Source of the DNA: Nitratidesulfovibrio vulgaris str. Hildenborough | Lineage (GTDB): Bacteria; Desulfobacterota; Desulfovibrionia; Desulfovibrionales; Desulfovibrionaceae | Direction: 5' to 3' | DNA: 32,000 nucleotides | Assembly: GCF_000195755.1 (NCBI RefSeq) | Contig: NC_005863.1 | Coordinates: 60,001 to 92,000, forward strand | Shown here: positions 1-32,000 of the stretch, in pieces | Layout: each line of letters opens with the position of its first letter | How positions within the stretch are numbered: position 1 is the first letter of the stretch | Notes under the pieces: model-generated | The model's database searches: none | Seen by the model: only the letters and a program-made list of their open reading frames with translations | Told to the model about the DNA's origin: nothing | Translations under genes and position numbers: made by a program

Positions 1-1230
1 GTCGACCGGGTGTGCACGGCGGGCTTCGCCCTCCATGCGCTGTCGTGCTGTCTGGCCCTGTGCGTGACCGGGGGGCTTGCGCTGTTCGCCGGTGTCTTCG
101 CCTCCGACCAGCTGCCCGTGGAGAGGCTGCGCCAGTGCCTTGTCATCTACAGCGTGTGCCTCTCGCTGTTCTTCCTGTTCAGGACGCACACCGGGCTGCT
201 CATGGCCGAGATGCGCTGGACGCTCATCGCCGTGCTGGCCATGCTGCGCAGCGCGTTCACCAGCCTTGCGGTGCTGCTCATGATCACGCCGGAGAACGGC
301 CTGTGGCTGCTGGCGGCGGTCAACGGCGGGGGCTTTCTGCTCGAAGGCGCGGCCTGCCTGCTCTTCGCACGGCGCAGCGGGAGGGGGCGCGTGCGTGTGG
401 CACTCTTCGACGCCGCCCTCGCGCGTGAGCTTCTCGGCTACGGCTGGGCCTTCACCGTGACGCAACTGGGCGAGTCGATGCGCTACCGGTCGCAGAACTA
501 CATCATCGCGCTGTTCTCGGGCGTGCGCGAGGTGGCCGTGTTCTCCATCGCCATGCAGTTCATCGGCTACTTCCTGAGCCTCATGCAGAGCGCCTTCGGC
601 ATCATGGTGCCGTACTTCAGCCGGATGCAGGCCCGCGGCGACCGGGACGACACCGCGGGTTCGCTGCTCTTCGCCCTGCGGCTGAGCTATGTGACGGCCT
701 CGTTCATCGGGCTGTGCCTCATCTTCTACGGGCAGGAGTTCATCGTGCTGTGGCTCGGCCCCGGATTCGCCGAAGCCCACGACGCCCTCGTGCCGCTGAC
801 CCTCGGGGCCGTGTTCTCGCTGGGGATGCTGCCCGCAGACGGCTACCTGCTGGGGACGGCCCGTCACCGGATGCTGGCCCGCTGCGCCATGGCGGAGGGC
901 GTCAGCATCGTACTGCTCTCGCTGGCGCTGGCGGGGCCCTTCGGCATGGAGGGCGTGGCATGGGCCTATTGCGGCGTGGCCCTCGTCTTTCGCGCCGGGG
1001 TGGTGCCGTGGTTCGTCTTCACGCAGGCGGGGCTTCCCCTTCTGGCCTACGCGCGCCTGCTGGCGGAGGTGGCGGTCACGCATGTGGCCCCGCAGGTGCT
1101 CCTGTACCTGATCATGCGGGGAACGCTCGGTACGGGCTACCTGCAACTGGCCCTTCTTGCGGGAATGCAGGGCGTGCTTGCCGTGGGCATCCAGTCATCC
1201 CTCCTGCGGTTCACGCGGGGTGCGGCCTGA
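1..1230 (+). CDS. Polysaccharide flippase, Wzx/MOP-family membrane protein (5' end outside the window)
   Basis: The reading frame is open from nt 1 and stops at TGA 1228-1230. The translation is a polytopic hydrophobic protein. The segment RYRSQNYIIALFSGVREVAVFSIAMQF..., followed by about 6 more helices, resembles the C-terminal half of oligosaccharide flippases. It lies at the head of a glycosyltransferase cluster. Confidence 0.7.
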   Translation, partial: VDRVCTAGFALHALSCCLALCVTGGLALFAGVFASDQLPVERLRQCLVIYSVCLSLFFLFRTHTGLLMAEMRWTLIAVLAMLRSAFTSLAVLLMITPENGLWLLAAVNGGGFLLEGAACLLFARRSGRGRVRVALFDAALARELLGYGWAFTVTQLGESMRYRSQNYIIALFSGVREVAVFSIAMQFIGYFLSLMQSAFGIMVPYFSRMQARGDRDDTAGSLLFALRLSYVTASFIGLCLIFYGQEFIVLWLGPGFAEAHDALVPLTLGAVFSLGMLPADGYLLGTARHRMLARCAMAEGVSIVLLSLALAGPFGMEGVAWAYCGVALVFRAGVVPWFVFTQAGLPLLAYARLLAEVAVTHVAPQVLLYLIMRGTLGTGYLQLALLAGMQGVLAVGIQSSLLRFTRGAA

Positions 1231-1251
1231 GGCCGCAAAGGAGACGTGACC

Positions 1252-2502
1252 ATGCTCGAAGGCCGCGACTTCATCGTGTTCTCCGACGACTGGGGGCGGC
1301 ACCCCTTCAGTTGCCAGCACATCATGCAGCACTTCATGCCCGGCAACCGGGTGCTGTGGGTGAACACCATCGGCATGAGGCTGCCGCGCCTTTCGCTGTA
1401 CGACATGCGCCGCGCGGCGGAGAAGCTGCGCTCGTGGGTCTTCCCCGTCCGTCAGGACGGTGCCGCGGCATCGCCCGACGGGTTGGGCGATGCCGTACCG
1501 GAAGGGCTGCGCGTCATCTCTCCGGTCATGGTCCCCTTCGCGCCCCTGCCCCCCGTGCGGGCCTTCAACCGGCGCAGCGTGGTGGACGCGGTGACGCGCA
1601 ACGCCCGCGAGATGGGCTTTCGCGACCCCGTGCTGCTGGCGACCGTGCCCAACGCGGCAGACTACGTGGGGCACTGCGGCGAATCGCTGGTGGTCTACTA
1701 CTGCGTGGACGAGTTCACCGTGTGGCCGGGCATGAACCTGCCCGACATGGTGCGCGACCTCGAAGCCGACCTCATGCGTTCCGCCGACCTCGTGGTCGCC
1801 GTGTCGGACGCCCTCGTCCGTGCCAAGGGCAACGGGCGCACCCCCACGCGCCTGCTGACCCACGGGGTGGACGTGGGACACTTCGCAAGGGCCGCCGCAC
1901 CGCAGCCACTGCCGGAAGCACTCTCCGACCTCCGTGGCCCGGTGGTGGGGTTCTTCGGCCTCATCGACAGTCATCTCGACGTGGACATCGTGGAACACAT
2001 CCTCACCGCCCGTCCGCAGTGGAACGTGGTGCTCATCGGCACGCGGCGCATCCCGCTGACGCGCCTCGAACGCCATGCCAACTTCCGGTGGCTGCCGCCC
2101 GTGCCCTATGCGGACCTGCCGCGCTACGCCTACCGCTTCGACGTGGCCGTCATCCCCTATGTGGTGAACGAGCACACCTGCACCGCCAATCCGCTGAAGC
2201 TCAAGGAGTACATGGCGACGGGCAGGCCCGTGGTCACCACCCCCATGCCCGAGGCGCTGCGCTATGCCGCGTGCCTGCATGTGGCCACGGACGGTGCGGG
2301 CTTCGTGGACGCCATCGACCGCGAACTCGCCGCCCCGTCCGATGCCGCCCCGCGCCGTGCGGCGCTGGAGGGCGAGACATGGCGCGACAAGGCGGCCCTG
2401 CTGTCGGCGTGGATCGAAGAGGGGCTTGCGGCCCGCAACGCGGAGGGTACGCCGCAGGGTGGGGCGGGGGGCCGGGATGGCACGGCGGGAGGTCGCGCAT
2501 GA
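1252..2502 (+). CDS. GT-B fold glycosyltransferase (TuaH-like, GT1/GT4)
   Basis: ATG 1252 lies 8 nt after AAAGGAG (1237-1243). The GTG at 1246 used by the ORF track is too close to this SD. The N-terminus DFIVFSDDWGRHPFSCQH and the C-terminal NPLKLKEYMATGRPVVTTP are typical of this glycosyltransferase group. Confidence 0.75.
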   Translation: MLEGRDFIVFSDDWGRHPFSCQHIMQHFMPGNRVLWVNTIGMRLPRLSLYDMRRAAEKLRSWVFPVRQDGAAASPDGLGDAVPEGLRVISPVMVPFAPLPPVRAFNRRSVVDAVTRNAREMGFRDPVLLATVPNAADYVGHCGESLVVYYCVDEFTVWPGMNLPDMVRDLEADLMRSADLVVAVSDALVRAKGNGRTPTRLLTHGVDVGHFARAAAPQPLPEALSDLRGPVVGFFGLIDSHLDVDIVEHILTARPQWNVVLIGTRRIPLTRLERHANFRWLPPVPYADLPRYAYRFDVAVIPYVVNEHTCTANPLKLKEYMATGRPVVTTPMPEALRYAACLHVATDGAGFVDAIDRELAAPSDAAPRRAALEGETWRDKAALLSAWIEEGLAARNAEGTPQGGAGGRDGTAGGRA

Positions 2503-3887
2503 GACGCCCGCGCGTGTGCATGTTGCTGGCCACCGACAGGCTTGGCGGCCCGGGCAAGGGTCTCGTGCAGTTCTTGCGGCACGGGGGGCTGGCGGGTTGC
2601 TCGCCCGTGGTGGTGGCCTACGAGGCGGGCGAACCCGGAGAGACGGAGTTCACGCGGGCCGTGCGCGACACGGGGGCCGACCTGCGCATCCTGCGGCAGC
2701 GCGGCGCGTTCGATGTCTCGCTCATCCCGCAGGCCCTGCGCGTGGTGCGGGATGAAGGCTGCGAGGTGTTGCAGTCGCACGGCTACAAGAGTCACGCGGT
2801 ATGCGCCTGCCTGCACGCCATGACGGGTCTGCCGTGGGTGGCCTTCGTGCATGGCTGGACGGCCGAGAACGTCAGGGTCCGCGCCTACAGGGTGCTTGAG
2901 CAGGCGCTGTTGCCGCTGGCGACGCGGGTCGTCGCCGTGTCGGACGCGCTGGGCCGCAGCGTGTGGCCTGCGGCGCGTCGGCGCATGGTGGTCATCCCCA
3001 ACGCCATCGACCCCGCCGAGGCCCTGCGCGACGGAGACGTGCCAGCCACCGGGCCGCACTCCGGGGCGCATCCGGACGCCTTCGCACAGGTACCACAGGT
3101 ACCGGGGGGGGCCTCGCAGCCCGAAGCGGGCGACCCCGCCGAGGCCCTGCGCGACGGAGACGTGCCAGCCACCGGCCTGTATGCGAGCCCCGATGCGAGC
3201 CCCGATGCGAGCCCCGATGCGAGCCCCGATGCGAGCCCGGATGCTAACCATGACACGGGTTCAGACGCAGGCAAGGGCGACCTGCGCGCCGCCTTCGGCA
3301 TCGCCGCCGACGCTCTCGTCGCCGGTGTCGTGGGGAGACTCAGCCCCGAGAAGGGGCACATCCATTTCCTGCGGGCGCTGGCCCGTGCGCGGCAGACCGA
3401 ACCACGCCTTGTGGGGCTGCTGGCTGGCGACGGCCCCGGTGCCGACATGCTGCGCCGCGAAGCGGACATGCTGGGCCTTGCCCATGCCGTGACCTTTGCG
3501 GGCCATGTGTCGCGCGTCGCCCGTGTCTACCGTGCGCTGGACGTGGCCGTGCTGCCCTCCCTCAGCGAGGGGATGCCCAACGCCGCCCTCGAGGCCATGC
3601 TGCACGGCCTGCCCGTGGTGGCAAGCCATGTGGGGGGCGTGCCGGAGGTGGTGCGCGACGGCGAGACGGGCCTTCTCGTGCCGCCGGGCGATGAGGCGCA
3701 GCTTGCCGCCGCGCTGGTCGCCCTGTGCGCCGACGTGGAACGCAGGAAGGTACTCGGGGCGCGCGGGCGTGAGCGTGTGCTCGGGCATTTTGCGCCGCAC
3801 CAGCGGGCCGAGAGGATTCTGGGACTCTATCATGAACTGCTGCAACCGCTTGCCGGAGAAGGACAACGCCATGCGAAGCTGGGCTGA
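2499..3887 (+). CDS. GT4-family glycosyltransferase with an internal repeat-rich insertion
   Basis: ATG 2499 overlaps the upstream stop (ATGA). The C-terminal half carries the GT4 signature GRLSPEKGH...[46 protein letters not shown]. The ORF-track entry 714..3887 is the same frame extended upstream through non-protein-like sequence. Confidence 0.85.
3009..3175. repeat. 44-bp perfect direct repeat (3009-3052 and 3132-3175) spaced 123 bp apart inside the GT4 gene
   Basis: GACCCCGCCGAGGCCCTGCGCGACGGAGACGTGCCAGCCACCGG occurs twice. It encodes [15 protein letters not shown] both times. The 123-bp spacing equals 41 codons. Confidence 0.9.
3181..3240. repeat. 12-nt tandem repeat x5 (ATGCGAGCCCCG), encodes (ASPD)n
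   Basis: I counted four perfect units and one variant unit, in frame within the GT4 gene. Confidence 0.95.
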
Positions 3888-4737
3888 ATTCAAGGTCGCC
3901 ATACGCAAGCGCGAGACGCCGTTCCACGCCTTCCTCTACGACGTGGCGAAGGCGCTGTTCGGCATCTCCGTGCCCGTGGTGCCGGGCTTGCACGCCTTTC
4001 TCTACAACGAATGGGCCACACGCACCTCGACGTGGCACAACTTCTGGCGCGTCGTCTATTACGAGCCGATGTTCAAGTCGCAATGCGCCCATGTGGGTAA
4101 GGGTTTTCGCATGTGGTACGCCGGAAACGGCACCACGCGCATCCTCGGCAAGCTCGCCATACACCTCGACGATGACGTGAGCATCTTCGACAACGTGTCC
4201 TTCGTCGGCCTTACAGTGTGCGAGAACCCTGAACTGCATATCGGAGAGGGAACCTACATCGCGCCTCGCGTGCGTTTCATGGTGGCGAAGAGCGTTCGCA
4301 TAGGGCGTCACAGTCTGGTTGGCTGCCACATGATCTTCGACAACTCCGGGCACCCCATCACCGACGCGCGGGCGCGCATGATGCGCGGGGGCGGACACCC
4401 TTCGGTGAAGGGGGTGAAGCCCGTCACCATCGGCGACCTGTGCTTCCTTGGCGAGGGCAGCTACGTCTACCCCGGCACCACGGTGGGGGATGGCGTGGTG
4501 GCGAAGGTGGGCACGCACATCATGGGCGACATCCCGCCCTTCTGCCTCATCGAGGGCAACCCCTGCCGCATCGTGGGCAAGCTGCCCATCAACGACGACC
4601 TCGCGGAGGTCTTCGGGCCCGAGAGGGTGGAGGCGTGGCGTGCGGCGCAGGCTTCGGTGGTGGTGGACGCCCCGCGACCGGGTGTGCCCGGTAGCGCGAG
4701 GGGTAACGGGACGGGCGAGGGGCAGTGTGATGGATAG
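3871..4737 (+). CDS. Left-handed beta-helix (hexapeptide-repeat) acetyltransferase, WcaF-like
   Basis: ATG 3871 ([13 protein letters not shown]...) overlaps the upstream gene by 17 nt. Hexapeptide-like repeats are visible: IGEGTYIAPRVRF..., IGRHSLVGCHMIFDNSGH, IGDLCFLGEGSYVYPGTTVGDGVVAKVGTHI. Confidence 0.75.
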   Translation: MRSWAEFKVAIRKRETPFHAFLYDVAKALFGISVPVVPGLHAFLYNEWATRTSTWHNFWRVVYYEPMFKSQCAHVGKGFRMWYAGNGTTRILGKLAIHLDDDVSIFDNVSFVGLTVCENPELHIGEGTYIAPRVRFMVAKSVRIGRHSLVGCHMIFDNSGHPITDARARMMRGGGHPSVKGVKPVTIGDLCFLGEGSYVYPGTTVGDGVVAKVGTHIMGDIPPFCLIEGNPCRIVGKLPINDDLAEVFGPERVEAWRAAQASVVVDAPRPGVPGSARGNGTGEGQCDG

Positions 4738-4828
4738 GGGGGCGTCGTGTCCGCACGGCGAGATACCGGGGCCCGGTACTGTACCCGGCGGCATCGCCGG
4801 GTGGTGTGCCGCCCGATGGCAGGGGGCC

Positions 4829-4900
4829 GACAGCCATGGTGACAGACATGGCGACAGGCATGATGACAGCCATGGCGGCGGACATGACAGTAGGCATGGC
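4829..4900. repeat. Degenerate 12-nt tandem repeat x6 (GACAGNCATGGY) between the two acetyltransferase genes
   Basis: The units are GACAGCCATGGT, GACAGACATGGC, GACAGGCATGAT, GACAGCCATGGC, GGCGGACATGAC and AGTAGGCATGGC. Confidence 0.85.
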
Positions 4901-4966
4901 GAAAGGCGCGAGGGACAGGGCGCGAAGGCCCGCCGGCGCAGCCGACCCGGGAGGAGGAGACGTGCA

Positions 4967-5575
4967 ATGAGGTCGTTCGTTCGTGACATGGCGCGGGGTG
5001 TGGCCCTTCTGGCGGCTGTGCCGTTCTATCTGCTGCACAGGGTCGAGTCGCTCGTCCTCGGGCGCGAACGGTCGTTCATGGGCCTGTCGCAACTTCTCGC
5101 GCTGGTTCCCGGCATCTATGGCGTGTGGCTGCGGGCGGCCTTCTACAGGCTGGCCCTGCGCAGTTGCCCGCAGTCGTGCGCCATCGAGTTCATGACCACC
5201 TTCGTCACCCCGGAGGCGGTACTCGGACGCAACGTCTACATCGGGTCGCACTGCAACATCGGGCTTGCCGACATCGGCGACGACTGCCTCATCGGGTCGC
5301 ATGTGCTGGTCACCAGCGGACGCAACGTCCATCACTTCGACGATGTGGAGACGCCCATCCGGTTGCAGGGCGGCGAGCGCGAGACGACGCGCATCGGGCG
5401 CGACTGCTGGATTGGCAACGGCGCGGTGGTCATGGCCGATGTGGGCGAGGGCTGCGTGGTGGCCGCCGGTGGCGTGGTCGTGTCGCCCCTGCCGCCGTAC
5501 AGCGTCGCCGCCGGGGTGCCCGCCCGCGTCATCCGCAAGCGTGGCGAACCCCGTGACGAGGGAGGCACGCCATGA
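4967..5575 (+). CDS. Hexapeptide-repeat O-acyltransferase with an N-terminal membrane anchor
   Basis: ATG 4967 is preceded by GGAGGAGGA (4951-4959). The sequence has an N-terminal hydrophobic segment followed by IGSHCNIGLADIGDDCLIGSHVLVTSG...IGRDCWIGNGAVVMADVGEGCVVAAGGVV. An alternative in-frame ATG at 4730 would add a His/Asp-rich repeat extension. Confidence 0.8.
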   Translation: MRSFVRDMARGVALLAAVPFYLLHRVESLVLGRERSFMGLSQLLALVPGIYGVWLRAAFYRLALRSCPQSCAIEFMTTFVTPEAVLGRNVYIGSHCNIGLADIGDDCLIGSHVLVTSGRNVHHFDDVETPIRLQGGERETTRIGRDCWIGNGAVVMADVGEGCVVAAGGVVVSPLPPYSVAAGVPARVIRKRGEPRDEGGTP

Positions 5576-6972
5576 GACCGCACGTCATGCAGCTCATCTT
5601 CAGGCTGGCCCCCGGAGGGGCCGAACGTCTGGCCCTCACCACCCTCGACAAGGCGGGAAGCATGATTCGCGGGTCGGTGTGCGGGCTTTTCGGGCACACG
5701 GGGCCGCTGGTGGCTGAACTCGAGCAGCGGCGCATACCGTGGTTCGGGCTGGACGTCATCGGACGCAGCAGACTGCCGGGCATCATGCGGCTGGCGGCGT
5801 TGCTGCGAAGGCAGCGGGTGGACGTGCTGCACGTGCAGGCGGCCTACCTGCTGCAATGGGCCGCGCCTGCGGCGTGGCTCACCGGCACGCGGCTGGTGTA
5901 CACCGAGCACTCTTCGCACACCTTCGAGACGCAACCGCGCATGGCGCGCCTTGTGCGGTGGATGGCCCCCTTCCTTGGCGGCATGTCGTGCGTCACCGAA
6001 CGCCTGCGCCGTTACATGACCGACCGGATGGGCATCGCCCCGCACCGGGTGCGGCTCATCCGCAACGGCGTGGACGTGGAACGCTTCTCGCCCCACGGCC
6101 CGGTGGCCCCCCTGCCGGACGGGTGGGCCCATGCCGCCGCCCCGGCCTCTGCCGACCATGGCGACCATGGCGACGGGGCCGGAGATGCCGCCAGCACTGG
6201 CCCCGCGGCCCCTGCGCGCCGTCCGGACGGGGCCGCCAGTGGCGACAGTGGCGACAGGGTCGTCATCGGCAACGTGGCCCGCTTCTGCGAGGCCAAGGAC
6301 CACCCCGGCCTGCTGCGCGCCTTCCACGACGTGCAGTCCACCCATCCCGCGGCCCGTCTGCTGCTGGTGGGCGACGGCGAGACCCGCCCGCAGGCCGAGG
6401 CCCTGCGCGACGCCCTCGCCCTTGGCGGCACCGTGCACTTCGCCGGAACGCGGCAGGACGTGCCCGCCCTGTTGCGGGCCATGACGGTGTTCGTGCTCTC
6501 GTCGCGGCATGAGGGGATGCCCGTGGCCGTGCTCGAAGCCATGGCCTGCGGTGTTCCGGTGGTGACCACCGACGTGGGCGGCATCGGTGAACTGGTGCGC
6601 GACGGCGAGACGGCCCGCATCGTGCCCCCCGGCGACCCGCAGGCCCTTGCCGACGCCCTGCGCTGGATGCTCGACCACCCCGCAGAACGCATGGCCATGC
6701 GCGACCGCGCCCTTGCCATGGTGCGCGCGCGGTGCGGGCATGATGTCATGGTGCGTGGCTATCTCGACCTGTATGGCGTCGCCGATGCGTCTTCCTTCGC
6801 GCTGCCCCGCACGGGCTACGCCACCGTCTCGCCCGCGTCCGCGTCCGTTTCCGCATCCCGCATATCCGAACCCGCCCCCCGTACATCCGAATCCACATCC
6901 CGTACGTCAGAATCCACACCCCGTACATCCGGCCCGACGGCCCCATCCCCAGACCGGAGGAATCGCCCGTGA
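5572..6972 (+). CDS. GT4-family glycosyltransferase with an internal low-complexity insertion and a repeat tail
   Basis: ATG 5572 overlaps the upstream stop (ATGA). The N-terminus is MQLIFRLAPGGAERL. The C-terminal half carries SSRHEGMPVAVLEAMACGVPVVTTDVGGIGELVRDGETARIVPPGD. Confidence 0.85.
   Translation: MRPHVMQLIFRLAPGGAERLALTTLDKAGSMIRGSVCGLFGHTGPLVAELEQRRIPWFGLDVIGRSRLPGIMRLAALLRRQRVDVLHVQAAYLLQWAAPAAWLTGTRLVYTEHSSHTFETQPRMARLVRWMAPFLGGMSCVTERLRRYMTDRMGIAPHRVRLIRNGVDVERFSPHGPVAPLPDGWAHAAAPASADHGDHGDGAGDAASTGPAAPARRPDGAASGDSGDRVVIGNVARFCEAKDHPGLLRAFHDVQSTHPAARLLLVGDGETRPQAEALRDALALGGTVHFAGTRQDVPALLRAMTVFVLSSRHEGMPVAVLEAMACGVPVVTTDVGGIGELVRDGETARIVPPGDPQALADALRWMLDHPAERMAMRDRALAMVRARCGHDVMVRGYLDLYGVADASSFALPRTGYATVSPASASVSASRISEPAPRTSESTSRTSESTPRTSGPTAPSPDRRNRP
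6877..6939. repeat. 21-nt tandem repeat x3, encodes PRTSEST/SRTSEST/PRTSGPT at the C-terminus of the second GT4 gene
   Basis: A codon-by-codon reading of 6877-6939 shows the three units. Confidence 0.85.
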
Positions 6973-7922
6973 CCCTAGCCGCCACCTTCAGGCAGCAGCC
7001 GCTGCACCTTCTGCCCGTCATCGCCATGTTCGCGGTGACGTACCATGCCATCGTCATGCGCATGGTGGGCGACTGGAACTTCGACCCCAACTATTCGCAC
7101 GGCTTTCTCGTGCCGTGTCTCGCGCTGTGGTTCGCGTGGATGCGCTGGCCCGAGTTGCGCGAGGCCGAGGTGCGGCCCTCGGCGTGGGGGCTTGGCCTGC
7201 TGGCTGCCGGTCTCTGTCTGCTGGTGCTCGGGTCTGTGCTCATCGAACTCTTCACCTCGCGCGCCTCGCTGGTGGTGCTGATGATGGGCACGGTGCTCTT
7301 CCTCTACGGGCGCGATGCCTTTCGCATCCTGCTGTTCCCGCTGGCGTACCTGCTGTTCATGATACCGCTGCCGTACACCGTCTACGACGCCCTCGCCCTG
7401 CCGCTGAAGGGGCTCGTCTCCTTCGCTGCCACGGGGGGCATCAAGCTTCTGGGGCTGCCCGTGCTGCGTGAGGGCAATGTCATCATCTTTCCCAACATCA
7501 CGCTGGAGGTGGTGGATGCGTGCAGCGGGCTGCGTTCCATCATGAGCCTTGCGGCACTGGGCACGGCCTTCGCCTTTCTCTTCCTGCCCGCCGGGTGGCG
7601 ACGCTGGACGCTGGTGCTCGCCACCGTACCCATCGCCGTGGCCACCAACACGTTGCGGGTCTTCGTCACCGGGGTGCTGTCGTGGTACATCGGCAAGGAC
7701 GCCGCCAGAGGTTTCTTCCATGATTTCGAAGGGCTCGTGGTGTTCGCGGTGGCCATGGCGCTGACGGCGGCGCTCGGCTTCGTGCTCGCCCGCGTGGGCA
7801 GGGCCTCCGCCAGACCGGACGCCAGACCGGACGCTGGGCCGGACGCTGGGCCGGACGCGGGGCCGGACGCTGGGCCCGGAACAGGTACGGGCGGCACGGG
7901 AGGAGGCGCACATGTGGGCTAG
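6969..7922 (+). CDS. xrtA: Exosortase (EpsH family; XrtA subtype inferred from context)
   Basis: The GTG 6969 start lies 8 nt after GGAGG (6956-6960) and overlaps the upstream stop. Exosortase hallmarks are present: DPNYSHGFLVP near the N-terminus, the catalytic-Cys motif LEVVDACSGLRSIMS, NTLRVF, and about 8 TM helices. The subtype is inferred from the adjacent EpsI, PrsR/PrsK, FemAB-like and PLP-decarboxylase genes. Confidence 0.9.
   Translation: MTLAATFRQQPLHLLPVIAMFAVTYHAIVMRMVGDWNFDPNYSHGFLVPCLALWFAWMRWPELREAEVRPSAWGLGLLAAGLCLLVLGSVLIELFTSRASLVVLMMGTVLFLYGRDAFRILLFPLAYLLFMIPLPYTVYDALALPLKGLVSFAATGGIKLLGLPVLREGNVIIFPNITLEVVDACSGLRSIMSLAALGTAFAFLFLPAGWRRWTLVLATVPIAVATNTLRVFVTGVLSWYIGKDAARGFFHDFEGLVVFAVAMALTAALGFVLARVGRASARPDARPDAGPDAGPDAGPDAGPGTGTGGTGGGAHVG
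7809..7880. repeat. 12-nt tandem repeat x6 (GCNNGRCCGGAC), encodes (A-R/G-P-D)n at the exosortase C-terminus
   Basis: I indexed the units at 7809, 7821, 7833, 7845, 7857 and 7869. Confidence 0.95.
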
Positions 7923-8532
7923 GGTTCTCATCATCGTCGCGTTCCTCGCCGTGGGGGCCTATTTCGGGCAGGGCCGCGTGGAGTCCGCCGTGCTGACGCA
8001 GCGCGCGCTGGACGACTTCCCGGCGTCCGTGGGGCCATGGCGCAGTGCAGGGCAGGTCTTCTTCGACGGCAGGACGCTGTCGGTGCTGCGCCCCACCGAC
8101 TACCTCTACCGCCTCTACACCGACGGCGAGCACCGCATCGGCCTGTACGTGGGTTTCCACGGGGGCGGCGAGGGCGCAGGGCCCATCCATTCGCCGCGCA
8201 ACTGCCTGCCGAGTTCGGGGTGGGCGATGCTGGACGAGACCCGACGCGACCTTCAGACCCCGCAGGGCCCGGTGCGCCTCGTGCGGGCCACCTTCGCCAA
8301 GGGCGACGAGGGCAGCGTGTACTACTACTGGTATCAGGTCAGGGGCGCGACCATGGCGGGCGACCTCGAACTGAAGCTGGCAGAATTGCGGAACGCCTTC
8401 CTGCATGCACGGCGCGACGCCGCGTTCATCAGGCTCGATGTGCCGCTGGCGCAGGCCGCAGGCGCGGACGAGGCGGTGGCGGACTTCGTGACCCGGCTGT
8501 ACCCGCTGCTGCTGGACTACCTGCCCCGCTAG
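7912..8532 (+). CDS. epsI: EpsI-family exosortase-associated protein
   Basis: ATG 7912 follows GGGAGGAGG and overlaps the exosortase gene by 11 nt. It has an N-terminal signal anchor (ARVLIIVAFLAVGAYF). The motifs LRPTDYLYRLY, IGLYVGFH...IHSPRNCLPSSGW and YYYWYQVRG are typical of EpsI. Confidence 0.85.
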   Translation: MWARVLIIVAFLAVGAYFGQGRVESAVLTQRALDDFPASVGPWRSAGQVFFDGRTLSVLRPTDYLYRLYTDGEHRIGLYVGFHGGGEGAGPIHSPRNCLPSSGWAMLDETRRDLQTPQGPVRLVRATFAKGDEGSVYYYWYQVRGATMAGDLELKLAELRNAFLHARRDAAFIRLDVPLAQAAGADEAVADFVTRLYPLLLDYLPR

Positions 8533-8686
8533 GGCGGGGCGCGCGGCGGACGGCGATGCGAGGACACGACATGCGGGCGCGACGCGGAAGACGCCATGTG
8601 AAAGGCACGATGTGCCCGACGGGACAGGGAACGCGCGACGGGAACTGCGGGACGCAACGACAGGACGCAGGACGCAAGGAGAAGCC

Positions 8687-10117
8687 ATGCCGGGGCTGTT
8701 GATTGTCGAAGACAACGAGGATGTACGCAGGCAACTGCGATGGGGGCTTGCGAAAGAACCCTACGACCTGCATCTGGCGGGGTCGGTGGACGAGGCGCTT
8801 GCCCTGCAACGTGAGCACGCCCCGGCGGTGGTGACGCTCGACCTCGGCCTGCCGCCGGACGCGGAGGGCGCGTCGGAGGGCTTCAGGGGGCTTGCGGCGC
8901 TTCTCGACCACGACCCGCGCACCAAGGTCATCGTGGTCACCGGGCATCACGACATGGAGAACGCCCTTCGCGCCATCGAAGGCGGGGCGTACGACTTCTG
9001 CCAGAAGCCCGCCGACCTCGAGATGCTCAAGGTGATCATCAGCCGCGCCTTCTTCCTGCATGGCCTGCAGGGGGGCGGCGCCATGGCGTCCGCATCGGGT
9101 ATGGCGTCGGCATCGGGTGGTGCCTCCGCCCCGGACGCCGTTTCAGGCGCGGGTGCCGGGGGGGGCAAGCCCGACGACGGCTGGCAGGGCATCGTGGGGC
9201 GGTGTCCGTCCATGCGGGCGGTGTTCGAGACCGTCGCCAAGGTCGCGGTCACCGGCGCCCCGGTGCTGGTCACCGGCGAATCGGGCACAGGCAAGGAACT
9301 GGTGGCTAGGGCCATCCACGCCCTCGGGCCGCGCTGCACCCGCACCTTCGTCGCCATCAACTGCGGGGCCATCCCCGACAACCTGCTCGAGGCCGAGTTC
9401 TTCGGCTACGAGAAGGGTGCGTTCACCGGGGCCACGCAACGGGTGCAGGGCAAGGTGGAATACGCCGACGGCGGCACGCTGTTCCTCGACGAGATAGGCG
9501 AGTTGCCCGCCAACCTTCAGGTGAAGCTGCTGCGCTTCCTGCAGGAGAAGGTCATCCAGCGGGTGGGCGGACGCAAGGACATCGCGGTGGATGCGCGCAT
9601 CGTCGCGGCAACCAACCGCGACATCCAGACCGAGATAGCCAGCGGGCGGTTCCGTGAAGACCTCTACTACCGCATCGGCGTCGTGCCCGTGGCCCTGCCG
9701 CCGCTTCGTGCGCGTGGCGACGACATCCTGCTGCTGGCGCGCCATTTCCTCGAAAGCAGCGCGGGTGAGGGCACCGGTAACATCGTGGGCTTCTCGCCCG
9801 CGGCGGAACAGGCCATGCTGCGATACGCATGGCCCGGCAACGTGCGCGAACTCGAGAACAAGGTGCGGCGCGCCGTCATCTTCGCCAGCGGGCGGCGCAT
9901 CATGCCCGACGACCTCGGCTTCGACGAGACCCCCGCCAAGGCGGCCGCCCCACGACCCGAAGGTTCGCTGCGCGAGGCGCGCAACGCGCTCGAACGCGAC
10001 ATGGTGCTTTCCGCGCTGGACAAGTGCGGCGGCAACATCGTGCAGGCGTCACTGGCCATCGGCGTGAGTCGCCCCACCTTCTACGACCTGTTGCGCAAGC
10101 ACGGCATCGAGGCGTGA
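8687..10117 (+). CDS. prsR: Sigma54-dependent response regulator (PEP-CTERM-box regulator PrsR type)
   Basis: ATG 8687 follows AAGGAGAAG. It has a receiver domain (LLIVEDNEDVR...VVTLDLGLPPD), an AAA+ sigma54-activator core (VLVTGESGTGKELVARAIH, GAFTGA, ESELFGYEKGAF-like EAEFFGYEKGAFTG) and a C-terminal Fis-type HTH. It sits directly downstream of the exosortase and epsI genes. Confidence 0.85.
   Translation: MPGLLIVEDNEDVRRQLRWGLAKEPYDLHLAGSVDEALALQREHAPAVVTLDLGLPPDAEGASEGFRGLAALLDHDPRTKVIVVTGHHDMENALRAIEGGAYDFCQKPADLEMLKVIISRAFFLHGLQGGGAMASASGMASASGGASAPDAVSGAGAGGGKPDDGWQGIVGRCPSMRAVFETVAKVAVTGAPVLVTGESGTGKELVARAIHALGPRCTRTFVAINCGAIPDNLLEAEFFGYEKGAFTGATQRVQGKVEYADGGTLFLDEIGELPANLQVKLLRFLQEKVIQRVGGRKDIAVDARIVAATNRDIQTEIASGRFREDLYYRIGVVPVALPPLRARGDDILLLARHFLESSAGEGTGNIVGFSPAAEQAMLRYAWPGNVRELENKVRRAVIFASGRRIMPDDLGFDETPAKAAAPRPEGSLREARNALERDMVLSALDKCGGNIVQASLAIGVSRPTFYDLLRKHGIEA
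9083..9118. repeat. 18-nt tandem repeat x2 (ATGGCGTCSGCATCGGGT) in the PrsR receiver/AAA+ linker
   Basis: It encodes MASASG twice within a Gly/Ala/Ser-rich linker. Confidence 0.9.
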
Positions 10118-10260
10118 CCCGTAACGCGAGGCCGCCACGGGCCGGGGCGTCGCCCCGTTGCCACGATGCGGCGAAGGACATCCCATGATGTATGCCCCGC
10201 ACCGTCCATCGCATGAAGACCGCAGGCAGGTCGCGCACTCCGGCTGCCCCTTGCGCCCGA

Positions 10261-10344
10261 CTCCACGTCCGGCTTCACGTCCGGCCGCGGTTATGGCCCC
10301 GGTTATGGCCCCGGATATCACCGCGGATATCACCGCGGGCATGG
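10261..10344. repeat. Seven consecutive 12-nt units arranged as three different doublets plus one, upstream of or at the N-terminus of the BNR protein
   Basis: The units are CTCCACGTCCGG/CTTCACGTCCGG, then CCGCGGTTATGG/CCCCGGTTATGG, then CCCCGGATATCA/CCGCGGATATCA, then CCGCGGGCATGG. Confidence 0.9.
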
Positions 10345-10424
10345 CCCGTCGTGTCTCGCCCGGTGCCTCCACGGGGGGCTCCCCCGATGTCTCTCCTGAA
10401 GTCTCCCGCGGCGTCTCCCTTGGC

Positions 10425-12893
10425 ATGGGGCGCCGCCTCTTCTGCGGCATCACCCGTGGCGTTGCCCGATGCCGTCGGGCGGTGCCGGTGTGCGCCGTCT
10501 TCGCCTTCCTTCTTGCGGGCCTTCTGTCCGGCATGGTCGCAGGGCCACTCCCCGGCATGGCGGGCGACGCCCTCGCCGCGGGCACGCAGGGCACTGCGCC
10601 GGGAGGGCCCGCTTCGGGGCAGGGCGCGTCAGGGTCAGGCCGGGGAGACCTCTTCACCCCCCTGGGCCCCGGCGGGGGCGGCGGCATGTACGTGCCCTCC
10701 ATGTCGCCCTACGAACAGGGGCTGGTGTTCGTGGCGACGGACATGGGCGGGGTGTTCCGTTCCGAAGACGACGGCGCGCGCTGGCGTCTCATCCCTTTCG
10801 GCAACGGGCTGCGGTACACGCAGCTTTCGCCGCCCATGGTGCACTTTCCGCGGCATATCGCGTGGGTCACCGAGCGCAGCAGGGTCACCATGAGCCATGA
10901 CCGTGGCGCAAGCTGGACGACGCAGCCCCCCGGCCCGTGGGGGAAGTCGCCGGTGACGCGGCTGGCAGGCATATCCGGCGCTGGAACGGGCGGTGCGACA
11001 GCCTCCCGGCCCTACGGGGCGCCCCCCTCCGGGGCGGACGGCCCCGACGTGCTGTTCGCGGGCACCAAGGATGGCGTGTGGCGCACCACCCTCGTCGGGG
11101 GAAGGCCCGACGGCTGGCAGCGCGTGCTGGACGGCGGCGGCAGCGAAATCGTGTCGCTTGACGGTATGCTGTACACCTTCACGGGCGACGGCACGTTCAT
11201 GACCAGCCGCGACCGTGGGGTGACGTGGGGCGTGACGGCGGCCGCCGCTTCGGTGGGCGGGCGTGTCGCCTCGTTCACAGGGGCCACCGATGGCAGCCGG
11301 ACCGTACTGCTGGCCTCGGTGGAGGGCAGGGGCCTCATCCGTTCGGTGGATGGCGGGCGCGACTGGGCCACGGTGAAGCCCGGTTTCGAGAACGAACGCC
11401 ACCTGACCATGGCCCCCGGACAGACCCGCGTGGCCTACGCCGCCCAGACCGGCGGGGTGGCGCACAAGCAGCTTCTGCGTTCCACGGACGGCGGCGTCAC
11501 GTGGGAGAAGACGTTCCGCATGGCCATGCCGTGGGACAAGGTCACCTTCGGCACCAACGTGGAACGGTCATGGGTGCAGACCAGCCTCGGCTGGGGCTAC
11601 TACCTCACCGCCAACCCGCTGGCGGTGCACCCGACGGGTGACGGCTTCCTGCTGCTGGCGACACAGGGCGACCTCTACGTCAGCCGCGACGGCGGCGACT
11701 CGTGGCGGCAGGCCATGTCTGCCGTGCTTCCGCCCGACACGGGTGCGGGCGGTGCAGGCGCGTCGCCCCGCCTTGCCACCATCGGCCTCGAGGTGACCAG
11801 CGCATGGGGCTACCTGTTCGACCCCCACGACCCGCAGCGCACCTACATCGCCTACACCGACATCGGCTTCGCGCGTTCCTTGGACAGGGGGCGTTCGTGG
11901 CAGTGGTCCGCCAAGGGGTCGCCGTGGACGAACACCTTCTACGACGTGGTGGTCGACCCCGCCGTGCCGGGGCGTCTGTATGCCGCCGCCAGCATGAGGC
12001 ACGACATCCCGCACGGCACGTCGCTTTCGCCCACCAACATGGGCTACGGCGTCCACGCCAAGGGCGGGGTGGTGGTGAGCGACGATCACGGGGCCTCGTG
12101 GCGCGTGCCCTACGACGCCAAGGGCGCACCGGACGCGCTGCCGAGCATGACATGCACCACCATCGCCCTCGACGAGACGTCGCCCGCCGAGGCGCGGGTG
12201 CTCTACGCCGGGTTCTTCGGCGAGCGCGACGATGACAGGGCCGGGGTCTACAGGTCGGAGGACGGCGGCAGGACATGGCGCGACGTGAGCCTCGGCCTCG
12301 GGTCACCGGGCAACCTGCACGTGTACCGCGTGCGCATCCACCCCGTCACCCGCGAACTCTACTGCCTCATCACCGGCATCAGCGGCAAGGGCACCAACTT
12401 CACCGTCCCCGGCGGGCTGTGGAAGTCGGCCGACGGCGGCGCCACATGGCAGGACCTCACGGCGGGCAGCCCGCTGGCGTGGTGGGCCACGAACCTCGCC
12501 TTCGACCCCGCAGACCCGCGCACCATCTACGTCTCCGCAGCCACGGCGCCGGGGCACTGGCTCGAGGGCGGCATCTACAGGACGACCGACGGCGGGCGCG
12601 GCTGGAAGCAGGTGCTCAGCGACAAGGGCATCCAGAAGGCCGTCGGGGGCGACAGCTTCGACCACACCATGGCCGTAGCGGTGCATCCCGACGACCCGAA
12701 GCTGGTCTACGCGGGCACCACGCTGCACGGGCTGCTGTACAGCCGCGACAGGGGCGAAAGCTGGCAGGCGTATGCGGCCTTTCCCTTCGCCGCCGTCACG
12801 GGCGTCACCTTCGACCCCGCCGACCGCACGCGGATGATCGTCACCACCTTCGGCGGGGGCGTCTGGTCCGGCCCCGTGTTGCCGGAGAACTAG
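10425..12893 (+). CDS. BNR/Asp-box repeat beta-propeller protein (sialidase / GH74 / sortilin-like), probably exported
   Basis: Twelve S/T-x-D-x-G-x-x-W Asp-boxes are present (SEDDGARW, SHDRGASW, SRDRGVTW, SVDGGRDW, STDGGVTW, SRDGGDSW, SLDRGRSW, SDDHGASW, SEDGGRTW, SADGGATW, TTDGGRGW, SRDRGESW). The start is uncertain. ATG 10425 places a signal-like segment (RRAVPVCAVFAFLLAGLLSGMVAG) near the N-terminus. The ORF is open from 10158, and 10341 is also possible. Confidence 0.7.
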   Translation: MGRRLFCGITRGVARCRRAVPVCAVFAFLLAGLLSGMVAGPLPGMAGDALAAGTQGTAPGGPASGQGASGSGRGDLFTPLGPGGGGGMYVPSMSPYEQGLVFVATDMGGVFRSEDDGARWRLIPFGNGLRYTQLSPPMVHFPRHIAWVTERSRVTMSHDRGASWTTQPPGPWGKSPVTRLAGISGAGTGGATASRPYGAPPSGADGPDVLFAGTKDGVWRTTLVGGRPDGWQRVLDGGGSEIVSLDGMLYTFTGDGTFMTSRDRGVTWGVTAAAASVGGRVASFTGATDGSRTVLLASVEGRGLIRSVDGGRDWATVKPGFENERHLTMAPGQTRVAYAAQTGGVAHKQLLRSTDGGVTWEKTFRMAMPWDKVTFGTNVERSWVQTSLGWGYYLTANPLAVHPTGDGFLLLATQGDLYVSRDGGDSWRQAMSAVLPPDTGAGGAGASPRLATIGLEVTSAWGYLFDPHDPQRTYIAYTDIGFARSLDRGRSWQWSAKGSPWTNTFYDVVVDPAVPGRLYAAASMRHDIPHGTSLSPTNMGYGVHAKGGVVVSDDHGASWRVPYDAKGAPDALPSMTCTTIALDETSPAEARVLYAGFFGERDDDRAGVYRSEDGGRTWRDVSLGLGSPGNLHVYRVRIHPVTRELYCLITGISGKGTNFTVPGGLWKSADGGATWQDLTAGSPLAWWATNLAFDPADPRTIYVSAATAPGHWLEGGIYRTTDGGRGWKQVLSDKGIQKAVGGDSFDHTMAVAVHPDDPKLVYAGTTLHGLLYSRDRGESWQAYAAFPFAAVTGVTFDPADRTRMIVTTFGGGVWSGPVLPEN

Positions 12894-12937
12894 CATGCAG
12901 CGCACGGACAGCCATACGACACAGCCGCAGGAGGCGC

Positions 12938-14314
12938 ATGATGGGTAGGGCACTCGTCACCTCGGCACGGACGCGCGTCGCCTACAACATCTGCAAGAGT
13001 CTCGCACGGCGCGGGGTGGAGGTGGTGGTGGCCGACGCAAGGCCGCACGCCATGTCGTTCGCATCGCGCCATGCGGCGGGCACGGCGCGCTACACCTCGC
13101 CCTTCGAGGACGAGGCCGCGTTCGTGGACGACCTTCTGCGCATCATCGACCGCGAACGCATCGACGTGCTCGTCCCCGTGCTGGAGGAGACGTACATGGT
13201 GGCCCGCCATCACGCCCGTTTCGCGCCGCATGTGGGGCTGTGCCTCGCGGGGTACCACGACATGGTGCGCCTGCACGACAAGGCGTCGCTGCGCGGGCTG
13301 GCGGCGGACTGCGGTGTGCCCATGCCGCAGACGGTGTCCCTTGCTGCGCTGCTGGCCTCACCCGGCATCGCAGACGGCCTCGCCTACCCGCAGCTGGTCA
13401 AACCCCGGCAGGGCGGGGGCGGATGGGCCGTGGAAGAGGCCGCCACGCCCGCACGGCTGCTCGACATCGCGCGGCAGCGCGGTGCGGACGGCGGGCTGGC
13501 ACAGCAGAAGCTTGCGGGCCACATGGTGTGCGTGGCCATGCTCTACGACGCGGGGCGGCTGGTGGCCAGCGACACCTACCGCGTGCTCGAGACCTACCCG
13601 CACCCCTACGGGCAGGGGACGTTGCGCGACTCGGTGGCGTGCCCCGGGGCCGAGGCTGGCTTGCGTGCGCTGCTTGACGCCCTGCACTGGACGGGGGTGT
13701 GCGAGGCCGACTTCATCGTCGTGCCCGACGGTACAGGCGGGGCCGAGGGCGGGGCGCACGGAGAGGACGGGCGCGGGAAGGATGCGGGACGCGGGCTGGC
13801 AGACCATGTGGCGCAGCCGGGACACTCTGCACGGGCCGACCAGACCGTCGAGGGAGGGCAGGCGAGGCAGGAGGCCCAGACTGGACAGTCGTCCGGAGCG
13901 TCGGCGCACCTCCCCCGGCTGGACGGCGCGGCCTACCTCATCGACGTGAACCCGCGCTTCTGGGGGTCGCTGGCGCACAGCGTGGCGCGGGGGGTGGACT
14001 TTCCGCACTACTATTACCGCCTTGCCATGGGCGAGCGCGATGTGGCGGTGCCGCAGGCCCCCCCCGGCGTGGTCACCCGCTGGCTCGGTGGCGACATCAT
14101 GCGCGTGGGGGCGCAGTTCATCGCCGCACGCGACAGGCTTGGCTACATCTCCGGGGCGTTGAGGCAGCGCAGGCGCGTGGCGGCCTACGACGACTTCGAC
14201 CTCGCCGACCCGCTGCCCATGCTGGCATGGAGCGCGGGGCAGGCGGTGCGCGCCGTCCGCAAGGCCTTTGGCATGACGACCACCAGCGAGGCGCTTTCCG
14301 GCGTCTGGGAATGA
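12938..14314 (+). CDS. ATP-grasp family ligase, paralog 1 (carries a low-complexity insertion)
   Basis: ATG 12938 follows GCAGGAGG. The sequence is MMGRALVTSARTRVAYNICKSLARRGVEVVV..., then HDKASLRGLAADCGVPMP, QLVKPRQGGGG, CEADFIV...YLIDVNPRFWGS. It is clearly similar to the gene at 17184-18479. Confidence 0.8.
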   Translation: MMGRALVTSARTRVAYNICKSLARRGVEVVVADARPHAMSFASRHAAGTARYTSPFEDEAAFVDDLLRIIDRERIDVLVPVLEETYMVARHHARFAPHVGLCLAGYHDMVRLHDKASLRGLAADCGVPMPQTVSLAALLASPGIADGLAYPQLVKPRQGGGGWAVEEAATPARLLDIARQRGADGGLAQQKLAGHMVCVAMLYDAGRLVASDTYRVLETYPHPYGQGTLRDSVACPGAEAGLRALLDALHWTGVCEADFIVVPDGTGGAEGGAHGEDGRGKDAGRGLADHVAQPGHSARADQTVEGGQARQEAQTGQSSGASAHLPRLDGAAYLIDVNPRFWGSLAHSVARGVDFPHYYYRLAMGERDVAVPQAPPGVVTRWLGGDIMRVGAQFIAARDRLGYISGALRQRRRVAAYDDFDLADPLPMLAWSAGQAVRAVRKAFGMTTTSEALSGVWE

Positions 14315-14331
14315 CGGGCGGTGTACGGGGC

Positions 14332-14367
14332 GGACTGCGAGACGGGCTGCGAGACGGGCTGCGGGGC
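14332..14367. repeat. 12-nt tandem repeat x3 (GGRCTGCGRGRC) in the ATP-grasp 1 / AT3 intergenic region
   Basis: The units are GGACTGCGAGAC, GGGCTGCGAGAC and GGGCTGCGGGGC. They begin 18 nt after the ATP-grasp 1 stop codon. Confidence 0.85.
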
Positions 14368-14452
14368 ATGACCGGCCCCCGGACGGACGGGCGAGGTCAC
14401 GGCGACGATGCGGAACGGATGACGACAACGGAATGAACCGCAGGAGAAGGCC

Positions 14453-15838
14453 ATGACGGACGCGACACGACGCGGAACGCGCAACGACACGGTGCAGGCG
14501 TTGAAGCTGCTGTTCCTGCTGGTCATCTGCTACGGGCACCTCTTCGCCGAAGGCCCGGCTGCGACCCTGCCGGGTTCGACGCTGATGGATGGCCTGCCCA
14601 TGCGCCTGTGGTGGGTTCCCGGCGATGTGGGGCTGTTCTTCTTCACTGCAACGTCGGGGTACTTCACCGCGCTGCGCTACCCCGGTGCGGCGATGATGCA
14701 GGGCTACTGGCGGCGCAAGGTCTCGCGCCTGTGCGGGCTTTTCCTGTTCCTCAACGCGGTGCTGGGCTGCGTGTTCCTCGCCACCGGGCGCGAGGGCGTC
14801 TTCACGTGGGATGCGCTGGTGAACCTGCTTGGCCTCAACGGTTTTCTCAACTGGTTCCATCTCGGCAACGACAGCCCCTTCGGGGCGGGGCAGTGGTTCT
14901 TCACCCTGCTGTTGCTGTTCTACCTCGTCTATCCGGTGATGAACCGTGCGGTGACCACCCCGGCGCGCGGGCGGTTGCTGCTGTGGGGTTGCGTGGCGCT
15001 GGCGGCGGTCATGCAGGTGCGTCTTCCCTACGGGCATTCGCTGTGGTCGACATCGGTGGGCTTCGTGGCGGGCTTCTGGCTGGCGCGCTTCGGCGGTTCG
15101 CACCCCGCACGCAGCGGATGGTTCGCCCTGTGCGCCTGCCTCGCAGGGGCGGTGGCGTACCGCTTCATCGGGCATCTGCCCGTGCTGGCGTACTCCGTCA
15201 TCGGCCTTGCCGGGTACGTCTGTACCGTGCTTGCGCTGACGGTGCGTCTTCCCCTGCTGCCAGCGAGGGTCCTCGATGCGGTGGGCGACCTGATGCTGCC
15301 CCTCTACATCATCCACACCTACTTCAGGCTGCCGCTGGCGCAGGACCCGTACCTCGACGCCTTGCTGGTGCTGACCATGAACGCGGGCATCGCGTGGGTG
15401 CTGCTGAAGGCGTACGCCCTGCTTGCGGGACGGCGTCGGCATGCGGGGCCGCCCACCGTCGCCCCGAGGGGGGCTGGCATGGCGGGTTCCGGTGTGCCCG
15501 GTCCCGGTACGGGCGGCAGGGCGAAACCCGTGGCCAGCCCCGCACTGGCGGCGAAAGCGCACCATGCGGCGAACGCCGAGACACCGTCCCCGCAGGCACT
15601 AGCCACCCATGAGCCTGCCGTGCAGGCGGCTTCGGGGCTTACCCCGGCTGGCCAGACAGCATCAGGCCAGACAGCATCAGGCCAGACACCATCTGGGCAG
15701 ACACCATCAGGCCAGACGCTTTCTGCTCAGGCGCTTTCCGGCCAGACGTATTCCGGCCAGACGCATTCCGGCCGGTCGTCTCCGGGGCGGCAGTCGTCGC
15801 CCCTGCCCGCTCGCACCAAGGGGGAGGGCACACCATGA
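14453..15838 (+). CDS. Acyltransferase-3 family integral membrane protein with a repeat tail
   Basis: ATG 14453 follows AGGAGAAGG. The N-terminal VQALKLLFLLVICYGH and GLFFFTATSGYF motifs plus about 10 TM helices fit the AT3 family. The C-terminal roughly 110 aa are low complexity. Confidence 0.65.
   Translation: MTDATRRGTRNDTVQALKLLFLLVICYGHLFAEGPAATLPGSTLMDGLPMRLWWVPGDVGLFFFTATSGYFTALRYPGAAMMQGYWRRKVSRLCGLFLFLNAVLGCVFLATGREGVFTWDALVNLLGLNGFLNWFHLGNDSPFGAGQWFFTLLLLFYLVYPVMNRAVTTPARGRLLLWGCVALAAVMQVRLPYGHSLWSTSVGFVAGFWLARFGGSHPARSGWFALCACLAGAVAYRFIGHLPVLAYSVIGLAGYVCTVLALTVRLPLLPARVLDAVGDLMLPLYIIHTYFRLPLAQDPYLDALLVLTMNAGIAWVLLKAYALLAGRRRHAGPPTVAPRGAGMAGSGVPGPGTGGRAKPVASPALAAKAHHAANAETPSPQALATHEPAVQAASGLTPAGQTASGQTASGQTPSGQTPSGQTLSAQALSGQTYSGQTHSGRSSPGRQSSPLPARTKGEGTP
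15650..15769. repeat. 15-nt tandem repeat x8 (GGCCAGACAGCATCA and variants), encodes (GQTxS)n in the AT3 tail
   Basis: The units are indexed every 15 nt from 15650. The first two are identical and later ones diverge progressively. Confidence 0.95.
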
Positions 15839-17187
15839 CGCGTCCCCCTACACCCACTCCGGCACCCACTCCGGCACCCGCGACCGCCCCCCCGCGCGAG
15901 GCCCGCCCTCCCGGTCAGGTCAGTCCTCCCGGTCAGGCGAACCCTCCCGGTCAGGCTAACCCGGCCCCCCCTGCGGACGGGCGGCTGCGTGCCATCGACG
16001 CCATGCGCGGCCTCGTGATGCTGCTCATGACCCTCGACCATGTGCGCGGGCACTTCACCTACGCGGCGTATGCCCTGTGGCATGACGCCTCGCCGTTGCC
16101 GACAGACCCGCTCAATCTGGACGTCACCACGCCGCTGTTCTTCACGATGCGCTGGGTGACGCACCTGTGCGCGCCCTCGTTCATCCTGCTTGCGGGCGTC
16201 TCCGTCCATCTCTGGCAGCAACGTCATGGCACGGGACGCCCCGTGTCGGCGCGCCTCGTCACGCGAGGCCTGATGCTGGCGGGCCTCAACATGGCACTGG
16301 GGCTGCACGCCCCCCTGTCGCCCGACAGGGTGCTCATCCTCGACGTGCTGTGGCCCATCGGCGTCTCCATGGTGTTGCTGGCGGTCGCCGTGCATCTGCC
16401 GCGTGGTGTCGCGTGGGTGATGGCGTTGCTGCTGGTCGCGGGGCACGACGCCCTGCGGGGCTTCATGCCCGACGGGGAGACGGCGTCGTTCCTGTGGCGG
16501 CTGGCGTTCGTGAAGTCGTATCTCGATGTCCCCGATGTGGGGGGGCTGCACATCATCTACCCGGTGCTGCCGTGGTTCGGGGTCATGTGGCTTGGCTACC
16601 TGTGCGGCGGGCTTGCCGACCTCGACATCGGGAGGCGTGTACGGGTGCTGCCGCGCCTCGGGCTTGGGCTTCTTGCCGCGTCCGTGCTGCTGCGTCTTGC
16701 CGGGGGCTACGGCGACCCCTCGACCTTCGCCGTGCAGGACACGGCGTGGCGCACTGCCGCCGCGTTCTTCAATGTGGCGAAGTACCCGCCTTCATTGCAG
16801 TTCCTTCTTGTCACGCTGGGCGTCATGTGGCTGCTGCTGGCGTGGTTCGACAGCCGCTGCCATCTCCCGCACGCCACGCCCCGGGGCTGCCCCGGCTGGC
16901 TTGTGCTGTCCGGCAGTGCGCCCCTGTTCTACTATGTGGCGCATCTGGTCGTCCTTCGCGGGCTTACGCCCGTGCTGGGCCGCCTGCCCTCGCCCGTGCC
17001 GGAGGCCGCCTTCAGCGCCGGGGGCATCGCCGTCTTCACGGTCGCCGTCTTCGCGGGACTGCTGCCCGCGTGCGCGTGGGTCGTGCACCGTCGCCGGAAG
17101 ACCCGTGCGCGACGGGTGACAGGGGTGGCGCATGGGCCGCAGGCGGCGCATGGGGGACATGGAACCCGTCAGGGGGGTGGGGCATGA
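15835..17187 (+). CDS. DUF1624 / heparan-alpha-glucosaminide N-acetyltransferase-like membrane protein
   Basis: ATG 15835 overlaps the upstream stop (ATGA). After a Pro-rich repeat N-terminus come RLRAIDAMRGLVMLLMTLDHVRGHF and THLCAPSFILLAGVS, which are typical of DUF1624. The protein is polytopic. Confidence 0.7.
   Translation: MTRPPTPTPAPTPAPATAPPREARPPGQVSPPGQANPPGQANPAPPADGRLRAIDAMRGLVMLLMTLDHVRGHFTYAAYALWHDASPLPTDPLNLDVTTPLFFTMRWVTHLCAPSFILLAGVSVHLWQQRHGTGRPVSARLVTRGLMLAGLNMALGLHAPLSPDRVLILDVLWPIGVSMVLLAVAVHLPRGVAWVMALLLVAGHDALRGFMPDGETASFLWRLAFVKSYLDVPDVGGLHIIYPVLPWFGVMWLGYLCGGLADLDIGRRVRVLPRLGLGLLAASVLLRLAGGYGDPSTFAVQDTAWRTAAAFFNVAKYPPSLQFLLVTLGVMWLLLAWFDSRCHLPHATPRGCPGWLVLSGSAPLFYYVAHLVVLRGLTPVLGRLPSPVPEAAFSAGGIAVFTVAVFAGLLPACAWVVHRRRKTRARRVTGVAHGPQAAHGGHGTRQGGGA
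15851..15960. repeat. 12-nt repeat x2 (CACCCACTCCGG, 15851-15874) and 18-nt repeat x3 (CCTCCCGGTCAGGNNNNN, 15907-15960) at the DUF1624 N-terminus
   Basis: They encode TPTPAPTPAP and (PPGQxx)3, in frame with ATG 15835. Confidence 0.9.
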
Positions 17188-18479
17188 GCGTCGTCCTCGT
17201 CCTCGGTGCCGAGACCATGCTGGCGCGCGTGGTCAGCCGCAGCCTGCATCGCGCGGGTTTCACCGTGCTGGCGGCCTCCTCCACGCCGTGGCCCATCTGC
17301 GCCTATTCGCGCTATGTGCGGCGCACCTTCACCCACGCCGACCCGAAGCACGACGAGTCGCGGTTCATCGACGACATCCGCCGCATCTGCGAGACGCAGG
17401 GCGTGGACGTGCTGTTGCCCATCCTGCGCGAGTGCGCCGTCATCGCACGACATCGTCACCTCTTCGGCCCCGGCGTGCGGATGCTACTTGGCGACGCCGC
17501 GACGCTGGCCGACTTCGGCGACAAGTACCGTACCTACGAGGTGGCGCGCGACGCGGGGCTTGCCGTGCCCGAGTACCGCAGGGCTGCCGACCTCGCTGCC
17601 GACCCGGCGGCCCTTGCGGCCTTTCCGTGCCCGTGCCTCGCCAAGCCCGTGTGGGGGTGGGGCGGCTACGGGATGCACGAATGCGCCAGCCCGCAGGAGG
17701 TCGCCGCCCGCATCACGGCCATGACCGACCGACAACGCGAAGACTACTTCATGCAACAGCGGATGCCGGGTGACGTGGTGTGCGTGGCCATGCTGTGCGA
17801 GGCGGGGCAGATGCACGCGTGCGACACCTTCCGCATCGTGTCCTCGTACCCGAGGCGGCACGGGCAGTCGACACTGCGCGAGTCGGTGCGGGCCGACGCC
17901 GCCGTGGACGCGCTGCGGACGCTGCTTGCCCATGTGGGCTGGACGGGCCCGTGTCAGGCCGACTTCATCATCGACCCGGTCACGGGCACGCCGTACCTCA
18001 TCGACATCAACGCCCGGTACTGGAATTCGCTGATTCAGAGCACCGCCCGCGGGGTGGACTTTCCCGTCATGCACTGCCGGATGGCGCTGGGCATGGGTGA
18101 TGCGGGCGGCGCAGGCGGCGCGGGAGATGTTCCGGGCACCGGCGCGGCTGGCGTGTCGCCGGGTGTGTCGCCGGGCGTGCCGCGGGGTGTGCCGGACATG
18201 AGTGCGGGCATGTGCGCGGACATGGACACGGGGGTGAGCACGGCATGGTTCAGTCGCGCCCTGCGCGGCGACCCGGCCCTGCTGCTGCGGCGTCTCTTCT
18301 CGCGCCCGCAGGGTCAGGCCGCACGGGGCATCGCCGCCTTCGACGACTGGGACGTCCGCGACCCGCTGCCCTTCTTCGCATGGCCCTTGCGGCATCTGCT
18401 TGGGCGCATCGCCTCGCGGGTGGCCCCGCATCACTACGCAACCGATGGAACAGGACGAGGTGAAGCATGTCGCTCATGA
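17184..18479 (+). CDS. ATP-grasp family ligase, paralog 2
   Basis: ATG 17184 overlaps the upstream stop (ATGA). It shares blocks with paralog 1: VCVAML, GQ[GS]TLR[DE]SV, W[T]G[VP]C[EQ]ADFI, YLID[VI]N[PA]R[FY]W[GN]S and ARGVDFP. Confidence 0.8.
   Translation: MSVVLVLGAETMLARVVSRSLHRAGFTVLAASSTPWPICAYSRYVRRTFTHADPKHDESRFIDDIRRICETQGVDVLLPILRECAVIARHRHLFGPGVRMLLGDAATLADFGDKYRTYEVARDAGLAVPEYRRAADLAADPAALAAFPCPCLAKPVWGWGGYGMHECASPQEVAARITAMTDRQREDYFMQQRMPGDVVCVAMLCEAGQMHACDTFRIVSSYPRRHGQSTLRESVRADAAVDALRTLLAHVGWTGPCQADFIIDPVTGTPYLIDINARYWNSLIQSTARGVDFPVMHCRMALGMGDAGGAGGAGDVPGTGAAGVSPGVSPGVPRGVPDMSAGMCADMDTGVSTAWFSRALRGDPALLLRRLFSRPQGQAARGIAAFDDWDVRDPLPFFAWPLRHLLGRIASRVAPHHYATDGTGRGEACRS
18150..18197. 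repeat. 12-nt tandem repeat x4 (GGYGTGYCGCCG-like), encodes GVSPGVSPGVPRGVPD in ATP-grasp 2
   Basis: I indexed the units at 18150, 18162, 18174 and 18186. Confidence 0.9.
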
Positions 18480-20092
18480 GCCACATGATGCAACTGACGG
18501 GCAGCCTGCTGCGACGCGCTTCGTACAGACGGCAGATGCGGCAGGGCAGGCCGCCCCTCTCGCTGTGGGGCCTCGCCGACGAGGACGGCGTTCTCACCGT
18601 GGGCGGGGCCTCCGCCGTGGCGCTGGCAGCCGCGTATGGCACGCCGCTTCTGGTGGTGGACGAGAAGGCCCTGCGGGCCAAGGTGGCAGAGGTGCGGGCG
18701 GTGCTCGACGACGAGTTGCCCGGTGCCCGGCTGACCTATTCGTACAAGACCAACTGCATCCCCGGCATCCTGCGCGTGCTGCACGACGCGGGCGTGGGGG
18801 CCGAGGCCATCTCGGCCTATGAGTACTGGCTGGCACAGAGCCTTGGCGTACCGGGCGAACAGCTCATCTACAACGGTGTGGACAAGTCGCCCGAGAGCCT
18901 CGCAATGGCGGTGGCGCACGGCGCGCTCATCAACATCGACAACCGCGACGAGGTGGACGCGGTGCTGGCGACGGCCCGCGCACAGGGGCGGGTGGCCCGC
19001 ATCGGCCTGCGGCTTGGGCTCAACCGCAGCGCGCAATTCGGTCTCGACCCCGACAGCGCGGAAGGTGACGGCGACATCGCCCATGTCGTGGCCCGCTGCA
19101 AGGCCCACCCGGAGCACGCCTCGCTGGAGGCGCTGCACTTCAACGTCACCAGCAACGCACGGCACAGCGGCTACCATGTGCGCTGCCTCGCCCTCGCCCT
19201 CGACGTGATGCGCACCCTCGCCCGCGTCCACGGGGTGCACATACGGCTTCTCGACGTGGGCGGCGGCTTCGGCGTGCAGACCAGCAAGAACATGTCCGGC
19301 GTGGAATACGGCCTGTACCGACTGTTCGGGGTGGCACCGGGCGGGGCGTGGCTCGACCCGTTCCAGGACTTCCGCCTCTACATCCGCGACATGGCTGCGC
19401 TGCTGACCTCGTACTGCCGCGACAATGCCCTGCCGCAGCCCGTGGTCTGCCTCGAACCGGGCAGGCTGCTCACCAGCGGGGCCGAACTGCTGCTGACCCG
19501 CGTGAAGGCCGTCAAGGAACGGCCCGGGGCGGAACCCTTCGCCATCACCGACGGGGGGCGTCTCTCGCAGGCCTACCCCTGCGACTTCGAATGGCACGAG
19601 GCCTTTCTCGCCAACGACCTGCGCAGGCCGCTTGCACGCGCCTACACGGTGACGGGCAGGGTCTGCACGCGTTCCGACTGGCTGTACCGGGGCAAGGTCA
19701 TGCCTGAACTCGCTTCCGGTGACATCCTCGCCGTGCTGGACGCCGGGGCCTATTTCTCGTCGTACGCCATGAACTTCGCCTTCCCGCGTGCCGCCGTGGT
19801 GGGCGTGGAGGACGGGCGGGCGCGTGTGATGCGCCACCGCGAGACCTTCCGCCACCTGACGGCCATGGATGAGGTGCAACTGGTCGATGTGAAGCTGGAC
19901 GGAGTGGCACTGGACGACGAGGCGTCGGCAGGGGCAGGGCCCCACGAGACGGGATGCGTCGGGATGTCCGGGGCTCTTGGGGCATCCGGGGCCGGGGGGC
20001 TGCCGGGTATGCCCGCCGCACCGTCACCGGGCACGCCGTCATCCCCGCCGAGAGCGCATGGCACGACGGGCACGCGAGGGGGCGGCGCATGA
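18467..20092 (+). CDS. PLP-dependent decarboxylase, Orn/DAP/Arg decarboxylase fold (exosortase-system-associated type)
   Basis: ATG 18467 lies 6 nt after GAGG and overlaps the upstream gene by 13 nt. The sequence reads GTPLLVVDEKALRAKV...LTYSYKTNCIPGILRVLHDAGVGAEAISAYEY...LIYNGVDKS, then HFNVTS...LDVGGGFG, then GRVCTRSDWL...GDILAVLDAGAY. It has a low-complexity C-terminal extension. Confidence 0.85.
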   Translation: MSLMSHMMQLTGSLLRRASYRRQMRQGRPPLSLWGLADEDGVLTVGGASAVALAAAYGTPLLVVDEKALRAKVAEVRAVLDDELPGARLTYSYKTNCIPGILRVLHDAGVGAEAISAYEYWLAQSLGVPGEQLIYNGVDKSPESLAMAVAHGALINIDNRDEVDAVLATARAQGRVARIGLRLGLNRSAQFGLDPDSAEGDGDIAHVVARCKAHPEHASLEALHFNVTSNARHSGYHVRCLALALDVMRTLARVHGVHIRLLDVGGGFGVQTSKNMSGVEYGLYRLFGVAPGGAWLDPFQDFRLYIRDMAALLTSYCRDNALPQPVVCLEPGRLLTSGAELLLTRVKAVKERPGAEPFAITDGGRLSQAYPCDFEWHEAFLANDLRRPLARAYTVTGRVCTRSDWLYRGKVMPELASGDILAVLDAGAYFSSYAMNFAFPRAAVVGVEDGRARVMRHRETFRHLTAMDEVQLVDVKLDGVALDDEASAGAGPHETGCVGMSGALGASGAGGLPGMPAAPSPGTPSSPPRAHGTTGTRGGGA

Positions 20093-21096
20093 CAGGTCAC
20101 GCCCTGCATATCGCCCCCTGCGGGCCGTCACGCCACGCCGAGTGGGATGCCTTCGTCGAGGCGCATCCCGCCCGCCCGCTGTTCCATTCACGGCGGTGGC
20201 TGTCGTTGCTCGCCCGCCATCAGGGCGTGCGTCTCGACCTCCATTGCATCGAGGCGCAAGGCCGCGTGGTGGGGCTGCTGCCCATGTTCAGCCGGGGCTA
20301 CGGCGTCATCCGGGTGCATTCGTCGCCCTATGTGGTGACGGATACGCCCTACCTCGGCCCGCTGGTGGACGACGACGTGTCGCCTCATGCCCTGTGGGCC
20401 GCGCTTCTCGACCATGCGCGGCACAGCGGCATGGACTTCGTGCGCCTGTTCACCCGTGTGGGTATGGCGTGCCCCCCCGTGGACGGCACGCCCGCCGGGG
20501 TGCAGCGCAAGACCACGCATGTGCTCGACCTCACGCCGGGGGAGGAGGCCCTCTGGAACGGTCTGGAGGGGCGCTGCCGCACGGCGGTGCGCAAGGCCGC
20601 CAAGGAGGGCGTGACCGTGGAACCCATGGCGGACGATGCCGCCCTCGAACGGTTCGTGGACATGCTCGAAGGCGTCTACGCCCGACAGGGGCTGACCTCG
20701 CCCAACCCCCGCGCCTTCTACCGCGACGTGTGGCGCACCTTCGGCGGGCGCGAGGTCGTGGGGCTGACGGCGCGGCACGAGGGACGCGACATCGCCTCGG
20801 CGCTCTTCGTCATGGACGCGCGCGACGCCTACTACATCAGCGGTGCCTCGGCGGGCGACTGCGGGCGGTTGTCGCCCAACAACATCCTGCAATGGGAGGC
20901 CATACGCCTCGCCCTCGCGCGGGGGGTGGTCAGGTACGACTTCGTGGGGTCCGACATCCCGCGCATCGCACGTTTCAAGGCGAGTTTCGGCGGGCAGCTG
21001 CATGAATACTGGTGCGTCGAGTGCGCGCCATCCCGCGTGGCGCGCTTCATGCGCGCTGCCTACCCGTGGCTCAAACGGCGACTGGGCAGGGTGTGA
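20089..21096 (+). CDS. FemAB-like (GNAT-fold) protein, PEP-CTERM-system-associated type
   Basis: ATG 20089 overlaps the upstream stop (ATGA). The motifs are WDAFVEAHPARPLFHSRRWLSLL, GLLPMF, GRCRTAVRKAAKEGVTVE, and YDFVGSDIPRIARFKASFGGQL at the C-terminus. Confidence 0.8.
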   Translation: MTGHALHIAPCGPSRHAEWDAFVEAHPARPLFHSRRWLSLLARHQGVRLDLHCIEAQGRVVGLLPMFSRGYGVIRVHSSPYVVTDTPYLGPLVDDDVSPHALWAALLDHARHSGMDFVRLFTRVGMACPPVDGTPAGVQRKTTHVLDLTPGEEALWNGLEGRCRTAVRKAAKEGVTVEPMADDAALERFVDMLEGVYARQGLTSPNPRAFYRDVWRTFGGREVVGLTARHEGRDIASALFVMDARDAYYISGASAGDCGRLSPNNILQWEAIRLALARGVVRYDFVGSDIPRIARFKASFGGQLHEYWCVECAPSRVARFMRAAYPWLKRRLGRV

Positions 21097-21163
21097 TGAC
21101 GGCACGGCACGACGCAGAGAGACCCCGGCACCAGCGCCGGGGAAGGGAAACGGAGGCGGCAGC

Positions 21164-22885
21164 ATGATAGGATATGCGCGCATGATGTTGCACAGGCTGA
21201 GCAACAGCGCGTGCCATGCGAGGATGCGCGAGCATCTCGCACTGGAACGGCTGCCGCACGACGAGTTGCGGCAGAGGCAGTTCTGGGTCGCGGTCACGCT
21301 GCTCAAGCACGCCTACGAGACGGTGCCCCATTACCGTGCGCTCATGGACGGGGCGGGGCTGCATCCCGACGCGGTACGCAGCTTCGCGGACTTCGCGGCG
21401 CTGCCCGTGCTGCGCCGGTGGCCCGCCGGGGCACCTGCGCCCGACCTCGTGTCCAAGGCCCTGCCCCGCAAGGCGCTGGCGGCGCTGCAAGGGCAGTCTG
21501 CCGAGAACGGGGGCTGCCTGCCCGCGCCCATCCTGCGCGACCGCGCCGCCCGCGACGAGACGCAGGCCAACTGGCTGCTGTGCCTCACCTTCGCGGGATG
21601 GACACAGGCGGACATGGTGGTGCGGCTGTATGCCGCGTCGGGCGACGAGTCGGGCGACCTGCTGCACCCCGGCGTGCGCGAATGGCTGGCGGGGACCCTC
21701 GCCGTGGACGGCTGCACCTACGCACCGGACGCCGTGGCGCAGTGGGTGAAGGCCATCCGCCGTTGCGGCAGGGCCTATGTGCTGGGCAATGCTCGCGTCA
21801 TGGCGGACATGGCGGACTTCATGCGCGAGGGCGGCATCCGGCTTGGCAACGTGCGCGGGGCCGTGGTGTCGGGCGGCAGGGGCGACCACCACCCGTATGC
21901 GAACGGCCTTCCGGATGCTGGCGGCCTGCATATCGGGGTGCCCGGCCAGACCGACCAGACCGGCCAGACCGGCCAGACCGGCCACGCCGTGCACACGGGG
22001 CCTGCCGACGGTGACGGGACGGGGCGGCAGCGCATCGCCGAGGCCTTCGGCTGCCCGGTGTTCGACCTGTACGGCTGCGCCGAGGTGCCCTGCATCGCCA
22101 TGCAATGCGGCGCGGGCAACCTGCACCTGCTGACGCACTCGGCCCATGTGGCGTTCGAACCCGATGCCGCGTGCGGCCCGCCACGCCTCATCGTCACCGA
22201 CCTCAACAACAGGGCCATGCCCGTGCTGCGCTTCGACACCGGCGACCACGGCGTGCCCGTGGACGGCCCGTGCCCCTGCGGGCGCGGTTTCCCGCTGATG
22301 CGGCGCGTGCCCGCCACCGGGACGTGGTTTCAGACGGTGGAAGGGCGGTTCATCCCCGGCGACGCGTTCGCCCGTGGTCTTGCCGCCCGTCTGGACGCAC
22401 TTCTGGCACTCGTCCCCGGCGAGAGTGCTGCCGGAGGGCACCCCGACGGGGGTGCGGCGCGGCACGGCGACGGTGATGGAGAGGGCGGAGGCAACGGAAG
22501 CGATAACCGTGGCACCGGGCATCATGCGGGACATGACACCGCGCATGGCGGCAGCCATCAGATGGGGCCTCACATGGGGCGTGGCGACAGCCGGCACCCC
22601 GCGCACAGGGGCGGGCGTGGCGCATACCGCGCATGGCCCGCCTTCAGGCAGGTGGTCCCCGGCGTCGTCCACGTCGTCCTTCCGGCGGAGTGCGCCATGG
22701 GTGCGACCCCCTTCGGGGCCCTCGTGCGTGACACCGTGCGCGAGGTCGTGCGCGACGCCGCGCAAGGGGCCGGGGCCGCAGACGCCTCGGCGCTGGCGAC
22801 CCTGACGTTCGTGCAGGCGACGACTCCAGCGGGGCGCGACGCTTCGCACGGGGGCGGACCGCCGCAAGGAGGGCACAGGCCATGA
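21164..22885 (+). CDS. Phenylacetate-CoA ligase (PaaK/CapK)-like adenylate-forming enzyme with two insertions
   Basis: ATG 21164 follows CGGAGGCGG. The sequence LERLPHDELRQRQFWVAVTLLKHAYETVPHYRALMDGAGLHPDAVRSFADFAALPVLRR matches the PaaK-family N-terminus. FDLYGCAEVPCIAMQC...HLL appears later. Confidence 0.75.
   Translation: MIGYARMMLHRLSNSACHARMREHLALERLPHDELRQRQFWVAVTLLKHAYETVPHYRALMDGAGLHPDAVRSFADFAALPVLRRWPAGAPAPDLVSKALPRKALAALQGQSAENGGCLPAPILRDRAARDETQANWLLCLTFAGWTQADMVVRLYAASGDESGDLLHPGVREWLAGTLAVDGCTYAPDAVAQWVKAIRRCGRAYVLGNARVMADMADFMREGGIRLGNVRGAVVSGGRGDHHPYANGLPDAGGLHIGVPGQTDQTGQTGQTGHAVHTGPADGDGTGRQRIAEAFGCPVFDLYGCAEVPCIAMQCGAGNLHLLTHSAHVAFEPDAACGPPRLIVTDLNNRAMPVLRFDTGDHGVPVDGPCPCGRGFPLMRRVPATGTWFQTVEGRFIPGDAFARGLAARLDALLALVPGESAAGGHPDGGAARHGDGDGEGGGNGSDNRGTGHHAGHDTAHGGSHQMGPHMGRGDSRHPAHRGGRGAYRAWPAFRQVVPGVVHVVLPAECAMGATPFGALVRDTVREVVRDAAQGAGAADASALATLTFVQATTPAGRDASHGGGPPQGGHRP
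21947..21982. repeat. 9-nt tandem repeat x4 (CAGACCGRC), encodes QTD(QTG)3 in the PaaK-like gene
   Basis: I indexed the units at 21947, 21956, 21965 and 21974. Confidence 0.95.
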
Positions 22886-24918
22886 CCATCGTCCTCGCGT
22901 GTCTCGTGGTGGTGCTGACGGTGGCGGGCACGGCCCGCGCCCTGCACGAGTCGGGGCGGGCGGCTGCGCCGCGCGTGGTGGCCCCGGTGCTCACGGCCGT
23001 TCTCGTGGTGGCCGAGACCTATCTCGCCGTGGCCACCGAGGTCGCGCCGTGGACGTTGCAGGCGACGCTCATCCTTCAGGCGCTGCTGGCCCCGGCGTGG
23101 GCCACGTTCGCCCTGTGCTACGGGCGCGAGTGCTCATGGCGCACGCTGCCGCGCAGCGGCAGGCTGCTGCTGGCCCTGTCGCTGTCGCCCGTGCTCATGG
23201 CGGCCGTGCTGCCACCCGATCAGTTGTTCTATCTTGCCGACTTCACGGCCGAACGAGTCTTCTACCTCGAACCGCGCGCCTTCTTCCTCTACCTGCAACT
23301 GCTGCTGTGCCTGCTGCTGTCGGCGGGCAACCTCGAGACCACGCTCCGCAACAGCCGCCACAGCCAGCGCTGGCGCATCAAGCTGGCCCTCGTCGGCATG
23401 GGGGCGGTGCTCGCGGCGCTCTGCCTGCAATACGGGCAGGGGCTGGTCATCCGCACCCTCGACCTCGGCTATGTGGGGCTGCGCAACGGGGCCGTGGCGC
23501 TTGGCTTCGCGCTGTTCCTCTTCGCCGAGACGCGCCGTGGCAGCGACAAGGTGCACATCGCGCGGCGTCTGGCCTTCCGGTCCGTGGTCGCCATCATCGC
23601 GGGCGGGTACCTGCTTGGACTCGGCGTGCTGCGCGAGGGCGTGCGTCTGGCGGGGCCTGATTTCGAACGGCACTTCGCGCTGGCCATCGTCTTCGCCGTC
23701 GTCCTCGCGGGGTTGATCATCCTGCTGTCGGACCACCTGCGCAGGCGGTTCAGCATCTGGATGCACCGCACCTTCTACAACGAGAAGTACGACTACCGCA
23801 CACAGTGGATCAACTTCACCGACATGCTCTCCCATGCCCGCAACACCCGCGACTTCGTGGACGTGATGCTGGTGGGCCTGTGCGATGCCTTCGGCTTCGT
23901 GGGGGCTGCCTTCGTGCCCGCCGACTTCGAACACCCCGGACAGGCCCGCGACGCCGTGGTCTACGAGATGGAACCGCTGCCGCCCACGCTGCCCGCCACG
24001 GCCTTCGGCGGACTGCTGGTCTACGAGGGTGGCCCGTGCACGCTGGACACGGTGGCGGGGCTCTTGAGCGAAGACGCGCTCGAAGCCCTGCAAGACGCCG
24101 GGGTGGGCCTCGTGCTGCCGGTGCGCACCGTGGAGGGCTGCGAGGGGGTGGTGCTACTGGCACGGCCCATCGACACCCGCGAGGAGCACGACCTTGAGGA
24201 CTTCGAACTCCTCGAGGCCATGGGACGCCAGATAGCCCTGTGCGTGCGCAGCTTCCGCCTTGGCGACGAACTGGCGGTGGCGCGCGAGATGGAGGCGCTG
24301 GGCCGCTTCGCCGCGCTGGTGATGCACGACCTCAAGAATCAGGTCTACGCGCTCTCGCTGCTGGTGGACAACGCGCGGCTGTACATCGCCGAACCCGAGT
24401 TCCAGCGCGACCTTGTGGAGACGCTCACCAACAGCGTCAGCAACATGCGCAACCTCATCTCGCAACTGACGCGCCTGCCGGGGCGCGAGAACCTGCATCT
24501 CGCCCCTGTCGACCTCATGGAACTGGCACGCGAGGCGTGCGCCAGCCTGCCGGGGGCGGACATCCGCTTCGAGGGCGCGGGGGTGCGGGCCGCGGTCGAT
24601 GCGGAGCAGGTGTCGAAGGTGCTCGTGAACCTGTGCCTCAACGCCATCGAGGCCGACCCCGCGGGGCCGGTGGTGGTGCGGGTGGGTGTGAACGGCGGCC
24701 CGCTCATCAAGGTCGAGGACTCGGCGGGCGGCATCGACCCCGCCCTGTTGCGCGACGGACTGTTCAAGCCCTTCAGATCGACCAAGAAGCGCGGCATGGG
24801 CATCGGCCTGTACCATTGCCGCAAGATCGTCGAGGCGCACGGTGGCACCATCGGCGTGGAGTCGCAGCCCGGACGCGGCAGCACCTTCACCGTGCAGTTC
24901 GCCCGGAGGGAGGGCTGA
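22882..24918 (+). CDS. prsK: PEP-CTERM-system histidine kinase (PrsK type): polytopic sensor, GAF, HisKA and HATPase domains
   Basis: ATG 22882 overlaps the upstream stop (ATGA) and is preceded by GGAGGG. It has about 8 N-terminal TM helices, a GAF-like middle region, the H-box FAALVMHDLKNQV, the N-box LVNLCLNAIEA, G1 VEDSAGGID and G2 GMGIGLYHCRKIVEAHGG. Confidence 0.85.
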   Translation: MTIVLACLVVVLTVAGTARALHESGRAAAPRVVAPVLTAVLVVAETYLAVATEVAPWTLQATLILQALLAPAWATFALCYGRECSWRTLPRSGRLLLALSLSPVLMAAVLPPDQLFYLADFTAERVFYLEPRAFFLYLQLLLCLLLSAGNLETTLRNSRHSQRWRIKLALVGMGAVLAALCLQYGQGLVIRTLDLGYVGLRNGAVALGFALFLFAETRRGSDKVHIARRLAFRSVVAIIAGGYLLGLGVLREGVRLAGPDFERHFALAIVFAVVLAGLIILLSDHLRRRFSIWMHRTFYNEKYDYRTQWINFTDMLSHARNTRDFVDVMLVGLCDAFGFVGAAFVPADFEHPGQARDAVVYEMEPLPPTLPATAFGGLLVYEGGPCTLDTVAGLLSEDALEALQDAGVGLVLPVRTVEGCEGVVLLARPIDTREEHDLEDFELLEAMGRQIALCVRSFRLGDELAVAREMEALGRFAALVMHDLKNQVYALSLLVDNARLYIAEPEFQRDLVETLTNSVSNMRNLISQLTRLPGRENLHLAPVDLMELAREACASLPGADIRFEGAGVRAAVDAEQVSKVLVNLCLNAIEADPAGPVVVRVGVNGGPLIKVEDSAGGIDPALLRDGLFKPFRSTKKRGMGIGLYHCRKIVEAHGGTIGVESQPGRGSTFTVQFARREG

Positions 24919-25371
24919 CGGTTCGGTGAAGGATGACGTGACGGGAGCGTAAGGGCGGCGCGTAGCCGGGGCATATGACTGGCAGGGCATGGCAGCGGGA
25001 CGTGCCAGCGGGACGTGACAGGTGCGCGTGTCCGGCGGGGGTGTCCGGCGGGTGGAGGGAGACGGAGGTGGTGACGGGCGCGGCGAAGGCGCGACATCTT
25101 CGGCCTTGCGAGGGGCGTCGTGCCGTGTCCGGGTCGACCCGGGGCGATGCAGGCGTCACCCGGCACTCGTCACCCGGCGGCGTTCGGCGGTGCGTACCCG
25201 GCGGGCCATGTCGGCCGCGTCCGAGCGGGGGCCACCCGCTGGCGTACGGTCGGGAGTCACCGAAAGGCGTGCCGGGAGTGCAAGGGCGGCATCGCGCGGC
25301 GCGGTGCGTCGTCACCGGAGGGCATCGGGCATCATCGTACAACACGGCTTTGCGACGACGAGGGGATGATC

Positions 25372-26784
25372 ATGTACCGCAATATCGTGTTCAAGGGCGG
25401 GGGCATCAAGGGGCTGGCCTACGCCGGGGCCTTGCGCGCCATGGGGCGGCACGGGATGTTGCGGGATGTGCGCCGCACCGCCGGGACGTCGTCGGGAGCC
25501 ATGGCCGCCGTCTTTCTCGCACTGGGGGCCACGCCCGACCAGATGGTGGACATCCTGCTGCGCACCCCGTTCCACAAGTTCATGGACGGTTCGCGCTGGC
25601 TTGGCGGCGACTTGCAGCGACTGGTGCGCGATTTCGGCTGGTTCAAGGGCGAAGTGCTCGAACGCTGGGCGCGGTCGAACATCGGCGTGCTGACCGGAAA
25701 GCCGCACATGACCTTCGGTGAACTGCGCCAGCGGGCCGATGTCGAACCGGGGCGCTTTCTCGACCTCACGGTGGTGGGGGCCAACCTCTCGCGCGAGACG
25801 CCCGAACTCTTCAACGCCGAACGCACGCCCGACACCCCCATCCACGAGGCCCTGCGCATCTCCATGAGCATCCCGCTGTTCTTCACGGCGGTGCGCAACA
25901 GCCGGGGCGAGGTGCTGGTGGATGGCAGCGTCATCTGGAACTACCCCATCTCGCTGTACGACCGCGCACGCTACGTGATGCACGGCGATCACGTGCGGGG
26001 CGATGCCGGACACGGCGAAGCGGGGCGGAGCGGGGCGACGCGGGATGCTGCGGGGCGGTGTGATACGTCGGGCTGGAATGTGCCACCGAGAGACGCAAGC
26101 CGGGTACGCGCGGGGCAGGGTGATGCGGTGCACGGCAGCGCCGTGCGGGGCGAAGATGGTCCGGGCGATGCATCACCGGATGCTTGCGGGCGTCGCCTCA
26201 CTGGACAGGGCAACGCGATGCACGGTGAGGACGGGCAGGCTGACACCCCGCCGGGTGAGTCCAGACAGGGCGATGCGAGGCAGAACGTTGCCCTACGGGG
26301 TGACGCCGCTCCCGGCGAATATGGTCCGGGCGAATATGGTCCGGGCGATGCCAGACCAGGCGAAGCAGGACGCGGCGTAGCGAGGGGGGATACACCTCGG
26401 CAGGGCAAGGCCGGTCGGGGTGATGCGGGGCAGGGTGATGCATGTCCGCACAATCCCGACGCCGTGACCTTCAACCGCGAGACGCTGGGCTTCATGGTCG
26501 AATCGCGACACGGTGAGGAGTTGCTTCACCACGACGTCACCCCCGTGGCGGACTTCCGCACCTACCTGCGCTCCATTCTCGGCTTCATCACCGACAGCAT
26601 GCACAGCGCCTACCTGTCGGAACACGACTGGAAGCGTACCGTGCTCATCGACGCACTGGGGGTGCGTACCACCGACTTCCAGATCTCGCGCGAACAGGTG
26701 CGCAGCCTCATCGACAGTGGCGACAGGTGCGTCGAGGCCTTCATTGCCAGCCGCAAGGGCTACCGTGATGGGGGCATGGCATGA
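25372..26784 (+). CDS. Patatin-like phospholipase with a roughly 157-aa low-complexity insertion
   Basis: The oxyanion motif FKGGGIKG, the nucleophile motif GTSSGA and the catalytic Asp motif LVDGSV are present. ATG 25372 lies 6 nt after GAGGGG. An in-frame ATG at 25366 is an alternative start. Confidence 0.85.
   Translation: MYRNIVFKGGGIKGLAYAGALRAMGRHGMLRDVRRTAGTSSGAMAAVFLALGATPDQMVDILLRTPFHKFMDGSRWLGGDLQRLVRDFGWFKGEVLERWARSNIGVLTGKPHMTFGELRQRADVEPGRFLDLTVVGANLSRETPELFNAERTPDTPIHEALRISMSIPLFFTAVRNSRGEVLVDGSVIWNYPISLYDRARYVMHGDHVRGDAGHGEAGRSGATRDAAGRCDTSGWNVPPRDASRVRAGQGDAVHGSAVRGEDGPGDASPDACGRRLTGQGNAMHGEDGQADTPPGESRQGDARQNVALRGDAAPGEYGPGEYGPGDARPGEAGRGVARGDTPRQGKAGRGDAGQGDACPHNPDAVTFNRETLGFMVESRHGEELLHHDVTPVADFRTYLRSILGFITDSMHSAYLSEHDWKRTVLIDALGVRTTDFQISREQVRSLIDSGDRCVEAFIASRKGYRDGGMA
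26314..26343. repeat. 15-nt perfect tandem repeat x2 (GGCGAATATGGTCCG) inside the patatin insertion
   Basis: It encodes GEYGP twice. It is embedded in a longer degenerate G-D-A-rich tract. Confidence 0.9.
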
Positions 26785-27156
26785 GGGCGGGGATGCCGGG
26801 CGGGTGATGTCGTCCTCGGAGTACGCGCCCCGGTTGCGGCAGCGCACCAGCAGGACCATCGTCCCGGAAGCGTCATGCTGGCGAACATGGTGAGCAGTCC
26901 CTGTCTCAAGATTCGCATGACAGATAGATTACTGCAGAAGGCCTTGGAGACGCCTCCGGTGACGCGATGAAGATTGCACCTGCGGTCGCATCGGGTTTCA
27001 TGATGTCGATGCATCCTGCTTGGCCTTGCAGAAGGCAAGCAAGGTCATGCGCTGGCGGATGGACGACGACCATGCCTTTTGCGTGGCAGCATGTCCGGCG
27101 TGGTATCCTCCATGTACGGCCTGTCTTTCCGCGAGACAGGTGCGAACGGTTGCATG
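26785..27156. other. Convergent intergenic region containing the compositional junction (about 68% to 47-50% G+C at roughly 26,880-26,900)
   Basis: This is a direct reading of the sequence. Lines up to 26,880 are GC-rich, and lines from 26,881 onward are AT-richer. Only short ORFs with non-protein-like translations occur here. Confidence 0.7.
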
Positions 27157-28281
27157 TCATGCCCCATCGGAAAACAGGAAGCGACGGAATTTTACGGTCA
27201 TCGAGTGCATTGTGTGGGGCATTCGACTCGAGAATGCCTGAAATATCGCGTCGGGTGCGAGACCGGGATGTGCCGTCATTATTCTCTTCACACCCCGGTG
27301 CAAGAGAATGTACGCAAAAGCAATGGCCATGGAGATGATGACTATGCCCGGTGTGCGAATGAATACGAGTTTGAGTAGATTGGTGCTGTACCCTATCGGG
27401 ACAATAGACATCACTGCCGTGTGGAATATGTAGATGTACCCTGTGGTGGAGGCGATATGCTTCAGCATGTTCGTAGAAGTGTCGCCGAAATGGAGGTTCT
27501 TGAAGAGCAAGAACAACGATGCCGTGTAGACCATGATGAAGGGATTGTTACTATAGTAGAAGAATTCGCTGAGTGAACCTGTATGCATCGAGAGTGCGAA
27601 TCCCGACAGCGTGGCTAGGACAAGGCCAGATGCAGCACATATGACAAGTGCCCTTGTATTGAAACGTCTCGTCGTTGTCGCCAGCAAGTGCCCAAGCACG
27701 AAGTACCCTACGAAGTAGGAACCATAAAGCATGTTGTCGATGTATGACTTGTACAGCCCAAGGATATTGGAGAATAGCGGATTCATGATGCTGAAGAAGA
27801 CCCAGAGCATTACGAACAGTTTCTCCATGGACCTGTTCTTTGCCAGCTGCTGCAGTATCGGCGCCACAAGAACAAGCCCGATGAGCATGAAGAAGAACCA
27901 CATCCCCGAACCGAAACCGTCGTAGTAGTCATACACAATGCCCTTCAGCAAGGGCGTGGGGATGTTAAGATAGATGGCAAGTCCCTTGGCGATGACAAGG
28001 CCGAGAAAGAGATAGCCCGCATAGCTTGTCAGGTACTTGCCGTAGAAGCGCTTCACATCGGTGAGTGATTCTGTCGTTCGCGAAAGAAGGACGGCCCCGC
28101 TGCACATGATGAAGGCCGGTACTGCAAAGCGGGCCATCATTGAAACGAAATGGGATGAGAACCAGTCAAGACTCGCGGTGAATGTGCCAAGTTTGAAGCC
28201 TACGACGTGGATGATTACAACGAAATAGATGGAAACGATCTTCAATGCATCGAGATAGGCCAATCGTCTTGTGGTGCTCAT
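27157..28281 (-). CDS. Acyltransferase-3 family O-acyltransferase (integral membrane)
   Basis: The ATG (complement of 28279-28281) is preceded by AAGGAGG at 8-nt spacing. The N-terminal RRLAYLDALKIVSIYFVVIIHV motif and about 10 TM helices fit the AT3 family. It lies in the low-GC region. Confidence 0.8.
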   Translation of the reverse strand: MSTTRRLAYLDALKIVSIYFVVIIHVVGFKLGTFTASLDWFSSHFVSMMARFAVPAFIMCSGAVLLSRTTESLTDVKRFYGKYLTSYAGYLFLGLVIAKGLAIYLNIPTPLLKGIVYDYYDGFGSGMWFFFMLIGLVLVAPILQQLAKNRSMEKLFVMLWVFFSIMNPLFSNILGLYKSYIDNMLYGSYFVGYFVLGHLLATTTRRFNTRALVICAASGLVLATLSGFALSMHTGSLSEFFYYSNNPFIMVYTASLFLLFKNLHFGDTSTNMLKHIASTTGYIYIFHTAVMSIVPIGYSTNLLKLVFIRTPGIVIISMAIAFAYILLHRGVKRIMTAHPGLAPDAIFQAFSSRMPHTMHSMTVKFRRFLFSDGA

Positions 28282-28332
28282 GGGTGTAACCTCCTTGCTA
28301 CGTAGATGCAGGGCGTCTGGAAAACGATGCCG

Positions 28333-30315
28333 TCACCATTTTCGAGCGTCCTTTGTCCAGTAGCCATAGGCCCACCATGGGCGCGAGGGGTCGCGTTCGT
28401 CGGGGTGGAAGAGAGTCACGACGTTGGCGTCAGGCGCGTTGAGAACGATAAGCTTGTAGTTCGTTCCGTCAGACCTGTAGAGAAACTGTACGTTGTTTTC
28501 AGCTGTCTCTATGGGAAGAAAGTCTTGCTGTACGGGGTAGCTGCCTTTTTCTTTTCTTTCGGCTTCTATCGTGTCGCGCAACGAGGCTGCGTGTTCAAGG
28601 AGCTTGCTCGCGACTTCAGGGCGATGTTGATAGTATACGAAGCATATGTGCCATATGGAGAGAAAAACCACCATGACAGGTATAAAAGAAATGGCAGATA
28701 CTCTTGCACCATGTTGCGCGGGCTTGTTACGCAGCGCATGGAACGCAAAGGCAAGAGCCACTGTGGCCCATAGAGCGCACATGATATACACTTGGGCGTA
28801 GGTGTTGGCGTGGATGAATGCCTGCTTGCCTGCCACTTCCGGGCTGGTGCGAGGCAGGAAGGCGAAAGCCGGGCCATAACCGATGGCCACCCGAAGGAAA
28901 CTCGGATGCTCCATCCAAGCTATCGTCCTGTAGAGGTTGTCCCGTGCGCTCACCCCTTCCTTGAGCCCGAATTCGTTGATGGGGGACTGGGTATACCCCC
29001 ACGCAGGATTTGAGTTGAAGGCTACCGGGGCTAGCGTGCCGAAAATCGATGTGACCAGAAGCGCTGCGATGACGACCCGCGAGACGACACTCTTCTGTGC
29101 ACCTGCCCGCAGCCGCCAAAGGGTGAAGCCGAGAAAACCCAGAGGGACGAGAGGATAGAGGTATCTGAACCCGTAGGCTGAACCGGGCATGCGCCACAGC
29201 AGTACGGCGGCTATGGGGCCTGCCATGTAGAGTACGGCGAGAAGAGTCCATGCTATCCAGAGTGTGCGTTGACCGTGCCGGCGGGCGGAGGTGCCTCCAT
29301 GGAACAGGAGTGCCCCGACCCCGAAGAAGGCAATCGGCATGAAGCACCACAAGGGGAAGCTGTTGCCGACGAGGATGACCGGCAGCAGGGCAAGCCGCGA
29401 AGCCACAAGGGCTATCACGTCGCCCACGAACGCGATGAAGGTCGTATAGACCGGCACGTAGGAGTATATGTTGCCGTACGAGTCGAGTTTCGGTGCAGGC
29501 CCGGCATAGATTCCGTACATGAGCGCTATGGCCACGGCAAAGCATGGCACGAGGGCAAGCACGTACTGTGCCGTCTTGGCCAGAAACGTTCTCCTGTCGA
29601 ATGTCTGCATGGTCAGCATCAGACCAAGCAGTGCCAGAGGCGGGAACAGGACGGGGAAAATGGCGTGCAGTCTGGTGAGCCATGCCAGCGTGACGGCGAT
29701 GGCGGCCAGCAGCGCGTACAGCCACTGCCTTCTGGACTCTTCGCGGTACAACTGCACGGATGCGAAGAAGCACAGGGCGTAGTTGAAGAACTCGAACGCG
29801 TGCGCCATGAGCGGACGCATGAGTACGTAGAAGAGGATGCCCGTCCCCGTGCACAACAGAAAGACGAATGCCGGAGAGATGTCGATGAGGGAGCGCAAGC
29901 CCCGGTAATAGAGGTAGGCCCCCATCAGAAAATAGAATGATGACGATAGCCCGACCGCGAAGAAGGCCCACGACCCGAAATACTGGGCATGGTTCTGTAT
30001 GACGGGATGCTCCGCCATGCGGTCGAATATCGAGAAGAACGCCACGAAAGGCGCAGAGAGTACGCCAATGCCCGGAGGTACGGGCGGGGTTCCCCTGTAG
30101 GACTTGGCGTATTTTCCGAGTGACACCTCGTTCATGTAGTCGAGGTCGAAGTCCAGCCCCATGGTGAAGCTGTGCCCAAGCGTGCAGGCGTCGTCATGGA
30201 TTGCCTCTTTCGAATACCACCATGCATTGGCTCCGATTGTATAGGAAAGGCAGAAGACGGTGCCGATGACGAGAATGATGCCTATGGCGTCTTTCCATGC
30301 ATAGCGGGATGGCAT
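28333..30315 (-). CDS. Large polytopic membrane protein with a C-terminal soluble domain; candidate GT-C-fold glycosyltransferase (GtrC analogue)
   Basis: The 660-aa ORF is preceded by AAGGA at 6-nt spacing. It has at least 12 predicted TM helices and then a hydrophilic tail of about 100 aa. Its operon context (GT2-GtrA, methyltransferase, AT3) supports a glycan-modifying transferase. I recognised no specific family motif. Confidence 0.55.
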   Translation of the reverse strand: MPSRYAWKDAIGIILVIGTVFCLSYTIGANAWWYSKEAIHDDACTLGHSFTMGLDFDLDYMNEVSLGKYAKSYRGTPPVPPGIGVLSAPFVAFFSIFDRMAEHPVIQNHAQYFGSWAFFAVGLSSSFYFLMGAYLYYRGLRSLIDISPAFVFLLCTGTGILFYVLMRPLMAHAFEFFNYALCFFASVQLYREESRRQWLYALLAAIAVTLAWLTRLHAIFPVLFPPLALLGLMLTMQTFDRRTFLAKTAQYVLALVPCFAVAIALMYGIYAGPAPKLDSYGNIYSYVPVYTTFIAFVGDVIALVASRLALLPVILVGNSFPLWCFMPIAFFGVGALLFHGGTSARRHGQRTLWIAWTLLAVLYMAGPIAAVLLWRMPGSAYGFRYLYPLVPLGFLGFTLWRLRAGAQKSVVSRVVIAALLVTSIFGTLAPVAFNSNPAWGYTQSPINEFGLKEGVSARDNLYRTIAWMEHPSFLRVAIGYGPAFAFLPRTSPEVAGKQAFIHANTYAQVYIMCALWATVALAFAFHALRNKPAQHGARVSAISFIPVMVVFLSIWHICFVYYQHRPEVASKLLEHAASLRDTIEAERKEKGSYPVQQDFLPIETAENNVQFLYRSDGTNYKLIVLNAPDANVVTLFHPDERDPSRPWWAYGYWTKDARKW

Positions 30316-30358
30316 GACAGTTCCTTGCGATTGATGGTGCGTGCCTGTTGTCTGTCGA

Positions 30359-30988
30359 TCACGCTGTCTTGCGTACGATGATGATGCCCTGGGTCAGGCC
30401 CAGTCGATAGCTCATGCCCTGCTTCAGGATGGTCCCGTGGCGGCTGGCTGTTCTGAGGACTTCATCGAACGTGAGGGGGCGTTCATCATGGAAGGGCCAC
30501 CGCCCGATGAATTCGAGAAGCCCGCGTGTGAGCCTGTACAGCCATGTAGGCGTGGGGAACGAGATGTAGACGGTCCCCCCGGGTCTGGCGAGGGCGAAGT
30601 GTCTGTCTATCATGGTTGCGGTATCGGCTTCGTCGAAGTGTTCGATGAGTCCGAAGCTGATAACGCAGTCGGCCGTCTCGTGATATTCGGTGAGGTCATC
30701 TTGAAGGATGTCACGTTGTATGTATGCCGTATTCGGGTCGCCTGAAATCTTGCGCGCAAAGGCCTCGGTGGGGGCGCACCTGTCGACGAGGCTCAACCGT
30801 GCATGCGGGAAGAGGCTCTTGAAACGGTCATAGAAGATGGAATTGGCGCCGCCAAGCTCGACGAGGCTCTTCAGGCCGGGAGCGAATCGGGCCATGTCCT
30901 TCTTGAAGCTTGCGAAGGCAAGTTTCGAGGTGATGTCGGAGCATGTGCTTCTCGTGTCATAGTACGTGCACCAGTCCGTAACGCGCAT
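30359..30988 (-). CDS. Class I SAM-dependent methyltransferase
   Basis: The start is the complement of 30986-30988 (MRVTDWCTYYD...). Motif I is LVELGGANS, followed by DCVISFGLIEHF and LARPGGTVYISFP. The upstream part of ORF 30359..31471 is non-protein-like and overlaps the GT2-GtrA gene. Confidence 0.75.
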   Translation of the reverse strand: MRVTDWCTYYDTRSTCSDITSKLAFASFKKDMARFAPGLKSLVELGGANSIFYDRFKSLFPHARLSLVDRCAPTEAFARKISGDPNTAYIQRDILQDDLTEYHETADCVISFGLIEHFDEADTATMIDRHFALARPGGTVYISFPTPTWLYRLTRGLLEFIGRWPFHDERPLTFDEVLRTASRHGTILKQGMSYRLGLTQGIIIVRKTA

Positions 30989-32000
30989 CTCCCCCGGGCA
31001 TCCTTCTGCTTCGTGAAGATGAGTTCGCGCTGGATGATGAAGCTGAACAGGAAAAGGACACACTCTATGAAGATCTTTGCGGCATAGACATTGGTGCCGG
31101 ACGCCGCAAGAGCCTTGATGGAGACATAGGCGATGCTGCCCATCAGAAGGACGGTGAGGGCATACAGGAGGAGCGTGACGGAATGGCGCCGCGTGGAGCG
31201 GAACACGATCTCCCTGTTGACGGTGTAGTTGAAGGCACCCGCGCACAGCCGCGCAAAGACGATGCTGAGCCCCACGCTTGAACTGAGGGCGAAGAACGCG
31301 CCGAAGACGAGGTAGTCTATGGCGAAGGTCAGCAGCGCGGAGATGTTGAACCGGAGGAACACCATATAGATCTTGATGGAGTCCCAGAACGGGTTGAAGC
31401 TGGATGTCGCATTGTTGTCGATGTAGACGGTTTCGATGGGCAATTGTCTTAAAGGGATCTTCTGCTCGCAAACGGTCATGAGCATGTCCAGTTCGAAGTC
31501 GTAGCCACCAGACTTGAGTCTGAGCAACGAAGTGAACAGGAACGATGGGATGCCACGTAGACCGGTCTGCGTGTCTGTGATGTCGACGCCTGCGAGAAAG
31601 CGTGCGACGCTACGGGTCACGGTGTTGCCGAACCTGCTGCGGAACGGAACGGACTCCCCGTCGAATGCCCGCACCCCCAGCACCAGTTCCCGCCCGCCCG
31701 CCTGAAGGGCCTTTGCAACGGCGATGCAGTCCTTGGCGAGGTGCTGACCGTCAGCGTCCAGCGTCACAGCCCCCACGGTTTCGGGGTGGTTGACGGCGAT
31801 GTGGTTGATGCCCGTCTTGAGTGCGTTGCCCTTGCCGAGATTCGTCGCATGGCGCAGGACGGTGACCCCCATCCCCTCCAGGGCGTCGAACAGGTGCCGG
31901 TACTCCATGCCGCTACCGTCATCGACGCAGACGATGGCATGGAACGTGCCCGACTCTCCGAGTTCACGGACAATCCCGAGAAGACCGGGCGTGGGCTTGT
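30871..32000 (-). CDS. GT2 (GtrB / polyprenyl-phosphate glycosyltransferase-like) fused to a C-terminal GtrA-like domain; 5' end outside the window
   Basis: I translated the frame by hand and it stays open to nt 32000 (...GIVRELGESGTFHAIVCVDDGSGMEYRH...). GT2 motifs are present: VDDGS, NLGKGNALKTG, LDADGQH and DTQTGLRG. Then come four TM helices with the GtrA pattern (FLRFNISALLTFAIDYLVF...NYTVNREIVF...FIIQRELIF). Confidence 0.8.
   Translation of the reverse strand, partial: KPTPGLLGIVRELGESGTFHAIVCVDDGSGMEYRHLFDALEGMGVTVLRHATNLGKGNALKTGINHIAVNHPETVGAVTLDADGQHLAKDCIAVAKALQAGGRELVLGVRAFDGESVPFRSRFGNTVTRSVARFLAGVDITDTQTGLRGIPSFLFTSLLRLKSGGYDFELDMLMTVCEQKIPLRQLPIETVYIDNNATSSFNPFWDSIKIYMVFLRFNISALLTFAIDYLVFGAFFALSSSVGLSIVFARLCAGAFNYTVNREIVFRSTRRHSVTLLLYALTVLLMGSIAYVSIKALAASGTNVYAAKIFIECVLFLFSFIIQRELIFTKQKDARGRCALRTGARTMTREAHAPTSPRNLPSQASRRTWPDSLPA

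Follow-up and report, generated by a model that had tools for sequence, protein, structure and literature searches.

The short tandem repeats that run through the exopolysaccharide (EPS) operon studied here are probably minisatellite-type VNTRs, coding and non-coding alike, which would arise as a tolerated by-product of slippage throughout the megaplasmid rather than as a switch specific to the operon. The VNTRs have units of 9–21 nt in 2–8 copies, and their decayed remnants are low-complexity segments rich in G/A/P/S/T/D/Q.

Tandem arrays in the exopolysaccharide operon

The window (the whole stretch of 32,000 nt that was analysed, to whose positions all coordinates refer unless stated) is 100% identical to positions 54558–86557 of megaplasmid pDEVAL01 from strain RCH1 of the sulfate reducer Nitratidesulfovibrio (Desulfovibrio) vulgaris (pDV1 type; NC_017311.1), a circular replicon of 202 kb. 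It contains an operon block of ~70% GC with 19 co-directional genes (G1–G19), encoding a flippase, GT1/GT4 glycosyltransferases, acetyltransferases, an exosortase, EpsI, PrsR (DVUA0057), a sialidase-like protein, two ATP-grasp proteins, an acyltransferase_3, an HGSNAT-like protein, a PLP decarboxylase, a FemAB-like protein, a PaaK-like ligase, PrsK and a patatin.

TRF recovered each of the 11 tandem tracts listed in a preliminary description of this DNA, at nearly identical coordinates (Table 1). At a TRF score of ≥50, positions 1–26800 held 17 arrays (885 bp), 15 of them with a period divisible by three, against a chance expectation of 0.67 ± 0.69 arrays (100 dinucleotide-preserving shuffles), and the lower-GC tail of the window (26801–32000) held none. 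The earlier statement that every period is a multiple of three held for coding DNA and failed for two 13-nt arrays in the G18–G19 spacer. Similarly, the claim that almost every gene is affected proved too broad for the arrays themselves, which at this score fall in 10 of the 19 gene models, and fitted the low-complexity segments, which in 14 of 16 genes are missing from the N. liaohensis and Desulfovibrionaceae MAG orthologs. The arrays are imperfect (70–100% match), with visible decay into low complexity, and their units are essentially unique to each locus, which indicates that the repeats are of local origin. Two imperfect arrays inside structured domains of G9 and G13 are probably incidental.

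Table 1 Repeat tracts and related features of the operon, in window coordinates.
Feature	Position	Strand	Repeat or evidence	Variation and remarks
XrtA/PEP-CTERM EPS operon block	1–26784	+	GC3 frame plot, NCBIfam matches, RefSeq annotation of NC_017311.1
G3 (GT4) direct duplication	2997–3052 and 3120–3175	+	56 nt, 91% identical, spacing 123 nt	Encodes a 15-residue peptide twice; 147 nt between copies missing in three strains
G3 internal G8 homopolymer	3104–3111	+	Strain alignment	G7 in one assembly (L002): putative frameshift, 325-aa product
G3 (DASP)n, junction preceding C-terminal Rossmann domain	3181–3244	+	12 nt x5.3	Tract region 0–159 nt across strains; missing from L012 ortholog
G4–G5 spacer array	4828–4907	+	12 nt x6.7 (36-nt super-unit)	12-nt difference between strains
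G6 (GT4) inter-domain insert	6139–6258	+	9 nt x2.4 (6153–6174, DHG); 9 nt x2.3 (6237–6257, SGD)	4–112 nt across strains
G6 C-terminal tail	about 6850–6931	+	21 nt x3.9, PRTSEST-like units	Alleles 0, 21, 42 nt; G6 protein in at least 11 lengths, 455–476 aa (public data)
G7 exosortase C-terminal tail	7815–7876	+	12 nt x5.2, (PDAG)n	Alleles 0, 12, 24 nt
G9 PrsR/DVUA0057 REC-AAA+ linker	9083–9118	+	18 nt x2.0, (MASASG)2	No length polymorphism among 8 haplotypes; linker ~48 aa vs ~24 aa in solved homolog 4l4u
G9 Walker-A region	9230–9278		Imperfect array	Strain-invariant
G10 N-terminal region/start-codon zone	10283–10346	+	12 nt x5.3	12-nt steps between strains
G11 ATP-grasp low-complexity loop, 64 aa	13730–13921	+	Decayed repeat without intact array	Missing from N. 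liaohensis ortholog
G11–G12 spacer array	14331–14363	+	12 nt x2.8	Minus one unit in 2 strains
G12 acyltransferase_3 C-terminal tail	15650–15773	+	15 nt x8.3, (GQTxS)n	Protein alleles 441/446/451/461 aa
G13 N-terminal tail	15851–15962	+	12 nt x2.4, (PTPA)n (15851–15879); 18 nt x3.2, (PPGQAN)n (15906–15962)	Alleles 4/16 nt and 0/18/36 nt
G13 membrane segment	17027–17056		Imperfect array	Strain-invariant
G14 ATP-grasp loop	18153–18224	+	12 nt x3.2, (GVSP)n (18153–18191), then 12 nt x2.7 adjoining	Protein ladder 431/435/439/443/447 aa (public data)
G15 PLP-decarboxylase C-terminal low-complexity tail	19913–20089	+	Strain and ortholog comparison	18-nt insertion at 20010 in DP4 and L2
G17 PaaK-like ligase loop	21942–21984	+	9 nt x4.8, (GQT)n	L2 minus one unit; protein alleles 570/573 aa
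G18–G19 spacer	24993–25052	+	Two 13-nt x2 arrays (non-3n)	L2 gains a whole unit
G19 patatin internal G/D/A/R-rich insert, ~145 aa	25978–26445	+	Includes (GEYGP)n, 15 nt x2.6 (26310–26348)	+15 nt in DP4; 300-nt in-frame deletion in L2; nearly missing in N. liaohensis

Position in proteins and variation between strains

As had been proposed, the inserts lie between domains or in tails and loops, and their composition is of the disordered type (80% G/A/P/S/T/D/H/Q, 9% hydrophobic). Among the residues earlier named as abundant, G, P, S, D, A and T were indeed enriched, together with Q; His was not (1.09x overall), although a few tracts are His-rich. Catalytic motifs, read from the translations, were intact as previously stated: the two GT4 enzymes keep EX7E, G9 keeps GAFTGA and Walker A, the patatin G19 keeps both GXSXG and the DG dyad, and G18 keeps the H-box. 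Terminal tails at either end, inter-domain linkers and surface loops would be the sites where tracts persist, since these tolerate extra disordered residues, and the enzymes and regulators would stay functional despite the inserts.

Strains were compared as eight haplotypes of about 99% identity; the comparisons of the locus drew on the complete genomes of RCH1, DP4 and L2. Ten of the 11 listed tracts varied by whole units and in frame, which rules out the absence of copy-number polymorphism that would have spoken against the preliminary description and supports its suggestion of an active slippage or expansion process tolerated by the proteins. Over 18.6 kb, these haplotypes differed by 20 indel blocks, nearly all of them whole-unit changes at tracts, and the second half of the locus showed the same behaviour. 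Allele ladders in public data rose in steps of 3, 4 or 5 aa. Deletion junctions fell at direct repeats, namely the 56-nt copies for the 147 nt of G3 and an 11/13-identical repeat (CGGGGYGAYGCCG) for the 300 nt of G19. We infer that the tracts originate by replication slippage, together with duplications and deletions whose end points are short direct repeats, in megaplasmid DNA of very high GC. Their length variants would be nearly neutral, and tract turnover would outpace point substitution between strains while remaining stable on laboratory time-scales, with no on/off switching.

Plasmid-wide spread and dependence on GC content

The suggested specificity to this locus did not hold up. The entire plasmid carries 78 arrays, with the T3SS block and the 180–200 kb region as dense as the EPS locus; repeats in T3SS genes are likewise polymorphic between strains, and density is predicted chiefly by local GC (5.8-fold per +0.1 GC, p = 5e−7). 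Periods divisible by three were found in 47 of 48 CDS arrays on the plasmid versus 13 of 30 non-coding arrays (Fisher p = 2.7e−8), some of which may sit in decayed genes, the PLSDB annotation being without pseudogenes. This contrast points to slippage combined with selection against frameshifts: within genes, frameshifting units would be purged and 3n units survive. Array density in non-coding plasmid DNA was 4x that in coding DNA.

A density that is the same everywhere, which would make the repeats a simple genomic trait, was found for the plasmid as a whole and did not extend to the sampled chromosome. Compared with a small and biased chromosomal sample (58 kb, around housekeeping genes), the plasmid was ~4.5x denser (p = 6e−5), or 2.5x once corrected for GC (p = 0.035), and apparently ~10x denser in non-coding DNA. 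Indels of ≥9 nt amounted to 5.3 and 3.6 per 100 variable sites on the plasmid and to 0/323 on the chromosome. Unrelated replicons of 67–69% GC had 0.12–0.15 arrays/kb, making the plasmid (0.4–0.6 arrays/kb) 3–5 times denser, and the chromosome of a related species (69% GC) had 0.30 arrays/kb. Because the 2.5-fold excess stays after GC correction and high-GC replicons are sparse in arrays, some further factor, besides GC and a relaxed constraint on the proteins, may act on the plasmid. Where the whole replicon has the trait, the EPS operon would be densest on account of its accessory nature and its GC content, the highest on the plasmid.

The excess of arrays and indels over the chromosome and over unrelated high-GC DNA gives some weight to selected, functional disordered regions, a reading we regard as unlikely, in which plasmid-specific repeat creation is followed by retention, and new disordered tails and linkers adjust how EPS and T3SS proteins are spaced, interact or become modified. 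A close parallel is the aaTRs of Borgs (Schoelmerich et al. 2023, PMC9879509), whose criteria are matched by locus-unique units, a disordered-type composition and ORF units divisible by three next to intergenic units that mostly are not; fast turnover is shared as well, as is a location on an extrachromosomal element whose repeat content exceeds that of the host chromosome. Borg aaTRs, however, are perfect and A-rich, with near-absolute enrichment over the chromosome (PMC9879509), that is, by orders of magnitude, whereas the repeats described here are imperfect and GC-rich, enriched only a few-fold, and carried by a circular plasmid in a bacterial host. Their degradation fits birth and decay without maintenance, they occur in proteins of every cellular location, and the density on the related species' chromosome means that they are not plasmid-confined. 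Selection on the peptides is a candidate reading only.

Switching, decay and known repeat systems

Use of the tracts as contingency loci, that is, hypermutable repeat switches exploited to vary the exopolysaccharide machinery within populations, had been raised previously and appears improbable. The product is a surface polymer, the usual setting for such genes, and repeat-length instability in surface-glycan genes, with strong copy-number polymorphism between strains, recalls Haemophilus, Neisseria and Campylobacter, as does the G8 run in the G3 glycosyltransferase, the only candidate tract of the phase-variation type. Nevertheless, no on/off switching by repeat-length alleles was found in the alleles compared, coding units being 3n and the ORF open in each, and the tracts lie in tails and linkers, away from the promoters and 5′ ends at which switches usually act. 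The remaining G8/C8 runs were invariant, and a sequencing error is a plausible source of the G7 allele because the same assembly has a second isolated 1-nt deletion. T3SS genes and non-coding plasmid DNA behave alike. Finally, Hildenborough alleles were identical in at least five independent, laboratory-derived assemblies, and each allele was seen on 71–117 contigs. This argues for coding VNTRs rather than contingency loci, since phase-variable genes would not be expected to stay so constant.

Relaxed selection or pseudogenisation of a decaying locus, in which any insertion is tolerated, is very improbable. The megaplasmid is not needed in the laboratory (PMC3333781), but its loss reduces biofilm formation, and DVUA0057, repeat linker included, binds DNA as an active regulator (PMC3333781). 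Values of pN/pS near 1 in the small genes G5, G6 and G12 come from tiny counts, against an overall 0.29 for the operon genes, indicating purifying selection; ORFs were intact in all strains compared, motifs are present as noted above, and PrsR and PrsK score above the curated cut-offs of their NCBIfam models. High-GC low-complexity DNA does raise the background of short repeats, and repeats are a known source of assembly error, yet an origin in assembly artefacts or as a chance by-product of 70% GC is refuted as far as the present data go, and we give it almost no credence, given the shuffles, the 4–5x fewer arrays in unrelated DNA of 67–69% GC, the recurrence of alleles across finished genomes and SRA assemblies that are independent of one another, and the exact unit-multiple differences between RCH1, DP4 and L2.

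Tolerated VNTRs have well-known counterparts, since bacterial coding VNTRs and minisatellites are used in MLVA typing, for example in Mycobacterium, Burkholderia and Ralstonia. The tracts share with these their head-to-tail units of ~9–21 nt, whole-unit differences between strains, in-frame position in genes and presumed slippage origin, and differ in their unusual density and in being concentrated, on a single megaplasmid, in biosynthetic enzymes and regulators of the cytoplasm and membrane instead of surface adhesins. Prokaryotic low-complexity regions (Ntountoumi et al. 2019, PMC6821194) are similar in that linkers and tails of otherwise conserved proteins carry inserts rich in G/A/P/S/T; in contrast, those described here are non-conserved, missing in sister-species orthologs, and visibly made and lost via tandem repeats. 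Some peptide themes recur across proteins, such as GQT in G12 and G17 and P/T/S-rich tails, and this recurrence could be a hint of function.

An XrtA/PEP-CTERM-type exopolysaccharide locus

The window is 100% identical to positions 54558-86557 of NC_017311.1, the megaplasmid pDEVAL01 of N. vulgaris RCH1, and protein accessions identify the same locus on pDV1 of strain Hildenborough. A GC3 frame plot resolves a single co-directional operon block of ~70% GC from position 1 to ~26800; beyond ~26900, GC falls to 51-59% and genes lie on the opposite strand. NCBIfam models recognise an XrtA/PEP-CTERM-type exopolysaccharide (EPS) locus, with the set that marks such loci (exosortase, EpsI and the PrsR/PrsK two-component pair) standing beside EPS genes. 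The exosortase clearly passes the general model and scores 200.7 bits with the XrtA-specific one, slightly below its cut-off of 208; on these profile scores, assignment to the XrtA subtype is borderline. PEP-CTERM proteins are annotated upstream of the locus on the plasmid. Purified DVUA0057 binds PEP-CTERM gene targets in DAP-chip, and a strain without the plasmid is viable, with biofilm ~three-fold lower (PMC3333781; see also PMC4641369).

The lower-GC end of the window is the beginning of a second glycan-synthesis cluster of ~23 kb, which ends at a tyrosine integrase. Almost free of tandem repeats and absent from the L2 plasmid, where homology ends at window position ~26803, this cluster looks like an inserted island.

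Features of the locus, its repeats and related regions (window positions unless another sequence is named)
Feature	Position	Strand	Evidence or remark
Wzx-like flippase		+	NCBIfam
GT1 and GT4 glycosyltransferases, TIGR03088-like		+	NCBIfam
Hexapeptide acetyltransferases (two)		+	NCBIfam
Exosortase (G7)	6969-7922	+	TIGR02602, 305 bits (curated cut-off 105.6)
EpsI		+	154.7 bits (curated cut-off 42.8)
PrsR, sigma-54 response regulator (G9, DVUA0057)		+	TIGR02915, 585 bits (curated cut-off 502.6)
BNR/sialidase-like protein (G10)		+	NCBIfam
ATP-grasp proteins (two; G11, G14)		+	NCBIfam
Acyltransferase_3 (G12) and HGSNAT-like membrane protein (G13)		+	NCBIfam
PLP decarboxylase (G15); FemAB-like protein; PaaK-like ligase (G17)		+	NCBIfam
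PrsK kinase (G18)		+	TIGR02916, 407 bits (curated cut-off 300)
Patatin-like lipase (G19)		+	NCBIfam
Direct duplication in G3 (GT4)	2997-3175		56-nt copies, 123 nt apart, encoding one 15-residue peptide twice
Homopolymer of eight G in G3	3104-3111
ATG upstream of annotated G5 start	4730
Single-nucleotide length difference	4743		right after G4 stop
12-nt repeat	4828-4907		between ATG 4730 and annotated G5 start
Other runs of eight G or C	9158, 14058		invariant
Imperfect arrays in structured domains	9230-9278, 17027-17056		invariant between strains
G10 start region	10158-10346		overlapped by variable 12-nt repeat
13-nt arrays (two)	24993-25052		intergenic
PrsK-patatin spacer	24993-25200		13-nt GGTGTCCGGCGGG-like units
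Second glycan cluster	26900-32000; NC_017311.1 ~81.4-104 kb		51-60% GC in window
Tyrosine integrase	plasmid 104223-105254
T3SS genes	NC_017311.1 149000-163000; contig L090 9001-23000
Chromosomal array near cytochrome c3	contig L096 11061-11613		102 nt x5.4, TRF score 889

Dense in-frame repeats in tails, linkers and loops

Tandem Repeats Finder (TRF) recovered every tract of the preliminary description with coordinates and periods essentially unchanged, bearing out the dense in-frame repetition reported there. The GC-rich part of the window holds 17 arrays at TRF score ≥50, 15 of them with a period divisible by three (3n), against 0.67 ± 0.69 in dinucleotide shuffles (n = 100). Array matches range from 69 to 100%, many being imperfect, in sequence of 70% GC; dinucleotide and codon shuffles, together with unrelated high-GC replicons, rule out chance and composition as the source of these arrays. 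How far "almost every gene" is affected depends on the measure: TRF places arrays in 10 of the 19 genes, whereas ortholog comparison finds repeat segments in 14 of 16. The two imperfect arrays inside structured domains are probably incidental.

Insert positions were derived from orthologs and solved homologs. Orthologs of N. liaohensis, which share gene order at 60-80% identity, and of a 54%-GC Desulfovibrionaceae MAG lack the repeat segments in those 14 genes, and the extra sequence specific to N. vulgaris amounts to 786 residues (9.2% of the locus proteome). Its composition is 80% G/A/P/S/T/D/H/Q and 9% hydrophobic, versus 48% and 36% in the remaining protein, in keeping with the peptide composition originally proposed except for His, which has no overall enrichment. 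Inserts form C-terminal tails in G2, G4, G6, G7, G12 and G15 and an N-terminal tail in G13; they lie at the Rossmann-domain junction of both GT4 enzymes (G3 and G6), in the REC-AAA+ linker of PrsR, and in loops of both ATP-grasp proteins, the ligase and the patatin. PrsR aligns to a solved homolog at residues 4-122 and 170-475, its linker spanning 48 aa versus ~24 aa in 4l4u, and the G3 repeat is N-terminal to a domain, the C-terminal one, that aligns well to a solved homolog. Translations show intact catalytic motifs, and the placement of repeats in linkers, tails and loops of otherwise preserved enzymes stands. By composition and position, the inserts fit intrinsic disorder. Pseudogenisation is ruled out by intact ORFs and a pN/pS of 0.29 between strains RCH1 and DP4.

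Whole-unit length variation between strains

In our alignment of the window to seven distinct haplotypes of N. vulgaris, among them the finished plasmids of DP4 and L2, 337 of 18,188 ungapped columns are variable and the indels form 20 blocks. Nearly all indels fall at repeat tracts and have sizes that are multiples of the local unit, with allele steps of 0/12/24 nt in G7, 0/21/42 nt in the G6 tail, 0/18/36 nt in G13 and 15 nt in G12; G14, G15, G17 and G19, in the second half of the locus, show equal indel behaviour. Copy number, proposed earlier for comparison among strains, proved polymorphic at 10 of 11 listed tracts among the eight haplotypes, the exception being the PrsR linker repeat. 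The EpsI sequence is identical on many public contigs, yet neighbouring proteins vary in length: cluster members in a public protein collection measure 431/435/439/443/447 aa for G14, 441/446/451/461 aa for G12, 570/573 aa for G17, and at least 11 lengths between 455 and 476 aa for G6. Of 13 tracts, 4-11 already carry different alleles in strain pairs with a site divergence of 0.45-0.77%; tracts therefore change ~100x faster than a nucleotide site. Proteins encoded on an accessory replicon, here enzymes, membrane proteins and a sigma-54 regulator, can thus quickly gain or lose 10-150 disordered-type residues with function kept. The clean allele ladders, uniform among laboratory lines from Hildenborough, make the tracts highly discriminating typing markers for N. 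vulgaris strains and plasmid lineages.

By these properties (abundance above chance, whole-unit polymorphism, frame kept) the tracts are coding VNTRs or minisatellites, a known type of feature to which they add a new, well-documented case. The suggestion of contingency-style length variation did not hold up in assembly-level data. Contingency loci switch expression on and off through frameshifts or promoter spacing, whereas the N. vulgaris units are 3n and sit in tails, linkers and loops; such loci also show clonal hypermutability, whereas the window sequence recurs unchanged, over 14-22 kb, in five independent assemblies (L005, L008, L009, L010 and L092). Hildenborough-type alleles each occur on 71-117 contigs, and from their stability we infer that very high, contingency-locus rates would be excluded. 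Assembly error, raised earlier as a possible source of the repeats, is ruled out: independent assemblies share identical alleles, and allele differences between finished genomes are exact multiples of the unit.

All strain alleles keep ORFs open, one homopolymer case excepted. Where G3 of the window has eight G, assembly L002 (GCA_902167245.1) has seven, giving a 325-aa truncated product; this allele could reflect genuine phase variation of the tract or an error in sequencing the homopolymer.

Repeats also lead to inconsistent start-site and length calls for locus genes across assemblies. The G10 start differs by annotation, yielding 866, 894, 902, 906 or 911 aa. At position 4743, Hildenborough/RCH1 is 1 nt shorter than all seven other haplotypes, which brings the upstream ATG into frame with G5 in this lineage only. 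The spacer upstream of the patatin gene gains and loses whole units between strains, and its units might be putative protein-binding direct repeats.

Origin and distribution of the repeats across replicons

Indel junctions point to slippage or microhomology, with whole-unit gains and losses at the tracts. Three strains lack exactly the 147 nt between the 56-nt repeats of G3, and other strains carry a diverged second copy; the patatin gene of L2 has lost 300 nt in frame, with an 11/13-identical direct repeat bounding the deletion. Of ~2850 pairs of arrays, only 14 have as much as a single 10-mer in common, so the units are essentially unique and therefore of local origin, which rules out a mobile repeat element that spreads.

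Plasmid-wide, 47 of 48 CDS arrays are 3n, versus 13 of 30 non-coding arrays (Fisher p = 2.7e-8), and array density is 4x higher in non-coding than in coding DNA. This is the pattern expected if slippage input were unbiased and then filtered by selection against frameshifts. The earlier statement that every period is a multiple of three thus applies to coding DNA, where selection against frameshifts would explain it, but fails for the intergenic 13-nt arrays; the sole non-3n CDS array lies in a doubtful 78-aa ORF.

The plasmid carries 78 arrays (0.39/kb), with 0.63/kb in the EPS locus, 0.7-0.9/kb in the T3SS block and at 180-200 kb, and almost none in lower-GC blocks. The locus exceeds the remaining plasmid weakly (1.8x, p = 0.025), though other blocks are equally dense. 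The T3SS genes vary too: three strains differ by 24 indel blocks in 14 kb, and the coding indels are in frame and span 3-108 nt, including a 108-nt insertion in DP4. The locus specificity first proposed must accordingly be given up; the slippage or expansion process itself occurs and is tolerated, but is neither locus-specific nor contingency-style. Nor is repeat richness a generic trait of PEP-CTERM/EPS loci, since other species have 0.04-0.10 arrays/kb around PrsK, over 54 orthologous neighbourhoods, and the N. liaohensis ortholog locus (65% GC) has 0.05/kb.

For the N. vulgaris chromosome, we used a small, housekeeping-centred sample of 58 kb around cytochrome c3, flavodoxin and HydA, located with probe sequences that were each validated by a 100%-identity match; a Mu transposase scan of viral contigs found no further chromosome sequence. 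This 58 kb holds 5 arrays (0.086/kb), a density exceeded 7.3x by the locus (p = 1.4e-5) and 4.5x by the plasmid (p = 6e-5). Uniform density throughout the genome, which would have made the repeats a simple genomic trait, is thus seen only in part: high-density regions are plasmid-wide, but the sampled chromosome is poorer. Density depends most strongly on local GC, rising 5.8-fold per +0.1 GC (p = 5e-7), and after GC correction the plasmid excess over the 58 kb is 2.5x (p = 0.035). Azospirillum, Burkholderia and Ralstonia replicons of 67-69% GC have 0.12-0.15 arrays/kb. Composition and genome background do not entirely explain the richness. A related species' chromosome (69% GC) reaches 0.30/kb, and the tendency is therefore not strictly plasmid-bound. 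Indels of at least 9 nt per 100 variable sites number 5.3 in the EPS locus and 3.6 in the T3SS genes, against 0/323 in the chromosomal hyd region.

Why the megaplasmid exceeds the chromosome in repeats is a modest question raised by these data. Repeat turnover may be faster on the megaplasmid than on the same cell's chromosome, a difference that is directly testable, as N. vulgaris is genetically tractable and the plasmid curable. There is a resemblance to the aaTRs of Borgs (PMC9879509), with which the N. vulgaris repeats share an apparent element-versus-chromosome contrast, the 3n rule, unique units and a disordered-type composition; in Borgs, too, ORF units are all 3n and intergenic units mostly not. 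Borg aaTRs, however, are perfect and A-enriched, whereas the N. vulgaris repeats are imperfect and GC-rich, and Borg repeats are virtually absent from the host chromosome, whereas the plasmid is only few-fold richer than the small 58 kb sample. We consider it quite unlikely that the pDV1-type megaplasmid has its own repeat-generating regime, a bacterial counterpart of Borg aaTRs that continually makes disordered tails and linkers in EPS and T3SS proteins, some retained by selection; such a replicon-specific regime could stem from the plasmid's replication mode or from copy-to-copy recombination. A non-exhaustive literature search found no report of repeat richness in D. vulgaris or pDV1.

Among the chromosomal samples, the only large array is the 102-nt one near cytochrome c3, presumably a repeated protein domain.

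Follow-up and report, generated by a model that had tools for sequence, protein, structure and literature searches.

Separated prsR and prsK genes and the block between them in the megaplasmid exosortase locus of Nitratidesulfovibrio vulgaris

Described exosortase systems and the published record of the locus

The closest described system is the PEP-CTERM/EpsH (XrtA) system with PrsK, PrsR and PrsT, defined by Haft et al. 2006 (PMC1569441), in which the kinase and regulator genes stand in tandem in 12 of 13 genomes. As here, it combines a sigma-54 regulator over PEP-CTERM genes with a position inside a large exopolysaccharide (EPS) gene array, and Table 1 of that paper includes this very locus, with DVU_A0055 as EpsH, A0056 as EpsI, A0057 as PrsR, A0065 as PrsK and A0036 as PrsT. 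The locus differs from the tandem arrangement in that its pair is 12.8 kb apart, in R...K order, and its exosortase is generic at the current NCBIfam cutoff (200.7 bits versus 208 for XrtA).

A second group consists of the loci that we call type B, with block genes 3' of an undivided prsK-prsR pair (L004/L006 from Nitratidesulfovibrio sp., L009, L010/L013, L011, L014 and L016). Largely the same gene set is found in L004/L006, L011, L009 and L010/L013, at 35-79% identity: a GT4 gene, an adenylate-forming ligase gene (lig), xrt, epsI, prsK, prsR, a BNR protein gene, an ATP-grasp gene and a decarboxylase gene, while the AT3 and HGSNAT acyltransferases, the second ATP-grasp ligase, the FemAB protein and the patatin are variable. 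These loci differ from the one studied here in that epsI is followed by prsK and then prsR, the ligase gene stands upstream of xrt and, in L011, the patatin gene comes directly after prsR. Desulfovibrio alaskensis G20 (Dde_0847-0850) is also type-B-like according to Table 1 of Haft et al. (PMC1569441). Some PrsK loci of Nitrospirota (e.g., L057 and L063) likewise carry enzyme genes between the two regulator genes on one strand, but only one or two (1.1-2.5 kb), and prsK still precedes prsR; the intervening gene codes for a PAPS-reductase-family protein in both, with a type I phosphodiesterase in addition in L057.

The window, by which we mean the whole 32,000-nucleotide stretch analyzed (NC_005863.1:60001-92000), is 100% identical across 17,950 bp to the megaplasmid of Nitratidesulfovibrio (Desulfovibrio) vulgaris RCH1 (NC_017311.1), where RefSeq labels xrt ("exosortase"), EpsI and prsK. 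It is very probably the EPS locus with an XrtA-type PEP-CTERM/exosortase system that N. vulgaris carries on its megaplasmid pDV1/pDEVAL01. For D. vulgaris, publications already cover the genes, their assignment as PrsK and PrsR, the operon and the regulon of PrsR: an operon prediction covers the prsR locus (PMC3333781), and Rajeev et al. 2011 mapped the regulon and described the PrsR operon as ten-gene. The initial annotation had made the novelty of the prsR/prsK split depend on its not being catalogued already, and by that standard it is not novel, as the locus and both assignments appear in Table 1 of Haft et al. (PMC1569441). The split is real and lineage specific, has been catalogued since 2006 and is not the commonest layout; its own discovery value is small, and the locus belongs to a model sulfate reducer already described. 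The sole part with remaining new biology is the uncharacterized tailoring block, which in Desulfovibrionaceae is conserved alongside the core of exosortase and regulator genes.

The exosortase core and the regulator pair

The exosortase gene (DVU_A0055; 6969-7922, + strand) was assigned by TIGR02602, its motifs, RefSeq and Table 1 of Haft et al. The protein scores 305.3 bits against TIGR02602 (cutoff, 105.55), which places it in the eight-transmembrane EpsH family (TIGR02602/PF09721), and has the motifs DPNYSHGFLVP (aa 39-49) and DACSGLRS (aa 183-190). It is XrtA-like, although its score against TIGR03109 stays under the cutoff as given above, and the orthologue in the type-B locus L004 is barely over it (210.2 bits), so this exosortase lineage is borderline for XrtA and generic by the present cutoff. 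Its C-terminal end is a PDAG repeat tail. The epsI gene (DVU_A0056; 7912-8532, + strand) overlaps xrt by 11 nucleotides, and its product matches TIGR02914 at 154.7 bits (cutoff, 42.8), in agreement with its exosortase neighbor and RefSeq. The prsR gene (DVU_A0057) follows at 8687-10117 on the + strand, with an alternative start at 8612. The contiguity of these three genes, noticed from the sequence at the outset, is thus confirmed with the motifs where they had been placed, and among the family assignments proposed then, those of PrsR, PrsK and EpsI held while that of XrtA did not.

PrsR scores 585.4 bits against TIGR02915 (cutoff, 502.6) and has the receiver, sigma-54 AAA+ and Fis-type helix-turn-helix domains of an enhancer-binding response regulator, with a predicted phospho-acceptor at D52 (in VVTLDLGLPP) and GAFTGA at aa 244. 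The linker between the receiver and AAA+ domains contains a low-complexity insert (aa ~128-160). Published DAP-chip data and an EMSA on DVUA0089 (PMC3333781, PMC4641369) support the binding and activation of sigma-54 promoters at PEP-CTERM genes, with PrsR sites upstream of the prsT/EPS-export operon and of genes for PEP-CTERM proteins. As to its own operon, DVUA0058, DVUA0065 and DVUA0066 are not mentioned in the accessible portion of the Rajeev et al. 2011 DAP-chip supplements.

PrsK (DVU_A0065; 22882-24918, + strand; prsK in RefSeq) matches TIGR02916 at 407.2 bits (cutoff, 300) over essentially its full length, residues 33-672 corresponding to profile positions 32-677 of 679. About eight hydrophobic 19-mers in aa 1-285 (hydropathy) give a polytopic N terminus, and the kinase core comprises an H-box (HDLKN, H482), invariant over 23 aligned homologues, and a HATPase_c domain (71.8 bits, Pfam). 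The GAF domain that had also been attributed to this kinase was not found by Pfam at an E value of ≤0.001; PrsK homologues farther removed (from P0029 on, ≤41% identity) do have it.

From the prsR stop to the prsK start there are 12,764 bp with exactly eight + strand genes, which bears out the separation of about 12.7 kb first reported, and the ATGA overlap of prsK with the last block gene is present at 22882-22885. Instead of the usual tandem, the two regulator genes stand apart on one strand in R...K order. PrsK is single on the plasmid, and Table 1 of Haft et al. gives a single PrsK (DVU_A0065) and a single PrsR (DVU_A0057) for the whole genome; these co-occur with the exosortase and with PEP-CTERM genes annotated on the plasmid. 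The search for other sigma-54 regulators covered 72 kb of plasmid with inspected annotation, where the only other one is a homologue of DVUA0024; we rejected it as an alternative PrsR (TIGR02915, 270 bits versus 502.6). PrsK and PrsR very probably form the single cognate two-component pair of the locus. The polytopic membrane kinase would be expected to phosphorylate PrsR, which as an NtrC-type sigma-54 activator would then act at the binding sites named above; a literature search returned no published PrsK-to-PrsR phosphotransfer assay.

Gene order in relatives and origin of the split

Among 67 assessable PrsK loci, prsR is adjacent in 50, lies 1-2.5 kb off in 11 and is absent from the available flanks in 6, 1 of which shows a long split resembling that of the window. 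The initial annotation had called for such a synteny comparison; by it, the split is catalogued but is not the common layout. The adjacent pairs are ordered K then R in all 50, never R then K. Relatives at 41-67% PrsK identity have lig-xrt-epsI-prsK-prsR followed by the BNR gene, and those at 50-67% have further block genes too; the BNR gene is the first past prsR in all Desulfovibrionaceae relatives with sequence extending beyond prsR. Type-A loci (the window, L007, L008 and L012), from the N. vulgaris/N. liaohensis clade, have the ligase, prsK and patatin genes at the distal end. The ligases of both types are orthologous at 35-61% identity (tblastn), the type-B copy lying between the GT4 gene and xrt, and the patatins at 78-79%, alongside prsK in type A and directly 3' of prsR in L011. 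In a PrsK neighbor-joining tree, which carries no support values, type A is monophyletic and nested inside type B.

Because relatives with an undivided prsK-prsR have the BNR gene, and often further block genes, 3' of prsR, we regard it as highly probable that the block belonged to the locus ancestrally and that the split is a derived change of order caused by a move of prsK in one Nitratidesulfovibrio clade. The ancestral Desulfovibrionaceae order would have been GT4-lig-xrt-epsI-prsK-prsR-(patatin)-BNR-ATP-grasp-...-decarboxylase-(FemAB). A single rearrangement, ancestral to the N. vulgaris/N. liaohensis clade, would have brought ligase, prsK and patatin behind the tailoring block, giving xrt-epsI-prsR-[block]-lig-prsK-patatin. 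Two tandem copies of the type-B order contain the type-A order as a subsequence, so that a single tandem duplication with complementary losses afterwards would yield it; three separate transpositions would do so as well. A tblastn search with the type-B ligase, xrt, EpsI, PrsK, PrsR, patatin and BNR proteins for scars of duplication in the window spacers (8533-8686, 10118-10292, 21097-21163, 24919-25371, 26785-27156 and the GT4 tail) returned only noise. A match of the GT4 gene that seemed to extend into the type-B ligase gene was discarded as low-complexity sequence, the DNA homology ending at ~6780.

The initial annotation had offered two readings of the intervening genes, an insertion or a component integral to the system and regulated with it. 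Type-B synteny favors an integral component. Since the regulator genes adjoin in most genomes, here as in the survey of Haft et al., any separation resembles an insertion at first sight, and a horizontally acquired eight-gene cassette could have landed between formerly adjacent prsR and prsK. We consider this very improbable. The genes of the same block stand directly 3' of prsR in relatives with an intact pair, with a divergence that parallels that of PrsK; an ancestral order of K then R, as in all adjacent loci, would have become K-block-R by insertion and not the observed R-block-K; and there is no compositional break (GC uniform across the block, 0.68-0.74), nor did the gene calls and annotation show any mobile-element gene or flanking repeat. 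Another possibility is that the rearrangement uncoupled the pair, PrsK and PrsR now working with other partners (e.g., the DVU0110 or DVU0804 circuits) and the operon being a relic. PrsR and the chromosomal DVU0110 have binding motif and targets in common, and DVU0804 has targets in common with PrsR. From the overlap with DVU0110 it follows that PrsK/PrsR signaling may not be strictly one-to-one. In the same direction, the ligase/prsK ATGA is not kept in relatives of the same layout (gaps of 86 and 172 bp), and the patatin gene 3' of prsK seems to be separately expressed, lying 453 bp beyond it and being the only gene of DVUA0057-0066 listed in differential RNA-seq tables. Full uncoupling nevertheless seems unlikely, as both proteins are single copy and over their equivalog cutoffs, H-box, D52 and GAFTGA are retained, and species with as little as 75% PrsK identity still share the type-A layout, prsK and prsR both being intact.

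The eight-gene block and the patatin gene

All of the following genes are on the + strand. The first (10293-12893) codes for a beta-propeller protein of the BNR/Sortilin-Vps10 type that has a signal or anchor at its N terminus (PF15902 and BNR in Pfam; NF045728 at 144 bits, under the cutoff of 175) and weak PDB matches to the structural-genomics entries 3b7f and 7kn8; it is a putative EPS glycosidase or binding protein. We ruled it out as an exosortase substrate, as its C terminus (...GGGVWSGPVLPEN) has no PEP-CTERM anchor. ATP-grasp ligase 1 (12938-14314) is PRK06849-like (73 bits), with weak PylC-like_N and ATPgrasp_Ter matches, and its orthologues in relatives have PF02655. There follow a membrane acyltransferase of the Acyl_transf_3 (AT3) family (14453-15838; PF01757, 41.3 bits), an HGSNAT/DUF1624-type transmembrane acetyltransferase with homologues (15835-17187; PF07786, 53.5 bits) and ATP-grasp ligase 2 (17184-18479; PF02655 and PF02786, with a weak match to the structural-genomics entry 2pn1). 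The next gene (18467-20092; PF02784 and PF00278) encodes a fold-III PLP-dependent decarboxylase, diaminopimelate (DAP)/ornithine-like, whose lysA score (186 bits) is under the cutoff and whose relatives in the PDB are, among others, decarboxylases of DAP, D-Orn/D-Lys and N-citrylornithine as well as BtrK. The block ends with a FemAB/GNAT (Acetyltransf_6) family protein (20089-21096; PF13480, 75.6 bits; PF02388, 62.9 bits) and a PaaK/CapK-like adenylate-forming ligase (21164-22885) with weak NF045666 and PaaK matches and PaaK-like ligases in the PDB; this last protein has no Pfam match, and its orthologue in L010 has PF27533 (CapK_C).

The XrtA-associated families TIGR03019 (FemAB) and TIGR03099 (PLP decarboxylase) are the same enzyme classes in the same kind of locus, but the block proteins score far under their cutoffs (76 versus 260 and 107.6 versus 478 bits, respectively), and by sequence they fall outside these families, as analogues or distant paralogues. 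A genuine TIGR03019 member lies upstream within the same gene array.

The regulator pair is probably in one transcript with the block. This prediction relies on gap sizes, overlaps, the lack of an intergenic terminator and the published operon prediction (PMC3333781): the gaps are short, there are four 4-nucleotide overlaps, and the six terminator-like sites in the scan are all intragenic and at chance level. The promoter scan gave no sigma-70 promoter, and a search for TGGCAC-N5-TTGC with ≤2 mismatches gave 38 matches versus 46 expected, none of them between genes of the block.

Judged by family membership, with several matches under curated cutoffs, the block is probably an ancestral EPS-tailoring module; it would most likely decorate the polysaccharide encoded on the plasmid with acetyl groups and with substituents derived from amino acids or amines. 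A different product is conceivable if doubtful, namely that the block builds an amine- or peptide-bearing acceptor to which the exosortase would transfer PEP-CTERM proteins, as in Gram-positive FemAB/sortase systems. Candidates for its synthesis would be both ATP-grasp ligases, the DAP/ornithine-type decarboxylase and the last two enzymes of the block (the FemAB-like transferase and the CapK-like adenylating enzyme). Consistent with this are the tight, conserved linkage of the block to xrt-epsI-prsKR in Desulfovibrionaceae, the FemAB-family protein together with two amide-forming ligases and a decarboxylase, the fact that the decarboxylase family includes enzymes acting on already-conjugated amino acids (N-citrylornithine decarboxylase and BtrK), and the analogous XrtA-associated families. 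However, AT3, HGSNAT, ATP-grasp ligase 2 and FemAB are missing from the distant type-B loci L009 and L010, which retain xrt and PrsKR; and the PrsK loci of Geobacter and Nitrospirota have no block-gene matches in their 10-kb flanks beyond one weak AT3 and two weak FemAB matches. If an acceptor were made here, one transcript for block and regulator pair would couple its supply to substrate expression, and the genetically tractable D. vulgaris locus would offer a test of what exosortases attach proteins to.

Beyond prsK, the gene at 25372-26784 (DVUA0066) encodes a patatin-like phospholipase (PF01734, 99.5 bits), whose overproduction lowered biofilm 5.6-fold (PMC6170446). pDV1 itself has an effect on biofilm formation.

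Gene organization of the exosortase locus

GC-by-codon-position analysis and ORF listing place the genes of positions 1-26784 in one unbroken + strand run with a GC content of ~70%. As the initial annotation had proposed, the exosortase (6969-7922, +), EpsI (7912-8532, +) and the sigma-54 response regulator PrsR (8687-10117, +) are contiguous, with the sensor kinase PrsK (22882-24918, +) far off, separated from prsR by 12,764 bp filled by eight genes (here, the block). These code, in order, for a BNR/Sortilin-type propeller (10293-12893), ATP-grasp ligase 1, an Acyl_transf_3 acyltransferase, an HGSNAT/DUF1624 acetyltransferase, ATP-grasp ligase 2, a fold-III PLP decarboxylase, a FemAB/GNAT protein and a PaaK/CapK-like ligase (lig, 21164-22885). 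Profile scans confirmed the proposed regulator families, with a full-length match of PrsK to TIGR02916 (407 vs 300) and a PrsR score of 585 vs 502.6 on TIGR02915; PrsK has ~8 N-terminal hydrophobic segments and the invariant H-box, and PrsR has both GAFTGA and the receiver Asp. The claimed exosortase core was confirmed with one correction: EpsI is clear (TIGR02914, 154.7 vs 42.8), and the exosortase contains both quoted motifs (DPNYSHGFLVP, DACSGLRS) and scores 305 bits on TIGR02602, but it is not formally XrtA, with 200.7 bits on TIGR03109 against a cutoff of 208.

The exosortase scores about as well on the N-terminal half of XrtW and of XrtD, both fused models, as on XrtA; the separately encoded EpsI aligns with the XrtD C-terminal half (118.8 bits), and the exosortase orthologue of L004, a homologous locus, narrowly clears the XrtA cutoff (210.2 vs 208). 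The lineage sits on the XrtA boundary. RefSeq labels the PrsR gene merely "sigma 54-interacting transcriptional regulator" despite its score; the HMM alignment is broken in two by an insert of repeat origin between REC and AAA+ (in the linker, aa ~128-160), and this may explain the generic name.

In-frame tandem repeats with periods of 9-45 nt occur at termini and linkers of most exosortase-to-patatin genes and some upstream genes (3181-3244, 4828-4907, 6850-6931, 7815-7876, 9083-9118, 10283-10346, 15650-15773, 15851-15962, 18153-18191, 21942-21984 and 26310-26348). The N. vulgaris proteins of this stretch are ~5-45% longer than their orthologues (ligase, 573 aa vs 425-469; patatin, 470 vs 321-345; BNR propeller, 866 vs 758-785; PrsR, 476 vs 450-453). 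Within the patatin gene (25372-26784), codon-position GC follows a different frame for ~400 bp (25900-26400) with the ORF still open; this is a G/D/A/R-rich low-complexity insert, which the orthologues lack.

Separation of prsK and prsR and history of the block

We examined the contigs around homologues of PrsK and HGSNAT and scanned one genome per GTDB species, and layouts were mapped by tblastn with all window proteins as queries. The species-level scan gave 80 PrsK loci, 67 with flanks long enough to judge. In 50 of the 67, prsR lies directly downstream of prsK (gap of ≤600 bp, always in the order K then R), and in 11 it is 1.1-2.5 kb away. Ten of these 11 are Nitrospirota with prsR downstream (L047, L050, L052, L054, L056, L057, L063, L065, L066 and L072); in the other, L073, prsR is 2.3 kb upstream. 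The two Nitrospirota loci examined, L057 and L063, code for a 274-aa PAPS-reductase-family protein between prsK and prsR, and L057 additionally for a type I phosphodiesterase/nucleotide pyrophosphatase, so small enzyme inserts between the two genes are known outside the N. vulgaris clade. No PrsR was found in the available flanks (2-10 kb downstream) of the remaining six, which include the N. liaohensis locus. Across the loci surveyed, the long split with prsR first was seen in the N. vulgaris clade alone.

Two layouts were recognized. Type A (GT4-xrt-epsI-prsR-BNR-grasp1-AT3-HGSNAT-grasp2-decarboxylase-FemAB-lig-prsK-patatin, xrt being the exosortase gene) is found in the window, N. liaohensis (L012), L007 and L008, with PrsK identity of at least 75%. 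Type B runs GT4-lig-xrt-epsI-prsK-prsR-(patatin in L011)-BNR-grasp1-(AT3-HGSNAT-grasp2)-decarboxylase-(FemAB), with PrsK identities of 67% (L011), 65% (L004/L006), 58% (L009), 50% (L010/L013) and ~41% (L014 and L016, where just the BNR gene is seen 3' of prsR). In Desulfovibrio alaskensis G20, Dde_0847-0850 are xrt, epsI, prsK and prsR (PMC1569441), a type B locus. Both lig (35-61% identity) and patatin (78-79%) are orthologous between layouts, their identities running parallel to PrsK divergence.

The initial annotation had left two readings of the block, an insertion into the regulatory pair or an integral part of the system. Since type B relatives carry block genes 3' of an undivided prsK-prsR pair, type A forms one clade nested within type B in the PrsK neighbour-joining tree, and GC content does not change along the block, the block was attached there before the split arose. 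Judged from this synteny, it is integral to the locus and was not inserted between the regulators; lig, prsK and patatin ended up distal in one lineage, and the kinase gene is what moved. Two type B copies placed in tandem contain the type A order as a subsequence, and it would result from one tandem duplication spanning lig to FemAB if the redundant copies were then lost in a complementary way. Three separate transpositions are the alternative; no remnants of lost gene copies were detected in the window spacers searched. The block itself was also enlarged over time, from BNR alone (L014, L016) to BNR, one ATP-grasp and the decarboxylase (L009, L010) and then to the Nitratidesulfovibrio set, as the Acyl_transf_3 acyltransferase, HGSNAT, second ATP-grasp and FemAB are confined to that genus among the loci compared.

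Just 3' of the block in L010 (19670-22073), we also found a ThiF-group protein with FeeM and ThiF Pfam matches and a faint Nitroreductase match, similar to a ~970-990 aa ThiF-family adenylyltransferase-group protein adjoining the plasmid PEP-CTERM genes (L092 9812-12781; plasmid 31811-34780). This protein is possibly another conserved companion of the locus.

Transcription, partnership and predicted chemistry

Intergenic gaps from prsR to prsK are ≤175 bp, four junctions have 4-nt overlaps, no sigma-70 or sigma-54 consensus was found in these gaps, and the terminator scan returned hairpins at chance frequency, every one intragenic. This is consistent with the published operon prediction, the operon being predicted rather than proven. 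The ATGA overlap between the stop codon of lig and the start of prsK is present as described. It is peculiar to N. vulgaris, in which the ligase has a long C-terminal extension. As the overlap is absent from the type A relatives L008 and L007 (gaps of 86 and 172 bp), it is weak evidence of functional coupling. No second partner of the kind raised initially was seen: the plasmid has one PrsK copy, and its inspected part contains just one further sigma-54 regulator, which falls below the cutoff of the PrsR model. The genome-wide table likewise has one PrsK and one PrsR (PMC1569441). We infer PrsK-to-PrsR phosphotransfer.

The block codes for two ATP-grasp enzymes, a family of amide-bond formers, and a DAP/ornithine-type decarboxylase whose solved relatives include N-citrylornithine decarboxylase and BtrK, both acting on already-conjugated amino acids. 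Together with the FemAB/GNAT transferase, the CapK/PaaK-type adenylating enzyme and two membrane acyltransferases, these families suggest that the block probably tailors the polysaccharide of the megaplasmid pDV1 by adding acetyl groups and groups derived from amino acids or amines. The BNR propeller is secreted and weakly similar to GH74 and BNR hydrolases; it probably has a processing or binding role alongside. The FemAB and decarboxylase are similar to the "XrtA-associated" families TIGR03019 and TIGR03099, respectively, but are not members. A bolder reading, that the block would make the acceptor for exosortase transpeptidation, is improbable, with half of the block missing from more distant loci that keep xrt and PrsK/PrsR.

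Published record and neighbouring genes

Over the 17,950 bp from the exosortase gene to the end of prsK, identity is 100% to plasmid pDEVAL01 of Nitratidesulfovibrio (Desulfovibrio) vulgaris RCH1 and 98.4% to the DP4 plasmid; the PrsK protein is also present on CP002298.1, and the RefSeq annotation of the RCH1 plasmid locus already uses the names xrt, EpsI and prsK. The defining paper of the PEP-CTERM/EpsH system, Haft et al. (2006), named PrsK, PrsR and PrsT and described the kinase and regulator genes as tandem in 12 of 13 genomes and "always at least close"; their Table 1 lists DVU_A0055 (EpsH), A0056 (EpsI), A0065 (PrsK), A0057 (PrsR) and A0036 (PrsT) for D. vulgaris Hildenborough (PMC1569441). 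The observed split is real and its layout was already catalogued there, though it is not common. Rajeev et al. placed prsR in a predicted ten-gene operon and showed PrsR binding to the five predicted PEP-CTERM genes by DAP-chip and EMSA (PMC3333781). The regulon as refined by Kazakov et al. (2015) comprises DVUA0030, 0032-0031, 0036-0041, 0089, DVU0132-0133 and DVU1152, and they pointed out a binding motif that PrsR has in common with DVU0110 (PMC4641369). Overproduction of DVUA0066, the patatin directly 3' of prsK, lowered biofilm 5.6-fold (PMC6170446). The locus is among the founding, experimentally studied PrsK/PrsR examples.

The upstream array, in the same direction, contains PrsT-like TPR, XrtA-system glycosyltransferase, export, chain-length, autokinase, ATPase, outer-membrane, deacetylase and FemAB genes and three PEP-CTERM proteins. 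This FemAB, for which RefSeq uses the TIGR03019 family name (XrtA/PEP-CTERM-associated FemAB), and a "sugar-transfer associated ATP-grasp" lie in L003, part of the same array, at 841-1887 and 5021-6337, respectively (plasmid 47366-48412 and 51546-52862), so that the whole locus has two FemAB-like and three ATP-grasp genes. At the other end (~26900-32000), GC falls sharply from ~0.70 to 0.51-0.60, and minus-strand genes code for an acyltransferase, a 660-aa polytopic membrane protein (RefSeq, DUF3488), a methyltransferase and a GT2/GtrA fusion. These genes form a second glycan cluster, which differs in composition and may have been acquired separately.

Follow-up and report, generated by a model that had tools for sequence, protein, structure and literature searches.

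The window analyzed here is a stretch of 32,000 nucleotides from the megaplasmid pDV1/pDEVAL01 of Nitratidesulfovibrio (Desulfovibrio) vulgaris, with which positions 12938–22885 are 100% identical. This segment holds a cassette of seven co-directional ORFs, A to G (Table 1), which sits inside an XrtA-type PEP-CTERM polysaccharide locus with prsR on one side and prsK on the other. All seven are open, and their boundaries coincide exactly with RefSeq CDSs on NC_017311.1 (67495–77442; 100% identity). Cassette genes scored as whole ORFs have a GC3 of 0.82–0.87, i.e. a real-gene signature in a 70% GC genome. A preliminary description had reported seven tightly coupled genes, and all the overlaps are confirmed: ATGA start/stop overlaps lie at 15835, 17184, 20089, and 22882, the last of which couples PrsK translationally to G, while D and E overlap by 13 nt (18467–18479). 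The only intergenic gaps are those between A and B (138 nt) and between F and G (67 nt).

The exosortase-system setting proposed earlier also holds, with exosortase, EpsI, and PrsR encoded upstream and PrsK immediately downstream. The locus is defined by its context gene, the exosortase DVUA0055, which is supported by a published table (Haft 2006) and scores 200.7 against the XrtA model (cutoff 208). The BNR protein has a single N-terminal hydrophobic segment and, in most of the exosortase loci seen in Desulfovibrionales, is syntenic with an A-type ATP-grasp. The patatin gene DVUA0066 is syntenic 3′ of prsK in Nitratidesulfovibrio loci with the D. vulgaris-type order (L007 and L011), and its over-expression lowers biofilm 5.6-fold (PMC6170446). 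Other genes of this complete XrtA-type locus within the window encode a flippase, GT4s, and hexapeptide acetyltransferases. Farther upstream, the plasmid carries genes for a priming glycosyltransferase, an export protein, a chain-length determinant, a deacetylase, a TIGR03019 FemAB, DegT, Wzy, and ATPgrasp_ST, and a second glycan locus with a different GC content lies directly downstream.

Table 1. Positions in the window and profile matches of the cassette genes (A–G) and their neighbors.
Feature	Position	Strand	Profile evidence
Exosortase (DVUA0055)	6969..7922	+	TIGR02602 305 bits (cutoff 105.6); Exosortase_EpsH Pfam 248 bits
EpsI (DVUA0056), exosortase partner	7912..8532	+	TIGR02914 154.7 bits; DUF3485 165 bits
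PrsR (DVUA0057), sigma-54 PEP-CTERM-box response regulator	8687..10117	+	TIGR02915 585 bits (cutoff 502.6); RefSeq start
BNR/sortilin-Vps10 repeat protein	10293..12893	+	Sortilin-Vps10 101 bits; F510_1955-like 144 bits (cutoff 175)
A, ATP-grasp carboxylate-amine ligase	12938..14314	+	PRK06849 73 bits, weak
B, AT3-family integral membrane acyltransferase	14453..15838	+	PF01757 (Acyl_transf_3) 41.3 bits (cutoff 31)
C, HGSNAT_cat/DUF1624 integral membrane acetyltransferase-like	15835..17187	+	PF07786 53.5 bits (cutoff 22)
D, second ATP-grasp ligase, directly upstream of E	17184..18479	+	ATP-grasp_3 34.6 bits (cutoff 23.2)
E, fold-type III PLP decarboxylase, LysA-like clade	18467..20092	+	Orn_Arg_deC_N and Orn_DAP_Arg_deC
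F, FemAB/Acetyltransf_6-type transferase	20089..21096	+	Acetyltransf_6 75 bits; FemAB 64 bits
G, CapK/PaaK-fold protein	21164..22885	+	PaaK-family NCBIfam matches, sub-threshold
PrsK (DVUA0065), XrtA/PEP-CTERM system histidine kinase	22882..24918	+	TIGR02916 407 bits (cutoff 300)
Patatin-like phospholipase (DVUA0066)	25372..26784	+	Patatin 99.5 bits

ATP-grasp ligases and decarboxylase

Alignment of A with its orthologues shows that the ATP-grasp lysine and the DxN metal ligands are retained (K155, D258, D336, and N338), and that a low-complexity insertion of ~65 aa is specific to D. vulgaris. A total of 59 homologues of A were found, and its orthologues adjoin exosortases across Desulfovibrionales and in Geotalea. 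D is a divergent paralogue of A (36% identity) with the motifs KP, ADF, and DINAR. Its AlphaFold model (pLDDT 85) has a predicted canonical ATP-grasp fold close to amino-acid ligases, with Foldseek matches to biotin carboxylases, the L-amino-acid ligase 3vot, and PylC 4ffl.

E is named "diaminopimelate decarboxylase" in RefSeq and had been placed in TIGR03099 by the preliminary description, and neither assignment stands. Specifically, E scores 108 bits against TIGR03099 (cutoff 478) and 186 bits against the better-scoring lysA model (cutoff 298), and its DAP-binding residues are replaced. Compared with LysA structures (2p3e and 1twi), E shares the fold, the PLP lysine, the GGGFG phosphate loop, and the EPGR motif, but lacks the distal-carboxylate and amine binders: "RPxxY" becomes "YPCDF", "CE(S/T)GD" becomes "CTRSD", and "HIGS" becomes "NVTS". 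A family-specific insert, SKNMSGxEYGLYR, further sets E apart from LysA. E is a member of a distinct, well-conserved clade.

Among close members of this family (at least 600 bits), an A/D-family ATP-grasp gene lies directly beside the decarboxylase on the same strand in 17/20 informative non-redundant metagenome loci, or 35/43 when short contigs are included. A GT4 directly follows the pair, in the order decarboxylase–ATP-grasp–GT4, in 8/16 loci. More distant decarboxylases have a CapK-like ligase as partner instead, and A/D-type ligases also exist without a decarboxylase (Geotalea and Desulfomicrobium). We infer from adjacency alone that D is the ligase partner of E.

A census of neighbors (126 proteins, 11 loci) yielded GT4 (23), GT2 (14), Asn_synthase (8), Wzy_C (6), flippase (4), and FemAB (3), the last all above the TIGR03019 cutoff. 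The E/ligase pairs sit in Wzx/Wzy polysaccharide loci, several of them with true TIGR03019 markers. In Desulfatitalea the pair also neighbors a GT4 and a PEP-CTERM protein, and it comes after exosortase–EpsI–PrsK–PrsR–BNR in a Desulfovibrionaceae MAG. One exception (L014) places it beside a Tct transporter and a galactarate dehydratase instead of polysaccharide genes. No exosortase was detected near the pair in the metagenome loci surveyed outside Nitratidesulfovibrio, nor among the top 25 families of the 11-locus census. E and its ATP-grasp partner form a module found generally in polysaccharide loci.

Acyltransferases, FemAB-like transferase, and CapK/PaaK-fold protein

B and C are polytopic membrane proteins, with six and about 7–9 hydrophobic segments, respectively, and such segments are absent from A, D, E, F, and G. 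B has a K18-X10-H29 motif and a pentapeptide-repeat C-terminal tail, with a tandem repeat at 15650–15773.

F had been assigned to TIGR03019, and this is rejected at 76.7 bits against a cutoff of 260. The true TIGR03019 protein of the plasmid (466 bits) is encoded 20 kb upstream, outside the window and beside the XrtA polysaccharide deacetylase, and F is only 29% identical to it. Relatives of F likewise score below the cutoff, and some are fused to GT4, a Wzx-like flippase, or methyltransferases. F falls in an uncurated subfamily, separate from TIGR03019.

G has a PaaK-family fold, with no match in the local Pfam copy. In alignment (taking P-loop equivalence with PaaK), its ATP P-loop is degenerate and the catalytic A10 lysine is missing; the protein also carries low-complexity insertions. 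Among 5.8e9 proteins, G has 29 homologues, of which the intact ones carry PF27533 (CapK_C); against strain DP4 its dN/dS (also given as pN/pS) is 0.15. G is thus probably not the active adenylating enzyme first proposed. Profile matches uphold the earlier domain calls for the cassette as a whole; of its four proposed bond-forming chemistries, adenylation by G is doubtful because of the two lost motifs. As such, one chemistry of the role favored below may be absent.

Conservation, distribution, and regulation

The seven ORFs are intact in strains RCH1 and DP4 and in many metagenome assemblies, with an overall pN/pS of 0.26 between RCH1 and DP4. Orthologues in other species are 59–87% identical and keep their order and length. 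Low-complexity insertions or tails occur in every cassette protein except F, and repeat copy number differs between strains.

Cassette families are also found with exosortase-system genes outside this genome. Across Desulfovibrionales, only the A and G families (together with the BNR protein) are repeatedly next to exosortases. Nitratidesulfovibrio alone has all seven families in one locus, and the B–F block was seen nowhere else. Outside D. vulgaris strains, the D. vulgaris-type order was found in one metagenome contig and in N. liaohensis. In other Nitratidesulfovibrio, prsK and prsR adjoin and the cassette comes after them, so its placement between the two regulators is a local rearrangement.

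The cassette appears to be co-transcribed with the prsR–prsK regulatory genes, and DVUA0057 opens a published "ten-gene operon" (Rajeev 2011). Cassette genes are not named as sigma-54 targets in the published DVUA0057 regulon, and neither a promoter nor a terminator signal exceeded chance; co-transcription therefore rests on spacing and the published operon prediction. The literature searches made found no biochemical characterization; the preliminary description had noted no demonstrated biochemical role for the TIGR03099 and TIGR03019 families.

Proposed role and alternatives

We favor, with a probability of roughly 0.55, the view that the cassette is an accessory module tailoring the repeat unit of the Wzx/Wzy-type exopolysaccharide that the XrtA/PEP-CTERM locus around it on pDV1 produces. 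Most likely, it equips this polysaccharide with acyl groups and a side group derived from an amino acid. At the heart of the module is the widespread E/ATP-grasp pair, and the B–F block is a Nitratidesulfovibrio-specific elaboration; the cassette looks like a lineage-specific add-on rather than the long-sought anchor for exosortase-sorted proteins.

In the cytoplasm, D would couple a carboxylate with an amine via an acyl-phosphate. One partner would be an amino acid; the other would be a sugar in the repeat unit, linked at this stage to a nucleotide or lipid, that offers either the carboxyl of a uronic acid or a free amine. E would strip the free alpha-carboxyl from the amino acid, either ahead of ligation or, more probably, once it is complete, leaving an amide-linked, amine-bearing side group. 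LysA-like decarboxylases that work on ligated amino acids, i.e. BtrK and FslC, provide a precedent. A and F could put further amino-acid units on free amines; characterized FemAB-type relatives of F are aminoacyl-tRNA dependent. Once the unit is flipped, B (AT3) and C (HGSNAT-like) would O- or N-acylate the glycan from cytoplasmic acyl-CoA. G, a diverged protein, has probably lost its adenylation activity and may be a non-catalytic or substrate-binding partner. A second precedent is the ATP-grasp amidoligase Cj1438C, which amidates capsular glucuronate ahead of the next glycosyl transfer (PMC11800379).

It is rather unlikely that the target of the module is another component of the envelope, whether polymer or lipid (LPS O-antigen, peptidoglycan, or an aminolipid), and not the XrtA-linked exopolysaccharide. 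FemAB, D-aspartate-ligase-like ATP-grasp, and LysA-like proteins are classic peptidoglycan-side-chain families, AT3 enzymes commonly acylate LPS or peptidoglycan, and a second glycan locus, of differing GC, lies directly downstream. However, in other loci the E/ligase pair has heteropolysaccharide genes (GT4, GT2, Wzy, Wzx, and AsnB) as neighbors, not mur, lpx, or lipid genes, the fusions of F relatives involve GT4 and Wzx-type proteins, and those Nitratidesulfovibrio species that were examined keep the cassette within the exosortase locus.

The preliminary description had suggested that the cassette builds the amine-bearing acceptor, i.e. the nucleophile, for exosortase-cleaved PEP-CTERM proteins, for which the FemXAB-made pentaglycine bridge used by sortase A is a parallel. 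We consider this role improbable because other exosortase-bearing Desulfovibrionales lack the B–F block. A universal acceptor-builder should track the exosortase, whereas this block is confined to Nitratidesulfovibrio, exosortase loci of Desulfomicrobium baculatum and other Desulfovibrionaceae are without C, D, and F, and the E/ATP-grasp pair is a general polysaccharide module with no exosortase detected nearby in the metagenome loci surveyed outside Nitratidesulfovibrio. The idea itself is not new: Veith et al. 2020 (PMC7468200) put it forward for the canonical FemAB, and the plasmid already encodes that candidate with its XrtA deacetylase, while F scores far lower on TIGR03019. What speaks for the cassette as acceptor-builder is its position directly beside exosortase/EpsI and within the prsR–prsK unit, the repeated adjacency of A- and G-family genes to exosortases, and the presence of a FemAB-type transferase with enzymes able to leave a free amine. 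Type IX cargo, moreover, is amide-bonded to a 2-N-seryl/2-N-glycyl sugar whose amino acid is set by VimA, which matches TIGR03019 (PMC7468200).

Synthesis by the soluble enzymes of a diffusible small molecule, for instance a short peptide or a modified amine that could serve as a PrsK-sensed signal or siderophore-like compound, seems quite improbable. The pairing of a ligase with a LysA-like decarboxylase does follow the logic of NRPS-independent siderophores and the butirosin side chain (FslC and BtrK), PaaK-like ligases (AjiA1, NatL2, and ClxA) make natural-product amides, and the genes lie between prsR and prsK. That placement is local, however, the cassette has no transporter, carrier protein, or other natural-product gene, and the metagenome context is overwhelmingly one of glycosyltransferases. 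That the cassette is a decaying, largely non-functional remnant is very improbable: the motif loss in G, the strain-variable low-complexity tracts, and a megaplasmid that can be lost in the laboratory (PMC1569441, PMC6170446) are set against intact ORFs across strains and assemblies, low pN/pS even for G, conserved orthologues, and retained catalytic residues in A, D, and E.

Comparison with known systems

The superfamilies of the XrtA-associated TIGRFAMs/NCBIfam set (LysA-like decarboxylase, FemAB-like, and adenylate-forming ligase) and its type of locus are shared with the cassette. Besides the TIGR03099 decarboxylase and the TIGR03019 FemAB, the set includes the AMP-forming ligase TIGR03098. 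By contrast, E and F fall far below the curated cutoffs, and G is of the PaaK/CapK type and degenerate.

BtrJ/BtrK (butirosin) and FslA/FslC (rhizoferrin) resemble the role proposed for the cassette in combining a carboxylate-amine ligase with a LysA-like PLP decarboxylase acting on a tethered amino acid. E matches the BtrK and FslC structures at 68–79 bits and has lost the free-substrate binders of LysA. Those pathways yield small molecules on a carrier protein or citrate, whereas the cassette lacks a carrier protein and has a glycosyltransferase context.

In the Wbp/Vim pathway of type IX secretion, the deacetylase VimE acts with VimA, a TIGR03019-like transferase (PMC7468200); a FemAB/GNAT-type enzyme thereby puts an amino acid on a sugar amine, creating the site at which sorted proteins are attached. 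Veith et al. 2020 (PMC7468200) carried this over to exosortase loci, that of D. vulgaris included, and proposed that the TIGR03019/VimA-like proteins there produce a sugar acceptor modified with an amino acid. The equivalent on pDV1 is the upstream XrtA deacetylase with the true TIGR03019 protein, and not F. The cassette further adds ATP-grasp, decarboxylase, and membrane acyltransferase families that are unnamed among the Wbp/Vim enzymes in PMC7468200.

Capsule amidation in Campylobacter jejuni HS:2 also places an ATP-grasp ligase and a PLP enzyme inside a polysaccharide locus, and attaches to a uronic acid, through an amide bond, an amine that derives from an amino acid (PMC11800379). The C-terminal amidoligase Cj1438C is described as a TupA-like ATP-grasp fused to a GT2, whereas A and D are free-standing and their nearest solved relatives are of the biotin carboxylase, amino-acid ligase, and PylC types. 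The HS:2 PLP enzymes supply ethanolamine-P or serinol-P and belong to families other than that of E, a fold-type III LysA-like decarboxylase. HS:2 amidation is coupled to the next glycosyltransferase step, resembling the decarboxylase–ATP-grasp–GT4 order that recurs among the E-family loci.

Integrity of the cassette and strain variation

The seven co-directional genes of the pDV1 cassette (A–G; see table) form a real, conserved, putative tailoring cassette. GC content is ~70% in the window as far as ~27 kb, every proposed gene has a GC3 far above its GC2, as in a true coding frame, and RefSeq CDSs coincide with the coordinates of A–G and PrsK. The genes are joined by four ATGA overlaps and a 13-nt overlap (D/E), and the only two gaps, of 138 nt (A/B) and 67 nt (F/G), are too short to encode a carrier protein. 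Hydrophobic segments (six in B, about 7–9 in C) mark both as polytopic membrane proteins, and A, D, E, F, and G are soluble. The coding signature, RefSeq match, overlaps, and Pfam/NCBIfam domains thus confirm the gene content and tight coupling reported in the preliminary description.

The cassette is 100% identical to NC_017311.1 67495–77442 on plasmid pDEVAL01 of Nitratidesulfovibrio (formerly Desulfovibrio) vulgaris strain RCH1 (the window is 54558–86557 there), and the region matches strain DP4 at 98.3%. Protein D is found on pDEVAL01 and in many sequencing-run assemblies. Based on the flanking published loci DVU_A0057 (PrsR), A0065 (PrsK), and DVUA0066 (patatin), the cassette corresponds to approximately DVUA0059–0064; the Hildenborough plasmid listing has the same PrsR and PrsK loci, with DVU_A0055 as the EpsH exosortase and A0056 as EpsI (Haft et al. 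2006, PMC1569441).

Tandem repeats within the cassette have units of 9–18 nt and encode low-complexity linkers, e.g. "SGQTx" pentapeptides and "GQT" triplets. Length differences of DP4 versus RCH1 amount to −45 nt in B, −30 in C, +24 in D, +18 in E, and −12 in the A/B spacer, with A, F, and G unchanged. For B, C, D, and the A/B spacer this points to repeat copy-number polymorphism, as judged from gene lengths and repeats rather than from mapped indels. E differs in length between strains yet has no comparable repeat listed, and G has a repeat and an unchanged length.

Coordinates of the cassette genes and of neighboring features
Feature	Sequence	Positions	Strand	Remark
BNR/sortilin-Vps10 protein	Window	10293–12893
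A, ATP-grasp ligase	Window	12938–14314
Tandem repeat, A/B spacer	Window	14331–14363
B, AT3 membrane acyltransferase	Window	14453–15838
Tandem repeat, B	Window	15650–15773		In-frame coding
C, HGSNAT_cat/DUF1624 membrane acyltransferase	Window	15835–17187
Tandem repeat, C	Window	15851–15962		In-frame coding
D, ATP-grasp ligase	Window	17184–18479
Tandem repeat, D	Window	18153–18224		In-frame coding
E, PLP decarboxylase	Window	18467–20092
F, FemAB-like transferase	Window	20089–21096
G, CapK/PaaK-like protein	Window	21164–22885
Tandem repeat, G	Window	21942–21984		In-frame coding
Patatin-like phospholipase DVUA0066	Window	25372–26784
AT3 acyltransferase	Window	27157–28281	Minus
DUF3488 protein	Window	28333–30315	Minus
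~980-aa "ThiF family adenylyltransferase"	NC_017311.1	31811–34780		Outside window
XrtA polysaccharide deacetylase and TIGR03019 FemAB	NC_017311.1	46522–48412		Outside window, ~20 kb upstream of cassette
Sugar-acid locus with convergent decarboxylase and ATP-grasp genes	L014	9935–18596		Desulfovibrionaceae MAG
972-aa FeeM/nitroreductase/ThiF protein	L034	11891–14809		Related MAG

Ligases and membrane acyltransferases

A and D are paralogs (36% identity) and both retain the ATP-grasp catalytic residues. D matches PF02655 (34.6 bits, cutoff 23.2), carries the KP, ADF, and DINAR motifs, and its model (pLDDT 85) resembles ATP-grasp enzymes in Foldseek searches (E ~1e-17); these neighbors are generic (biotin carboxylases, L-amino-acid ligase, and PylC) and do not discriminate its substrate. 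A falls under Pfam cutoffs, yet K155, D258, D336, and N338 are invariant in the ortholog alignment, which places it among the ATP-grasp enzymes; the best match of its family profile among PDB sequences is the uncharacterized 2pn1. For the membrane proteins, domain scores agree with their hydrophobic segments, i.e. B is an AT3 protein (PF01757, 41.3 bits, cutoff 31) and C an HGSNAT_cat/DUF1624 protein (PF07786, 53.5 bits, cutoff 22).

A decarboxylase distinct from LysA

E belongs to the fold-type III PLP decarboxylases (PF02784, 73.9 bits; PF00278, 40.3 bits), with invariant K94, G265–G269, and E330–R333 representing the PLP lysine, the glycine-rich phosphate loop, and EPGR. The family assignments of the preliminary description were overstated: membership of E in TIGR03099 was considered, and we reject it on the curated cutoff (107.6 vs. 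478.45 bits); this score is also lower than that against LysA (TIGR01048), itself under cutoff (186 vs. 297.9 bits). Compared with the LysA structures 2p3e and 1twi, E retains the PLP lysine (YSYKTN), GGGFG, and EPGR, with "RPxxY" replaced by "YPCDF", "CE(S/T)GD" by "CTRSD", and "HIGS" by "NVTS". The Arg and Tyr of "RPxxY" and the Glu of "CE(S/T)GD" are residues that we take to bind the distal carboxylate and amine of diaminopimelate (DAP) in LysA, and the residues aligned with these binders are replaced in E. The replacements, together with an insert (SKNMSGxEYGLYR), are conserved across 18 family members of 41–75% identity, and E therefore represents a distinct clade of ~470 aa. Judging from these residues, the "diaminopimelate decarboxylase" of RefSeq probably misstates the substrate.

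The decarboxylase and ATP-grasp genes form a recurrent pair

A metagenome scan with the E-family profile yielded 80 loci, whose ORFs we scored with HMMs of three families. Among E relatives of at least 600 bits, an A/D-family ATP-grasp gene is directly adjacent on the same strand in 17 of 20 informative non-redundant loci (35/43 including short contigs). The order decarboxylase–ligase is more frequent than ligase–decarboxylase (28 vs. 4), and a GT4 gene lies directly downstream of the pair in 8/16. More distant decarboxylases (<600 bits) often adjoin CapK-like genes instead, and these data suggest that either of two ligases may partner a decarboxylase of this type. Specifically, LysA-like decarboxylases of ~420–600 bits repeatedly adjoin CapK/PaaK-like ligases, not ATP-grasp genes (scan loci L075, L079, L085, L093–L095, L101, L102, L104, L105, and L116).

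A Pfam census of 126 neighboring proteins in 11 long loci finds GT4 (23), GT2 (14), asparagine synthase (8), Wzy_C (6), flippases (4), and FemAB/Acetyltransf_6 (3), with no exosortase among the top 25 families. The three FemAB neighbors of the pair exceed the TIGR03019 cutoff (285, 379, and 302 bits), and AsnB-like neighbors match TIGR03108 best, under its cutoff. From the census and the TIGR03019 scores, the pair thus belongs to Wzx/Wzy heteropolysaccharide loci, some of them XrtA-type. An exception is locus L014, where an E-like decarboxylase (59% identity) is convergent with an A-like ATP-grasp gene; this pair adjoins an HpcH aldolase, a TctABC (tricarboxylate) transporter, and a galactarate/altronate dehydratase, i.e. 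a sugar-acid and not a polysaccharide context. Literature searches for decarboxylase/ATP-grasp pairs in exopolysaccharide clusters gave nothing specific.

The FemAB-like and CapK/PaaK-like genes

F lies within the FemAB/Acetyltransf_6 superfamily (PF13480, 75.1 bits, cutoff 22; PF02388, 63.7 bits, cutoff 24). Its proposed membership in TIGR03019 does not hold on the curated cutoff (76.7 vs. 260.35 bits), and the upstream pDV1 FemAB paralog, which shares 29% full-length identity with F, scores 466 bits. The F subfamily comprises 97 cluster representatives at E ≤ 1e-30, and its ten top-ranked relatives (33–69% identity) are all below the TIGR03019 cutoff, with 48–90 bits at 38–45% identity. Fusion partners in some relatives are GT4 glycosyltransferases, a Wzx-type flippase, or methyltransferases.

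G has 29 homologs among 5.8 billion proteins. Distant intact homologs carry Pfam CapK_C, an SGGTTGEP P-loop (aligned to PaaK SSGTTGKP), and a C-terminal GK motif. Where the P-loop S(S/G)GTTGxP is expected, G and the Nitratidesulfovibrio clade carry GQSAENGGCLPAP or similar, and where intact homologs have the A10 catalytic lysine (GGKHR or SGKRS), G and these relatives have no aligned lysine (alignment A3, column ~500 onward). A model of only moderate quality (pLDDT 69) nonetheless has the PaaK-type two-domain fold, with Foldseek matches to BT_0428, PaaK1/2, AjiA1, and NatL2 (E 1e-16 to 1e-12), and strains differ in G by 9 synonymous versus 4 non-synonymous changes. The missing P-loop and GK lysine, the PaaK-like fold, and the few non-synonymous changes thus suggest that G is conserved and probably not an adenylating enzyme; the PaaK-like part of its first description stands, and the adenylating part probably does not. 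Literature searches on CapK function gave nothing specific.

The exosortase locus and its surroundings

Upstream of the cassette, the window encodes a Wzx-like flippase, three glycosyltransferases, two hexapeptide acetyltransferases, an exosortase, EpsI, PrsR, and a BNR/sortilin-repeat protein; PrsK and then a patatin-like protein follow downstream. PrsK (407 bits, cutoff 300), PrsR (585 bits, cutoff 502.6), and EpsI (155 bits) establish the system context. The exosortase scores 305 bits against TIGR02602 and 200.7 bits against the XrtA model, marginally under its cutoff of 208; RefSeq labels it "exosortase" only, and many neighbors carry XrtA-system names. The remainder of an XrtA-type system is annotated by RefSeq farther upstream on the plasmid, beyond the window, and comprises a TIGR03013 priming glycosyltransferase, an export protein, a chain-length determinant, a tyrosine autokinase, an ATPase, an outer-membrane protein, an XrtA polysaccharide deacetylase, a FemAB family XrtA/PEP-CTERM protein, a DegT aminotransferase, a GT2, a "sugar-transfer associated ATP-grasp", a Wzy-like protein, and three PEP-CTERM proteins. 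No PEP-CTERM-tailed ORF was found within the window. The deacetylase directly adjoins the true TIGR03019 FemAB, and the DegT gene comes next.

From gene spacing and a published operon prediction (Rajeev et al. 2011), we infer that the cassette is co-transcribed. Rfam finds no RNA families within the window, a sigma-54 scan (TGGCAC-N5-TTGCW, ≤2 mismatches) gives 13 matches versus 18 expected and nothing usable, and sigma-70 promoter and terminator scans of 8000–27500 are at or under shuffle expectation. The published DVUA0057 regulon includes other pDV1 operons, PEP-CTERM genes among them, and the cassette operon is absent from the list (Kazakov 2015, PMC4641369); PEP-CTERM genes are also DVUA0057 targets in Rajeev et al. 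2011.

The patatin-like phospholipase gene is syntenic with PrsK in Nitratidesulfovibrio loci of D. vulgaris gene order, and production of this protein is reported to cut D. vulgaris biofilm 5.6-fold (PMC6170446). Across 27000–32000, GC falls from ~70% to 51–59% and genes are on the minus strand; besides the AT3 and DUF3488 genes there are one methyltransferase and one glycosyltransferase gene, and more genes of both these kinds, asnB, a sulfotransferase, and a radical SAM/SPASM gene extend the run past the window edge. By its composition, this run resembles a second glycan locus with a separate origin. Elsewhere on the plasmid, the "ThiF family adenylyltransferase" adjoins PEP-CTERM genes, and its equivalent in L034, with FeeM (N-acyl amino acid synthase), nitroreductase, and ThiF domains, is also near a PEP-CTERM gene, a setting reminiscent of the connection reported between N-acyl amino acid synthases and exosortase systems.

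Conservation across Desulfovibrionales and beyond

The D. vulgaris order (exosortase-EpsI-PrsR-BNR-A-B-C-D-E-F-G-PrsK-patatin) is wholly kept in N. liaohensis at 59–80% identity, and from BNR through patatin (60–93%) on a metagenome contig covered from BNR onward. In another Nitratidesulfovibrio, G is upstream of the exosortase, followed by EpsI-PrsK-PrsR-BNR-A-B-C-D-E-F, so that all seven families are in the locus. The position between prsR and prsK could be read as functionally meaningful; we reject this because the related species keeps prsK and prsR adjacent with the cassette after them, and by gene order the D. vulgaris layout is a local rearrangement.

Other Desulfovibrionales have subsets of the cassette families only. 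The Desulfomicrobium baculatum locus contains a CapK-like gene, deacetylase, BNR, AsnB-like gene, unknown gene, A-type ATP-grasp, exosortase, EpsI, an unassigned 699-aa gene, PrsK, and PrsR, with B–F missing. A Desulfovibrionaceae MAG has a CapK-like gene, deacetylase, exosortase, EpsI, PrsK, PrsR, BNR, an unknown gene, an ATP-grasp gene, and an E-like decarboxylase (57% identity) with a PEP-CTERM protein nearby in the same locus. A genome scan with the A-family profile recovered 22 loci. An exosortase lies no more than 10 kb away in 4 of them, and the gene order ahead of the exosortase recurs in five more Desulfovibrionaceae loci, one of them on the very contig where the exosortase follows. 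In Geotalea toluenoxydans, EpsI and exosortase are directly upstream of an A-type ligase, and in Desulfatitalea alkaliphila an ATGA-coupled E-like/ATP-grasp pair precedes a GT4, a PEP-CTERM protein, and an asparagine synthase. Remote A-family matches (≤30% identity; Bacteroidota, Chloroflexota, and others) showed no exosortase. Co-occurrence with exosortase loci therefore extends beyond this genome, i.e. to N. liaohensis, D. baculatum, G. toluenoxydans, and Desulfovibrionaceae loci.

The BNR protein, whose single hydrophobic segment is N-terminal, is found together with the A-type ATP-grasp gene in most Desulfovibrionales exosortase loci examined (L007, L008, L010, L011, L013, L033, L034, and L035). 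It is immediately upstream of the ligase gene in Nitratidesulfovibrio and one or two genes off in Desulfomicrobium and some MAGs.

Discussion

Directly observed are the families to which the genes belong, how intact or degenerate the genes are, how they are coupled, and which genomic partners recur beside them; the chemistry that we propose for them is putative. An ATP-grasp ligase and E would jointly attach a decarboxylated amino acid to a repeat-unit sugar through an amide bond. Ligation would probably come first and decarboxylation by E second, an order favored because E has lost the binders of DAP's free distal end, and because its solved relatives BtrK and FslC act on tethered amino acids. 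A and F could attach more units at amines, glycan acylation from the membrane could fall to B and C, and G may serve as a non-catalytic partner. The main text of the D. vulgaris RB-TnSeq paper mentions no phenotypes for cassette genes. In C. jejuni, capsular glucuronate has to be amidated by an ATP-grasp amidoligase before the chain receives its next sugar (PMC11800379). For the cassette's ligase step, this Campylobacter-type capsule amidoligase (TupA-like ATP-grasp, Cj1438C) is an analog in function only.

The most useful new point is that the E-family/ATP-grasp pair is a widespread, mis-annotated, putative polysaccharide-decoration module, along with the degenerate state of G. It offers a compact target, i.e. 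a LysA-like decarboxylase, evidently not a DAP decarboxylase, that is tightly paired with an ATP-grasp ligase across many uncultured lineages. D. vulgaris Hildenborough is a genetically tractable model, and the plasmid carrying the cassette is known to promote biofilm. Knowing which reaction the pair catalyzes would identify a new polysaccharide decoration, put right the "diaminopimelate decarboxylase" name that is in wide use, and directly test whether such decorations serve protein anchoring; even an ordinary amide decoration would bear on the charge and adhesion of corrosion-related sulfate-reducer biofilms. To our knowledge, no acceptor substrate of exosortase has been identified, and the PEP-CTERM accessory enzymes are without demonstrated chemistry.

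The preliminary description saw in the cassette a possible source of this acceptor, an idea for which sortase and FemXAB, and also the type IX system, provide the analogy. In Nitratidesulfovibrio, the cassette, atop the canonical deacetylase/FemAB pair, would build an amine-terminated side chain of the exopolysaccharide that acts as the exosortase nucleophile and anchors PEP-CTERM proteins, and environmental bacteria would commonly use the widespread decarboxylase/ATP-grasp pair to equip polysaccharides with handles for protein attachment. We give this a probability of about 10%, because the canonical pair is present upstream, B–F occur in a single genus, and many loci with the E/ligase pair have no exosortase detected nearby. 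The proposal has already been published for a different gene, the canonical FemAB: Veith et al. (2020, PMC7468200) speculate that TIGR03019-type proteins in exosortase loci, including that of D. vulgaris, make the acceptor.

The upstream deacetylase/TIGR03019 unit of pDV1 is a better candidate for building the exosortase acceptor. Cargo of the type IX secretion system is joined by an amide bond to a 2-N-seryl or 2-N-glycyl sugar; VimA, which matches TIGR03019, specifies the amino acid after deacetylation by VimE (Veith et al. 2020, PMC7468200). The pDV1 counterpart of VimE/VimA is the upstream deacetylase/TIGR03019 pair, outside the cassette, and its deacetylase/TIGR03019/DegT order mirrors the VimE/VimA/WbpE of the type IX linking-sugar pathway.
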